Assembly (NCBI GenBank): GCA_004431415.1
Contig: QPMI01000175.1
Location: 62,001 to 126,000, forward strand
Source: Cyanophora paradoxa CCMP329
Taxonomy: Eukaryota; Plantae; Glaucophyta
DNA length: 64,000 nucleotides
Reading direction: 5' to 3'
Position 1 is the first letter of the stretch, and the number at the start of each line of letters is the position of its first letter. Positions 1-64,000 of this stretch are shown here, one piece after another. Below the pieces are notes generated by a model. It searched no databases and was not told where the DNA came from. It saw only the letters and a program-made list of their open reading frames with translations. The position numbers and the translations under genes are program-made.

Positions 1-85
1 TCCGTTACTTTCCGGAAACGTCCGTTATAATTATCCGCCACTTTCCGTTACTTCCGTTATCTGCCACTTTCCATGCACGCCACTG
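1..85. mobile_element. Possible terminus of a DNA transposon (hAT-like TIR plus subterminal repeats), truncated by the window edge
   Basis: Short repeats TCCGTTA and CCACTTTCC occur at 1-72. The segment ends in TGCACGCCACTG (reverse complement CAGTGGCGTGCA), which resembles hAT termini. The other end and a TSD are not visible. Confidence 0.3.
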
Positions 86-3000
86 GCCAGCTTAAACTGC
101 TGGGAAAAACTCGACTCACGCGACAGTCGCGCGGCTCGCGCCACGCCGTGACGTCGACGGCGCCGCGTGGCGGCGGCCACGGCCAGCGCGCGCCGCAGCG
201 CGCCGCTGCGCGCGCGGCGCTACCGGTACCCGCGGGCCGCGGTGACACACTGTGACACGTCAACCTGAGTGAAGGAAAATCCGGTACGTCCGATCGGATC
301 GAACCGGTAGTACTACGGTAGTAGTCTGGTACTGGCGAAGGCCGAGGGGTACCGGACCGTCGATCGGATCGATTCGATTTTAATTTGTTTTATAGAAGTT
401 GCCCGACAGTTCACTGAAAGAGTCCTAGTCAAAGTCGACGTCGTGGCCCGGGCTCGCGCCGCGGCGATTGCGACGTCGCGATCGGCTCATGCAATTTGCG
501 AGCACGTGCACGTAGTACCACCGTACTACCACGTACTACGGTACCGTAGTACTACGATCGCGTCCGCACGCATTTGGCGCGCACTACGACTGCGAATCCA
601 TGTGGCATGCATTAAATTTCTCAGAGTCTTTAAAACCCAAACTGGAACCGGTTTTCGATCGATCGATTTCGATCCGCGCGCGGCTGGGCAAAATTAAAAT
701 TGCGGTTTTTAATTAAATTAACGTGCTGACATTTTGAGTTTAGTTTCACTTGGGGTAATGTGTCTGGCGTTATCGCAGCAGATTTTCGAGAATAAGCGCG
801 GTACCTAATTGTAAATCTGAAGTCAAAATTTAATATTTAATTTGTGATTCTGATGTAATTTACGTTATGCCACACTGTGTTCTCATATGCGTTGACACAA
901 CCCTAAGGTAAGTTTTCTGACCTCAATCAAACTACCGAGGATTTTTGGCTCGGCCGTCCCGTGAAGACTGAGTTTTTTTACGGGTGTCCGCATGCGTCAT
1001 AAGTAATAAGTTATAACTTAGTATCGTAGAGTGTAAAAGCGCACCGGGAACACGGGCGACCACTCCTGAAGTACAATTTAAGTTTTAGCGCGACAGATAT
1101 AGATTTATTCTTTTACTTACGGGTTCTCTAGCTTTCAGTGCGGCAACGTAGGAAGGTCTGACGCGCTGATCCAGCGTGGAATTGTACGTTATTGAGAAGT
1201 GCACAAAACTCCCGTTTCGGTCGATGCACGAAGCGTACTGATCTACGATCTACCCAAGCAACCCTTGTTCATCAAGAGAAAAATGCGGCAAAGTGGGAAA
1301 GTCTACCTCCTGCCCAGGGTATGACGAGTTCAGGCGCCAGAAGATTACTGTAATTGGGACAGCCGCTTCAGGATGCCTATCGATATCTGTCGTCAGAATT
1401 TGCAGCGCTAGCGGGCCAGGACGAAAGCATTTCATGATCAGCTAATTATATAATTATAAGGCCGCACAGTTGCATAAAAGAAGGGTCTCGTTCCCTCTTA
1501 ATAACCAGGTTCTCGCGATTGGGGAGCGCTGCCGAGATTGCACATGTGGTCATGATCAAAAATACTGGTACTGGCGAATTAAACTGAAGATTTGGGTGGC
1601 GGCCGATTGCATTTCGAATTCGCACCGAACTGATCCGATACTGCAATCAGAAAAAGTGCAATGGATCGCTGCTGGCGATCGCGTATAGGCACCGAGACGA
1701 ACTGGAGCTCATTTCCCCCGCCGCCGGCCAGGACCGCCAACAAGTCTCCGGCGAGCGCTGGGAAATCAGAGGAGGTGAACTCTCTGCATGCACGGTACAA
1801 GGCCGTGTCGGATCGAGGCTGCGATATCGATGTATCTGACACGATCAAACTTCGCACCGATCGCCCAGATTGCGGACAATTCTTGCAGCGAGGCGAATAG
1901 ATGTTCGTTCAGAGATGTTCCGAAGACTCCAAAAGTACTGCGCATGAGCCCGGATCATATGCATGATATCGATCTTAATGAGCGCTCCCATTCCAGAGCT
2001 TGGGCGAAGCCTAGGCAAGCGGCCGCCGCGGCCGCCTCGTGCGCGTGCGCGCGCGCGCCAACCTGGTTGACGCGATGCCCGATTTGCTCCAAGTAGTAGA
2101 AGGAGAGCTGAGTCGGAATTTTGGCATCAATCAGCTTTGAAGCGACGATCAAGACAGGAACCTGATTCGCTGTCCTGTTCGCGTACACGCTGGAGACGAC
2201 GGCGATGATCTGCGCGAAGAATGATCATGAGCTCCACGCGTACGCATGCGGGAACTTGCAATTGAGAGCGCGCGCGGGGCGCGCGCCACTACCGACGAGA
2301 CCAGAAGAAAGATGAAGATGGGAAAGATGCAAGCAACGAGCCTAGGCAGGAGGTCGAGGGTGCACGTGAGCGCGCGAGTTTTGCGAAAGGCGTCAATTCC
2401 ATGCATATGTGCGCGCGTGCACCCGACGTGGAATCGAGTTCCTGGACGCTTGAAGGCGCGCAAGAAGCGCTGCCGGCGCCCAGCGGGGGACGGCACCGCC
2501 TCCGGATCCATTTCACAGTCCGGCTTCGGATTCTTTCTTGAGCTTCGAATTCGCATTTCTTCGATCTTCTCTCTCGAAATCAACCATATATAAGAATTCG
2601 ATAGATCGCATGCAATTGATTCTCCTCGCGCGATCTTCTCCTCTGCTTTGATATTGAAGTCTCTCTAAATTAATCAAGCTCGAGCTAGCTCCCGATATAT
2701 ATTATATACGCGCTACATACATAGCTAGCGTGCATCGATATCCATGGGGGTTCGCCCCACCGCGCAACAACATATATCTATATAGCGCTAGCTAGCGTGC
2801 ATGAGTACGTCATTGCAATTGCGCCTGATCCGATGATCATGAGCCCAGCTCTTCACAAGACCCGGGGTCCATTTGTATCGATCTAGAGTCAACGATTGTT
2901 CGTGCATTTAATTAATTTAGTCTTAACAAGATCATATATATATATATATATATATAATAAAAGAATAATGCCTCGATGAATTAGTGAGCTGCCCGCCGCT

Positions 3001-4057
3001 GAGCCGCTGGTCATGATCATGAGCCGTGAGTACGCCCTGCACGCACGTACGGCCATTACGGTCGTACCGCATGGCTTTCTTCCCCGCCCTGGTCCCGTCT
3101 CGCGATCGCCTCCCGCAGCGGGAAGGCCGACCGGTACCGTTGGGTCCTCCTCCTCATCGCGATCGTCCCCAGATCTAGACAACGCTCGATCCGAATCTAC
3201 GACGGCGGCAATCGGAGCCGGCCCGACCGCGCGGCCGGACCGCGCCGCCCTAGGCCTAGCTAGCTATAGGCCTTGATCTGGCCCAGTGGTCCGAATCTGG
3301 CTTCGACGGGACGACGAGCCCGCGGCCGGCCCTTCGCCCCGTCAGGATCTCTCTGGACGGACCTCGACAGATGCCTGTGACGGACCCATTCAGATCGATC
3401 GCGTACGTACTCATCGTACTCATCGTACTCATCCGGGATTTCCCAGACAGGCCCTGCGCGGACCTTATAAGAAGGTCCTTAAGCTGCCTTGCAGTTGCGC
3501 GGACCAGACCAGATCTAAAGCTTGCAGTTGAGCTGCCTTAAGCTTGCAATTGTGCTGTCGAGGGCTGGAGAGGGGGCCGGCGCCGGGGCGCAGCGCCCTC
3601 CGAAGCAAACTTGAAACTTCAGCATGGCGAGACATTCGCGCGAAACACTGTGACAATGTGAGACAGTGTGAGTCCCTATACCCCGGTAGCTACCCAGCTA
3701 TCATAGTATACCCCTACTATACCGGTATGCGGCTACTATGCGCCGGCCTGCGCCGGCGCCGGCGCGGCGCCGCGCCGGCCCGCGGCCGCGCGCATGCGCA
3801 GACAGGCAGCGCAGTGCGCACTGCCGCAGTGCAGCAGCTGCAGGCTGCAGCTGCAGCCTGCAGCTGCTGCGCATGCCGGCCCAGTGCCGGGCAGAGCCTC
3901 GGAGATCAATATCGCTGAGTCGACTCGGCCATACCGCCGGGCCGATCCGATCTCATGATGATCTGCTCTGCCAGGCCTATAGCTAGGCCCTAGGCTGATC
4001 CGGATCTCCGGATCTGTATTCCGAACTCATCATGATTCATGATTCATGACCACGTGC

Positions 4058-5297
4058 ACCGTGACTCAGCGGTACTACGGTATCGAAAATCTCCATGAAT
4101 TCAGGAAGCTTATCCGAGCGCTAGGGGCCCGGGGAACTTCCCCGGCGGCTGCCCGGCGGCCAGCCTGGCAGGCATGACTGCCACTGCCAGTGAGTCGGCA
4201 CTGATCATGACTGCCAGACTGTGCCAGTGCCGCATGGCTGGCCATGGCAAATTGTGGCAAATCACTGGAAAGCTATACAGTAGCGCTCAGGATCGAGCTC
4301 GAGCTCATGATCATCATCGGTCCGAGACATCGGATGATCGATCGAATTCGAATTCCCGGTTCCGATCGCGTCGTCCATCGCGATCGCGATCGCCGTGTTG
4401 ATGCCAGATATAAATCATTCTTCAAAAAAATTGCCGCAAGCCCGGCCGGCAAGGGCTTGACCCCGCTGGGAGCCCAATTGCAAGCTTAAGCCCTTGCAAT
4501 TGGGGCCTGGGCCGGCCGATCGACCGGCTTGGCTTGGCTTGACGGTCTTGACCGCGAGATCCCGGGGCTTGGCTTGGTTTAAGCCGACTTTTTGGCCGGC
4601 AAGCCGCACCCCTAACCGTGACTCACTGAGTCAGCGATATCGAAAATCTCCGGATCCATGAATTCAGGAAGCTTATCCGAGCGCTATTGAATCACTGTTG
4701 ATGCGAGCCATAAATAATTAGCGGCTGCCCGGCGGCCAGCCTGGCAGGCATGACTGCCACTGCCAGTGAGTCGGCACTGATCATGACTGCCAGACTGTGC
4801 CAGTGCCGCATGGCTGGCCATGGCAAATTGTGGCAAATCACTGGAAAGCTATACAGTAGCGCTCAGGATCGAGCTCGAGCTCATGATCATCATCGGTCCG
4901 AGACATCGGATGATCGATCGAATTCGAATTCCCGGTTCCGATCGCGTCGTCCATCGCGATCGCGATCGCCGTGTTGATGCCAGATATAAATCATTCTTCA
5001 AAAAAATTGCCGCAAGCCCGGCCGGCAAGGGCTTGACCCCGCTGGGAGCCCAATTGCAAGCTTAAGCCCTTGCAATTGGGGCCTGGGCCGGCCGATCGAC
5101 CGGCTTGGCTTGGCTTGACGGTCTTGACCGCGAGATCCCGGGGCTTGGCTTGGTTTAAGCCGACTTTTTGGCCGGCAAGCCGCACCCCTAACCGTGACTC
5201 ACTGAGTCAGCGATATCGAAAATCTCCGGATCCATGAATTCAGGAAGCTTATCCGAGCGCTATTGAATCACTGTTGATGCGAGCCATAAATAATTAT
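4058..5297. repeat. 576-bp tandem duplication plus a partial third copy
   Basis: About 4146-4721 matches about 4722-5297 (identical ORF translations at offset 576). 4058-4122 is a partial copy of 4615-4686. Confidence 0.9.
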
Positions 5298-5373
5298 TTA
5301 AAAACAATTTACTCATTATCATGTGACTCCTTGAAGGCTTGAGTCGCTCCGAGTTCAAGGACTTCTATAGCTA

Positions 5374-5573
5374 CTGTAGGCGTAGTTAAATTGCCGAATT
5401 CGCCCAGAACCGGAATTGCCGTGGCGATAAATTGCCGAATCCAGAAATCTGTTCTATGGCGGGCTGAGCAGATGCCTACCCCCTACGCAATTGCCGTGGT
5501 GCTAAATTGCCGAATTCAGCCTCTCGGCAATTTTCGGCAATTTAAAACCACGTCAATTTAACTACTCCTACAG
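5374..5573. mobile_element. 200-bp MITE with ~23-bp TIRs and TA flanks (Tc1/mariner-type)
   Basis: Left end TA|CTGTAGGCGTAGTTAAATTGCCG; reverse complement of right end TA|CTGTAGGAGTAGTTAAATTGACG (2 mismatches). Internal AATTGCCG motifs are repeated in both orientations. Confidence 0.8.
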
Positions 5574-5587
5574 TACTGTTTAGAGAA

Positions 5588-7192
5588 CAAGATCCGTGCT
5601 CCTGCGGAGCACTAAGTACGGCGAAGCCTCGCGGACGCCCTCGCGGCTGTCATAGTAGGCCTATGTATAGGGCACTCAGCGACTGGCCAGCGGCCTGGCC
5701 GATCGCGAACAGCTTTCTGCAGCTGGCTGGAAGCTGGCTGGCTGACGGCCAGTCCAGCTAGCGCTGGCCGGCTAGAGGAATATTAATTTACTGAGGAAAT
5801 AAAGGCTAGGGTGGAGCAGATTGAGAAGAGATTAATTATAATATTGTTGGGAAGGAGGCCCGGGAGGGGCGAGGTTGTCGCGGCCAGGCGCATGCACAGA
5901 GCTTGCGAATCGCTTAAACAGAATCTCGCGATCGAATGCATATAGCATTGATGTGCGGGGCTGCGGAGGCGAGGGCGCGCGGAAAGACGTGCAGGTCCAT
6001 GCAGGATCGAATTTTCGGGGTCGGCTGGATTCTCGCGCCCTGTCGCGTCCTCGGAGCTCGCGAAAAGCTTAACAAAGATCTCAAATTACTATTGTAGCGA
6101 TGCGCACGCGCGAGGATGCGAGGGCGCGCGGAAAGCTGTGCAGGTCCGTCCAGGATCGAATTTTCGGCGTCGGCTCGCGGCCCGGCACATCTGCAATGCG
6201 TGCGGAAGGCTTTGTCTACATCTGAAATGCTTATCATATTGTTCCGCGCATGCGCCGCGGCGTTGGCGCACGGAAAGATGTCCGGGTCTGTTCAGAATCG
6301 ATTTTTTACCGTCGGCTGGGTTGTCGTGCTCTTCCGCGTCTTCAAAGCTTGTGGAAGGCTTCAAAAAAATGTGAAATGAATATTGTAGCGATGCGCATGC
6401 GCGAGGATGCGAGCGCGCAAGAAAAGGTCTTCAGGTCTGTAGAGGATCGAATTTTCGGGGTCGGCTGGGTCCTCGCGGCCCGGCGCATACGCAAAGCGTG
6501 CGGAAGGCTTCTTCTACATCTCAAATGCTTATGCTATTCTTCCGCGCATGTGCCGCGGCGCGGGCGCGCGGAAAGATGTCCGGGGCTGTGCAGGATCGAA
6601 TTTTTGCCACCGGGAGCCTTCCTGCGCTGTTCCGGCTCCGAAAAGCGGATCGCTGGAGTGCGCAGGTCCTGCTATGTCTATGCGCGCCCGTACGCATCGA
6701 TTGCGCACGTCGCGGGACCGGCCGGAACCGGCCGGATCAAATTTTCGGCCGACTCTTCGCACTGGAGCGTCGAGGGTGCCCGAAATCGAGCCTGCCGCGA
6801 TGCGCTCGCGCTCGCGCGTCATTCTGTATCGTTCTGGGGCGTCCCTGGCGCGATTTCGTCGCGGGACCGGGCGGGACCGGGTCCCACCTTCTGACTCGGA
6901 CTGCATGTGTCGGAGGTTAAGTACCGGAATTGATCCAGAGGGAAATTCGATTTTCGCGCGACGCCCACGGGAGAGCGGTCGTCTTAGGGGAGCCAGGACG
7001 CTAAAAATGGATGTAGAGGGGTCTGTGGGGGTTCGGGCAGCTGTGTAATGTCCATCAATCGCGTCTGTGTCGAGGCAGAATTAATAATTCTGCCTCGAGG
7101 GAGTGTGACACGGAAATTATTTAGCAGGGGGGATCTTGAGTGGAAAAAAAGGTTAAAAAAGGAATTTCGGTCGGCGGTTTTTGGGTTTGAGA
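5588..7192 (-). mobile_element. Non-autonomous Helitron2/Helentron-like copy U1 (subtype A), lacking the 5' 16 nt
   Basis: Starts (+ strand) with the family 3' end CAAGATCC-GTGCTCC/TGC/GGAGCAC hairpin-GGCGAAGCCTC and ends TTTTGGGTTTGAGA, joined directly to the next 3' end. Near-identical to 15079-16683. Confidence 0.85.
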
Positions 7193-8563
7193 CAAGATCC
7201 GTGCTCCTGCGGAGCACTAAGTACGGCGAAGCCTCGCGGACGCCCTCGCGGCTGTCACAGTAGGAGGCCAGCTGGACCCGGCCCCGCCCAGCTGCATGGC
7301 CGGGTTTCGCCGGCTTGGCACCGGCCATGCGCTGGCCCGCTTTAGCCAGCTCGAGGGAGAGCTGGCTGGCCAGAGAGCAATGTAATGAGGAGAGGGAATA
7401 TATAATTAACTAGGGGAGACCGGAGTTGAACCGGTAACGCTTGCTTTTAACTGGTGGAGCAGATTGAGAGGAGATTAACTATATAATATTGTTGGGAGGG
7501 AGGCCGCCGGGCCTGGGAGGGCGAGGTTCTCGCGGCCAGGCGCATGCACAGAGCTTGGGAATCGCTTAAACAGAATCTAGAATGCATATAGCATCGATGT
7601 GCAGGGGTGCGGAGGCAAGGGCACACGGAAAGCTTTGCAGGCCTGGCCAGGATCGAATTTTCGGGGTCGGCTGGATTCTCGCGCCCTGTCGCATCTCTAG
7701 AGTTCGCGAAAAGCTTGACAAAGATCTCAAACTACTGTTGTAGGGATGCGCACGCGTGAGGATGCGAGGGCGCGCGGAAAGCTGTGCAGGTCCGTCCAGG
7801 ATCGAATTTTCGGCGTCGGCTGGGTCCTCGCGGCCCGGCGCATTTAGAGACCGTGCGGAATGCTTTGTCTACATCTCAAATGCTTATACTATTGCTCCGC
7901 GCATGCGCCGCGGCGTTGGCGCGCGGAAAGCTGTCCAGGTTTGTGCAGGATCGAATTTTTGATGTCCGGTACCTTCTTGCGCTATTCCGGCTCCGAAAAG
8001 CAGATTTCGGGGGTGCGCAGGCCCTGCTATGTCTATGCGCGCCAGTACGCATCGAATGCGCGCCTCGCGGAACCGGCCGGAACCGGCCGGATCAAATTTT
8101 CGGCCTACTGTTCGGACTGGAGCGTTGACGGCGCCCGAAATCGAGCTTGCGTCGATGCGCTCGCCCTCGCCCGTCACTCTTTATCGTTCTGGGGCGTCCC
8201 TGGCGCGATTTCGTCGCGGGACCGGGCGGGACCGGGTCCCACCTTCTGACCTGGACTGCATTTGTCGGAGGTTAAGGACCGGATTTGATCCAGAGGGAAA
8301 TTTGATATTCGCGCGACGCCCACGGGGGAGCGGTCGTCTTAGGGGAGCCAGGACGCTAAAAATGGATCTAGAGAGGTGTGTGGGGGTTAGGGTAGCTGAG
8401 TCATTAGCGGCAATCGTGACCGTGTCGAGGCAGAATTAATAATTCTGCCTCGAGGGAGTGCGACACGGAAATTATTTATCAGGGGGGATCTCGAGTGGAA
8501 AAAAAGGTTAAAAAAGGAATTTATATCGGCGGTTTTTGGGTTTGAGAAAGAGGCTTCGCCTGA
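7193..8563 (-). mobile_element. Non-autonomous copy U2 (subtype B), complete with one 16-bp cap
   Basis: Family 3' end at 7193 and cap AAGAGGCTTCGCCTGA at 8548-8563. Near-identical to 9744-11098. Confidence 0.85.
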
Positions 8564-9743
8564 CAAGATCCGTGCTCCTGCGGAGCACTAAGTACGGCGA
8601 AGCCTCGCGGACGCCCTCGCGGCTGTCACAGTAGGCCTATAGGGCACTGGCCAGCGGCCTGGCCGATCGCGAACAGCTTTCTGGTTGGAAGCTGGCCGGC
8701 TGACGGCCAGTCCAGCTACCGCTGGCCGGCTAGAGGAATATAACTAGAGGAATATTAATGTACTGAGGAAATAAAGGGAGGCCGGAGCAGGTTGAGATTA
8801 GAGGAGATGAATTATATATAATATTGTTGAGAGGGAGGCCCGGGAGGGGCAAGGTTCTCGCGGCCAGGCGCATGCACAGAGCTTGCGAATCGCTTAAACA
8901 GAATCTTGAATGCATATAGCTATAGCATCGATGTGCGGGGCTGCGGAGCTCGAGGCGAGGGCGCGCGGAAAGATGTGCAGGTCCATGCAGGATCGAATTT
9001 TCGGGGTCGGCTGGGTCCTCGCGGCCCGTCGCATACGCAAAGCGTGCGGAAGACTTTGCCTACATCTTAAATGCTTATGCTATCGTTCCGCGCATGCGCC
9101 GCGGCGTGGGCGCGCGGAAAGATGTCAGGGCGCGTGCAGGATCGAATTTTGGCCGTCGGGTACCTTCCTGCGCTGTTCCGGCTCCGAAAAGCGGATTTCG
9201 GGGTGCGCAGGCCCTGCTATGTCCATGCGCGCCAGTACGCATCGATTGCGCGCGTCGCGGGACCGGGCGGGACCGGCTAGCGCTGGATCAAATTTTCGGC
9301 CGACTCTTCGCACTGGAGCGTCGACGGCGCTTGAAATCGAGCTTGCGGCGATGCGCTCGCCCTCGCGCGGCATTCTGTATCGTTCTGGGGCGTCCCTGGC
9401 GCGATTTCGTCGCGGGACCGGGCGGGACCGGGTCCCACCTTCTGACTCGGACTGCATTTGTCGGAGGTTAAGTACCGGAATTGATCCAGAGGGAAATTCG
9501 ATTTTCGCGCGACGCCCACGGGCGAGCGGTCGTCTTAGGGGAGCCACGACGCTAAAAATGGATCTAGAGAGGTCTGTGGGGGTTAGGGTAGCTGAGTCAT
9601 TAGCGGCAATCGCGTCCGTGTCGAGGCAGAATTAATAATTCGTCCTCGAGGGAGTGCGACGCGGAAATTATTTAGCAGGGGGGATCTTGAGTGGAAAAAA
9701 AGGTTAAAAAAGGAATTTATATCGGCGGTTTTTGGGTTTGAGA
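8564..9743 (-). mobile_element. Non-autonomous copy U3 (subtype C), no cap
   Basis: Family 3' end at 8564; ends TTTGAGA at 9743. Confidence 0.85.
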
Positions 9744-11098
9744 CAAGATCCGTGCTCCTGCGGAGCACTAAGTACGGCGAAGCCTCGCGGACGCCCTCGC
9801 GGCTGTCACAGTAGGAGGCCAGCTGGACCCGGCCCCGCCCAGCTGCATGGCCGGGTTTCGCCGGCTTGGCACCGGCCATGGGCTGGCCCGCTTTAGCCAG
9901 CTCGAGGGAGAGCTGGCTGGCCAGAGAGCAATGTAATGAGGAGAGGGAATATATAATTAACTAGGGGAGACCGGAGTTGAACCGGTAACGCTTGCTTTTA
10001 ACTGGTGGAGCAGATTGAGAGGAGATTAACTATATAATATTGTTGGGAGGGAGGCCGCCGGGCCTGGGAGGGGCGAGGTTCTCGCGGCCAGGCGCATGCA
10101 CAGAGCTTGGGAATCGCTTAAACAGAATCTAGAATGCATATAGCATCGATGTGCAGGGGTGCGGAGGCAAGGGCACACGGAAAGCTTTGCAGGCCTGGCC
10201 AGGATCGAATTTTCGGGGTCGGCTGGATTCTCGCGCCCTGTCGCATCTCTAGAGTTCGCGAAAAGCTTGACAAAGATCTCAAACTACTGTTGTAGGGATG
10301 CGCACGCGTGAGGATGCGAGGGCGCGCGGAAAGCTGTGCAGGTCCGTCCAGGATCGAATTTTCGGCGTCGGCTGGGTCCTCGCGGCCCGGCGCATTTAGA
10401 GACCGTGCGGAATGCTTTGTCTACATCTCAAATGCTTATGCTATCGTTCCGCGCATGCGCCGCGGCGTTGGCGCGCGGAAAGCTGTCCAGGTTTGTGCAG
10501 GATCGAATTTTTGATGTCCGGTACCTTCTTGCGCTATTCCGGCTCCGAAAAGCAGATTTCGGGGTGCGCAGGCCCTGCTATGTCTATGCGCGCCAGTACG
10601 CATCGAATGCGCGCCTCGCGGAACCGGCCGGAACCGGCCGGATCAAATTTTCGGCCTACTGTTCGGACTGGAGCGTTGACGGCGCCCGAAATCGAGCTTG
10701 CGTCGATGCGCTCGCCCTCGCCCGTCACTCTTTATCGTTCTGGGGCGTCCCTGGCGCGATTTCGTCGCGGGACCGGGCGGGACCGGGTCCCACCTTCTGA
10801 CCTGGACTGCATTTGTCGGAGGTTAAGGACCGGATTTGATCCAGAGGGAAATTTGATATTCGCGCGACGCCCACGGGGGAGCGGTCGTCTTAGGGGAGCC
10901 AGGACGCTAAAAATGGATCTAGAGAGGTGTGTGGGGGTTAGGGTAGCTGAGTCATTAGCGGCAATCGTGACCGTGTCGAGGCAGAATTAATAATTCTGCC
11001 TCGAGGGAGTGCGACACGGAAATTATTTATCAGGGGGGATCTCGAGTGGAAAAAAAGGTTAAAAAAGGAATTTATATCGGCGGTTTTTGGGTTTGAGA
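9744..11098 (-). mobile_element. Non-autonomous copy U4 (subtype B), no cap
   Basis: Family 3' end at 9744; ends TTTGAGA at 11098. Confidence 0.85.
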
Positions 11099-12276
11099 CA
11101 AGATCCGTGCTCCTGCGGAGCACTAAGTACGGCGAAGCCTCGCGGACGCCCTCGCGGCTGTCACAGTAGGCCTATAGGGCACTGGCCAGCGGCCTGGCCG
11201 ATCGCGAACAGCTTTCTGGTTGGAAGCTGGCCGGCTGACGGCCAGTCCAGCTACCGCTGGCCGGCTAGAGGAATATAACTAGAGGAATATTAATGTACTG
11301 AGGAAATAAAGGGAGGCCGGAGCAGGTTGAGATTAGAGGAGATGAATTATATATAATATTGTTGAGAGGGAGGCCCGGGAGGGCAAGGTTCTCGCGGCCA
11401 GGCGCATGCACAGAGCTTGCGAATCGCTTAAACAGAATCTTGAATGCATATAGCTATAGCATCGATGTGCGGGGCTGCGGAGCTCGAGGCGAGGGCGCGC
11501 GGAAAGATGTGCAGGTCCATGCAGGATCGAATTTTCGGGGTCGGCTGGGTCCTCGCGGCCCGTCGCATACGCAAAGCGTGCGGAAGACTTTGCCTACATC
11601 TTAAATGCTTATGCTATCGTTCCGCGCATGCGCCGCGGCGTGGGCGCGCGGAAAGATGTCAGGGCGCGTGCAGGATCGAATTTTGGCCGTCGGGTACCTT
11701 CCTGCGCTGTTCCGGCTCCGAAAAGCGGATTTCGGGGGTGCGCAGGCCCTGCTATGTCCATGCGCGCCAGTACGCATCGATTGCGCGCGTCGCGGGACCG
11801 GGCGGGACCGGCTAGCGCTGGATCAAATTTTCGGCCGACTCTTCGCACTGGAGCGTCGACGGCGCTTGAAATCGAGCTTGCGGCGATGCGCTCGCCCTCG
11901 CGCGGCATTCTGTATCGTTCTGGGGCGTCCCTGGCGCGATTTCGTCGCGGACCGGGCGGGACCGGGTCCCACCTTCTGACTCGGACTGCATTTGTCGGAG
12001 GTTAAGTACCGGAATTGATCCAGAGGGAAATTCGATTTTCGCGCGACGCCCACGGGCGAGCGGTCGTCTTAGGGAGCCACGACGCTAAAAATGGATCTAG
12101 AGAGGTCTGTGGGGGTTAGGGTAGCTGAGTCATTAGCGGCAATCGCGTCCGTGTCGAGGCAGAATTAATAATTCGTCCTCGAGGGAGTGCGACGCGGAAA
12201 TTATTTAGCAGGGGGGATCTTGAGTGGAAAAAAAGGTTAAAAAAGGAATTTATATCGGCGGTTTTTGGGTTTGAGA
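11099..12276 (-). mobile_element. Non-autonomous copy U5 (subtype C), no cap
   Basis: Family 3' end at 11099; ends TTTGAGA at 12276. Confidence 0.85.
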
Positions 12277-13925
12277 CAAGATCCGTGCTCCTGCGGAGCA
12301 CTAAGTACGGCGAAGCCTCGCGGACGCCCTCGCGGCTGTCACAGTAGGCCTATAGGGCACTCAGCGACTGGCCAGCGAACAGCTTTCTGGCTGGAAGCTG
12401 GCTAGCTGACGGCCAGTCCAGCAGCCCTGGCCGGCTAGAGGAATATTAATGTGCTGAGGAAATAAAGGGTGGAGCATATTGAGAGGAGATTAATTATATA
12501 TAATATTGTTGGGAAGGAGGCCCGCGGCCGGGAGGGGCGAGGTTCTCGCGGCCAGGCGCATGCACAGAGCTTGCGCATCGCTTAAACAGAATCTCGAACG
12601 CATATAGCATCGATGTGCAGGGCTGCGGAGGCGAGGGCGCGCGGATGTGCAGGCGTGGCCAGGATCGAATTTTTGCGGCGGCTGGATTGCCGCGCCTTGT
12701 CGCGTCCGCAGAGCTTGCGAAAAGCTTTAAAAAGATCTCAAATGAATATTGTAGCGATGCGCATGCGCGAGGATGCGAGGGCGCGCGGAAAGATGTACAT
12801 GTTCAGGTCCGTCCAGGATCGAATTTTCGGGGTCGGCTGGGTCCTCGCGGCCCGGCACATCTGTAAACCGTGCGGAACGCTTGATCTACATCTTAGATGC
12901 TTATGCTATTGTTCCGCGCATGCGCCGCGGCGTGGGCGGGCGGAAAGCTGTCCGGGCCTGTTCAGGATCGAATTTTTGCGTCGGCTGGGTTCTCGTGCCC
13001 TGTCGCGCCCGCAGAGCTCGCGAAAAGCTTTAAAAAGATCTCAACTGAATATAGTAGCGATGCCCGTGCGTGAGGATGCGAGGGCGCGCGGAAAGATGTG
13101 CAGGTCTGTCCAGGATCGAATTTTTGGGGTCGGCTGGGTCCCCGCGGCCCGGCACGTCCGTAAACCGTGCGGAATGCTTTGTCTACATCTTAGATGCTTA
13201 TGCTATTGTTCCGCGCATGCGCCGCGGCGTGGGCGCACGGAAAGATGTCCGGGCCTGTGCAAGATCGAATTTTTGATGTCCGGTACCTTCCTGCACTGTT
13301 CGGCCTCCGAAAAGCGGATTTCGGGGGTGCGCAGGCCCTGCTATGTCTATGCGCGCCAGTACGCATCGATTGCGCGCGTCGCGGGACCGGCCGGAACCGG
13401 CCGGATCAAAATTTCGGCCGACTGTTTGCACTGGAGCGTCGAGGGCGCCCGAAACCGAGCTTGCGGCGATGCGCTCGCCCTCGCGCGTCATTCTGTATCG
13501 TTCTGGGGCGTCCCTGGCGCGATTTCGTCGCGGGACCGGGCGGGACCGGGTCCCACCTTCTGACTCGGACTGCATTTGTCGGAGGTTAAGTACCGGAATT
13601 GATCCAGAGGGAAATTCGATTTTCGCGCGACGCCCACGGGCGAGCGGTCGTCTTAGGGGAGCCAGGACGCTAAAAATGGATCTAGAGAGGTCTGTGGGGG
13701 TTAGGGTAGCTGAGTCATTAGCGGCCATCGCGTCCGTGTCGAGGCAGAATTAATAATTCTGCCTCGAGGGAGCGCGACGCGGAAATTATTTAGCAGGGGA
13801 GATCTCGAGTGGAAAAAAAGGTTAAAAAAGGAATTTATATCGGCGGTTTTTGGGTTTGAGAAAGAGGCTTCGCCTGAAAGAGGCTTCGCCTGAAAGAGGC
13901 TTCGCCTGAAAGAGGCTTCGCCTGA
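12277..13925 (-). mobile_element. Non-autonomous copy U6 (subtype D) with four stacked 16-bp caps
   Basis: Family 3' end at 12277, five ~148-bp subrepeats, and (AAGAGGCTTCGCCTGA)x4 at 13862-13925. Confidence 0.85.
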
Positions 13926-15078
13926 GTACGGCGAAGCCTCGCGGACGCCCTCGCGGCTGTCACAGTAGGCCTATAGGGCACTGGCCAGCGGCCTGGCCGA
14001 TCGCGAACAGCTTTCTGGTTGGAAGCTGGCCGGCTGACGGCCAGTCCAGCTACCGCTGGCCGGCTAGAGGAATATAACTAGAGGAATATTAATGTACTGA
14101 GGAAATAAAGGGAGGCCGGAGCAGGTTGAGATTAGAGGAGATGAATTATATATAATATTGTTGAGAGGGAGGCCCGGGAGGGGCAAGGTTCTCGCGGCCA
14201 GGCGCATGCACAGAGCTTGCGAATCGCTTAAACAGAATCTTGAATGCATATAGCTATAGCATCGATGTGCGGGGCTGCGGAGCTCGAGGCGAGGGCGCGC
14301 GGAAAGATGTGCAGGTCCATGCAGGATCGAATTTTCGGGGTCGGCTGGGTCCTCGCGGCCCGTCGCATACGCAAAGCGTGCGGAAGACTTTGCCTACATC
14401 TTAAATGCTTATGCTATCGTTCCGCGCATGCGCCGCGGCGTGGGCGCGCGGAAAGATGTCAGGGCGCGTGCAGGATCGAATTTTGGCCGTCGGGTACCTT
14501 CCTGCGCTGTTCCGGCTCCGAAAAGCGGATTTCGGGGGTGCGCAGGCCCTGCTATGTCCATGCGCGCCAGTACGCATCGATTGCGCGCGTCGCGGGACCG
14601 GGCGGGACCGGCTAGCGCTGGATCAAATTTTCGGCCGACTCTTCGCACTGGAGCGTCGACGGCGCTTGAAATCGAGCTTGCGGCGATGCGCTCGCCCTCG
14701 CGCGGCATTCTGTATCGTTCTGGGGCGTCCCTGGCGCGATTTCGTCGCGGGACCGGGCGGGACCGGGTCCCACCTTCTGACTCGGACTGCATTTGTCGGA
14801 GGTTAAGTACCGGAATTGATCCAGAGGGAAATTCGATTTTCGCGCGACGCCCACGGGCGAGCGGTCGTCTTAGGGGAGCCACGACGCTAAAAATGGATCT
14901 AGAGAGGTCTGTGGGGGTTAGGGTAGCTGAGTCATTAGCGGCAATCGCGTCCGTGTCGAGGCAGAATTAATAATTCGTCCTCGAGGGAGTGCGACGCGGA
15001 AATTATTTAGCGGGGGGGATCTTGAGTGGAAAAAAAGGTTAAAAAAGGAATTTATATCGGCGGTTTTTGGGTTTGAGA
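13926..15078 (-). mobile_element. Non-autonomous copy U7 (subtype C), 3' hairpin deleted, no cap
   Basis: Begins at GTACGGCGAAGCCTC, missing the ~28-bp terminal hairpin segment; ends TTTGAGA at 15078. Confidence 0.85.
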
Positions 15079-16715
15079 CAAGATCCGTGCTCCTGCGGAG
15101 CACTAAGTACGGCGAAGCCTCGCGGACGCCCTCGCGGCTGTCATAGTAGGCCTATGTATAGGGCACTCAGCGACTGGCCAGCGGCCTGGCCGATCGCGAA
15201 CAGCTTTCTGCAGCTGGCTGGAAGCTGGCTGGCTGACGGCCAGTCCAGCTAGCGCTGGCCGGCTAGAGGAATATTAATTTACTGAGGAAATAAAGGCTAG
15301 GGTGGAGCAGATTGAGAAGAGATTAATTATAATATTGTTGGGAAGGAGGCCCGGGAGGGGCGAGGTTGTCGCGGCCAGGCGCATGCACAGAGCTTGCGAA
15401 TCGCTTAAACAGAATCTCGCGATCGAATGCATATAGCATTGATGTGCGGGGCTGCGGAGGCGAGGGCGCGCGGAAAGACGTGCAGGTCCATGCAGGATCG
15501 AATTTTCGGGGTCGGCTGGATTCTCGCGCCCTGTCGCGTCCTCGGAGCTCGCGAAAAGCTTAACAAAGATCTCAAATTACTATTGTAGCGATGCGCACGC
15601 GCGAGGATGCGAGGGCGCGCGGAAAGCTGTGCAGGTCCGTCCAGGATCGAATTTTCGGCGTCGGCTCGCGGCCCGGCACATCTGCAATGCGTGCGGAAGG
15701 CTTTGTCTACATCTGAAATGCTTATCATATTGTTCCGCGCATGCGCCGCGGCGTTGGCGCACGGAAAGATGTCCGGGTCTGTTCAGAATCGATTTTTTAC
15801 CGTCGGCTGGGTTGTCGTGCTCTTCCGCGTCTTCAAAGCTTGTGGAAGGCTTCAAAAAAATGTGAAATGAATATTGTAGCGATGCGCATGCGCGAGGATG
15901 CGAGCGCGCAAGAAAAGGTCTTCAGGTCTGTAGAGGATCGAATTTTCGGGGTCGGCTGGGTCCTCGCGGCCCGGCGCATACGCAAAGCGTGCGGAAGGCT
16001 TCTTCTACATCTCAAATGCTTATGCTATTCTTCCGCGCATGTGCCGCGGCGCGGGCGCGCGGAAAGATGTCCGGGGCTGTGCAGGATCGAATTTTTGCCA
16101 CCGGGAGCCTTCCTGCGCTGTTCCGGCTCCGAAAAGCGGATCGCTGGAGTGCGCAGGTCCTGCTATGTCTATGCGCGCCCGTACGCATCGATTGCGCACG
16201 TCGCGGGACCGGCCGGAACCGGCCGGATCAAATTTTCGGCCGACTCTTCGCACTGGAGCGTCGAGGGTGCCCGAAATCGAGCCTGCCGCGATGCGCTCGC
16301 GCTCGCGCGTCATTCTGTATCGTTCTGGGGCGTCCCTGGCGCGATTTCGTCGCGGGACCGGGCGGGACCGGGTCCCACCTTCTGACTCGGACTGCATGTG
16401 TCGGAGGTTAAGTACCGGAATTGATCCAGAGGGAAATTCGATTTTCGCGCGACGCCCACGGGAGAGCGGTCGTCTTAGGGGAGCCAGGACGCTAAAAATG
16501 GATGTAGAGGGGTCTGTGGGGGTTCGGGCAGCTGTGTAATGTCCATCAATCGCGTCTGTGTCGAGGCAGAATTAATAATTCTGCCTCGAGGGAGTGTGAC
16601 ACGGAAATTATTTAGCAGGGGGGATCTTGAGTGGAAAAAAAGGTTAAAAAAGGAATTTCGGTCGGCGGTTTTTGGGTTTGAGAAAGAGGCTTCGCCTGAA
16701 AGAGGCTTCGCCTGA
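15079..16715 (-). mobile_element. Non-autonomous copy U8 (subtype A) with two caps
   Basis: Family 3' end at 15079 and (AAGAGGCTTCGCCTGA)x2 at 16684-16715. Confidence 0.85.
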
Positions 16716-17452
16716 TCGGCTGGGTCCTCGCGGCCCGTCGCATACGCAAAGCGTGCGGAAGACTTTGCCTACATCTTAAATGCTTATGCTATCGTTCCGC
16801 GCATGCGCCGCGGCGTGGGCGCGCGGAAAGATGTCAGGGCGCGTGCAGGATCGAATTTTGGCCGTCGGGTACCTTCCTGCGCTGTTCCGGCTCCGAAAAG
16901 CGGATTTCGGGGGTGCGCAGGCCCTGCTATGTCCATGCGCGCCAGTACGCATCGATTGCGCGCGTCGCGGGACCGGGCGGGACCGGCTAGCGCTGGATCA
17001 AATTTTCGGCCGACTCTTCGCACTGGAGCGTCGACGGCGCTTGAAATCGAGCTTGCGGCGATGCGCTCGCCCTCGCGCGGCATTCTGTATCGTTCTGGGG
17101 CGTCCCTGGCGCGATTTCGTCGCGGGACCGGGCGGACCGGGTCCCACCTTCTGACTCGGACTGCATTTGTCGGAGGTTAAGTACCGGAATTGATCCAGAG
17201 GGAAATTCGATTTTCGCGCGACGCCCACGGGCGAGCGGTCGTCTTAGGGGAGCCACGACGCTAAAAATGGATCTAGAGAGGTCTGTGGGGGTTAGGGTAG
17301 CTGAGTCATTAGCGGCAATCGCGTCCGTGTCGAGGCAGAATTAATAATTCGTCCTCGAGGGAGTGCGACGCGGAAATTATTTAGCAGGGGGGATCTTGAG
17401 TGGAAAAAAAGGTTAAAAAAGGAATTTATATCGGCGGTTTTTGGGTTTGAGA
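16716..17452 (-). mobile_element. Non-autonomous copy U9 (subtype C), 3'-truncated, no cap
   Basis: Starts mid-body (TCGGCTGGGTCCTCGCGGCCCGTCG); ends TTTGAGA at 17452. Confidence 0.8.
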
Positions 17453-17799
17453 CAAGATCCGTGCTCCTGCGGAGCACTAAGTACGGCGAAGCCTCGCGGC
17501 CGCCATCGCGGCTGTCACAGCAGAGGGGCCGGCACTGCTGGGCGCCCGGAGAGTAGGCGGCCAGCTCCAGCCCCGGCCGGCTCATGCAACAGGGAAACGA
17601 CGACTGCAGACGCACATATATAATTTGCTACGCATGCCGGGCTTGCGACATCTGCACTAACTGAGGGCTAGCAAACTTGAACGCGCGAGGGCATGGCTGA
17701 AAGCTATCTACAACATTCGCGCGCATGAGCAGGCAGCGAGCTCGAGGTTGTATACACGAGCAGGTCCCCTTCATGGCGCAACTTGTGTAGGCAGGACGC

Positions 17800-18430
17800 A
17801 ACGCCTGGACCATGGTAGTCAGCCGAGGGTGGCGGGCGGGAGAGGAGGCTGGGAGGCTCACAGGGAAGAGGACAGGGACGGGGGGATCATTGGCACAGGC
17901 AGAAAGCGGTCTGGTCGGAGGCCTGGAGGGGGGTGGACGTGCCAGGGACGCGGGCGGGCCGGGAGGTCGGCTGGGGGCGGGAGGCCTGGAGGGCGGCAGT
18001 GAGGTGAGGCGCGCGGGGGGCAGGGGCGTGCCGGGAGCCTCACGGGCAAAAAGACTCGATGGGGGTGCCAGCCGTTCGACTGACGAGCGCGGCGGCCTGC
18101 GCACAGACGGGCACATCGGCGGCGGGCGGGAGGGCAGGGCGCGCAGTCGAGCTCACGAGGCTGGGAACGACGGGAGGCCTGGAGGGCGCGGGAGAGGACG
18201 CCAGGCGGGCAAGGTGACGACGCTAGTGACGGCGGGAGGCCTGAAGGGCGCGAGTCAGCGGGGGGCGCGCGGGAGGCGGCCGGGGGCGGGGGCGGGCCGG
18301 GAGGCTCACGGGGAAAACGACCGGATGGAGGCGCCGGCCGGTTCGACTGACAGACGCGCCGGCCTGTGTAGAACCGGGTAGACCGGCGGTGGGCGGGCGT
18401 GCTGACGCGGCTAGCGACGACTGGAGGGCT
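17800..18430. repeat. Degenerate GC-rich repeats inside U10, downstream of RepHel
   Basis: Motifs GCCGGCCGGTTCGACTGAC, GGGAGGCCTGGAGGG and GAGGCTCACGGG recur. The same motifs recur at 29560-30930. Confidence 0.6.
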
Positions 18431-18694
18431 GGGCGGAAACGGACAAGGAAAGCGCTGGAGAGTACTGCTGATCCGAGGTATGCAGATGCGTGTAGCTGGC
18501 CGAGCGAGCGAACGTATAGAAACACATGTAATTGGACGATATGCTACCTAGAAACGCGGACATGATCGACGGGCAGTCTGGCTGCACGTGCATGCAGGTC
18601 CCGTAGATGCACCGCGTTATTTCTTTCTGCACACAAAAATACGTCAGTGGGAGTTATGATCATAATGCATCTAGATGTGCATGATTTAACGCAC

Positions 18695-21600
18695 TCAACG
18701 CTTGCGTGCCGCCGCGGAAACGCGCTTCGGCATCGTGTCGACGAAGCGCTTGTTCTTGAACTCGACCTCCGCCTTTTCGAACTCGCGCTGGAACTGTTCG
18801 ACTTGGCCCCAGTCGCCTGGCTCGCATTCCGTGGGGACTGCGTTGACGAGTCGCTGACCGTGCGGCGCGGTGCTGTCCTCGATCCAGCGCAGGTACTGGA
18901 GCTTGTGGCCCCACATTCTTGCGTGCGTTTTCGGATCGTCTTGCCGGAGCCGCGCAAATTCTGCGCTCTCGGCCTTCTGGTCCTTGATGGCGGCTTGCAG
19001 GTCGGGGTTGACGTTCTGAATCACGTGCAGCAGCTCGTACCGTTGCAGGAGCGAGGCGTTCGCGATGAAGAAGTGCGCTCCCTCGCGCGGGCGGCTGAGC
19101 ATGACGTACAGCTGCTGTCGGTGTGTGTAGTCCCTGCTGTTCATGCCCCGCACGTCGGCGATGGCGCGCTTCAGGGTGTGGCCTTGAGCCTTGTAGACCG
19201 TCGTGCCGTAGGCGACGCGGAACGGCGGTCCTATCCTGACGTTGTGCGTGCCTCCTGCCCCACCAGCAATTTCATCCTCGTGGTCTGCGCAACGTGACCG
19301 TAGTCAATCTCGAGAGGGAAGCGCATCTGCATTCACGATCGTGCTGACAAATGCAGCGGCTCACCAGCATTTCTGGGCTCGACGTTGATTTCGACGGCGT
19401 CGACGATTCGACCGTCGGGGAGCTGGCAGCGTTCCGTGATTGCACGCCGGCCGACGCGGTCGTCGTGGAAGTAGATGTAGTACGTCATGGGGGGCATGAG
19501 GTGCGGATGCGGGAGCTGCTCCACCTTCGCCTCTATGCTCTGTTTCTTCTGCCTCGTCACTGCCGCTGCGGCCCGTACAATGTTGTCCTTGCTGACCTTT
19601 GGCTTGCTCTTCTTCCGGTCCGAAGGTCCTGGCTCGGGTTCAGGTTCGGGTTCGGGTTCCGGCTCGGGCTTGGGGGCACGGTCCGCAGTGTCGAGCGCGT
19701 GCTGGACGAGATCCGGTGCAGCGTGTTCGAGCACGAGCGGCGTGTCCGGTGTGAACTCCGTCGCGTGCTGACTGATGTAGTCGGGAGTCTCCGTGTGGTC
19801 TCGCCATTTGTAACCGGCAAGCAGTCCGATGGCGCCGTTGACGAGGCCGTCGTCTGTGTCGCGGTTCTGTCTAAGCATGACCTTGATGCCCGCCGTCACC
19901 ATGACCTTGTGGGGGATGCTTCCTTGTTCGTTCGTGCATGGGATCCTCTCGCCGTACGCGTCCACGCTCTCGCACTTCTTGATGTGCTCGCGCGGATGCG
20001 TGTCCTTGGCGACGATCTTGAGGACAGGGTCGCGGTACTGCGCGTGGTGCCGTCGGATCATCGCGTCGTTGTGCTGCTCTGCGAGCTTGTTCGTGAGGAA
20101 CATGTGGTACGCTTCGTCCCACGTGGGGTCTTGGTTCTTGGTGAGCGTGTTGTGGATGGCATTCTCGTTGTCGTCGCCGAGATCGTTGTTCAGGTCCAGG
20201 CAGTGGCGGAGAAGGTAGTGGTACACGTCGTCGACGTGGTCCGGATCCCCGTCTCGAAACCAGTTGAGGATTTGGCCGAGTTCTGGATCCGCCAGGTGCC
20301 GCATCGAGGACGGCAGGACGTGAGCCGTGAAGTAGCTGAGGAAAGTGTGCAGGTTCGGCGTGTGCCACTTGACGTCATTCTGCATCGTGATGTCCTTCCG
20401 TGCCGGCAACAACGTCTCCCACAGCGACTGGGACTTGACCGGGGGGACCTGGGCCGCGTCCCCGTACGTAATGATTGCCAAGCCTCCGAATGGGTAGCGC
20501 TGCATCACCGGCGTCCTGCCGTCGGGTCCGACCTGGTACTGCGGTAGAGGTGGCGGCGCCAACCCAGTCTCCGGGTCGCCGACGGCTTCACGTCCGCACA
20601 TGGCGTCCTCCAGGGCCGTCTTGAACGAGTAGAAGATGTTCGTCCAGCAGGACATGATCTCGTCGATCTGCAGGACGTACGTTTTCTGCAGCTCGAGTCG
20701 CAGCTTGTCGATTGTGAAGCTGCTGTGCTTGATCTTGTCGCGCTTGCCGGAGAGAAACGATTGGAGGTGGAAGCGGGTGTGCATCGTGCCGCCACCCGCG
20801 TTGAAGCCCGCGGAGCCGAACGGTGCTGCTACGGTGCAACGGCCGTGAGGGAGGGCCTCCATTCCCGCATCACCAACGTTGTACTGGTTTGCAGCGTGTT
20901 CGATGCAGCGGAGTAGGACGGTCTTTCCGCACCCCGCTCCTCCTGTGACGAAGAAGCGCGGCCCCGCAGGCATGTACCAGTACTTGAGAATCTCCGGCAC
21001 GTCTTGACCGCCCTCCGCATCGCGCCTGTATTGCATAGCCCTTGCCTTCAGCGCTTCCGCTTTGCGTCTGAGCTCGAAGTATTTCACCATCTTGTCGTAG
21101 ATTTCGCGTTGCTCCGGCTTCAGGTCGTCGGGCGACAGGAGTGGAGCTCGGGATGACGGTGGAGCCGCCTGAACGGACGGTCCGCCGGTGCCCGCTTCTG
21201 CGGAGGGTGGAATGACACCATGCGCTCGTAGGACTGCCTGTTCCGTTTCAACGGATGCAGGCTGAAACGACGGCGCTGGCAGTCCCGCTCCCAAGGCGCT
21301 CGCTGTGTTTCTGATGGTGCCGGGCTCCGCGTGTTCCGTCACGATTGCGCCCGTCGCCGTCATGTTCGGAATGTCGGTGATCCGGCCGATGATCTCTTCC
21401 ATGCGCACACGGATGTTGTCACTTGCGGCTGACGCGTGGCGCGTGATTGTTGCCTTCCGTGCTTTTGTCATTGCGGCCGCAAGGATCGCGTCGGTGACCT
21501 CCGCACGAGCCGGCATGTCGAGCAGGTCCGTCCACTCGTTCCGGAAGGGGTGGTAGAAGAGTAGCGGCGCGTACTTGGCGACTTGGCCGGAGTGGACGTT

Positions 21601-24600
21601 GAACGGCATCACAACTGGCATGGGTTGCCGTCGCATCCGCAGCTGTTTCTTGCCGCTGACGGTGTTGAAGCACGGTGTGCACCTCTCCTCGTCCGGGATC
21701 ACGAGCGGCGGCGTCTTCTGTAGCTGTCGCCGCTCTTCGTCCGACAGAGCGTCTTCACGCAGCCATCGCTGCCAGAGCGGGTCCAATACCCACGTCTTGG
21801 CCTGCCGTGCCTTCTCCTCGCGGTGCTCGCGTTCGATCTGGCGCTGAGGGTACTCCGGGGCGTCTGAGTCAGGATGGTCGTCGTCGTCATCCTCGTCATC
21901 CTCCGGCTCGTCGCCACCGTGTTGCGAGTCGGTGTGATGCGGCTCGGTTCGTCCTGTCTCCAACGTGGCTGCTGCCAAGGGAGACATGTCGATCTTGTCG
22001 CCTGGAATCCCGTCTTTCTTGGCGACGACGGCAAACCATTGCAGAAACTTGTACAGCGGCATCACGTTCCAGAACTGGTCGTCAGGCCTCTCCATGTACC
22101 AGTCGATGTCGTTGTTCACGAATATTTTCGTCTCGCCAGGATTGCGGTTGCGGATCGGTCGCATGAAGCCGCGCTGGTACGAACGTCTTGTCCGCTTGTC
22201 TGGAGGGATGCACGGAACGGTGCGGGCGTGAAACGACGAGTGCCAGATGGGGTAGTTGAGCATATGGAAAGCTGCCTCCGGCCGGCCGAGTTCGCGGTGG
22301 GAGAGCGACTTCCGAATCGCTTTCGCCATCGCGCTCCGTAGGCTGCCTCCCTTCTCGCCCGCCTTTGCGAGCGCAGCGTATATGCTCTCCAATGCCTGTG
22401 GTTCGACCTGCAGGCGTGAAATGAGCTTCAGTATGCTCTACATCCGGGCAGGGAAGCGTCGGTACGGCCGTACCTTGAGTGCGTACTTGAACATGTACGC
22501 TCCCATCGCTTCGAAGTCCGCGACGAGATCGAAGAAGAGGTTGGAGTGCGCAATGCGGGACAGCCACTCGTTGAACAGCGCCACAAACAAGTCTTCTACT
22601 GTGCGTCGCATCGGCACCAGTAGCCTGTCGCCGCGTTGCGCGTTCTTGAGCTCTGGCGTCGACCTGTGCGTTTGTATTCGTCAGGAATTGTTGCGGGGGC
22701 ACGTCATCGCAGAACTTGAGCACGCACATGAGTCTCGCGTATCGGGATGCGCGGCCTGGCAGTCCGAAGCGGCACCACTTCCTCGCCCTCCACCAGGCGT
22801 TGTTCAGCTTCTTGACGAGGTCGGCAAGTTCCTGGGCGTCCTTGTCGGAAGCGCCGTGGATGGGCTGGCATCCTTCGAGCAACGGGTTCGTGTACTCCTG
22901 AGTCGGCTTGAACTGCGCTGCAGCGGCGAAGAGCTCTTCGTGACGCTTGCGCGTGGAAGATGAATAGTGCTGTGCCTGCTTGGCCTTCGTCATGCGGCAC
23001 GTGCCGCTGTGTCGGTGAATGTTGAACGTGAGGATGACCTTCCGGAGAAACGCGGTCGCCCAATCATGACGAAGGGCATCGGGCACGTGAAGGTTGTCCT
23101 CGACGGCTGGGTCGTCGGGCTTCGGAGGTCGAGGGATCTCCGCCTTGACGATGCTGTCAAAGAATTCGAGGTACTCTTTCATGTGCTGCTTCTCGCACGT
23201 GTCGTACATAGGCATGCCTTCGCACCAGCCGATGAGGTGCCCATGCAACGTCCGCCGCTGCTGCTCGCCGTGACGGATGAAATGACCTGTCATCTTGTAA
23301 CCGCCGAACATCGCCCTCGCGCCTTCGGAGTACATCAGCTTGATCAACGCGTTCCAGCGCCGCTGATAGTGACGGACAACGATTCCGGACTCCGAGTTCA
23401 GGATCGCGTCCTTCTCGTTTGCGCTTAGCGCATCGATTGCGGCCTGGTTGTGGAACCTCTCGCGGTCGATGGCTCTGTACAGACTCGCGTCACCGTGATC
23501 GTTGAAGCTCATAGTGTACCATATCTGCGGCGGGCCGTACGTCTGTGCGGCAGCAATGAGCTGGCCGTGACCGGTCTCGAGATGCTGGTGCGATCCCGGC
23601 ACCTGGAGATGGGCGCGTTACGAAATAATGTGCAAATTGTTGTCAAGGGTGTGCTGCGGCTTACCGCATTCAGCGTCGCGCGGACGAGGTGGCGCTTAAC
23701 AAAGTCTACGGTAACGCTGGGGTCATCGACGGCGGTGGTGAGGTGGTCCATGACGTGCGCGGCCGTCACCGGGTGACCGGCCGCCTCCAACTTGTCGAGC
23801 TCGAGACTCTGAATTGCACAGTTGCTCTTCTGGTAAGCCTTGAGGTTGAGATAATCCGTCGCCTGGACGAAGAAGAATCCGATGTCGGCGACAAGGGCGC
23901 GTGCCTTGTCGGACAGCAGGAACCACTTGTTGTACTTGCTGATCGACAGCGGTACTTTGCGTTGATCGAGAGGGTCTGCAGGGTCGCCTATCCGTCCGTG
24001 CCGGCCTGCGTTCAGAAAGGGTCAATGTCCGTCTGCACGAAATCACAAATCGACGACGGTGCCGGTGCACGGTGCTCACCGTCTGGAAACGCAAATGGAA
24101 ATGGGGCCGTGCAGTACTCTGCACCCTTGCTGAAATTTAAGTGGACGCGATCGAGGATCGGCAACGTGCGAGTACGCTCGGCAACATCTTCGCCGAACGC
24201 TGTGGCAACGTCGACGAGCCTGTGGTGATACTCGGACTGCACGACTGCGGGCGTTGCCGGCTGTTGAGGCATGTCGAATCCGGTGGGGTCGCTGTACACT
24301 GCGGCCTCTGTATCGACGTCGTGCGCCGTAGCACGTGCAAGCTGCACGAACTCGTCGACGTCCTTGTTGTTGATCTGCGCGAGCTTGTCGAGGTCCACGA
24401 GATCGGGAGGGGCGCGTCTGGGCGCGTCCTCGGCTTCGTCCTCGGATCCGGTTTCGCGTGTCGACCTTGCTGTTGACGCGTCACGTGTCGGCCCGACCTC
24501 CGGCTCTGCTGTTGGCAGAGGAGGACGTGCTGTCATTGCGAGCTTCAACGACGACTCCATGAACTGCTTCAACACGGGATCTCCTACGTCGGTCAACAGC

Positions 24601-27270
24601 CGACGGGCTCCGGAGCTGGCGATTTCGTATCCAACGTCGTCGTGGACTTCGGGTTCTTCCGAAGCTTCCGCCTCCTCGTCGCTGCAGCTGGTTGCTGACT
24701 CGGTTCCCGTCGCTGCGTGCGGAACTGCTGTCAGGTCCACCGACTCGCCGGTTCCGGGAACGTGAGGCTGGCGTCCACGTTTGCGGGCGACTCGCGGCGG
24801 TGCGGGCGTGCGGTCGCGCTGCTCTTCGTCAGACAGCTCCCCTTTCCAGTTCGCTGCGTCGGCAGTGGCCTTCTCCCAGTAGGCGTCGTCGAGCTTGTCG
24901 AATCCGCATTTCTGGTACCACTTGTTCCCGGCCGCGACGAGCAGCTTCATGACGCTTCTCACCTTCGAAGTGCTGAACTGCCAGAAGTTGGTGAACTTGC
25001 GGTCGTGTCCGGGCACCGTTGGCTTCTCCATGTTCACGTACATCATCGCGTCTCCCGGGGCGAGAGGCTTCATCGATTCGACGAGCTCGGCGGGCTGCGA
25101 GTAAACCATGGTGACCTTCGGGTGCGCGGCCTGCTGCCGACCGATGCGCGTCGTTGCGATGTTGACGAACGACACGGCCGGACTGCATACGACAGCCTCT
25201 GGAAACGTGAGGCCTGCTGCCTCCCTGGCGAGGTCTTCCGACGGCGGTGTCGGGTGGATGCCGTTCTGTGCGGGGATGGTCAATGACCATACTGGAGAGC
25301 GGTAGAGACACACTCGGACCTCTTTCGAAAGCCCGCAGATATCGACACCTTGCTCTGCGCGGTGTCTGTGGCACATTGCGCAGAGCAACGGTTTCCGCGG
25401 TTTCGACGTTCCGGTTTCCAGCTTGTGCATGTAATCCTCTGTCTCCTGAATGCGCCGTATCGCGGCGTCGTCGATCCCGTGGGGCTTCAATATGTTGAGG
25501 TGCGCCTCGGGGTAGAGATCGTCGATGTAGTCCCGGACGCCGCAGCAATCGCATGGCACCATCGGCTGGTACAGAGCTGCAGAGAGCATTAATGGCGAAA
25601 TGGACATAATCGAATTGAAATTAACGTACTGTACAGCATGTCGATGATAGCGTCCTTCAGCGCGTCAAGAAATTGAGGAAATTTGGAACGCTTCTTTGCC
25701 ACCGCTTCGACTATGTCTCGGAGGAGTTCGTTCGGGTGCTCGTAGTCGCTGATCCACGTCTTCACGCATTTGTGCTTGAACGCTAGTGTACGGTCCTTTT
25801 TGGCGAAACGGATGGCGGCTCGCCTGTCCCGGGCAGCGTCACTGTGTACTGGCTTGTCAATTTTTTCGCGCTGGGATTGACGTGCTCGACGGTTGTACTC
25901 TTGTGAACGTTGGTCATCTGTACGCTGTGCACGCGTGTGTGCGAATGCGTCTGCATGCCCTGACTCGTCAAGTGCATGCCGAGACGCGTACGTCCTTGCA
26001 GGGAAATGTTCCCGTCGTACAGCGGTGTGCTCGTAACAATTACACGGGTCAGTGTCTGCTATTGGCCGCAGGTCCGTTCCTCCATGCAGAAACGCGGGGT
26101 GTGGAGGGATAAAAACTGGAATGGTCCCGAGCCATTTGTGATCGGCCGGAAGAGGACGTGCAGGGCGTCCGGGAGGGACAGCTTGAATTGTAGCTGGAGA
26201 GAAACGAGCAGCATCTGTGAATTTCTCGTGCAGAGGAAGCGCTTCACGCCCGGAAGCATGTATTATGCACATCGACAAATCGTGAAGTGTAGCACGCACG
26301 GTTCGATCTCGAATCTGAAATTGTGAACCGACATGTGGCCAGTTCCGTTGGATGATAACTGCTGCAGCGGGGACTTGCACGGCAGGCTGGCCAGATGGAT
26401 ATTCTTTGCGCGGCGGTAGCAAGTCGGACGGGAGATCCCATGGAATCGACGTGTGCAATGCTGATGTTGCTGTGAGCGTTGGCTTACACATGTGCACGTG
26501 TACGTCGACGACTGTGAACGTCTTTAACGCTGTCCGTCGAACGTGCCAGACTGCCGCAAAAGGCGCTCCATGGACGACAGCAAGAGCCATGACAGTTGTA
26601 CCTCCTGCTAGTCCGGGTAGTGTTGCACGGTGTGAGTACTTCAGTTGAGACGGTATATCGAGAAGGCTGAGAGTCTCAGTTATTGTCTGAGCCGATATCG
26701 CAGATGGAAGTGCGTGACGGAGTTTCTGGACGGGAATCGGCGTCAACGTGCCTGATTTTCGGTCAGTACTGCAATACGACGTGTAACGAGGCATGAGAGA
26801 AATGACCTGGTTGCGATGACGACGATTCAATTGCATGGTGAAAACACAGCATGTCGGACGCAATGTAATATCCGTTTTTTAACGGAGCTAGGACGAGCGA
26901 TTGCGTAAACAGTCGTGCTGTTGCAGCCGTTTGTCCGAACCAGCCCGTGACTGTTACGTGCATACTGTGTGCGTGTCCCTCATGGGCTGTAACCACTGCA
27001 ACACGTGCCCATGCACGATCGAACCGTAATCGAGCGATGCGTTTCTCGATTGCCTGTAGGCCATTACGGTCGGCATGCCGAACACATGAATTATATCAAG
27101 AAAGGATGACCTGGATTCCAACAGCGTAGGAGCTCTTGTGCGATCTCTCATCATTGATCCACATGTGCACACTGCTGTCTCGATAACATCTGTATAATTG
27201 ATGCGGTTGAGAGAGCAGGAGTTGATAGTACTGCTTCACGCATGCTGATGCTGTGGTATCAATTGCTTTG
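18695..27270 (-). CDS. Helitron RepHel (HUH-Y2 replication initiator + PIF1-family helicase) with an N-terminal NTF2-like domain; multi-exon, >2600 aa, 5' end unresolved
   Basis: Rep motifs: PPQIWYTMSFND, EQQRRTLHGHLIGW (HUH), HRHSGTC..CRFGLP, YMFKYALK (Y2). PIF1 motifs: VTGGAGCGKT, IDEI, PFGGLAIITYGDAAQVPPV, LVNGAIG, AYGTTVYKAQG, QLYVMLSR. Frame-restoring GT-AG introns at 27054-27110, 26752-26806, 25577-25629, 24006-24079, 23603-23664, 22664-22727, 22408-22473 and 19285-19364. No AP-endonuclease domain seen. Confidence 0.92.
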
Positions 27271-29559
27271 TGTGTCGCGAGTGGAGATCTCGAGAAATGC
27301 GAGATGGGGCTTGTTTCCGCATGCTCGCAATTTGTTGGAATTTCCAGTGCCATTTCAACATTGAGATCATTTCCGCAGAGATCGGCTGCAGTCGAATTCC
27401 ATTTCCATTCGCGGCACACAGCATTGCCGACGATCCCTGGCGACGTATCATCATGCTTCTGTGTTGAATGTGAGAATGCATTAATGTCTAGGCGTATACG
27501 AGGTCCGGCGCACCGGCTCGCGCGGTGCTCGCGTTTGTGCCGCTTGACTGAAAGGTCCAACTACCATGCTCTCGGAATCACTTGCATGTTCGCGGTTGAC
27601 TGCGAAGTTTTAGAATCTTCTTGGAAAGTGTTTTACGGGTTGTGCACATTGTTTCTTTTGCCTGCTGCGTTGCATAGTTGCAGCATGTGAGGTCGTATCT
27701 TGACGACGCAGTGAGATTGGATTTGACGTTGTAGCTCGTTGACGTTCTAAAACTATGCGAGAATGTCATTTGATGACACACAATAACATTATAATTATGA
27801 CTCGGAGCACCTGACAGGATTTCAGTTGGTTCAACGGGGTTTGAATCAGTTGTAGGTATGACACTTTCTGTATGAGTGCGTTGACGTGGTGGTGACAGTG
27901 TTCGCGGACGACGTCTGCGATTTCCAGATGGCGTTTCTTCAAGAGATTCTGAATCTGATGAAGATTCTCCTGTAGAACTCTTCGAAGCATGTTCATGTGC
28001 CAATTCTTCTCGCATGGATTGAGGTGCGTGGCGGACAGTGTTACGTCGTTGTGCTGGTGGGTTCGAATCAGGGTTTGTTTCAAGACGTAAATTTATGTTG
28101 AAGTAGGCGCACTTGTATTTGTGGGATTAAGGACCATGTACACCATCAGCGATACAAATAGTATCGCGACGGCTGCTGGCAACGACCAGTGCAGCGATGC
28201 ACGCTGGATATGCTCCACGTAAGGCGCATCGGTCGGTAGAGGCATTGCGAGAGTCCCATGATTGCCTGACAAAGTGAGTGTGATCCAGATGCCAGTAACC
28301 GATGGGCTGAATAAGAAGGCTGTTATGTACGCCACTGCGGTGCGCCACGATGGGGCGATTTTCAGAATTTTGTGAATTCACATCATGTGAAAAACGAAAT
28401 CGTCACCCGTCGATATTTGAGCCCGAACACGTTGGACCCACGTATAGTAATATTCACGCCTCCGCGCGTTGTTAATTAATCTTCGCAGAGCTGGAAAAAT
28501 GCGCATATTAATATTGGGTGTGTGATCGACGTGCCGGTTGTGTATACGCACCGGAGTAACCCCTTCTGTTTTTCGTGCGTGTCACAGCATACATATCCAA
28601 TATCAGTGTCAATGCCAGTCCTAGATCTGTGTCGTTGGCAACGGAGAGCGTTCCTTTGTCGGACAAAGCAAAAGGAGAATTGCACTTGATACCCAATTTT
28701 GCGTTTTGCATGTATAGCATCACAGTAATTGCTGAAGCGATTGTCAATGCATTATATGGGCGCCACAGTGATAAAAGAAGATTTTCTTACTCGATATGAA
28801 CATGATCACGCTTGTCGACAACGACGCATTCAGAGTAGTTAGGCAGTTCAGAAATACTGTGAGTGACGACGTGCACAACGGAATCACAGGTAATTCGGCA
28901 TTGTCAGGAAGAGTCACATCACAGTCATGACGACAATCGTTATTGTCAAGGGGACATTCACGACATTTGCGTTTTTGTCCTGTAAACCAACAGAACATTC
29001 CTGCTCGAAATATGTTAGTATGTACGTTGCGTCGTTTACCATATGCAATGGGATTTACCAAGCAGTGCCAGTAATGCGGTAATAAAATCGGCAATGCACA
29101 GAATGTGTACAGTCACAGTTGAGAGTAGTTCCGTCTCTCTCATTTCGGTTCTGGATCTTTCGAAGTCGGCACTGATGGTTCCGTGAGAGCGTGCCGGCAC
29201 GACTGTCGACCCCCGCGCCTGGAGGGAGAGCAAGTTGGCAGATCTAGACATGGCTATATCTAAGACGGTATCTGCTCGTCGATCTCAGCAATGTGGGAAG
29301 CGATTTCAAATCTTGCTTACGTCCATGGTCGATGACAATTGTGGAACACAACGACAGTGCTCGGAACTGTTGTGCAACCATTAAGATGATGCATTTAAGT
29401 ATGAACCGTTGACGTGTGCGTTTACGTCGGGATTTGAAGTGCTGCACTGCTGCGTAGACTCCTGGTTTGTTAAGAATTCGCATTTTTTAAAGAGGCGCTC
29501 TGCGCATGCACAGTGACTATTAGCCTGCGGACTCCGCGCGTGTACGGAAACGGACAATC

Positions 29560-30930
29560 TCAGGAGTCGAGAGTAACGGAAACTCACCGACGGGGCGGGA
29601 CGACGACTCGATGCAGGCGCCGGCCGGTTCGACTGACGGGCGCGCCGGTCTGCGCAACGACGGCGAGATCAGCGGGGGGCGGGAGGGGTGGGCGGGCGGA
29701 CCAGCTGACGAGACTACGGACAACAGAAGGCCTGGAGGGCGCCAGTCAGTTGGGGGCCTCTCGCGCGGGAAAATGGGGCCTAACGTCCGGCCCGTCTGAA
29801 GCCTAGATGGGGCGATTTCCGACGTCGGCCGATGCCCCCCACATATTCAGCCCACCCCCCTTCCCAACATTCATAGTTACCGTGTCCGTCTTGCCTGAGA
29901 TGCTCCCGGAAGCCACAACGTTGCCGGTCACGTTGAGATCACCGCCGACGCTCGTGTTGCCGGCTGCCGTCACTGTGAGGGCCGCCGGGGTCGGCGACAG
30001 GATGGCCGACTTGGGCGCGGCCCCACGTGCCCGATGGGAACCGTTGCGGGGGTCCGGACCGTGCAGCGAGAGAACACGTCCAGCGAGCCTGTTGTGTTCG
30101 AGTGCGCCTCGCCCACCATCGTATCCGTAGCGGGGGGGCAGGGCGCGCGGGCGAGCTCACGAGGGTAGGAACGACGGGAGGCCTGGAGGGTGCAAGTGAG
30201 CCGAGGGCACGGGGGCCGGGGGTAAGCAGGGATCGGATGCTCACGGGGAAAACGAATCGATGGAGGTGCCGGCCGCTTCGACTGACGAGCACGACGACCT
30301 GCACGCAGATGGGGAGATCAGCGGGGGGCGGGAGGGGAGGGCGCGCGGGCGAGCTGACGAGACTACGGACGACGGCAGGCCTGCCAGGCTGGAGGGTGCC
30401 AGTCAGCCGAGGTCGCGGGGGCCGGAAGCGGGCCGGGAGGCTCACGAGCACGACGACCCGAAGGAGGCGCCAACCGGTTCGAGCTGACGAGGCTAGGGAC
30501 GACGAGACGGCCTGCACAGAGAGCACGACGACTTGATGTAAGTGCCGGCCGCTTCGACTGACGAGCGCAGCTCAGGGGCCGGGAGGGGAGGGCGCGCAGG
30601 CGAGCTAGGGTGCCGGGCATGAAGGAGGATTGCGCGGCTCACGGGGACGACGACTCGATGCAGGTGCCGGCCCGTTGGACTGACGAGCGTGCCGGCCTGC
30701 GGAGAGATTGGGAGGCCTGCGCAGAGATTGGAAGATCAGTTCGGACTGGGAGGCCAGCGCGCGGTGCGGAGCTGACGGCAGCTGGCTGCTGTGTCGGCGA
30801 GCAAACGATGATAGAAAGCACGAATGATCTGGACGCGCTCGTCAGCCCAGAGCGCCGGCCGGAAAGCTCACGGGGAGGTGTACTTGATGCAGGTGCTAGC
30901 CGTTTCGACTGCAAAGCACGGGTGCCTGCG
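29560..30930. repeat. Degenerate GC-rich repeats inside U10, upstream of RepHel (duplicated at ~34660-36030)
   Basis: GCCGGCCG(G/C)TTCGACTGACG near 29619, 30268 and 30545, with a variant near 30666. Confidence 0.6.
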
Positions 30931-31194
30931 CAGAGACATGCGTTAACTTTCGTATCTTCCGCGTGTTGTACTAGCATATACTTCCTAGCTATAGCTACTT
31001 AACAGCCATTAGTCTCGCTTGTGCAAAGTATACGTAAATGACACGCGCACGCATACGTATACGTACGTATATGCTGACACGCGCTGACATGTTGACACAG
31101 ATGTGCTTCCTTAGAGGCGGTACTTGCAATTGTTTACAGAATGATGTGCGTGCGTTAACGTCGACATGCCATGCTGCATACTTAGTTGGCACGG

Positions 31195-31406
31195 GCCGTA
31201 CGTACATACATGCTGTCAGACACGCGTGAAGTACTATTAGGCTAGGCTGGCTTGCCAACCCGCATGGCCGGTACGTACATGCATACTGTCAGACGCGCGT
31301 GAACTACTATTAGGCTAGGCTGGCTTGCCAGTCCCCACGGCCCGTACGTACATGCATGCTGTCAGACGCGCGTGAAGTACTACTAGTAGGCTAGGCCGGC
31401 TTGCCG
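31195..31406. repeat. Three 73-bp tandem repeats (again at ~36296-36507)
   Basis: GTACGTACAT..TGTCAGAC(A/G)CGCGTGAA..TAGGCTAGGC(T/C)GGCTTGCC at 31198, 31271 and 31344. Confidence 0.85.
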
Positions 31407-34400
31407 GCCGCGGTCCGGGCGCCAGGACCGGGCCATGACCGGTACTATGTTCAACGGTTGTACGGTAGCCGGTGCCTACAGGGCCTACCGTAGTACAGGG
31501 CTACTACAGGCTGGCCTACATGTACAGGGTCACGGGTGCAGCTGCGGTATAGCTACCAGACTAGTACCAGTCTAGCAATTGAAGACCGCCAGGCTAGCGC
31601 TAGCCTAGTAGCGCTTTCGACGGTCAAGGTACAAGTAACTTACTAAGTTAGTAGCGCGGTAGTCATAATGATATAATAACTATTTTGCATTGTACAGTAG
31701 CTAGACCGAGTGTGCGAAACTGCAAGACTCGGAGCGACAAACTTTGACGACTACCTGACAGTACCTGTCATAAATACATGCTCGGTCGAATCGTCAATGG
31801 CGCCGTTTCGATTGCGTGAGATCTTTTTTTTATTCAAGATCTCGATCGCGACGGATCCCGGATTTATTCAAGATCTCGACGGATCCCGGATCTTCTGTCA
31901 ATGAGTTCGCCGGATCTTTGTTTGTATTCAGGATCTCGCAAGATCGGACGTTAATAAAGATCTGTATACGCGCTGTCGCCCAGTGCAGGTACGGCAAAAA
32001 TGGCTGGAAGCTGGCGCCGGCGGCCGCGGCCCGCGCCCAGGCCGGGCTAGCTAGCGCTGCACCCGCACTACCGTAGTAACCGTAGTACCGGTAGTACTGG
32101 CTTACTGGGCTATGGCCGGATTTGGCCGGCTTGGCCATGGGCTGGCCCGTTATACCCAGCTCGAGAGAGAGGTGGCTGGCCATAGAGGGACAGAGAATAC
32201 ATAATTAATTGGGGAAGGTGTTGGACCGGTAACACTTGCTTTTAACTGGTGGAGGAGATTGAGAGAAGATTAGTTTAAAATTAATATATTGTTGGGGGGG
32301 AGGCCCGGGAGGGGGGAGATGCTCGCAGCCAGGCGCATGCGCAGAGCTTGCGAATCGCTTAAACAGAACCTCGAATGCATATAGTATCAATATGCAGGGC
32401 TGCGGAGGCGAGGGCGCGCGGAAAGCTGTGCAGGCCCGTTCAGGATCGAATTTTCGCGTCGGCTGGTAAAATTAATATATTGTTGGGGGGGAGGCCCGGG
32501 AGGGGCGAGATTCTCGCAGCCAGGCGCATGCGCAGAGCTTGCGAATCGCTTAAACAGAACCTCGAATGCATATAGTATCAATATGCAGGGCTGCGGAGGC
32601 GAGGGCGCGCGGAAAGCTGTGCAGGCCCGTTCAGGATCGAATTTTCGCGTCGGCTGGTTCTCGTGCCCTGTCGCGCCCGCAGAGCTCGCGAAAACCTTTA
32701 AAAAGATCTTAAGTGAATACTGTAGCGATGGGCATGGGTGAGGATGCGAGGGCGCGCGGAAAGGTCTTCAGGTCCGTGAAGGATCGAATTTTCGGGTCGG
32801 CTGGATCCTCGCGGCCTGGCGCATTTAGAGACCGTGCGGAAGGCTTCTTCTACATCTCAAATGCTTATGTTATCGTTCCGCGCATGCGCCGCGGCGTGGG
32901 CGGGCGGAAAGATCTCCGGGCCTGTCTAGGATCGAATTTTTGCCGTCGGTTGGGTTCTCGTGCTCTTTCGCGTCTTCGAAGTTTGTGGAAGGCTTTGATA
33001 AAATCTCAAATGAATATACCAGCGATGCGGCCTGCGTGAGGACGCGAGGGCGCGCGGAAAGTTGTTCAGGTTTGAAGAGGATTGAATTTTCGGGGTCGGC
33101 TGGGTCATCGCGACTGGGCGCATGTGCAAACCGTGTGGAGGGCTTCTTCTACATCTGAAATGCTTATGCTATTGTTCCGCGCATGCGCCGCGGCGCGGGC
33201 GCGCGGAAAGATGTCCGGGCCTGTCCAGGATCGAATTTTCGGGGTCGGCTGGGCCCTCGCGGCCCGGCACATCAGTAAAGCGTGCGAAACGCTTGCTCTA
33301 CATCTCAGATGCTTATGCTATTGCTCCGCGCATGCGCCGCGGCGCGGGCGCGCGGAAAGATGTCCGGGCCCGTGCAGGATCGAATTTTTGTCATCGGGTA
33401 CCTTCCTGCGCTGTTGCGGCTCCGAAAAGCGGATTTTGGGGGTGGGCAGGCCGTGCTATGTCTATGCGCGCCAGTACGCATGGATTGCGCGCGTTGCGGG
33501 ACCGGCCGGAACCGGCCGGATCAAATTTTCGGCCGACTCTTCGTACTGGAGCGTCCGACGGTCGACGGCGCCCGAAATCGAGCTTGCGGCGATGCGAAAA
33601 ATGCGCATATTAATATTGGGTGTGTGATCGACGTGCCGGTTGTGTATACGCACCGGAGTAACCCCTTCTGTTTTTCGTGCGTGTCACAGCATACATATCC
33701 AATATCAGTGTCAATGCCAGTCCTAGATCTGTGTCGTTGGCAACGGAGAGCGTTCCTTTGTCGGACAAAGCAAAAGGAGAATTGCACTTGATACCCAATT
33801 TTGCGTTTTGCATGTATAGCATCACAGTAATTGCTGAAGCGATTGTCAATGCATTATATGGGCGCCACAGTGATAAAAGAAGATTTTCTTACTCGATATG
33901 AACATGATCACGCTTGTCGACAACGACGCATTCAGAGTAGTTAGGCAGTTCAGAAATACTGTGAGTGACGACGTGCACAACGGAATCACAGGTAATTCGG
34001 CATTGTCAGGAAGAGTCACATCACAGTCATGACGACAATCGTTATTGTCAAGGGGACATTCACGACATTTGCGTTTTTGTCCTGTAAACCAACAGAACAT
34101 TCCTGCTCGAAATATGTTAGTATGTACGTTGCGTCGTTTACCATATGCAATGGGATTTACCAAGCAGTGCCAGTAATGCGGTAATAAAATCGGCAATGCA
34201 CAGAATGTGTACAGTCACAGTTGAGAGTAGTTCCGTCTCTCTCATTTCGGTTCTGGATCTTTCGAAGTCGGCACTGATGGTTCCGTGAGAGCGTGCCGGC
34301 ACGACTGTCGACCCCCGCGCCTGGAGGGAGAGCAAGTTGGCAGATCTAGACATGGCTATATCTAAGACGGTATCTGCTCGTCGATCTCAGCAATGTGGGA

Positions 34401-37400
34401 AGCGATTTCAAATCTTGCTTACGTCCATGGTCGATGACAATTGTGGAACACAACGACAGTGCTCGGAACTGTTGTGCAACCATTAAGATGATGCATTTAA
34501 GTATGAACCGTTGACGTGTGCGTTTACGTCGGGATTTGAAGTGCTGCACTGCTGCGTAGACTCCTGGTTTGTTAAGAATTCGCATTTTTTAAAGAGGCGC
34601 TCTGCGCATGCACAGTGACTATTAGCCTGCGGACTCCGCGCGTGTACGGAAACGGACAATCTCAGGAGTCGAGAGTAACGGAAACTCACCGACGGGGCGG
34701 GACGACGACTCGATGCAGGCGCCGGCCGGTTCGACTGACGGGCGCGCCGGTCTGCGCAACGACGGCGAGATCAGCGGGGGGCGGGAGGGGTGGGCGGGCG
34801 GACCAGCTGACGAGACTACGGACAACAGAAGGCCTGGAGGGCGCCAGTCAGTTGGGGGCCTCTCGCGCGGGAAAATGGGGCCTAACGTCCGGCCCGTCTG
34901 AAGCCTAGATGGGGCGATTTCCGACGTCGGCCGATGCCCCCCACATATTCAGCCCACCCCCCTTCCCAACATTCATAGTTACCGTGTCCGTCTTGCCTGA
35001 GATGCTCCCGGAAGCCACAACGTTGCCGGTCACGTTGAGATCACCGCCGACGCTCGTGTTGCCGGCTGCCGTCACTGTGAGGGCCGCCGGGGTCGGCGAC
35101 AGGATGGCCGACTTGGGCGCGGCCCCACGTGCCCGATGGGAACCGTTGCGGGGGTCCGGACCGTGCAGCGAGAGAACACGTCCAGCGAGCCTGTTGTGTT
35201 CGAGTGCGCCTCGCCCACCATCGTATCCGTAGCGGGGGGGCAGGGCGCGCGGGCGAGCTCACGAGGGTAGGAACGACGGGAGGCCTGGAGGGTGCAAGTG
35301 AGCCGAGGGCACGGGGGCCGGGGGTAAGCAGGGATCGGATGCTCACGGGGAAAACGACTCGATGGAGGTGCCGGCCGCTTCGACTGACGAGCACGACGAC
35401 CTGCACGCAGATGGGGAGATCAGCGGGGGGCGGGAGGGGAGGGCGCGCGGGCGAGCTGACGAGACTACGGACGACGGCAGGCCTGCCAGGCTGGAGGGTG
35501 CCAGTCAGCCGAGGTCGCGGGGGCCGGAAGCGGGCCGGGAGGCTCACGAGCACGACGACCCGAAGGAGGCGCCAACCGGTTCGAGCTGACGAGGCTAGGG
35601 ACGACGAGACGGCCTGCACAGAGAGCACGACGACTTGATGTAAGTGCCGGCCGCTTCGACTGACGAGCGCAGCTCAGGGGCCGGGAGGGGAGGGCGCGCA
35701 GGCGAGCTAGGGTGCCGGGCATGAAGGAGGATTGCGCGGCTCACGGGACGACGACTCGATGCAGGTGCCGGCCCGTTGGACTGACGAGCGTGCCGGCCTG
35801 CGGAGAGATTGGGAGGCCTGCGCAGAGATTGGAAGATCAGTTCGGACTGGGAGGCCAGCGCGCGGTGCGGAGCTGACGGCAGCTGGCTGCTGTGTCGGCG
35901 AGCAAACGATGATAGAAAGCACGAATGATCTGGACGCGCTCGTCAGCCCAGAGCGCCGGCCGGAAAGCTCACGGGGAGGTGTACTTGATGCAGGTGCTAG
36001 CCGTTTCGACTGCAAAGCACGGGTGCCTGCGCAGAGACATGCGTTAACTTTCGTATCTTCCGCGTGTTGTACTAGCATATACTTCCTAGCTATAGCTACT
36101 TAACAGCCATTAGTCTCGCTTGTGCAAAGTATACGTAAATGACACGCGCACGCATACGTATACGTACGTATATGCTGACACGCGCTGACATGTTGACACA
36201 GATGTGCTTCCTTAGAGGCGGTACTTGCAATTGTTTACAGAATGATGTGCGTGCGTTAACGTCGACATGCCATGCTGCATACTTAGTTGGCACGGGCCGT
36301 ACGTACATACATGCTGTCAGACACGCGTGAAGTACTATTAGGCTAGGCTGGCTTGCCAACCCGCATGGCCGGTACGTACATGCATACTGTCAGACGCGCG
36401 TGAACTACTATTAGGCTAGGCTGGCTTGCCAGTCCCCACGGCCCGTACGTACATGCATGCTGTCAGACGCGCGTGAAGTACTACTAGTAGGCTAGGCCGG
36501 CTTGCCGGCCGCGGTCCGGGCGCCAGGACCGGGCCATGACCGGTACTATGTTCAACGGTTGTACGGTAGCCGGTGCCTACAGGGCCTACCGTAGTACAGG
36601 GCTACTACAGGCTGGCCTACATGTACAGGGTCACGGGTGCAGCTGCGGTATAGCTACCAGACTAGTACCAGTCTAGCAATTGAAGACCGCCAGGCTAGCG
36701 CTAGCCTAGTAGCGCTTTCGACGGTCAAGGTACAAGTAACTTACTAAGTTAGTAGCGCGGTAGTCATAATGATATAATAACTATTTTGCATTGTACAGTA
36801 GCTAGACCGAGTGTGCGAAACTGCAAGACTCGGAGCGACAAACTTTGACGACTACCTGACAGTACCTGTCATAAATACATGCTCGGTCGAATCGTCAATG
36901 GCGCCGTTTCGATTGCGTGAGATCTTTTTTTATTCAAGATCTCGATCGCGACGGATCCCGGATTTATTCAAGATCTCGACGGATCCCGGATCTTCTGTCA
37001 ATGAGTTCGCCGGATCTTTGTTTGTATTCAGGATCTCGCAAGATCGGACGTTAATAAAGATCTGTATACGCGCTGTCGCCCAGTGCAGGTACGGCAAAAA
37101 TGGCTGGAAGCTGGCGCCGGCGGCCGCGGCCCGCGCCCAGGCCGGGCTAGCTAGCGCTGCACCCGCACTACCGTAGTAACCGTAGTACCGGTAGTACTGG
37201 CTTACTGGGCTATGGCCGGATTTGGCCGGCTTGGCCATGGGCTGGCCCGTTATACCCAGCTCGAGAGAGAGGTGGCTGGCCATAGAGGGACAGAGAATAC
37301 ATAATTAATTGGGGAAGGTGTTGACCGGTAACACTTGCTTTTAACTGGTGGAGGAGATTGAGAGAAGATTAGTTTAAAATTAATATATTGTTGGGGGGAG

Positions 37401-39079
37401 GCCCGGGAGGGGGAGATGCTCGCAGCCAGGCGCATGCGCAGAGCTTGCGAATCGCTTAAACAGAACCTCGAATGCATATAGTATCAATATGCAGGGCTGC
37501 GGAGGCGAGGGCGCGCGGAAAGCTGTGCAGGCCCGTTCAGGATCGAATTTTCGCGTCGGCTGGTAAAATTAATATATTGTTGGGGGGGAGGCCCGGGAGG
37601 GGCGAGATTCTCGCAGCCAGGCGCATGCGCAGAGCTTGCGAATCGCTTAAACAGAACCTCGAATGCATATAGTATCAATATGCAGGGCTGCGGAGGCGAG
37701 GGCGCGCGGAAAGCTGTGCAGGCCCGTTCAGGATCGAATTTTCGCGTCGGCTGGGTTCTCGTGCCCTGTCGCGCCCGCAGAGCTCGCGAAAACCTTTAAA
37801 AAGATCTTAAGTGAATACTGTAGCGATGGGCATGGGTGAGGATGCGAGGGCGCGCGGAAAGGTCTTCAGGTCCGTGAAGGATCGAATTTTCGGGTCGGCT
37901 GGATCCTCGCGGCCTGGCGCATTTAGAGACCGTGCGGAAGGCTTCTTCTACATCTCAAATGCTTATGTTATCGTTCCGCGCATGCGCCGCGGCGTGGGCG
38001 GGCGGAAAGATCTCCGGGCCTGTCTAGGATCGAATTTTTGCCGTCGGTTGGGTTCTCGTGCTCTTTCGCGTCTTCGAAGTTTGTGGAAGGCTTTGATAAA
38101 ATCTCAAATGAATATACCAGCGATGCGGCCTGCGTGAGGACGCGAGGGCGCGCGGAAAGTTGTTCAGGTTTGAAGAGGATTGAATTTTCGGGGTCGGCTG
38201 GGTCATCGCGACTGGGCGCATGTGCAAACCGTGTGGAGGGCTTCTTCTACATCTGAAATGCTTATGCTATTGTTCCGCGCATGCGCCGCGGCGCGGGCGC
38301 GCGGAAAGATGTCCGGGCCTGTCCAGGATCGAATTTTCGGGGTCGACTGGGCCCTCGCGGCCCGGCACATCAGTAAAGCGTGCGAAACGCTTGCTCTACA
38401 TCTCAGATGCTTATGCTATTGCTCCGCGCATGCGCCGCGGCGCGGGCGCGCGGAAAGATGTCCGGGCCCGTGCAGGATCGAATTTTTGTCATCGGGTACC
38501 TTCCTGCGCTGTTGCGGCTCCGAAAAGCGGATTTTGGGGTGGGCAGGCCGTGCTATGTCTATGCGCGCCAGTACGCATGGATTGCGCGCGTTGCGGGACC
38601 GGCCGGAACCGGCCGGATCAAATTTTCGGCCGACTCTTCGTACTGGAGCGTCCGACGGTCGACGGCGCCCGAAATCGAGCTTGCGGCGATGCGCTCGCGC
38701 TCGTCCGTCATTCTGTATCGTTCTGGGCGTCCCTGGCGCAATTTCGTCGCGGGACCGGGCGGGCCGGGTCCCACCTTCTGACTCGGACTGCATTTGTCGG
38801 AGGTTAAGTACCGGAATTGATCCAGAGGGAAATTCGATTTTCGCGGGACGCCCACGGGCGAGCGGTCGTCTTAGGGGAGCCAGGACGCTAAAAATGGATC
38901 TAGAGAGGTCTGTGGGGGTTCGGGTGGGTGTGTGACTAGCAGCAATCGCGCCCGTGTCGAGGCAGAATTAATAATTCTGCCTCGAGGGAGTGCGACATGG
39001 AAATTATTTAGCAGGGGGGATCTTGAGTGGAAAAAAAGGTTAAAAAAGGAATTTAGATCGTCGGTTTTTGGGTTTGAGA

Positions 39080-39143
39080 AAGAGGCTTCGCCGGAAAGAG
39101 GCTTCGCCTGAAAGAGGCTTCGCCTGAAAGAGGCTTCGCCTGA
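39080..39143 (-). repeat. Four stacked 16-bp Helitron 5' caps (innermost is a variant)
   Basis: AAGAGGCTTCGCCGGA followed by (AAGAGGCTTCGCCTGA)x3. Confidence 0.95.
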
Positions 39144-39488
39144 CTTTAGACGTTTTAATTTGGCTAGTAACTTACTAAGTTAACGTTAGTAAGAGTTCCG
39201 AACTTCGGAAGTTCAAGGCAAGGTGACGTCGACGTCACGGTACACTTGGTGACAATTGCAATTGCAATACCCCTGCCGGCGCTCTAGGAGCCTTGGCCCC
39301 TAACTTAGTAACGGCCACCGTCGGCCAGCCTACAGGCCCTACGTATACTGGCCCAGTGGCAGGCACTGGCCGCAGTGGCCTGGCAGCCACTGGCAGGCTA
39401 CTGCAGGGCCAGTGCAGGCTACTGGTCCAGCGCCTCCGCTGCGCCTGTCCGAGACTCCGAGGGTCAGCGGCTCAGCGCCAGCTGGGCC

Positions 39489-40028
39489 CAGGGTTCGCCG
39501 CCCAAAAAATTTGGAAAAAGAATGCAAAAAGTTTTGCAAAAATTCATGATTTTCAGAAAAGTTTTGCAATTGGTCCCCGTTTCGGCCCTCCAAAATTTTT
39601 GGAAAAGTTTTGCACCCCACCCCCCCTCATCCTCCGAAATTTATCGTTTGCGGCGGCTACGACGACGTTAAATGAAGATATAAACGACATAGAAGGCAAT
39701 CTGAGGCTATTCTGAGCGTGGAAGGCGACTTATTGAGCTTTTGGCTCATGTTGGGGAGGGGGGTACTTGGCCTTGAAACACGAGCTCGAGCAGCTGCAGG
39801 CGGGTTTCATGCGCAGATAGCAGCTCTCGCAAGCCTGCGATCGATAAACATGAGTTAAACAATGTTTAAGACGTGTTTGAACGCGATTTGAAGCGCTTTA
39901 GACGACGGTTTCGATTCTTTCGGGGCAAAAATTTTCTAAAAATTTCGCAAAACTTTTACATACAAGGCAAAAATTTTTGCAAAACTTTTTGGACCCTTGG
40001 GGGACCCCCAAAAATTTTCCCATCCCTG
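39489..40028. mobile_element. 540-bp non-autonomous hAT-like element
   Basis: Termini CAGGG...CCCTG. The 8-bp flanks GCTGGGCC and GCTGGGCG match 7/8 as a TSD. AAAAGTTTTGCA/AAAATTTT subterminal repeats occur in opposite orientation at the two ends. Confidence 0.6.
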
Positions 40029-41404
40029 GCTGGGCGGCTCCTGGGCCTGAGCTGGCCCTAGGCCTGGCTGGACTCGGGAGCCTACGGGAGGCCCTCAGTG
40101 CCCCTCACTCAGTGTCGAGTCAGTAATATTAACTTGAATATCGATCGAAGATCATCGACTCGGCGAGCCGCGCCGGCCGGCGCCGCGGCGGATTCGGATC
40201 GCCCAACTTGCCAAGTTGCAACATGTACAGTTGCACTGCCAAATGCAAAGTTGCAAGTAGTCGACGGCGATCATCGGAATCGATCGGATTCGACGCCCGC
40301 GGGCCGCGGGCCGCGGCCCAGCTCGGAGTCTCCGCCGCCCCGGGATCCGGACCCGGGCCGGGATTTGGATCCAAAGATCTAGAGCCGCGCAGCTTCGCGC
40401 TTCGCACGCGCCGCGCCGCACCGAATTTCTAGTTCGTAAAACCTCGTATACGTAGATAAGTCGACTCGGCGTCGAGTCGGCGGCGTCGCAGCACTCTTAT
40501 ATGTCACTGTGTATCGTACGCGTGCGGTGGCTATAGTACGGCTGCCGTCGCGCCGCGGCCCCGGCCCGGCGCACACTGTGACACTGTGTGACAAGCGCCC
40601 GATCGAAGCTATCTCCAACTTCAATTGCAAGGCTGCAGCTGTCACAGTGTCCGACGATCTCTTTCGAAGCCCCGACCATAGGCTCTCGGCGTTTTGGCCT
40701 CCAAACCTGCAGCTGCAGCATGCGTGCACGTGGGCGCGTGGCGCAGCATGTCTGTGCGCGAGGCGCGTCTAGATCTAGCAGGCGTCCAGAACAGGAGTCG
40801 CGATAGGTAGAAGTAGGCCTGCAGCTGGGGCCATGCATATGCGCGGTTGCGCCTATTTCTGCAGCCGCCCAGAAAAATACATCGACGTCCACTTCGGACA
40901 GCTTCGATCATGATCATGATTAGCTGACTGCGAGCTTGCAATTGGTGAAGCGGCTTCGTACGCGTACGCATATGTGCGCACGGCCGCGGGTCGCGATTGA
41001 CGTTCCTTGCAATTGCAATCGCAATTGTCACCATTCAACAACAGAATCCGGCCGCGGTGCGCGTTCGAATATTGGGTTCGAATAAATGAACTTGCGGGAG
41101 CCATATATGCCACGATGCACATATGCATCATGATCATGGCATGCATATGCCATGATGTGTCTCCTGCAGTCGAATTCTAGTGTGACATGCATATGCCCAG
41201 CGCACCATCAAAACGTTAACTGTCTGAATCTTTCGCACAGTATTAATATTAATCACGCCGAGAGTCATGATCATGATCGGCTCGCATACGTCTTATACGC
41301 TGTCGGTCCTTAAAAGCTTAAGCTTTAACGTGGGTTACGTTTTGCATGATTTCGCGCGGACCGGACTTCGCAACGTTAGCCGGCGCCGGACTTTATGTGT
41401 TGAC

Positions 41405-44400
41405 ATGGCCCATGGGTTCCTGCGCAGGCTCGCTGTCAGGACGATGAGCGGAACCAGAGAGCCCGAAGATATCGATGTTCATGCATATGATCAAGTGCCC
41501 GCGACCGAAAGCACGGGTGCGGCTGGACCGTCCGCCGCCGCCATCGATATCGCCAACGCAAACGAGTACGGTACGTCTCACCTTACGTCGGAGAATCCGA
41601 ATTCGAAGCGTCTCGAACGCGGGCTGCCCCCTTGAGCTCGCCTGCATCTGCAGCAACCGCGGACGTCGACGTCGACCCCGCGCGCGCCGGCGTCGATCTC
41701 CGGCTCCTGCTTCACGATCAGAAGCCGCAGCAGCGCGGTCTAGATCTGCGGCCGCTTGGCGAAGGTCCGCTACTTTCCTGCAACTTGGCATTTGCAACCG
41801 GGCTCCCTCCGGACCCATTTGCAAGCCGACGTGTTGCACGCGCAGGCCTAGGGCCCTTCGACGTCGGCGGCGTCCACCCCTCTTTCTTTTCGCCCCCTCT
41901 CGGCGAGCTGGGCGGGCCGTTCCACCGTCGCGAGGCGCCTCCGATGGCCCCGCTGGCCATGGCCCCTGCGGCTGCCCCCGAAACACCAACGAGCTCGAGA
42001 AAGGCGCCGGCCGCCGCCGGCGCCGCCGCTGCGGCCGGCGCCGCGGCGCATGCACAGCAGCACGCGGTCCCGTGGGCGCTGGGGGACCACGCCACCGCGC
42101 TGGGCTTGCAATTGGGCAGCGCCGGCGTCCGCCCCGCGGTCGGCCCCGCCTCGCCCCTGGATCTCGCGGTGGGACATGGACACCCCGGGGCGCCTTCGGC
42201 CCCCGTTGGGCGACCTGGCCGCGGTAAACGCGCAGGCGCACCTCCATGCGCACGCACAGGCGGCGGCGGCCGCGGCTGCCGCCGCCGCTGCCGGCGTGCA
42301 GGTACCGCCGGCCCTCCTCTCGCTTCTCGCGGAGTGGGGTCGCGCCCACGGCCTGCCGCCGGCGGTCGCCGGGGCGCCCCATGGCCAGGGCCCGGCCGCG
42401 GGCCTGCAGTTGCTCCAAGGGTCTTTCTGGGGCGCCGCGCCCGCCCCCGCGCCCGGCGGCGTCTCCATCCCCGTGCCCATCCCCGTGCCCATCCCCGTCC
42501 CGGTCCCCGCGATCGCGACGCGGAGGTCCTCCTCGTGGCCGAGCATGGCGCTCTCGCTCCCCACCTCCGCCCTCTCCCCGACCGCCTCCAACTTCCGCAA
42601 CCGGCCCCCCGACACCGGCCTCCTCCGCCCCCTCGTCGTCATCAAGACCGATTTCGAGCCCGTGCTCGAGCCGCCGCCGCCGCCGCCGCAGCAGCAGCAG
42701 CAGCAGCACGCCGCCCCCGGGCGCGGCTACGAGCGCCGCACGTCGGGGTCGCCGGGCTCTGGCTCGGGCGCCACGACCACCGCCTCGTCCAGCCCGTACA
42801 GCCGCGGCGCCGGCGGCCGCCGCTCCGTCGGCGCCCGCTCGCCGCCCGCCGGCTCGGGCACCGGCGCCTCCTCCTCGTCGCGGGCCTCCCCGGGCCCCTC
42901 CCCCGTCCGCGCCACCTCCTTCGCGGCCCCTTCACTCCTGACTCAAAACTTGGACTCTTTCTGGGCAGATGAGCCTGCCGAGCTCGACGCAGAGCCTCGG
43001 GGGCACCAGCGCGCCGTCCAGATCGCCGCCGGCGCCGGAGCCGGCGCCGGGGCCGGGGCCGGGGGTGCCACCGGCCCTCGCCTCCCTCACCCGCGAGTCC
43101 CTCTTCCCTTACTACCACAGACCCATGGAAGAGGTGACCTTACCGGCGCCGCGACGCCGACCGCGAGCCATTTCTTTACATATGCATCTCTTTCTCTATC
43201 CCGTTTCTTTTAGAGCCACTCGCCGTAGATCTAGATTAAACTGCAGATAAATGGAGTGCCCCTTTCTCGCGCATTGCGCCGCGCCTCTCTCGACCGCGAG
43301 CCCGTCCAATTTCTTTTGCAGGTGGCGAAAGAGATGGGGGTGTGCCGGACCATGCTGAAGAAGCAGTGCCGCGCCCTCGGGATCCTCCGCTGGCCCTCCC
43401 GAAAGGTGCCCCCGCCCCCGCTTCCTTTTTGGCCTCCTCCCCTCCTTTTGCCGAGGCGGGGGGGCCGCCCGCGCGATCGCCGCAGATCCAGAGCCTGCGG
43501 AGGTGGGACGAGCAGGCGCGGATCGTCCTGGAGAGCGGGCTCGCGGGGTTCGACCACCGCGAGATCGCGAGGCTGCGCGCCCAGCTCCGGTGCGGCCGCG
43601 CTGCTGCGCATGCTGTACATGTCGCGATGATCGCGGCGAGCGCCCCCGGCGGCCGTTCCCTCTAACACCGGTACCCCGCCGCCCCTTCGCGTCCATCCCG
43701 CAGGAGCAAGATCGACGCCATGCGCTCGGACCCCGACGTCTGCAGTGCGCGCCTGTTGCTAGCGCTCTCCCGCCGCTTTCGCGGTGCTCATCTAGATCTC
43801 GCGATCGATCGCGACGGGCGCCGTCTCTGCAGTCCGGCAGGTGATCATCGGGATGCGGCGGCAGCTGAGCGACCCGATCCGGTTGAAGACGGTCGACGTC
43901 GCGCACCCCCTCTGCGTCGAGGTGCGCCCCCTCGCCCTAGACCTGCTCCGAGCAAGCTCGCCTGGGGGCCATGGCCACTGGAGCTGAGGACTCTCCCCCC
44001 GGCCCGCCCCCCCTCGGCGCAGCTGGCGGCGCACCTGCGAAGCATCCGGCCGAACCAGAGCCAGCGGCGGCGGCAGCGCACCGACTCCACCGAGTCAGCC
44101 GTCTCCTCCGCCTGCGCCACCCCGCTGCCGGGCCCGAGGTGCGCTATTTTAGCGCAGCTGCAACCGGTACCACACAACAGCTGCGCCGCGCAACTGATCG
44201 ACGGCGGCGCAGCGGGGTGGGCGGCGGGGGCGCCGACTTCGGCCCCGATCGCGACATGGACGTCGACTGGGACGCGGTCGGGTACGGCGACTTCGACGGG
44301 GCGGAGGGGGCGGACGCGTTCGAGGACGGGGTACGGCGCTTCCAATGCCGGCCGGCGACGTTAGCTCCCGCGCTGAGGTGGGGTCGTTAACGTTTCTGCA

Positions 44401-44914
44401 GGACACTTTCGAGGGGGAGCCGGGGGAGGAGCGCGAGGGGCTCGGGTCCTCGGGCGGGCGGCTGGTGCGTCCGCGCCCCGGGCCCTTCGACTCGTCTGAG
44501 TTCCTTACGCTCGCGCCCCCGGCCCGCATGCGCATGCGCAGCGGCAGCGGCGCCGCTCCAGCGGGAGCGCCGCTCGCGGCTCGGGCACCGGTCCGAGCGC
44601 GCCCGCCTTCGAATTCCCCCGGCCCGGCCATCCCCGCTGATCATGCGCGGCCTGGCCATGGCCGTGGCCGGCGCGCAGAGGCGGACGGCGAAGTCGACGT
44701 GCCGCGCGCCGTGAATTCGAAGGCGGGGCCGCGCCCTGCGGCCGCCCCTCCGGACCCGCCGTGGGACCTGCAGGAAGAGCTCGAGGCGCCGCCCTCTGGT
44801 GCGACCCGGGGCCACGGCGGCCCCGCACGCGCACCCAAACACGCGCACGAATTCGATCGCGAACCGCAAGCACGAGATCGATGCCCCTCTCGCGATCATC
44901 GCGATCAAGCTTAA
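41405..44914 (+). CDS. RWP-RK domain transcription factor (multi-exon; boundaries approximate)
   Basis: Spliced domain LTRESLFPYYHRPMEE|VAKEMGVCRTMLKKQCRALGILRWPSRK|IQSL at ~43085-43500, flanked by Ala/Pro/Gln/Ser low-complexity exons. Confidence 0.8.
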
Positions 44915-45876
44915 GCGTGATCACGTCAGGCCCAGGGGCCGCGATCGCGACCCGCCGCCGCCGCCGAGCCGGCTGGGATCATCGGATATGATTTACGTCC
45001 TTCGAATTCCTTCCTTCATTTTATTCCGTTCTTTTCCCGTTCCTTCCTTTGTATAGCGCGATTATATTTGGTACGAGTCGTTTTTAAAACTGCGAGTGGT
45101 TTTCTGTATACGTACGATAGTTCTAGTTGTAGATTTCAAGAGCGGTCGACGTCGACGTCTATTATCTTCACGCCTCCGAAGTACACGCTTGAGCTCCCTC
45201 CGTGTACATTCAATATTAATTTCCGGATTCGCTTGTTTTTCGCCCTCCCAATTGCAAGCAGAACAAGTTTTATCAAGTCATATGCATTTAGTTTCGATCG
45301 ATATCATTGCCGTGCAGCCCCAGACCGCACTTGAATATGGTGATTCAAGTATAGTGCTAACTTGCAGACCATATGCATGATCTGTATACAATTCGCAAGA
45401 AAGTTTCATGGAGCCCTAGGCCTATATATAGGTAGGCCCTCCTGATCAATCTGCGCACTTCGAATTCTTTTGCTTGACGTCTATATTGAACCTCCAGTTA
45501 TGATTACGTGTAGGTTTTAATTTCGTAAACGAGTACTGGTACCGGTACTACGGTAGACTGAATGATGCCGCCGTAGACAGTTCTTTGATCGGCTTTTCGC
45601 AACCATATAAATGCATCCGATCGTCACTGAGTGAGCTTCCAATTGCAAGCTTAAGCTAGTCGAATATTTCTCTATTATTGCAGATACCAGTAAGAACTTC
45701 AGTTCGAACCCGAGCCAAGCGCCAAGACGTTGAATCGATTTTGCGATATACTCGAATTCACGATCGATTGGTGTTGCGATCTCAAGACTTATCGCTTATA
45801 ATTACAAATTGGCTGCAGCGCTAGCTTTGTCTAATGATGATGATTCCTCGCAGGCGCTGCGCAGGCGCAGGGGCCG

Positions 45877-48800
45877 CTAGTCCTCGGGGCCCGCAAAGGC
45901 GGCCACGAACTCGAGGAGCCCGACGTCTGCGGAGGAGTCGACGTCGCGAGACGTCGGTGAGCTCGAGATGGAGGGCCGACGCGACATCGATATCGGTAGC
46001 GATCTAGCTCCGGATCCCGCGCGCGAGGCCGGGGCCGGGGCGGGGCCGAGCGTGCGCGCGGGGGGCCGGGGCGGACCCTCGAGGCCGAAGGGGAGGGGCC
46101 GGACGGCGAGCCCCCGGGGGGAGCCCGACTCGGACTTGGCGTCGCACTCCGCGCAGACGGCCGCGCAGCAGACCGCCGCCTCGGGCGGCAGCAGCGCCCG
46201 CCAGAGGGCCCGCGCGGGGCGCCCGGCCGGGCGAGCCGCCGCACGGCCGCCGCCGCCCGCGCCTTGAGGCCCGGCAGCAGCACCGCCTCCGCCTGGGGCG
46301 AGGGAGGGAGAGGGTCGGCGGGGGCCGGGGTCCCCCCGCGCAGGGCCCGGCCGCCCCGGCCCCGGGGCCTCCGCGCACCAGCGGGACGACCGAGGCGATC
46401 GCCACGGCCTCCGCGAGGCACGGGCGGCCGCGGGCGAGGAGGACGGCCTGCGGGGCGCCCTCGAATCGAATCGCGGCGGGACGAGCAGGGCGGGCGGGCG
46501 GGCGGACGGCGTGGGCGGGGAGGCGGCCCCCCGGCGCGGGGCACGACCGAGGCGATCGCCACGGCCGCTGCGCCGCGATCGTCCGCGCCGCCGGCGGACT
46601 CCGGCTCCACGCGGTCCTACTCCGGATCCGGAGCCGTGAGCTCGAGGGCGCCCGGGCACGCGCAGGGCGCACGGTGTAGAGGTAGCGGAGGAGGACGCCG
46701 GCGGGGGCGCGGGTCCAGTTGCGGAGGGCGACGCGCCCCGTCGCCGCCTCCCGCGTGCCCCCGCGCAGCGCCGCCCGGAAGAACGCGCCCCGCGCCGCCA
46801 GCACCGCCTGGCGCGCGCGGCGTGAGAGGGACGCCGGCGGCGCCGAAGCAATGGGGACGCACGCGGTGCGCGGGGATCTCGGCGCCGTCGCCGGTGCAGA
46901 CGAGCGTCGCGTCTGGACCCGCCGCGGGGGTGAGGCGGAGGAGGCCTGCGCAGGGCGGGGGCCGGGGCCGCGGGCGGGGCACCGAAGGGGAGCGGGGGCG
47001 GGGCGGAGAGCAGGCGGGCGAGGCCGGGGCCGGGGTCCGGACCCAGAGCCTCCCCAGAGCACCGGCAGCGGCCTGCGGACGTCACGTGGCGCCGGTCGGG
47101 GCGGGCGGCCGCGGGCGGGCGGGAGGGCGGGCGGGCGCACTCAGCCGGAGGAGGGCCTCGTGGGCCGCCTCGAGGGCGGGCGCATCTCCGTCTGCCCCCG
47201 ACTCCGCGCGGCGCCCGTACAGGAGCGAGAGCGCCGCCTCGAGCTCCGCCGGAGAGAGGTCGACGGGGATGGCGGGGAGGGCGGCGGCGGCGCTGGCGGC
47301 GGCGGCGGCCGCCTCCGCGAGCGCCCCGGCGAGGCACGGGCAGCCGCGGGCGAGGAGGACGGCCTGCGGGGCGCCCTCGGATCGAATCGCGGCGGGACGA
47401 GCAGGGCGGGTGGGCGGGCGGACGGCGTGGGCGCGGGAGGCGGGCCCGCCGGCGCGGGGGACGAGGAGGAGGTCGGAGCCCTCGGCGCGGGCCGCCCACA
47501 GGTCCCCCGAGAGCGTGTCCGGGCCCTCCAGCGCCGGCCCTGCGGAACGCACGCGTTGGCGGGGCGGGAAGCTTAAGGGCGGGGCGGATGCGGATCCGGG
47601 TGCGGACCGAGGTCGTAGATGTGGCGGGAGTCGCGGGGGCGGCCGCGGGCGCAGCCGCCGAGGGCGAGGAGCGAGTTGCGGAGGAGGGCGACGGAGGCCC
47701 CGAAGAGGGCGGGCAGGCGCGGCGCCGGCGCCACCGGCGCCCACGCCATCGTCTCTGCCGGCGAGGTTGGATCGGAGGGGCGGCGCCATGGCCGCGGCCC
47801 CGGCCGTGGGATCAAATTCCAAGCTTAAGCGGGCGCGCGGGCACCGAGATCGAGCAGGAAGGCGTCGGGGGCGGGGCCGGCGCGGCCGTGCCCGCCCGCC
47901 ACAAGCAGGCACGAGCCCACGACGGCCGCGTGGTGGTCGGCCCTGGGCGACGGCCCCGCCCCGCGCGTCTCCACCTGCCGCCAGCGCGCCTCCTCTGCAG
48001 CGCGCGAGAGTAAGGAAGTAAGAGAGAAAGAAAGGAAGAGGGGGCGGGGAGGGGACCGGAGGCGAGGTCGAGGACGAGGAGGTCGTCGAGGTAGACGCCG
48101 CGCTCCGCGAGGCCGCCGAAGACCAGCACGCAGTGCCCCAGGGCGACGGCGCTGTGCCCGCGCCGCCCCGCCGGCGCGTGCCCCCGCACCGCCGGCTCCA
48201 TCCACTCGCTCCCGCCCTCCACGTCTGCCCGCCCGGTCCGACGCGCTGATCATGAGCCGGGCCAGCCCGGCCGGGCGGAGCCGTGGCGGCGGTAGCGACA
48301 GAAGCTGAAGCGCGGACCGACGTGGAGGCAGTGCACGTCGCAGAGGAGGGGCGGGGCGCCTGCCGCCGGAGGACGCGGCCGCGGGGATGCGGCGGCCGCG
48401 GCCGCGGGGCCCTGGCCGGCGGCCGGCTCGGCCTCGAGCCTCGCCCCGCCGACCACCACCATGAGATCCCCGACCATGACAGACGCGTGCCTGCCGCACG
48501 CGCTTCGAATTCAGCTCGGGCCCGACAAGGAAGGAGGATCCCGCGGCCGGCGGCACCGGCGCACCCCGCGCGAGGGCTCGGGGCGGAAAGGGAAGGAAGG
48601 CAAGGAAGCGCCTCGACAATCCAGCTGTCTGCGAACCCAAACAAGTGACGCCCAGCTCGAAAAGAAGGAAAGCCCGGTTGACGAGCGCGCGCTGCCGCAG
48701 TGCGAGGGCGGAGCAATATATATAGATATAGAGGTAAAACGCGCTGGGGAGCCTCGGGCACCGCAGTCGATGCGGAACACTGCCGTCGAGGAGCTGCCGC

Positions 48801-48939
48801 CAAAAACGAGAGCGCCGACGTGGCTGGAGACGACGGAGGCACCGCGCGACGCTGCGAGCGTCGCGGCGCGTACGGCTGGCGCCTCTCCGCGCAGCTCGAC
48901 GGTCTCGATATCGATCTCGTTGCCTGGAATCGAAACCAT
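45877..48939 (-). CDS. Kelch-repeat + BTB/POZ domain protein (LZTR1-like architecture)
   Basis: Kelch repeats such as PAGRRGHSAVALGHCVLVFGG..DDLLVLD, PSPRADHHAAVVGSCLLVAGG and LFGASVALLRNSLLALGG. BTB motif DATLVC..IPAH|AVLAARGAFFRAALRGGTREA..VLLRYLYT. Short GT-AG introns. Confidence 0.8.
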
Positions 48940-49190
48940 GCTAAAAGGCCCTCGAAGACAAAGGAATCGAACGCCGTACCTTTGACTCGCGCTAGGTCAA
49001 CCGAGGCGGCAGAATTCGAGCCGCCGAGGAGCAGCATCCGATCGCGTGCTATGAGCGTCGCGCTCGCCGCGAACGAGCGCGCCATTCTTCTTGAAACCGC
49101 ACTTGAACTTGAAAGCGAACGAAGCCGGGGGATACTGCAATATCGCACAGCAGCCGGCGGCGGCGTGGTCGCCGCGCCCGCCGCCTCGCC

Positions 49191-51866
49191 ATGAAGATCG
49201 TCCTTAATGCGGGGCCGCCGAAGCCCGCCGCCGTGCCGGCGCCTCCCGCGCGGAGGGTGCGTTACCCGAAGCTCCACACGCCTGAGGTCGCTAGCTCCGG
49301 GCCGCCATGCATCGACCAAGAGCGTTTAGAGGCAAGCTAGAGCGTGCAATGTCACCCGCGCGGCCCACGCGACCTTCTGGCCAACCCAATCGACAATTTT
49401 GACAAGAGGCGCCCAGCACGCTGCGTGCGGGGATCGGCGGGTTGCCAGTTGCCACGCAAGATCCCTAGTCTCAGCTTGGCTCCTCGTTCTCGGCGGCGGC
49501 TAGCGGCCTAACCGCGCGCAGTAGCCAGCGGCTGCGGTCATGCGCGCTGACCGCTGATGCGCAGGCGCGGCCAGCGAGCGCCGGCGTCGCGGCAGGCCCT
49601 TCTTCCCCCAAGCCGGCAACGGCTGCGGAGGCGGCGAAGAAAGCGGACAGCGGGACGTTCAGGGGCGCGAGCCCTCGCAGCGCCTCCCCGGCGGCCGGCG
49701 TCGCGCCGGCGCCCCGCGCCCCGGCGTTCGTGCCCCTCCTGGAGCCGAAGAACAAGGGCTCCGTCAAGGCGAGCTTGGGGCGAGCTTGGGGGATGCCCCG
49801 AGCCGTCGCCCGCCCCGCGCCCCCGCATCGCGCCCCCTCTGATCGCGCCGCGCGCCCGCGCAGGTTCTCTTGAGCAACGGCGGGCTGGAGCGTGCGGAGA
49901 TCAACAAGAGCCAGGCGAGAGGGGCCCGGCGCCGGCGCGGGCGGCGCGGACCCCCGCCGCGGGCCGCGGGCCGCGGGCAGCCGCTGCCGCAGTGCCGGAC
50001 TGACGCCGCGCGCCCCGCCCCCCGCAGATCATCCAGGAGCTCCGGAAGCAGGTGAACCTGCGCAACATCGGACAGTTCAAGCGCATCTTCATGGGCCTCT
50101 CCTGCGTGCGTCAGCGCCCCGTACCCCCGCGCTCGGCCCCCCCCCCCCCCCCCCCCCCCCCCCAACCCCCAACCCCAAGTAAACCTCCGGTGCGCAGGGT
50201 ACGGGGACGTGCCCGAAGGAAGACTTCATCGAAGCTCTGGTCCAGTTCGGAGTCAGCGATCGCGCTCTGGTGAACCCGCCCGCTGGCGGGGGTATCCCCA
50301 ATCGAGCTTACTGGGGGGTGCGAAGTGCTACCGGCTGTTCAAGCTCTTTGATACAAACGGGTCGGGGGACATCGATTTCGCCGAGGTGCGCGAGCCCCAT
50401 CGATATCGCAATGTGCCCCCCCCCTCCCGACCCACGCGCTCAGTTCGAGCTCGGAATCGCGCGTACCCTCTGCGAGCCCTTGGACAGAGTGCTGTTCGGT
50501 AACTCTGCCGCCCCCCCGCCGCAAGCTCGCCCTTCCCGTCGAAGAGTGCCGTACCCCCAGAGTACTTCAACGACAGGGGCTTGCCCAGCAGAGTCTCCGT
50601 GCAGGTGCACCGGGGGCCTTTCCCCTCGCCGGCGCCCTCTTTGCCGGTACCCCTCCTTCTGACGGGTACGCCCGCAGGAGATCTACAGGATGCTTCTCGA
50701 CGGCTCCGCCCGCCGCGCCCGCCTCAACCGCGCCGATCTCGACCTTCCGAATGTGTGTACCCCTCGGAAATCCTGTACCCGTCTCGCTGAGCTCGGTGGT
50801 CCCCGCAGGGACAGGGGGCGGCCGGCCCCTCCCAGACGCCGGCGGCCACGCAGCGCGTCCGGATCGAGTCCTTCAACGGCGTACCCCCGCCCCCCTCGCG
50901 CCCCTCGTCCATGCTCCGGCTCCCCACCCAGCCCGCGGCCCAGCGGGCGCCGGGCCCCAAGCCCCTCCCGACGGCCCGCCCCCCGGCCATCAAGGGCCGC
51001 AGCCCGCTCGCGCGGCTCAGGATACGGGTTCGGATCCTCGAGGACCCCCCTTTCCTCCCCGAGCCGCTGACCCCGGGCGCAGGCCGCGTTCTGGGCGGTG
51101 TACGTGCTGAAGGCGTGCGGGGACCGGCAGGGCCGCCTCTCCCGCGACGCGATCGTCATCCGGGCCGTGCGCGCCGCCCCCGTACCCCCCGCCCCCCCCC
51201 CGACCCGCCCGTCGTCCTCACCGTGCCCCCCCGCGCAGGTGGGCGACCGCGTGCTCCGGTTCGTCTTCAAGAAGGGTATGGGGTGGGAGGTCGACGGCGT
51301 CCTGGGAGGGGTACACCCCTCCATTCAGCCCGCCAAACGTTCGCGAGGCTGAGTACCCCCCCCCCCTCCCCCAGGGCCAGTTGAAGATGGGGGCGGTGGA
51401 GGACGAAGAGGACGGCGCCGGGGCCGGCGGCGCGCCTTTCTTCCACGCGCCCCTCCAACTCACCCGCCGCCCCATGAGCCTCCGCAAGCCCTCCTGGGGT
51501 ACCCTCTCCTCGTTTGGCCCCGCCCCCCCCGTCGACCACTCGGCCCGCTCCGGCGGGGTACCCGTCTTCGCCCTCGCCCGGGGGGACGCCTCGCTCCCCC
51601 GGGCCGCCTCCTCCCCCCAGCTGCTGCCCCCCGGCCCCCTCTCCTCCTCCCCCTCTCCCCGGTCGCCGGCGGCGAGCGCGCGGCAGCCGGCCGCGCTGCG
51701 CTCCTCGCGCCTCGCCGCCTCCTCGCTCTCCCTCTCCCTCTCGGCCAGCTCCTCCTTCTCCGCCTCCGCCTCCGCCTCGCCCTCCCTCCAGGAGCTCTTC
51801 TCCGACTACTCCATCACCGGCGCCGACCCCCGCAGGCTCCTCCGCCAGCGCCGCCCCTACCTCTAG
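49191..51866 (+). CDS. EF-hand calcium-binding protein (multi-exon; start approximate)
   Basis: Canonical EF loop in RLFKLFDTNGSGDIDFAE|F at ~50331-50385, many short introns, and a Ser-rich last exon ending TAG at 51866. Confidence 0.7.
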
Positions 51867-52282
51867 CCCTCGCCCCCCGCCCGCCCCTCCGGCCCCCCGC
51901 CTCCGGCCCCCCGCCTCGGCTCTACCTCCAGCCGCCGCCAGCCGCCCCTCCCGGGCCCTCCGCCGCCTCCGATACCAAGCCTCTGCGAATGCGTCTCGGG
52001 GCACAGCCCCTCGATCCCAAGGGCCTAACCCCATGAGACGCTCTGATATGGCTCTGTACCTGCATCTTTCCTTTTTTCCTGGTTAGTGCTTGATGGCTAC
52101 GCCTGCTAGATTGCGAAGTTACAGGCTCACAGCTAGGTTTCTTTTTGATGTTGGTTGAGCAGTATTGTCACAATTTGCTGCTTTCATTTAGCGGGAATAG
52201 CGAAAGACGCGTTCGAATTCAACTGGCAATTTCGCTTTTTGTGTTTCTCAGTACCAGCTGATCCACGATGCTATTTGAAATT

Positions 52283-54331
52283 TCAGATACAAGGATTCGA
52301 GCCCGCTTCTGAGGCGATAGTTACGTCGACGTCCGGGCCTCCGCCTCGCCGCCCACCCCCGGCTCCAGCATCCATCGGAAAGGCCGGTGGCGGCCGTACC
52401 CCGGCAGCGCCTTTACCTGCGCTGCGTTCGCGTGCGGCGGCGGAGGGCGCGGGCGCGGGGCGCGGGGCACGTGCCTCGTCGTCGTAGAGGGAGGAGCGGT
52501 GGGCGCGGATGAACGGGGGCGCCGGCGCCGCCCCCTCGCCGGCGCGGCCCAGGGCCCCGAGGAGCGACGCCAGACGCATGTACGGCAGGTCTGCTCGCGC
52601 GCGCCGCGCACGCGTCAGCGGCGCGTCGCGGAAGGAAGCAAGGGGCGGGGCGGGGGCGGGGGCGGCACCGGCGAGGGAGAGGGCGGTGAGGCGGGGGCCC
52701 AGCGCCGCCGCCTCCTCCAGCACCGCCTGCGCCCCCGCGCCGCGGCCCGGGGCGAGAGTCAAGACGAGGCGCAGTCCGAACGAGCGGGGGAGAGCGGGGC
52801 GGGGCGCGCCTGGGCGTGCCCGAGGTACTCGCTGGCGACCAGGCCCTGCAGGGAGGAGTCAGGGGGAGGGCCGCGGGCCGCGGGACGGGGCGGGAGGAGG
52901 GGGCGCGGGGCGGGCGGGCGGGCCTGCTTGGAGAAGCGGAGCTGGGCGAGCTCGAGGGCGGGGCACTCCCGCCGCACCGCCTCGCTGCACCTGCCGCCCC
53001 GCACCCGCCCCCGCCCCCGTCGCCTCCGAGGTCGGGGAGGGGGAGGGGGGGATTGTAGGAGGGCGGGGGCCCGCGGGCCCGCCGAAGGTGATGGAGTCGA
53101 GGTCGAGGGCGCGCAGGTGGCGCCCCACACGCGGCAGCCACCGCCCCGCAAGCTCCTCCGCCCTCACCTGGCCCCGCGGCTCGCCGGGGTGGCGGGAAGA
53201 GAGGGGGGTACCGGTGCACGCCGCACCGAGGCGGCCATGACGCAGATCTCGTCGACGCCGGAGGCGGGGATCGAGGCCAGCACCGGCTGCGGGGGCACAG
53301 GCACCACTGAGCTGGGACATGGAAGGGGGGGGGTACGGGGCCAGCGGACCTCGTGGAGGTCGGGGGGGAGCTCGCCGATCTCGAGGCGGTGTACCCGGAG
53401 GCCGGCGCGGCGCGTCCACGGCAGCTCGCACCTGCCCCGCCCGCCCCGCCGTCAGTCGAGGCCGGGCCGGGCCGGGCCGGGCCAGGGGCGACGGGCGCGC
53501 GCGCGCGCCGACTGACCCGGCGTAGATGCGGGCGCTCCCGAGGGCGCGGAGGCGGGGGTACGCCGACAGCAAGCGCGCCAGCGGCTGCGGCTTCGCGACG
53601 AACTGCGGGAGCGCGGAGTAAGGCGCCGGCCTGGAACGGGCGAGTGCGCATGCGGCGGGGGCGCGCATCGCAGTGGAGCTCGACGAGGCAGGGTAGGGAG
53701 GGCGCCCCGGCGAGGAGGAGGGAGTGGGGCATGGCGACGGCCAGCGCCTCGATGCGGGGGCACAGGGCCGCCACCGCCGCCGCCTCCTCCCGCCCCACGC
53801 CCATGTCCACCTCCGCCGCCTCTGCCCGCCCGCCCGCCCGCCCGCTCGGGCCGCGCGCGGCGGGGCGCGGGGCCGCGTCGCGCGCGGAAGGCGCGCACCC
53901 GTGAGGACGTCGAGCTCGCTGGCGAAGACGCGGTAGCGGAGGCGGCGGAGCTGCGGGCCGGCGGCCGCGAGGGCGGCGCGCAGGGCCTCCACGCGGGGCC
54001 CCCGCCCGTGCACGTAGCTCGTCACCAGCAGCGAGAGGTCGAGCTCCTCGAGCTCCGCGTGCCGCGGCGCCCGCAGCGCTCTGCAGAGCGCCTCGAGCGT
54101 CGTCGCCCGCGGGACCGTCTTCAGGGACGCCTCGCAGAAGGCGGGCAGCACGATCGCCGCCACGGTGCGGTTCTGAGGAAGCGAAGGGTCCTGCGCCAGG
54201 CCATGCCACGCCCGCGAGACGCGCGCCGCTTGGGCCAAGTCGGGCTTGTGAAGGAGCGCGAAGCAGCGCAGCCCGAGCTCCGTCGGCAGCTGCGCGAAGC
54301 CTGACGCCGCATCGCATTCGACTGAACTCAT
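52283..54331 (-). CDS. F-box protein with LRR-like C-terminus
   Basis: N-terminal F-box FAQLPTELGLRCFALLHKPDLAQAARVSRAWHGLAQDPSL, followed by LxxLxL repeats (LEELDLS, LRRLRY, LRALDLDS, LTALSL). Confidence 0.8.
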
Positions 54332-54704
54332 CCGTTGGCGGCGCTCGCCTGGCGGCCTTGGGGCTAAGCGGGACTTGCGTGTGAAGGGAATTCAAGGGAT
54401 CCCAGGAACGCTGCCGGACCACGCTGGCGCTGCGCCCGCACGCAGTCTTAACGCAATTGACGCAGATGGCCCAGTGGCCCACGATTGCAGAGGCGCGCAG
54501 CTGCAACGTGATGGGGCCGGCTCGTGTGAAGGGTGCCCCTACCCCCCTCGCGATTGCTCCCCTCAAGCAATTTTGGTGCGGCGCCCGCAGCGCCACTAGG
54601 GCGGTCCCAGCTGCTCGCATCCGCTCAATAGCGCTACTGAAACAGCTCAACGACACCTGAAGCGCACAGCATCGCGTCTGAGTGAACTGGACTTCAGCGT
54701 CGCG

Positions 54705-57700
54705 ATGCTGGTCAAGGAGGACCAGCGCGCGCTCGCGGCGCCCCCGCCGCCGGCTGACGACATGGAGGAGCACACGGGGCTGCCGCCGGGCTGGAAGTAC
54801 AACATAGACGCGGGCGGCGTCGTGTACTACGAAAACGAGTACAGCGGCGTCGTTTGCTACACGCACCCGCTGCTGCTGTACCTCAAGGAGGTGCAGAAGC
54901 GCGTCGAGGACGGCCGCGGCTACGCCGTCCGCGTCCCGCCGCCTTACTGGATGGACTTTTTCGACCCGCTGTCCCGCTCGACCTACTACCACAACTTCGT
55001 GACGGGCGAGAGCACTCAGGATGTCCCCGAAGGCGGTCCGCGCGCAGCTGCCGACCCGCCCCGCCCCGCCCCGCTTCTCGCGCCGGCCCCTCACCGTCGC
55101 TGCAGACTGGATCATGCACCAGGGCGAGCTCAGCTGGACGGAGCCGCCGCCAGACGGTGCGCGGGCCCCGCCGCGCCCGCCGCCCGCCGCCGCGCACGCC
55201 CGCCGACCGCGACGGCGGGGCAGCTGCGGAGCACCCGGCGCTGGAGGCGCCGGTGGCCAGCCACAGCGAGGTCATGGCGGCGGCTGTGCGGATCCAGGCG
55301 GCGTACAGGGGCCACGCCGGCCGCCGCCGGGCCCGCGCCTTCCAGCGCGCCCTGCTCGAGGAGTCCGCCGCCTGCATCCAGTCCGCGTTCCGCGCCTACC
55401 TGTCCGCCCGTACCCCCCTGCCCCCCGCACCCCCTTGCACCGCCTGACGCCCCCCTCAGCACGCGGCAGGCGCTGCAGCAGTCCGGGGTCGTCTGCATAC
55501 CCCCCCTCGTGCACGAGCTGAGGCGCCCGCCGAAGCCGCGGCGGGTCTTCAACATGCACGGGCACACCTTCCGGGGCCCCCTCGCCGAGCAGGCCCCGCC
55601 CCCGGCCCCCAAGAGGGGCCGAAAGAAGGGACCCGTACCCCCCGCGAAGGGCGCTCGCCGCCGGCCGCGCCGGAAGGCGCCCCCCGCCCCCTTCCCGGAG
55701 GGGTACGACCCGCGCTGGATGCTGCCCCACGAGTTCAAGGTGTACCGGCCCCTGCGGCTCCAAGCCGCGGCGACCGCGTCCGTACCCCGCATCAAGCCGC
55801 CCGAGCCGCCCCAGGACCCCGACGTGCGCCGTACCCCCCTCCCCCCCTCCCCCGCGCCCCCGCCCCCCGGCTCACCCTCCGCGCCCCCCCCGCAGTCGCC
55901 GTACCTGCAGCCGCCGGCGCCGGGCATCCAGCTCGCGCGCTCCCGCTCCGCCCTCCCCTCCGGCGCCGCCTACGCAGCCTCCCAGCCGCCCCTGCCCCCC
56001 TACCTCGCCTTCCACGCCCACCACGGCATGCACCCCCACCCGTACCCCCCGCAGGCGGGCTTCGCCTACCCGCCGCAGCCCTACCCGCCCCTCGCGTACC
56101 CCTCCACCGCGCCCGCGCCCCCGGAGCAGTACCCCCCGGAGGAGCCGCCCCCGCACTCCCGGAAGGGGGTACCGGACGTCCCGGGCCCGTGGGAGGGGAT
56201 CGAGGAGATCGTCGGCCGCGCGGAGGACGAGCTCAAGCAGCTCGTGCGCCTCTACTGGGACCTCCGCGTGCGCCGTGCCGCCCCGGATGGTCCCAGGAGC
56301 CGCCGCCGATGCGGTACCCCCCGCGCAGCCGTACCTGGGGAAGGAGGAACCGTTCCGGCTCTTCGAGATCCTGACGGCGCCGCCGGCGCCGACGCCGCCC
56401 CCGGCGCCGTCCGCCCCGCAGCCGCCGAAGCGCAAGATCACAGTCTGGTGCCACCCCCTCTACCGCGACTCTTCCCGCGTCTGAAACCGGGGCTCGTCTG
56501 GCAGGCACCCGGCGGACCCGCGGCGCCACAACGGGACGGACATCGTGACCGTGCCCGGGACGGTCCGGCCGCGGCCGCCGGGCGAGGGCCCCGCTCCGCC
56601 GCCGGCGCCGGCGCCGGCGCGGAGCCCGCGGGGGGGGCGGGGGAGGGGGAGTCCGTGCTGGAGCGGATGCGGCGGTACCAGGCGGAGCAGGCGCAGTCCA
56701 TCGCCCTCGCCAAGTCCTCACGCTCCTCCTGGCAGGCCCGCCCGCCCAGGCCCGCGCCCGCCCTCGCCGGGGCGAAGGCCCTGACGCGGCGCGCGCGGCG
56801 GGCGCAGGCGCCGCTGGTGCGGGAGCAGGCGCGGCGGGTGAAGGGCCCCGTGCTGGCGCCGGCGATGCGGCGCATGCCGCTCGAGCAGCTCGATTGGCTC
56901 AAGGCGGAGGCGGAGCGCCAGGCGAGCGAGCCGGCGCCCGGGCCGCCTCCGCGCGGGGCGGGGCGGCGGGGATGCGCTGGTGGAAGAGGGCCCTGACCCT
57001 TCCTTCCCCCGCAGGGCCGCCGCTTCGAGGACCTGGTGGCCGCCGTCGAGAGGGGCAGCCTCTCCCCCCCCACCGTGCGGCCCCGTACCCCCCGGCCCCG
57101 GCAGCCCCGGGCCCCCTCCCCCTGAGCCCGCTCCCGCAGTCGCCCCGCATCTCCCCGCAGCGGTCGGCCCCTTCCCCGCCCCGGGTACGCCCGCTTTTCG
57201 GAAGCCTGTCACGTACCCCCGGCCCAACGGCGCGTGCGCAGTCCCCCGGGCGGTCCGTCGGCGCCGGGACCCGCCGGCCGCCGAGGCCGCCCGCGGCCCC
57301 CGCTGGAGGCCGGCCCGTCTCGGGCCCCCCGCCAGCGCCCCGGCCCCGCCCCGGCGGCCGCCCCCCGGCCCGGCGGCGGCCCCGCCCGCGCGGACCGCCT
57401 CGCCCTCGCTGGCGCCGCGCTTCGAGGTCGCCCCGCGCTCCGTGAACCTCCCCAGCGGCTCGGTCCAGGAGCCCATCCAGGTACCCCCCCCCCTCCGCCC
57501 CCGCCGGCCAGCGGCCGACGCCCTCGCGCGCGCGGCAGCTCTCGGTCTCGGGCTCGGCGCCGCGGCCCTTCTGGGGGCGCGAGCTCAACCCGGACGGCTT
57601 CCGCCTCAAGCTGGGGACGTGCGCGCCCCTCTACCCCCCCTCCCTCGCCTCTACCCCCCGCTGCTCTGACGGGGGGGCAGGCTGGCGGTGGCGCTGGCGC

Positions 57701-58530
57701 ACGGCCCGGTGCCGGTGGATGCCTCGGGCCGCTTCGGGCCCGTCCCCGCCACCCTCCAGCCCGGCCAGGCCCTGCCCCCCGCCTCGTGCGCGCCCCGCCC
57801 TGCATGGGGGAGGAGAGGGAGGGCGCCCCCGCCGACGAGCCGCGGCGGGGCGGCGGCAGGTACACGCTCGCCTACGAGGGGGTACACCGCGAGCCCGACG
57901 CGCTGGAGGTCACCCACGGCGCCCGCGAGCCGCCCCAGGCCCTCCCGGTACCCCCCACTCCCCTCTGCTCCCTCGCGCCAACCGCCCAACGAGGCCGCGC
58001 CCCGGCAGGTGCTGGTCCAGGAGGCGGAGGGGCCCGTGCGGGCGGCGTCGGCGTCGGCGTCGGCCCCCGGCAGCGACGGCGACGGCGGCTCGCGGCCGCC
58101 CTCCGTCCTCAGCGAGTCGCAGGCGAGCCGGCGCCCGCCCCGCCCGGCCCGCCCCGCCCCGCCGGGCCTGATGCAGGCGCCCGCCTCACGCAGGCGGGGG
58201 CGCGGGCGGCGGCGCACGAGGCGATCGACGCGGCGGCGCTGGGCCTCGACGGCGGCGGCGAGGGGCCGCGCCGCCCCTCGGGGGCCCCCTTCCTGGCCCC
58301 CTCGGCGCCGCCCCTCGCCGCCCGCCCGCCCTCGGGCTCGGCGCCCGCCCGCGGCCCTCCTCGCGCGCCTCGAGCCGCGGGCGGAGGCGGAGGGCGCGCC
58401 GCCCTCGCCCCGCGCCCCCTCGGCGGCCTCCGAGTCCGGCGCGGCGGCCGCCGAGGTCGCCGCCGTGGCGGCGGAGGCGGCGGCGGGAGCGGCTCTCGAG
58501 GGCCCGTCCGAGGCGGAGGGCGCCCCCTGA
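54705..58530 (+). CDS. Tandem WW domain + IQ motif, proline-rich protein
   Basis: WW domains LPPGWKYNIDAGGVVYYENEYSGVVCYTHP and PPYWMDFFDPLSRSTYYHNFVTGESTQDVP. IQ motifs AAVRIQAAYRGHAGRR and AACIQSAFRAYLS after splicing. Confidence 0.75.
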
Positions 58531-59210
58531 GCCGTCGGACGAGGAGAAGATATTCGTGGCCCCTGCCAGGGCCCTGCCTGCCTGGACCGATCGCCTTAGC
58601 GCTGTAGCTGCAGTAAGAAGCGCCCTTGCGCCTTGCCAGGGCTCGTGGGGGGCTCAGGGCTGGTTACATGTACGTACAAATATGCCTGGGGTGCCACGGT
58701 GGGATCCGGACCGCAACCGTCGCCTTCGGCGGCTGGGCATGTGCGGCACTTCGGATTCAGGCGGGGCGCCGGCCGGGGCATGCGCGGCATCGATGTTCAC
58801 ATTCTTGTTAATTGTAATTCGATATCCTCAATTTCAAATTTTAAAATAAGCTGGTTGAAGGATCGATTCAGTAAGGAAATACTACCCCAGAATGATTACT
58901 TACACTGCGACAGTTATGAAACGTATGCGGCACGGACGACGCAATGAATGCTTCGTAAGCGAGGGCTGTGCTGCGGGATGATCGAAAATATGCACACTGG
59001 GATACCGAGTCCAGCTCACTGAACCTGGAAAAGATTGTGCATCCTACGTGCCAATGGAACGAGCCGTAGCTGTATATACAAGGACTCTAAAAAAGAGAAA
59101 ACAAGCTGACGAGGCCGCGGCCACCGAACAAAGACAAAGGGAGCCCGCGGCCGGTGGTTGGGGCGAGCGCGGCCGGACGCTCGGCACCGCATAAATAGAA
59201 CCTCTAGGCT

Positions 59211-60417
59211 CTACCGGTCTCCGAAAGGCGAGGAGCGAGGCTTGGGATGCATGTACAAGGGAAAAGTTGGGATGGCGCCGCGAAGAAGGGCCCGGGGGCG
59301 GGGGCGGCGGGGCCCCCGGGGGCTCAGCACTCGGCGGAGAAGGAGGCGGCCTCGCGGGCGAACGTGTTGGGGCGCTCGCGGCCGACGCTGGGGGAGAGGG
59401 AGCGGCCCGAGGCCTTGCGGAGGGCGGCGTTGGCGGCGGCGAAGCGGCGGAGGGCGATGGAGCTCGAGGAGCCGCCCTGCCACGAGCGCCGCGCGCGCCG
59501 CTGCGAGAGCATCACGTGGTCCTCCAGGGCCGCCTCGCCCTCGCCGGCCTCCCCCGTGCTGCCGCTGCGCTGCCGCCCCGGCGACTGCGCCCGCGGCGGC
59601 GGCATCGGCGTGATCGCCGCGCTCCGGATGCGGATGACGGCGCCGAGGACGGCCCCGAGGGGCACGTCGGGCCAGTCGCGGAGGAAGCGGACGGGGCGGC
59701 GCCCGCTCGAGTCGACGCCCGTGACCGCCTCGACCAGCGCGCCCAGGAACTCGGCCACCGAGCGCCCGTCCGTCGCCGGGTGCACGCCTGCGCGCCGGCC
59801 CGTCAGCGCGCCGGCCGCGCCGCCGCGGGGCGCGGCTGGCTCACATTTCTGGGCGAGGGACGACATGGAGCCGCAGAAGGCCTTGCGGTCGAGGTGGTCC
59901 TTGCCGCTTGCGTCGGCGGTCCAGTCCTTGTCGGCCGTCGCGGACGCCTCGTCGGCGTTGAAGGTCGTCCGCAGCGCGCGGAAGAGCGCCGCGTGCAGCC
60001 TGCAGTACGTGTCCTGCAGCCGCGTGGTGAGGAGGCCGTTCCATCGGGTCGGGACGGGGGCGGGGCCGCACCTTGGTCATTACGTTCTTCGTGGCGACTG
60101 CCTCCCAGAGCTGCCCGAGGAAGAACTCGGTGCTGTTCGGCTCCGCCTCCTCCATGGCGACATCCTCGTCCGAAGGGGGACTCGCGGGCGCTGGCTCCGC
60201 GGCGATGTCGTCCAGCTCGCCGGCCTCGCGCTTGCCGAACGAGCGCGGGGCGCGGGGCGCCTTCGGATGCGAGTCCCGCGGAGATGGAGGGGAAGGTGTG
60301 AGCCGCACGGGGACCGAGAGCGCCCCAGTCGGGCTCGCGGCCGGGGACGCCTGGCTCGGCTCAGCTGCAGGATCCGAGGGGTTGAACGCGAGAATCTTCC
60401 GAAGTCTCAGCGGCATT
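59211..60417 (-). CDS. Hypothetical protein (about three exons)
   Basis: MPLRLRKILAF...LWEAVATKNVMTK|DTYCRLHAALFRALRTTFNADEASATADKDWTADASGKDHLDRKAFCGSMSSLAQK|... joined by GT-AG introns. Function not recognised. Confidence 0.55.
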
Positions 60418-61777
60418 GCTGCAAGTGCTGGGAAAGCAGCTGGGAGGTCGGTGTGGCGGCACGTGCAGATGTTCGATCGCGCAGTGAAGCCGCTGAAGCG
60501 CACGGGACCAACCTAGGCCTGGCGGAAGTCCTGGATGATGCGCCGCGGCGCAAACTTGCCAACTTGGCAAGCTTGAAGTTGGAACTTCGGAAAGATGCAC
60601 TGGGCTAGCCCACAGTCACTACGGTAGTACAGTACTAGTGCTGCCTAGCAGTGCCTACTATAGGCTAGTACGGGACAGGTAACCGCTGAGCGGCGGTGAC
60701 GCCGGTGCCACGGTGAGCGCGCCGCGCGACAGCGAAAACCGGCTCAGGGGCCAGGACGCTTCCAGGACGGCAATCGCTTAACTTGGGGGGTAGGCGTACT
60801 TATTATGCAAGAACTAGTACTAGTTCTATATATATATCATAACTGCTATGTCGCTTTATTGCGATTCATAAATGGAAGTTCTGAACTGTCAATTCGATTC
60901 AAATGCATTTAACAACGTTAACAGTTGAACGCGCGCTCCGGTCCGCGTTGCGTCATACTATTTAATAATAAAATTAAAGCAGCAAAATCGATTCAGTGTC
61001 GGATTCACTGATCGATCCATCGATACAGTAATATGATTCGATATCGATCATCGGCCGCGGATATCGATATCGGAGGATGCGAATTGCGTCAGATATCTAT
61101 ATATGTCGATTGATTTCCCTGCGCAAACCGACCAATCGAGTTCTGCGCAGACCGACCAATCTTAAAAGCTTACTCTGGATCTCGAATCGGTGGGATTCTC
61201 TGCCTAAGAAAGCGCTTGCGATTCGTCGGCACCGGAGTCGCAATATTAATAGCGCGCGCTTGTCGATCGCGAAACGCGATCGGCCACCGACGGCCAGTGC
61301 CGACGGCCACTCGTGCATTGAACCGCCGCGACTCTTGAGTCTTGAGTCTTGACTCTCAAGCTAGAGTCTAGATCGATCTTGCAATTGAGTCGTGGAAGTA
61401 ACTTGGTACCCGGCAAAGGGCCGTCGACGTCATTCGGTTAATTCGAATTATAATTAATTATTCGAATATTCGAAACCGAACTCGGAATTCGAAGAATTCG
61501 AAGGCGGAGGCCTAGGGGCGTCACACACGGCGCCGGCGTGCCACGGACCACGGTGGGGGCCTACTGGCCCAGTGGGGGGGGGGCATGCGCATGCGCATGC
61601 ATGCGCATATGCATATATATATGCATGAATCAGCATGCGCAGCATGATGCGCAGAGACGTAATTATTAATTATAAGACGCCGGCGGAGGGACGTAAGACG
61701 CCGCGTATCAGGGACTAACGTGTGCAACCCCCCCCCCCGGTATACGTCAATTCAAACTCGGCGGCAAATTTTTGAAC

Positions 61778-61944
61778 ATGGCGGCACCGGCGGCACCCGC
61801 GGCGGGCTCCGTGCCCGCGGGAGAAATCGAACGTGTCGTGATCCACAGGAAGGGCAGCCCGGATGCGCCGCCTGTGCATTTCAAGCCGGACATGCTCAAC
61901 GCCCGCCCCGTTGACGTTGTCCTGCGGCTGCTCAAGACGACTGT
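61778..61944 (+). pseudogene. 5' fragment of the element's second, convergent ORF
   Basis: MAAPAAPAAGSVPAGEIERVVIHRKGSPDAPPVHFKPDMLNARPVDVVLRLLKTT starts ~70 bp inside the left TIR and is cut by captured DNA at 61945. Confidence 0.45.
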
Positions 61945-62496
61945 GTGGAGCTCGACGAGGCAGGGTAGGGAGGGCGCCCCGGCGAGGAGGAGGGAGTGGG
62001 GCATGGCGACGGCCAGCGCCTCGATGCGGGGGCACAGGGCCGCCACCGCCGCCGCCTCCTCCCGCCCCACGCCCATGTCCACCTCCGCCGCCTCTGCCCG
62101 CCCGCCCGCCCGCCCGCTCGGGCCGCGCGCGGCGGGGCGCGGGGCCGCGTCGCGCGCGGAAGGCGCGCACCCGTGAGGACGTCGAAGGCCCCCTCTCCTC
62201 CTCCCCCTCTCCCCGGTCGCCGGCGGCGAGCGCGCGGCAGCCGGCCGCGCTGCGCTCCTCGCGCCTCGCCGCCTCCTCGCTCTCCCTCTCCCTCTCGGCC
62301 AGCTCCTCCTTCTCCGCCTCCGCCTCCGCCTCGCCCTCCCTCCAGGAGCTCTTCTCCGACTACTCCATCACCGGCGCCGACCCCCGCAGGCTCCTCCGCC
62401 AGCGCCGCCCCTACCTCTAGCCCTCGCCCCCCGCCCGCCCCTCCGGCCTCCCCCTCCGGCGCGGCGGTGCGGCACGGGCGGCGTGGCGGCGCGGAC

Positions 62497-62891
62497 CCGT
62501 AGAAGGTCGAGCGGTGGATGGACCTGCGCTTTTTCGCGAACTCGCCCAGGCGAACGTTGCGTCCCGTCGGATCCAGCTCCGCGAGGGCGTGCTGAATCCT
62601 AGACTTCGCCACAGTGATGCCCGCGGCCCTGAGCGCCCCGCGGATCGCGTCGTAGCCGTATCCGTCGCCGCACAAAGTCGCCGCTTCTTCTACGACATCG
62701 TAAACTGCCTCCTTTGAGAGAGAGTAGTCCGTCGAGAGGTCGAGGTCGCTGAGCTTGTAGCGCAGGGCGCGCATCGAAATCTGGATTTGGTGCTCCTCGT
62801 GCAGCAGAGCCACGATCTCCCTCGCCTTTCTCTTCTGAGCCACATACTCCTCCAGAATCTCCGGGTCGATGTAAATCTCGAAGCCGCTCAT
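62497..62891 (-). pseudogene. N-terminal DNA-binding part of an IS3EU/integrase-core-type transposase; DDE domain lost
   Basis: IQISMRALRYKLSDLDL..VYDVVEEA..GYGYDAIRGALRAAGITVAKSRIQHALAELDPTG..RRSIHRSTFYG matches the pattern that precedes the catalytic core in these transposases. The ORF then runs into captured DNA. Confidence 0.7.
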
Positions 62892-63666
62892 TGCGAGGCG
62901 AACCGCAATGAGCGCCCGCAGCTCCGTGCACTAGGCTATCGCTGTTTTGGCCGGCTGGGGCGGCTCTCCGGCGGTCTGCCGCCGGCTGTTCCCGCGGTCG
63001 AAAAATTCACTGCACCCCCCCTCCCTTGACGCTGTCGTCAAAACCGAGTGCTGGGCCGCGTCGGGCGCGCGCAGCATCTTCAGCGACCTAGCATCGCATC
63101 CGTGGTAGGTTTGAGCGCTGCCGGCATGCATCTGAGTGCCCGAGCTGGCGCCCGCACGCTCGACGGGCGCGCGTCCAGGGCAGCGCGCGCGCAGCCCGCC
63201 CGGCCACACGAACCACTTGTATGTATGATACAAAGACCTCTTACGCTACTAGCTCGCCGGCGCCGCGCCCCGGGCTCCTGTTCACTATGCCAGGATCGGC
63301 TGCCAGGGACTGCCTGCCTGGCCGCTGCCATGCCCGGTGCATGTGCCTACGTATTTGTTCCACCAAGGAGCGCCCCGCTCGCCGCCCCCTGCCTTGCACC
63401 ATGACCATATACAACAATCCCTCCGGGAATTGAAGCAAATGCTCCTGGGGGGGGTGCACACCAAGGGCCCTGACAGCCGCGCCGGCGCCTCGCCTTAATT
63501 ATAATTATTTATATCAACGTGTTTGCAATATTAATTGCGCACGCAATTGCGCAGGTACCGGTGCACGTGCACTCGGATCTAGATCTAGATCGCGGTCGAT
63601 AGAGCTCGAGATCGCTCGCTCAGCTGCAGCAGAGCAGCTATAGCTAGAGTCGCGCTTCAGCTGGGT

Positions 63667-64000
63667 CTAGAAGCAGAAGTACTGGTCCGCTCTGAAACCA
63701 CGCCTCTGCACGCCAAAGACGTTCGGGGGCGGGGGCGGGGCGTCGACGTCGGTGGCCGCTCGGTTCATCGCAGCGCGGAGGGGCACCGTACCTGGAGGGC
63801 GGGTATGCAGGCGCCCTGGAGCATGGGCGGCGGGCCGCACATGAACACCAGCGCCTCCTCCGCCGGGCCCGGCAGGTGCTCCCTGCCCCCTCACGCAACC
63901 CGGCGTCAGAAGGGGAGGGGCGGAACGGGGGGAGGCCCAGGGGCCGAAGCTAGGGGCCGCCGGGCGGAGTATGAATGGGAAGGGCACCGGATCATGTCCT
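63667..64000 (-). CDS. 3' end of an FNR-family flavoprotein, most like NADH-cytochrome b5 reductase (nitrate reductase C-terminus not excluded); continues beyond the window
   Basis: Spliced C-terminus [30 protein letters not shown]|[12 protein letters not shown], with the CGPPPM NAD-binding motif and terminal aromatic residue. Confidence 0.75.

Follow-up and report, generated by a model that had tools for sequence, protein, structure and literature searches.

The array of Helitron2 elements that occupies positions 5588 to 39143 (minus strand) of the window, a 64,000 nt stretch of a Cyanophora paradoxa CCMP329 contig, was most likely built by repeated insertion of the element into its own 5′ end, between nucleotides (nt) 16 and 17. 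Here, the first 16 nt of the element 5′ end are called the cap and the element from nt 17 onwards is called the body; all of the caps and bodies lie on the minus strand. Placing a full copy between nt 16 and nt 17 of a resident copy gives exactly the order cap, cap, new body, old body, and the array contains stacks of caps and runs of capless bodies of this kind. The original prediction had proposed repeated insertion at this site, and it is still the best explanation given six base-exact junctions between distinct subtype pairs. It had also proposed that the caps form an exact tally from which the insertion order can be read, and this part did not hold: there are 11 caps for ten bodies, two of the bodies are truncated and three junctions go beyond cap-to-body insertion.

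Layout of the array

In the element direction the array opens with an outer stack of four 16 nt caps (39080..39143), followed by B0, an autonomous-type body of 21.6 kb which carries a RepHel gene and has an intact 3′ end (17453..39079), and by B1, a capless and internally truncated body of subtype C (16716..17452). A stack of two caps (16684..16715) then leads into B2, a complete subtype A body of 1605 nt which is 100% identical to B9 (15079..16683), and B3, a capless subtype C body that stops 4 nt past its 3′ inverted-repeat arm (13926..15078). The next stack has four caps (13862..13925) and is followed by B4 (subtype D, 1585 nt; 12277..13861) and three capless bodies: B5 (subtype C, 1178 nt; 11099..12276), B6 (subtype B, 1355 nt; 9744..11098) and B7 (subtype C, 1180 nt; 8564..9743). 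The intact 3′ end of B7 is directly followed by a single cap (8548..8563), which makes this an ordinary head-to-tail junction. B8 (subtype B, 1355 nt; 7193..8547) and the capless B9 (subtype A; 5588..7192) complete the array, and beyond the outermost 3′ end at 5588 lies the host sequence TTCTCTAAAC. The stacks of four, two, four and one caps, the six junctions to nt 17 and the coordinates of each had all been given in the original prediction and were confirmed.

The cap 16-mer occurs 11 times, ten times exactly and once with a single change (shuffled sequences give an expectation of 0.00). The variant cap (39080..39095) is altered at its third base; it is the innermost of the outer stack and is attached to the autonomous body. 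Each of the ten bodies starts at nt 17 with the sequence TCTCAAACCC. At six capless junctions (7192/3, 9743/4, 11098/9, 12276/7, 15078/9 and 17452/3) an intact 3′ end passes directly into nt 17 of the next body, with no bases gained or lost and no target duplication; put back together, cap and body restore a complete 5′ end. The alignment agrees with the proposed subtype order (A, B, C, B, C, D, C, A, C, autonomous), in which adjoining bodies are never of equal subtype; subtypes A to D are 8–35 substitutions apart over their first 400 nt. The six capless junctions are thus six distinct pairs (autonomous–C, A–C, D–C, C–B, B–C and B–A). The subtype C copies are identical except for homopolymer indels and one SNP, and occupy every second position (p = 0.024 for strict alternation, post hoc). 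The two B copies, B6 and B8, differ at four sites, and the pair B5–B6 resembles the pair B7–B8, with a cap separating the members of the second pair and none between those of the first.

Two bodies are incomplete. B1 breaks off internally after 737 of ∼1180 nt, exactly at a cap stack, and B3 lacks its final 28 nt, including the 3′ hairpin, and likewise ends exactly at a cap stack. These truncations were absent from the original prediction. Microhomology as their cause gave nothing beyond one T, and an opposite-strand nick at the 3′ inverted repeat would be one base off. When caps and bodies are read as brackets the depth is at least 1 throughout and closes at 1, leaving one surplus cap. The proposed balance therefore stands for the inner blocks (two caps for two bodies, four for four and one for one) and fails at the outer level, where there are four caps for three bodies. 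Against a crude null, the agreement of the two inner stacks with their body runs has p ≈ 0.06.

The element and its transposase

The element fits the Helitron2/HLE2 class as described previously (PMC5148889, PMC11417382), as had been predicted: it has asymmetric-terminal inverted repeats (ATIRs), hairpins at both ends and an HUH–Y2–Pif1 RepHel. The ATIR is a perfect 11 bp repeat, with the 5′ arm at nt 4–14 of the cap and the 3′ arm 32 nt before the 3′ end (5620..5630, minus strand, in B9; further arms at 7225, 8596, 9776, 11131, 12309, 13930, 15111 and 17485). Published lengths are 12–16 nt (HELIANO) or at least 11 bp (Thomas 2014), and 11 bp is at the short edge of this range. The cap forms a hairpin with a 4 bp stem and a GAA loop. 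The 3′ terminal hairpin has a 7 bp stem and a GCA loop, lies 8 nt from the end (5596..5612, minus strand, for example) and is present in eight intact copies in the array. B0 additionally has 149 bp internal repeats and a 5.1 kb internal tandem duplication. Helitron1/HLE1 elements, which have a CTRR 3′ end, an A^T target and no inverted repeats, can be set aside: the 3′ end here is CTTG, an ATIR is present and there is no A^T. A Helentron assignment was rejected as well, with no AP endonuclease domain among the Pfam matches of the minus-strand ORFs (small exons may escape such a scan).

The RepHel gene is spliced and lies within B0 (18695..25607, minus strand). Its motifs were located exon by exon, with the upstream exons left undefined: HUH (LHGH) at 23248, Y2 (YMFKY) at 22497, and the Pif1 Walker A and Walker B motifs at 20943 and 20667, respectively. 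In a profile search Helitron_like_N (E = 3.7e-9) and PIF1 (E = 6.1e-7) were both above the cut-off. DUF6570, an HLE2 marker (PMC11417382), gave a weak match (E = 3e-4; 21.7 bits, under the cut-off of 24.3); it is found at 1e-13 in the nearest non-Cyanophora relative (P0008). The closest proteins are EukProt models from C. paradoxa itself, with ∼80–98% identity per exon, and more distant Cyanophora RepHel paralogues sit on other contigs.

Helitron2/HLE2 elements insert at T^T or T^(T/C). The self site at nt 16/17 is T^T and agrees with this, as does a further self site within a T run at nt 62/63 (see below). The host site, G^TTCTC, differs from the nt 16/17 site; it would be G^T if the terminal T is assigned to one end and T^T if it is assigned to the other. 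A paralogue of the rejoined host flanks was sought within the 64 kb window and none was found. The evidence for self-insertion comes from one locus, and no empty site or strain polymorphism was seen.

We used Logan contigs, which are derived from Illumina reads, from four runs on different samples; their depths give rough ratios and not copy numbers. The junction 3′ end–cap–body is present in all four runs, and its depth exceeds that of the 3′ part of B0, which is nearly unique, by a factor of ∼7–15. Among the matches listed, a 3′ terminus joined to nt 17 of a subtype A body, with a loose end, is found in X1, X2 and X8. Relative to the same part of B0, the subtype C stretch has a depth of ∼50–80 times and the subtype A stretch of 9–15 times; by contig depth, the genome-wide ratio of C to A is about five. 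The family is therefore abundant, and neither junction type is confined to this assembly.

Origin of the array

The position of the six junctions is the main argument for self-insertion at nt 16/17. On the element strand, TTT begins at 26 places in each body, some of them in longer T runs (nt 49–54 and 59–65) which suit the published Helitron2 preference better than nt 16/17 does. Finding all six junctions at one of 26 positions has a chance of ∼1e-7 to 1e-5, assuming independence. Nesting also predicts the place of the variant cap, which is innermost and adjoins the most divergent body, although on its own this would be a 1-in-4 coincidence. The site is less strictly fixed than had been claimed. 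The six junctions share it, but in run X19 a subtype A body has a cap joined to it within its T run, at nt 62/63, and nt 16/17 is thus not the sole self site.

Intact C copies lack a T at the point where B1 ends, and we infer that the first T of the cap is part of the element, provided that the B1 junction represents cutting at the element end. All of the junctions would then be cuts 5′ of a T, as would be expected for an HUH enzyme. RepHel would copy the element from its initial T through to the G that follows the 3′ hairpin, and would join the copy at a cut on the 5′ side of a T in the target. A strongly favoured target would be the T^T at nt 16/17 of a copy already in place, which lies two bases beyond the hairpin and ATIR arm of the 5′ end; the probable reason is that RepHel binds this end and that no suitable T is nearer. 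With each event the old 16 nt would stay upstream and the old body would be shifted downstream.

An unlikely alternative is that a few ancestral self-insertion nests grew by unequal crossing-over or conversion, with subtype C as the hub. The near-identity of the C copies, their place at every second position, the identity of B2 and B9 and the likeness of B5–B6 to B7–B8 would all fit such exchanges. The likeness of the two pairs, however, stops at the cap that only B7–B8 contains and at the four differences between B6 and B8; the six junction pairs are distinct; crossing-over would be expected to upset the balance of the blocks, which is kept in the inner ones; and the genome-wide excess of C accounts for part of its frequency here.

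It is less probable still that the bodies are rolling-circle concatemers whose junctions come from a secondary nick at nt 16/17, with separate slippage of the 16-mer and a chance match in number. Plant tandem arrays of 5′-truncated Helitrons have been ascribed to rolling-circle amplification (as cited in PMC5148889), and the match of stacks to body runs within the window has a p value of 0.04–0.06 against a crude null. A single donor would give identical neighbours, whereas the neighbours observed here differ in subtype; six distinct pairs from subtypes 8–35 substitutions apart can be neither duplicates of one junction nor the product of a single-donor concatemer, which the original prediction had also rejected. 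The variant cap beside B0, which was not copied by its outer neighbours, is a further argument against this reading.

That the array or its cap counts are assembly artefacts is scarcely credible: the homopolymer indels that separate copies do resemble consensus errors of long reads, the array is not spanned by any contig, and the truncation junctions and exact cap numbers are not among the Logan matches listed, but the capless and head-to-tail junctions recur, at the level of junction type, in Illumina-derived contigs of several independent runs, the subtype substitutions are consistent and an assembler would not make matched stacks.

The cap stacks follow the number of elements roughly, and the events and their order have no unique reading because several histories yield the same layout. 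Insertion between cap and body alone gives one stack, and the array holds four. The array could be described as an outer element (the first cap and the last body) around four side-by-side nests with three, two, four and one caps. The three side-by-side junctions would need a second target, either cap^cap or 3′ end^nt 17; alternatively, ready-made nests may have been copied as blocks by read-through of an inner 3′ end, for which there are precedents (PMC5148889, Fig. 7, and the end-bypass result with Helraiser). In models of one-at-a-time insertion, four pure side-by-side nests appeared in just 2–15% of the four-stack outcomes, and truncation is seen at two of the three block boundaries versus none of the six capless junctions (Fisher p = 0.083). 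Both the simulation and the placement of the truncations lean towards block movement, and neither is decisive. The strict alternation of C hints at block copying or recombination. Block movement would fit the two truncated bodies and the surplus cap, and so would a double-capped autonomous element or a subsequent deletion; for the surplus cap itself, loss of a body with the B1 deletion and a two-capped autonomous element are equally good explanations. The higher-order layout was most likely shaped by block copying or by secondary sites.

Known systems and implications

Self-insertion near the 5′ end, with two to five stacked termini and a recurring 31 nt offset, is already known from FoHeli1, which weakens the novelty that had been proposed for fixed-position self-nesting (PMC5148889, PMC13342296). 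In FoHeli1 of Fusarium oxysporum the first 31, 65, 73 or 85 nt are repeated, which has been ascribed to self-insertion; the duplication is of 31 nt in two strains and of 31 or 65 nt in another, and FoHeli copies in TR4 isolates have two, three or five 5′ termini (PMC5148889, PMC13342296). In Metarhizium acridum there are three tandem copies with a possible double self-insertion at the 5′ end (PMC5148889). FoHeli1 and FoHeli2 are Helitron2 elements and resemble the Cyanophora element in their TCAG start, GAA-loop hairpin, ATIR, 3′ hairpin and stacked 5′ termini. By our own reading, nt 28–32 of the published FoHeli1 5′ sequence are TCAT^A, which matches the general FoHeli target TNAT^A; a recurring self site can thus be a plain motif match. 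The FoHeli stacks vary in length (31, 65, 73 and 85 nt) and have several 5′ termini with one 3′ end, whereas in the Cyanophora array the offset is 16 nt at 11 of 11 caps, the site abuts the hairpin, and the array retains the displaced bodies, which are of four subtypes. What is new here is the retention of bodies of multiple subtypes and the 16 nt site against the 5′ hairpin, in a nest that is almost whole.

Other systems are less alike. Tandem Helitron arrays in plant centromeres were reportedly explained by rolling-circle amplification by Xiong, Dooner and Du in 2016 (as cited in PMC5148889 and PMC5876387). These arrays resemble the Cyanophora array in having head-to-tail truncated copies with intact 3′ ends and differ from it in being of the HLE1 type and in the rolling-circle explanation; no report of missing 5′ pieces stacked upstream was found. 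HelenXT233 of Xenopus tropicalis, an autonomous HLE2 element, also has two left termini in direct repeat, but these are non-identical and a nest of capless bodies is not described (PMC11417382). Helentrons and HINEs share subterminal inverted repeats, a 3′ stem-loop, T-rich targets and internal tandem repeats with the Cyanophora element; Helentrons have an AP endonuclease domain, which is absent from the Cyanophora ORFs scanned, and no fixed self site is described for them (PMC4067079). Cap stacks were not found in the distant relatives for which DNA was available (L033, L034 and L035), the tick locus among them being a plain head-to-tail pair, and when viral and metagenome contigs were scanned for the start of the body, the matches were chance 18-mers alone, with no wider similarity. 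In the literature covered, which excludes most subscription journals, no paper was found that describes Helitrons of Cyanophora or intact nests at a fixed site.

Target choice by Helitrons and the origin of their tandem arrays are poorly resolved, and rolling-circle concatemers are the usual explanation for such arrays. This locus offers a clean example in which repeated self-insertion explains a satellite-like array better; the mixed subtypes serve as internal markers and the transposase gene is in place. It also cautions that stacked 5′ termini give no more than a rough count of elements. It defines a 26 nt substrate for a joining assay and a simple genome-wide count, that of cap–cap versus capless junctions. 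A more tentative proposal, which we consider possible but on balance doubtful, is that the hairpin and ATIR direct the putative RepHel cut to two bases past the arm, that resident copies are the main landing site and that nests move whole. If true, a eukaryotic rolling-circle transposon would be choosing its targets under the guidance of structure, with the resident copies acting as a self-made safe haven, and the site would provide a short natural target sequence with which to study how Helitrons choose their sites.

Internal repeats and the autonomous body

All bodies of the array (elements from nt 17 onwards) carry 149 bp internal repeats, which have diverged from one another and show a higher-order period of 298 bp; they lie at window positions 5960–6600, 12660–13275, 15456–16095, 32598–33388 and 37695–38486. 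The number of these repeats is the main difference among the body subtypes.

The autonomous body also contains a 5.1 kb tandem duplication (28494–38693), the two copies of which differ by two substitutions and seven single-base indels. The duplication is either a recent event or an assembly artefact. Its junction, at 33596, is preceded by a run of five T bases and a shared C, and in sequence looks like a Helitron2 target. A GC-rich fragment with the appearance of captured sequence is found at 34960–35230 and 29860–30130 (minus strand); its translation gives a glycine/threonine-rich stretch similar to fibre-type repeats, and a comparison of the fragment with Pfam gave no match. Upstream of RepHel, and still inside the element, there is a weak match to NTF2 (27096–27560, minus strand; E = 3e-4 over 36 residues). 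The helicase part of RepHel is interrupted by a Pro-Glu repeat (19600–19680, minus strand), and the Trypan_PARP match in RepHel is spurious because it stems from this repeat.

Surrounding sequence and distant relatives

A MITE-like small inverted-repeat element (5370–5580), preceded by an 8 bp palindrome, starts ∼10 bp past the 3′ end of the array, and a perfect 576 bp tandem duplication (4145–5296) lies ∼290 bp past it. Also outside the array, a 275 bp segment is duplicated at 51633–51907 and 62187–62460 (99% identity).

The tick Haemaphysalis longicornis (locus L035, 8020–24859) has a head-to-tail pair of 8.4 kb HLE2 elements that are 99% identical, and directly upstream of the first (7993–8018) the 5′ end is present once more in inverted orientation; no cap stack was seen at this locus. 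Upstream of a RepHel gene on a metagenome contig (locus L034, 5106–5392) are repeats of ∼85–97 bp made of 10-mers; these may be 5′ termini that have been repeated, or an internal satellite.

Target sites

On a single contig from one sequencing run (X19), a cap is joined to a subtype A body at nt 62/63 (window 16637), inside the second T run; on this contig, nt 62/63 is a second self-insertion site. The host flank downstream of the last 3′ end (window 5587) reads TTCTCTAAAC, similar to nt 16–24 of the element plus one extra T. The likeness at this one site suggests that bases 3′ of the cut may help in the choice of target.

What the first reader, a model, noticed from the sequence alone, without database searches (positions are those of the whole stretch)
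25577..27270. G3BP-like NTF2 domain spliced in frame onto the Helitron RepHel
Seen: removing the intron at 27054-27110 gives TASACVKQYYQLLLSQPHQLYRCYRDSSVHMW..YAVGIQ|AIEKRIARLRFDRAWARVAVVTAHEGHAHSMHVTVTGWFGQTAATARLFTQSLVLAPLKNGYYIASDML. By eye this aligns over its full length with the NTF2 domain of G3BP/Rasputin/Bre5 (FVxQYY..L..P..L.RFY; RxFxQxFxLAP..Y.V.ND.F). Introns at 26752-26806 and 25577-25629 keep this frame continuous into the RepHel. Established: G3BP NTF2 domains dimerise, bind FGDF-type motifs and nucleate stress granules. Helitron accessory domains usually described are zinc fingers, AP endonuclease, OTU/cysteine protease and RPA. Inference: a captured domain used for dimerisation, nuclear transport or as a decoy against stress-granule defence.
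Basis: partly seen in the sequence, partly recalled or inferred. Interest (0 to 1): 0.8.

Follow-up and report, generated by a model that had tools for sequence, protein, structure and literature searches.

The report
NTF2 domain fused to Helitron transposase
An expressed rolling-circle transposon (Helitron) gene carries, spliced in frame ahead of its transposase, a divergent copy of the NTF2-like domain found in stress-granule protein G3BP; this accessory domain was not found reported for Helitrons, but whether it travels with the element is still open.

Summary
Pfam NTF2 (PF02136) matches the two predicted exons colinearly (profile 2-36, then 44-115). A model of the second exon folds as the NTF2 beta-sheet, and its best solved matches are G3BP1, G3BP2 and Rasputin. 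Transcript-like contigs from two runs (X18, X19; one study) skip all three predicted introns exactly, plus nine more GT..AG introns. The frame, tracked exon by exon, stays open from about 28.2 kb to 19.3 kb, through Rep and PIF1-like helicase.

- The NTF2 domain is not at the N-terminus. Four more exons lie upstream.
- The gene is a mosaic. Exons 1-6 (NTF2 plus an orphan 373-residue linker) have GC3 0.45 and about 1x DNA depth. Exons 7-12 (RepHel core) have GC3 0.77 and about 3.6x depth. The break lies near 25657, 18 nt before an in-frame ATG.
- Both columns matching G3BP1 groove residues F15 and F33 are Cys.

No RepHel-sized relative of this NTF2 was found among 1.84 billion representative proteins. 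The closest protein is a 181-aa Cyanophora paradoxa model, apparently with the same intron position. The scan flagged NTF2 upstream of RepHel on two other pieces of this genome (s1-509682, s1-511479); I could not check them. Function is inferred only.

The parts
28113..28245 (-). 3' part of the most upstream exon seen. It holds the first in-frame ATG after the last stop (ATG at 28245, stop at 28380). The RNA contig runs about 1 kb further upstream, into the duplicated unit that begins at 28494.
27811..28053 (-). Exon 1. It holds the second candidate start, ATG 28015, and encodes a Ser/Arg/Glu-rich low-complexity stretch with a basic RRRRPR cluster.
   Evidence: RNA joints 28053|28113 and 27752|27811; translation; no Pfam family
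27648..27752 (-). Exon 2, low-complexity coding.
27514..27599 (-). Exon 3.
27111..27458 (-). Exon 4. Its last ~50 codons (about 27260-27111) are the N-terminal helical part of the NTF2-like domain.
   Evidence: Pfam NTF2 profile 2-36, 21.8 bits; 38% identity over 50 aa to P0003; profile A2 hits Rasputin and G3BP1/2
27054..27110 (-). Phase-0 intron (57 nt, GT..AG) that splits the NTF2 domain.
   Evidence: skipped in X18 and X19 contigs, not in DNA run X1; ends
26807..27053 (-). Exon 5: the C-terminal beta-sheet part of the NTF2-like domain.
   Evidence: Pfam NTF2 profile 44-115, 30.1 bits; AF2 pLDDT 79.5, one helix plus four strands; Foldseek top hits are G3BP1/2 and Rasputin NTF2L
26752..26806 (-). 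Phase-1 intron, 55 nt.
25630..26751 (-). Exon 6: an orphan 373-residue linker with no recognisable family. Its last ~28 nt (25657-25630), with the in-frame ATG at 25639, already belong to the multi-copy RepHel core.
   Evidence: 0 stops against 10-14 in the other frames; Pfam, word search and Atlas all blank; depth break
25577..25629 (-). Intron, 53 nt, donor GTACGT. It contains the ATG (25607) of the mechanical ORF 24012-25607.
24080..25576 (-). Exons 7-8 (intron 25266-25319 between them): a Cys-rich stretch and a weak DUF6570 match, a domain that precedes the Rep domain in this gene.
   Evidence: Pfam DUF6570, 21.3-21.7 bits, below the cut-off of 24.3; joints
22474..24005 (-). Exons 9-11 (introns 23603-23664 and 22664-22727): Rep endonuclease, with an HxH motif (LHGHLI) and a two-tyrosine motif (YMFKY).
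   Evidence: Pfam Helitron_like_N, 38.4 bits against cut-off 28.9; motifs read; joints
19336..22407 (-). Exon 12 (after intron 22408-22473): PIF1-like SF1 helicase with Walker A (GGAGCGKT).
   Evidence: Pfam PIF1, 29.7 bits against cut-off 25.9; intron from loose ends at 22472
18695..19284 (-). Probable last exon, with a TVYKAQG helicase motif.
   Evidence: candidate splice only, untested

Best explanation
This is an expressed, intron-rich Helitron transposase gene, about 9.5 kb long, with at least 12 RNA-supported GT..AG introns of 48-74 nt and a product of about 2,860 residues.

Its mRNA places an N-terminal module of about 710 codons in frame ahead of a complete Rep + PIF1-helicase core. 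The module is, in order, a low-complexity basic/acidic leader, a divergent G3BP-type NTF2-like domain split by a phase-0 intron, and an orphan 373-residue linker.

Module and core have different histories. The core is multi-copy and GC3-rich; the module is about single-copy and GC3-poor. They are joined at the DNA level inside exon 6, about 18 nt upstream of what looks like the core's own start codon. The NTF2 module is therefore an acquired N-terminal extension of the transposase.

Inferred, not shown: the NTF2 cone gives the large transposase a self-association handle or a handle for FG-nucleoporins or host proteins, helping nuclear entry or assembly. It is unlikely to be a classical FGDF-peptide binder.
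For: NTF2 domain:
- Two colinear Pfam hits.
- Fold of exon 5 and its G3BP-family matches.
- PDB sequence and profile hits.

Fusion and expression:
- X18 and X19 contigs skip 11 introns within 22400-28200, all GT..AG on the gene's strand; DNA run X1 skips none of them.
- A 12th intron follows from loose ends at 22472.
- RNA contigs match this copy with 0 differences, at similar depth (about 14-17) over the NTF2 and RepHel parts.
- The frame is open across all junctions.

RepHel identity: Helitron_like_N and PIF1 score above their cut-offs, and the HxH, YxxxY and Walker A motifs were read directly.

Mosaic structure:
- X1 depth is about 285-445 with 1.6-3.7% variant letters over 22400-25657, against 73-101 with no variants over 25628-28200.
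- GC3 is 0.77 for the core (1898 codons) against 0.45 for the module (713 codons), with similar GC1 and GC2.
- An in-frame ATG sits at 25639.

The module is not host-like: ORFs in the GC-rich flank have GC3 0.84-0.87.

Recurrence (leads only):
- Notes s1-509682 and s1-511479 report NTF2 upstream of, and co-oriented with, RepHel on two other pieces of the genome.
- P0003, the closest protein over both halves, has a 17-residue insert starting V and ending Q exactly at this gene's intron position.
Against: - No single RNA molecule was seen from the NTF2 exons to the helicase. The evidence is overlapping short-read contigs from one study, and a contig across two genes does not prove one transcript.
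- At 90% identity or more, the near-identical extra RepHel copies have no NTF2 module. Most copies may lack it, and the Helitron termini were not located.
- An internal start at 25639 could yield a RepHel without NTF2.
- No paralogue or orthologue of the fusion could be fetched. All three word searches were blank, and the exhaustive search gave five weak hits: four ordinary NTF2-domain proteins or fragments and one low-complexity match.
- The columns matching groove residues F15 and F33 are Cys.
- The functional role rests on knowledge of NTF2-fold proteins only.
Confidence: 0.55

Rival explanations
1. Locus-specific chimera. A Helitron copy landed next to, or inside, an unrelated NTF2-encoding gene or other repeat. 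Read-through transcription happens to keep the frame, so the NTF2 module is flanking DNA, not part of any mobile Helitron.
For: The copy-number and GC3 breaks coincide at about 25657, just upstream of an in-frame ATG that could be the element's own start. No contig 90% or more alike to the NTF2 region exists elsewhere in DNA run X1. Helitrons are known for chimeric transcripts with captured or flanking gene pieces (established knowledge).
Against: The module's GC3 (0.45) is far from that of host-like ORFs in this window (0.84-0.87). There is no 5'-TC terminus at the break (read). The last 28 nt of exon 6 and its donor site are shared with the multi-copy core, so other copies also have an upstream exon there. 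Two other loci of the genome were noted with NTF2 upstream of and co-oriented with RepHel (unchecked).
Confidence: 0.2
2. The fused reading frame is transcribed, but the protein made is mainly the plain RepHel from the internal ATG at 25639. The upstream exons then act as a long leader or yield a separate product, so no NTF2-RepHel polypeptide matters biologically.
For: There is an in-frame ATG 18 nt inside the multi-copy core. GC3 of the upstream exons is low, 0.24-0.50. No proteomic or ribosome data exist.
Against: About 710 codons stay open across six spliced exons, while the other frames of exon 6 carry 10-14 stops. GC1 exceeds GC2, a coding-like pattern. The exon 5 part of the NTF2 domain folds with high confidence, pLDDT 87-94 over the strands. 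All splice phases preserve the frame.
Confidence: 0.12
3. A domesticated, immobile host gene derived from a Helitron transposase that gained an NTF2 domain.
For: The gene has many introns, steady expression, and a unique N-terminal part at single-copy depth that is identical between strains.
Against: The RepHel core is present in several copies 96-98% alike. The catalytic motifs are those of an active transposase. The locus sits in satellite and duplicated DNA rather than among host genes. Its GC3 differs from that of host-like ORFs.
Confidence: 0.08

Closest known systems
NTF2-like domain of G3BP1/G3BP2/Rasputin (and yeast Bre5)
   Same: It is the best sequence match among solved structures (Rasputin 3ujm, then G3BP2 and G3BP1) and the best fold match for exon 5 (top 25 Foldseek hits, TM 0.6-0.66 by query; Bre5 and yeast NTF2 rank just below). 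The shared motifs QYY...L..P..L and R.FTQ...LAP...Y...D are present.
   Different: The domain sits about 200 residues from the start, not at the N-terminus. Pfam finds no RRM, and no RGG region was looked for. It is followed by a 373-residue orphan linker and a transposase. Identity to G3BP family chains is only 25-30%. The columns matching groove residues F15 and F33 are Cys.
Helitron RepHel proteins with accessory domains (zinc fingers, RPA-like, OTU/cysteine protease, AP endonuclease)
   Same: It has a Rep (HUH, two-Tyr) plus PIF1-like helicase core, is multi-copy, and carries extra domains fused to or encoded with the transposase. Other notes on this genome describe OTU/USP-like ends on RepHel (unchecked).
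   Different: The extra domain is an NTF2 fold at the N-terminal side. No paper in the held library couples Helitron with NTF2 or G3BP as a fusion. No RepHel-sized protein carries a similar NTF2 among 1.84 billion representatives.
P0003, a 181-aa Cyanophora paradoxa gene model (EukProt EP00741, tig00000248_g21795.t1)
   Same: It is the closest protein over both halves: 38% over 50 aa and 42% over 72 aa. It is itself a divergent NTF2 (Pfam 41.9 bits). A 17-residue insert lies exactly at this gene's intron site.
   Different: It is annotated as a short stand-alone protein. Its genomic neighbourhood could not be fetched, so any link to a RepHel is unknown. It keeps Phe at the F15 and F33 columns.
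NTF2 proper and the NXF1/p15 (NXT) NTF2-like modules that bind FG nucleoporins
   Same: Same fold. These modules are the basis for the idea that the domain could help passage through the nuclear pore.
   Different: The matches are much weaker: E 0.04-0.3 for NTF2 and NXT against 3e-6 for Rasputin. Ran- and FG-binding residues were not examined.

Membership tests
NTF2 domain (Pfam PF02136) | HMM score at or above the gathering cut-off | tested here: met
Exon 4 scores 21.8 bits and exon 5 scores 30.1 bits, each alone at or above the cut-off of 21.
NTF2 domain (Pfam PF02136) | Full-length, colinear coverage of the domain | tested here: met
   Profile 2-36 lies in exon 4 and 44-115 in exon 5, separated by an RNA-confirmed intron.
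NTF2 domain (Pfam PF02136) | Alpha+beta cone fold | tested here: inconclusive
   Only exon 5 was folded: one helix plus four long strands, pLDDT 79.5, matching the sheet of G3BP and NTF2 structures. The helical half and the whole domain were not folded.
G3BP/Rasputin/Bre5 proteins | NTF2-like domain closer to G3BP than to NTF2, NXT or NXF | tested here: met
   Caveats: the profile and the alignment included a G3BP-like relative (P0002), and G3BP1 is over-represented in the PDB.
G3BP/Rasputin/Bre5 proteins | N-terminal NTF2-like domain followed by an RRM (and an RGG region) | tested here: not met
   Pfam finds no RRM in any exon. The NTF2 starts about 200 residues in and is followed by the orphan linker and RepHel.
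G3BP/Rasputin/Bre5 proteins | Hydrophobic peptide-binding groove (G3BP1 F15, F33, F124) | tested here: not met
   The columns matching F15 and F33 are Cys in the window but Phe in P0002, P0003, Rasputin and G3BP1. The F124-like column is Leu, against Phe in Rasputin, and varies between L and F in relatives. The residue numbers come from the title of PDB entry 7s17 and from spacing.
G3BP/Rasputin/Bre5 proteins | Homodimerisation through the NTF2-like domain | not tested
   No complex prediction was run, because the joined domain could not be submitted.
Helitron (RepHel transposase) | Rep domain with HUH-type motif and two catalytic tyrosines | tested here: met
   Helitron_like_N scores 38.4 bits against a cut-off of 28.9. 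LHGHLI and YMFKY were read.
Helitron (RepHel transposase) | C-terminal PIF1-like SF1 helicase | tested here: met
   PIF1 scores 29.7 bits against a cut-off of 25.9. Walker A (GGAGCGKT) and a TVYKAQG motif were read.
Helitron (RepHel transposase) | Repeated in the genome | tested here: met
   DNA contig depth is about 3-4.5 times that of the adjacent unique part, with 1.6-3.7% variant letters.
Helitron (RepHel transposase) | Element termini (5' TC, 3' hairpin plus CTRR, insertion at AT) | tested here: inconclusive
   By eye, no convincing termini were found at 25657, at 28494 or downstream of the stop. The locus is buried in satellite repeats and a 5.1-kb tandem duplication.

The most novel reading that the evidence does not exclude
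A Helitron lineage has recruited a G3BP-type NTF2-like domain as a heritable N-terminal module of its transposase. The module persists in diverged copies (the two other flagged loci, and a Cyanophora paradoxa relative with the same intron position). It serves nuclear-pore docking, self-association or hijacking of host G3BP partners. This would be a new class of Helitron accessory domain.
Probability: 0.35. Interest if true: 0.7.

Novelty: new variant of a known kind. Interest (0 to 1): 0.55.

Why it matters
Helitrons are known to capture host gene pieces, but few captured domains are shown to be spliced in frame into the transposase itself and expressed. Here the splice junctions are supported by RNA contigs, and the boundary between the acquired module and the transposase core can be placed to within a few bases.

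If the NTF2 module proves to be carried by mobile copies, it would add a new accessory domain to the Helitron repertoire. It would also give a testable handle on how a transposase of about 300 kDa reaches the nucleus or assembles. If it is a one-locus chimera, it is still a clean example of exon recruitment by a transposon, but of ordinary interest.

Tried and rejected
- Genome-contig scan with exon 6: blank, and that collection holds only bacteria and archaea.
- Word searches with exon 6, exon 5 and the helicase part: no hits. The length window means fusions or fragments of other lengths are not excluded.
- Exhaustive search with exon 5: five weak hits, four ordinary NTF2-domain proteins or fragments and one low-complexity artefact (P0005), none RepHel-sized.
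- Context of the Logan/ENA hit P0006: no Helitron beside it.
- Exact look-ups of the exon 6 ORF and of P0003: not on record.
- ESM Atlas with exon 6: nothing usable.
- PDB sequence search with exon 4 alone: only chance-level hits.
- Findings search by sequence: blank.
- Rejected: the NTF2 similarity being chance. There are two independent colinear HMM hits, a fold match and a 38-42% relative.
- Rejected: the junction at 28493/28494 being an element end. It is the breakpoint of a 99.8%-identical 5.1-kb tandem duplication.
- Hairpin-bearing 87-nt repeat ends in the satellite array: considered as Helitron 3' ends, but no CTRR terminus was seen. Left open.
- All searches were made exon by exon by reference. 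Frame continuity was checked by phase bookkeeping only.
- Complex prediction for dimerisation was not sent.

Full report
**What is there**

The minus strand between about 28.3 kb and 18.7 kb holds one long split gene.

Pfam finds these families, in order along the gene:
- NTF2 (PF02136) in two adjacent pieces. Exon 27458-27111 matches profile positions 2-36 (21.8 bits). Exon 27053-26807 matches positions 44-115 (30.1 bits). Each alone reaches the family cut-off of 21.
- A weak DUF6570 match (below its cut-off).
- Helitron_like_N (38.4 bits against 28.9).
- PIF1 (29.7 bits against 25.9).

The Rep motifs (LHGHLI, YMFKY) and the helicase Walker A (GGAGCGKT) can be read directly in the translations.

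**Splicing and expression**

I laid contigs of four public runs on 22400-28200. Runs X18 and X19 are small, transcriptome-like assemblies from one study. Their contigs match the window with no differences.

- They skip 11 short segments that all begin GT and end AG on the gene's strand.
- The DNA run X1 shows none of these joints.
- Loose ends at 22472 point to a twelfth intron, 22408-22473.
- RNA contig depth is similar (about 14-17) over the NTF2 and RepHel parts.
- Overlapping contigs tile the whole stretch, including all of exon 6.

I tracked the reading phase exon by exon, without building or searching a joined sequence. The frame has no stop from 28380 to 19335. One more untested intron, near 19285-19364, would add the last helicase exon, ending at about 18697.

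Four more exons precede the NTF2 exon, and one RNA contig runs about 1 kb beyond 28113. Candidate starts are ATG 28245 and ATG 28015. From 28015 the product would be about 2,860 residues, with the NTF2 domain at roughly residues 200-320.

**Kind of NTF2**

- Among solved structures, exon 5 matches Rasputin best (3ujm, E 1.6e-3), then G3BP2 and G3BP1, and no NTF2 proper.
- A small profile of the N-terminal half hits Rasputin and G3BP1/2 at E 3e-6 to 1e-5. NTF2, Bre5 and NXT reach only 0.04-0.3. That profile includes a G3BP-like relative, so it leans that way.
- An AlphaFold model of exon 5 (pLDDT 79.5; one helix and four long strands) has G3BP1, G3BP2 and Rasputin NTF2-like domains as its top 25 Foldseek hits. 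Bre5 and yeast NTF2 come next (TM 0.6-0.66 by query).

'G3BP-like domain' therefore holds. The protein is not G3BP-like:
- Pfam finds no RRM.
- The domain is internal, not N-terminal.
- The two columns matching G3BP1 groove residues F15 and F33 are Cys here, but Phe in the relatives.

That weakens the FGDF-binding and stress-granule-decoy idea.

**A mosaic gene**

Two independent signals break at the same place.

- Copy number. In DNA run X1, contig depth is about 285-445 over 22400-25657, with 1.6-3.7% variant letters. Over 25628-28200 it is 73-101 with no variants. A unique contig starts at 25628, which for 31-letter words puts the last shared base near 25657.
- Composition. GC at third codon positions is 0.45 in exons 1-6 (713 codons) and 0.77 in exons 7-12 (1898 codons), with similar GC1 and GC2.

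The break lies inside exon 6, 18 nt upstream of an in-frame ATG (25639) and 28 nt upstream of the donor site. The multi-copy RepHel core therefore looks complete in itself. The NTF2-bearing module is an N-terminal extension joined to it at the DNA level.

The module still looks coding. Its frame has 0 stops, against 10-14 in each other frame of exon 6, and GC1 exceeds GC2. It does not resemble the host-like GC-rich ORFs of this window, whose GC3 is 0.84-0.87.

**Relatives**

- The three word searches were blank.
- The exhaustive search of 1.84 billion representatives with exon 5 gave five weak hits: four ordinary NTF2 proteins or fragments and one low-complexity artefact, none RepHel-sized.
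- The closest over both halves is P0003, a divergent 181-aa NTF2 model from Cyanophora paradoxa: 38% over 50 aa and 42% over 72 aa.
- P0003 has a 17-residue insert that starts with V and ends with Q exactly where this gene has its intron. This looks like a retained 51-nt intron, which would imply a shared gene structure. Its genomic context could not be fetched.
- Exon 6 has no recognisable relative anywhere.
- The held literature has no Helitron-NTF2 or Helitron-G3BP fusion.
- The scan's own notes list NTF2-like domains upstream of, and co-oriented with, RepHel on two other pieces of this genome (s1-509682, s1-511479). These are unchecked leads.

**Reading**

- Most likely (0.55): an expressed Helitron transposase with an acquired N-terminal NTF2 module. 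By inference from the fold's known roles, the module would help self-association or docking to the nuclear pore or to host factors.
- Rival (0.2): a one-locus chimera with flanking DNA.
- Rival (0.12): translation mainly from the internal ATG, so that the fusion protein is marginal.
- Rival (0.08): a domesticated gene.

The Helitron termini were not found. The locus is embedded in satellite arrays and in a 5.1-kb tandem duplication that is 99.8% identical.

**Limits**

- No single-molecule transcript, no paralogue sequences and no protein-level data were available.

Noticed in passing
window 28494-38697: A 5,102-bp unit is tandemly duplicated (28494-33595 and 33596-38697) at 99.8% identity. 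The left breakpoint lies inside the 5' part of the RepHel transcript, so the promoter region or first exon may exist twice.
   Followed up: partly
window 5500-17540; also 32276-33520 and 37375-38620: Satellite arrays with 149- and 297-nt periods are arranged in higher-order units of about 1.2-1.6 kb. Each unit ends in an 87-nt element with a 7-bp-stem hairpin (GTGCTCC..GGAGCAC). The same families flank the RepHel gene on both sides. A link to Helitron ends is possible, but no CTRR terminus was seen.
   Followed up: partly
window 17825-18450, 29597-30910, 34699-36010: G-rich repeats of about 70 nt (C-rich on the gene strand), 62-87% alike to one another, sit just downstream of the gene's stop and upstream of its first exons.
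   Followed up: no
window 42000-60000: This stretch is extremely GC-rich (73-82%), with long overlapping ORFs on both strands. Only a sub-threshold WW-domain match (25.0 bits against cut-off 26.9) was found among seven ORFs tested. GC3 of the best ORFs is 0.84-0.87.
   Followed up: partly
P0003 residues 70-86 (public Cyanophora paradoxa gene model): A 17-residue insert begins with V (GTN) and ends with Q (CAA or CAG), exactly at the position of the window's NTF2 intron. It is probably an in-frame retained intron in the public gene model.
   Followed up: partly
window 25607 and 25639: Two ATGs lie near the module/core boundary. ATG 25639 is in frame in exon 6, 18 nt inside the multi-copy core. 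ATG 25607 lies inside the spliced intron and opens the mechanical 531-aa ORF. Either could give an NTF2-less RepHel from unspliced or internally initiated RNA.
   Followed up: no
window 27103-27253 (run X20): One read-length contig from a third run, of another study, crosses the exon 4/intron boundary unspliced at depth about 3. It could be pre-mRNA or DNA carry-over.
   Followed up: no
window 24492-24539 and 24681: The abundant RepHel variant in DNA run X1 lacks 46 nt (24493-24538) and 6 nt (at 24681) relative to this copy. The 46-nt deletion would break the frame of exon 8, so some of the extra copies may be defective.
   Followed up: no
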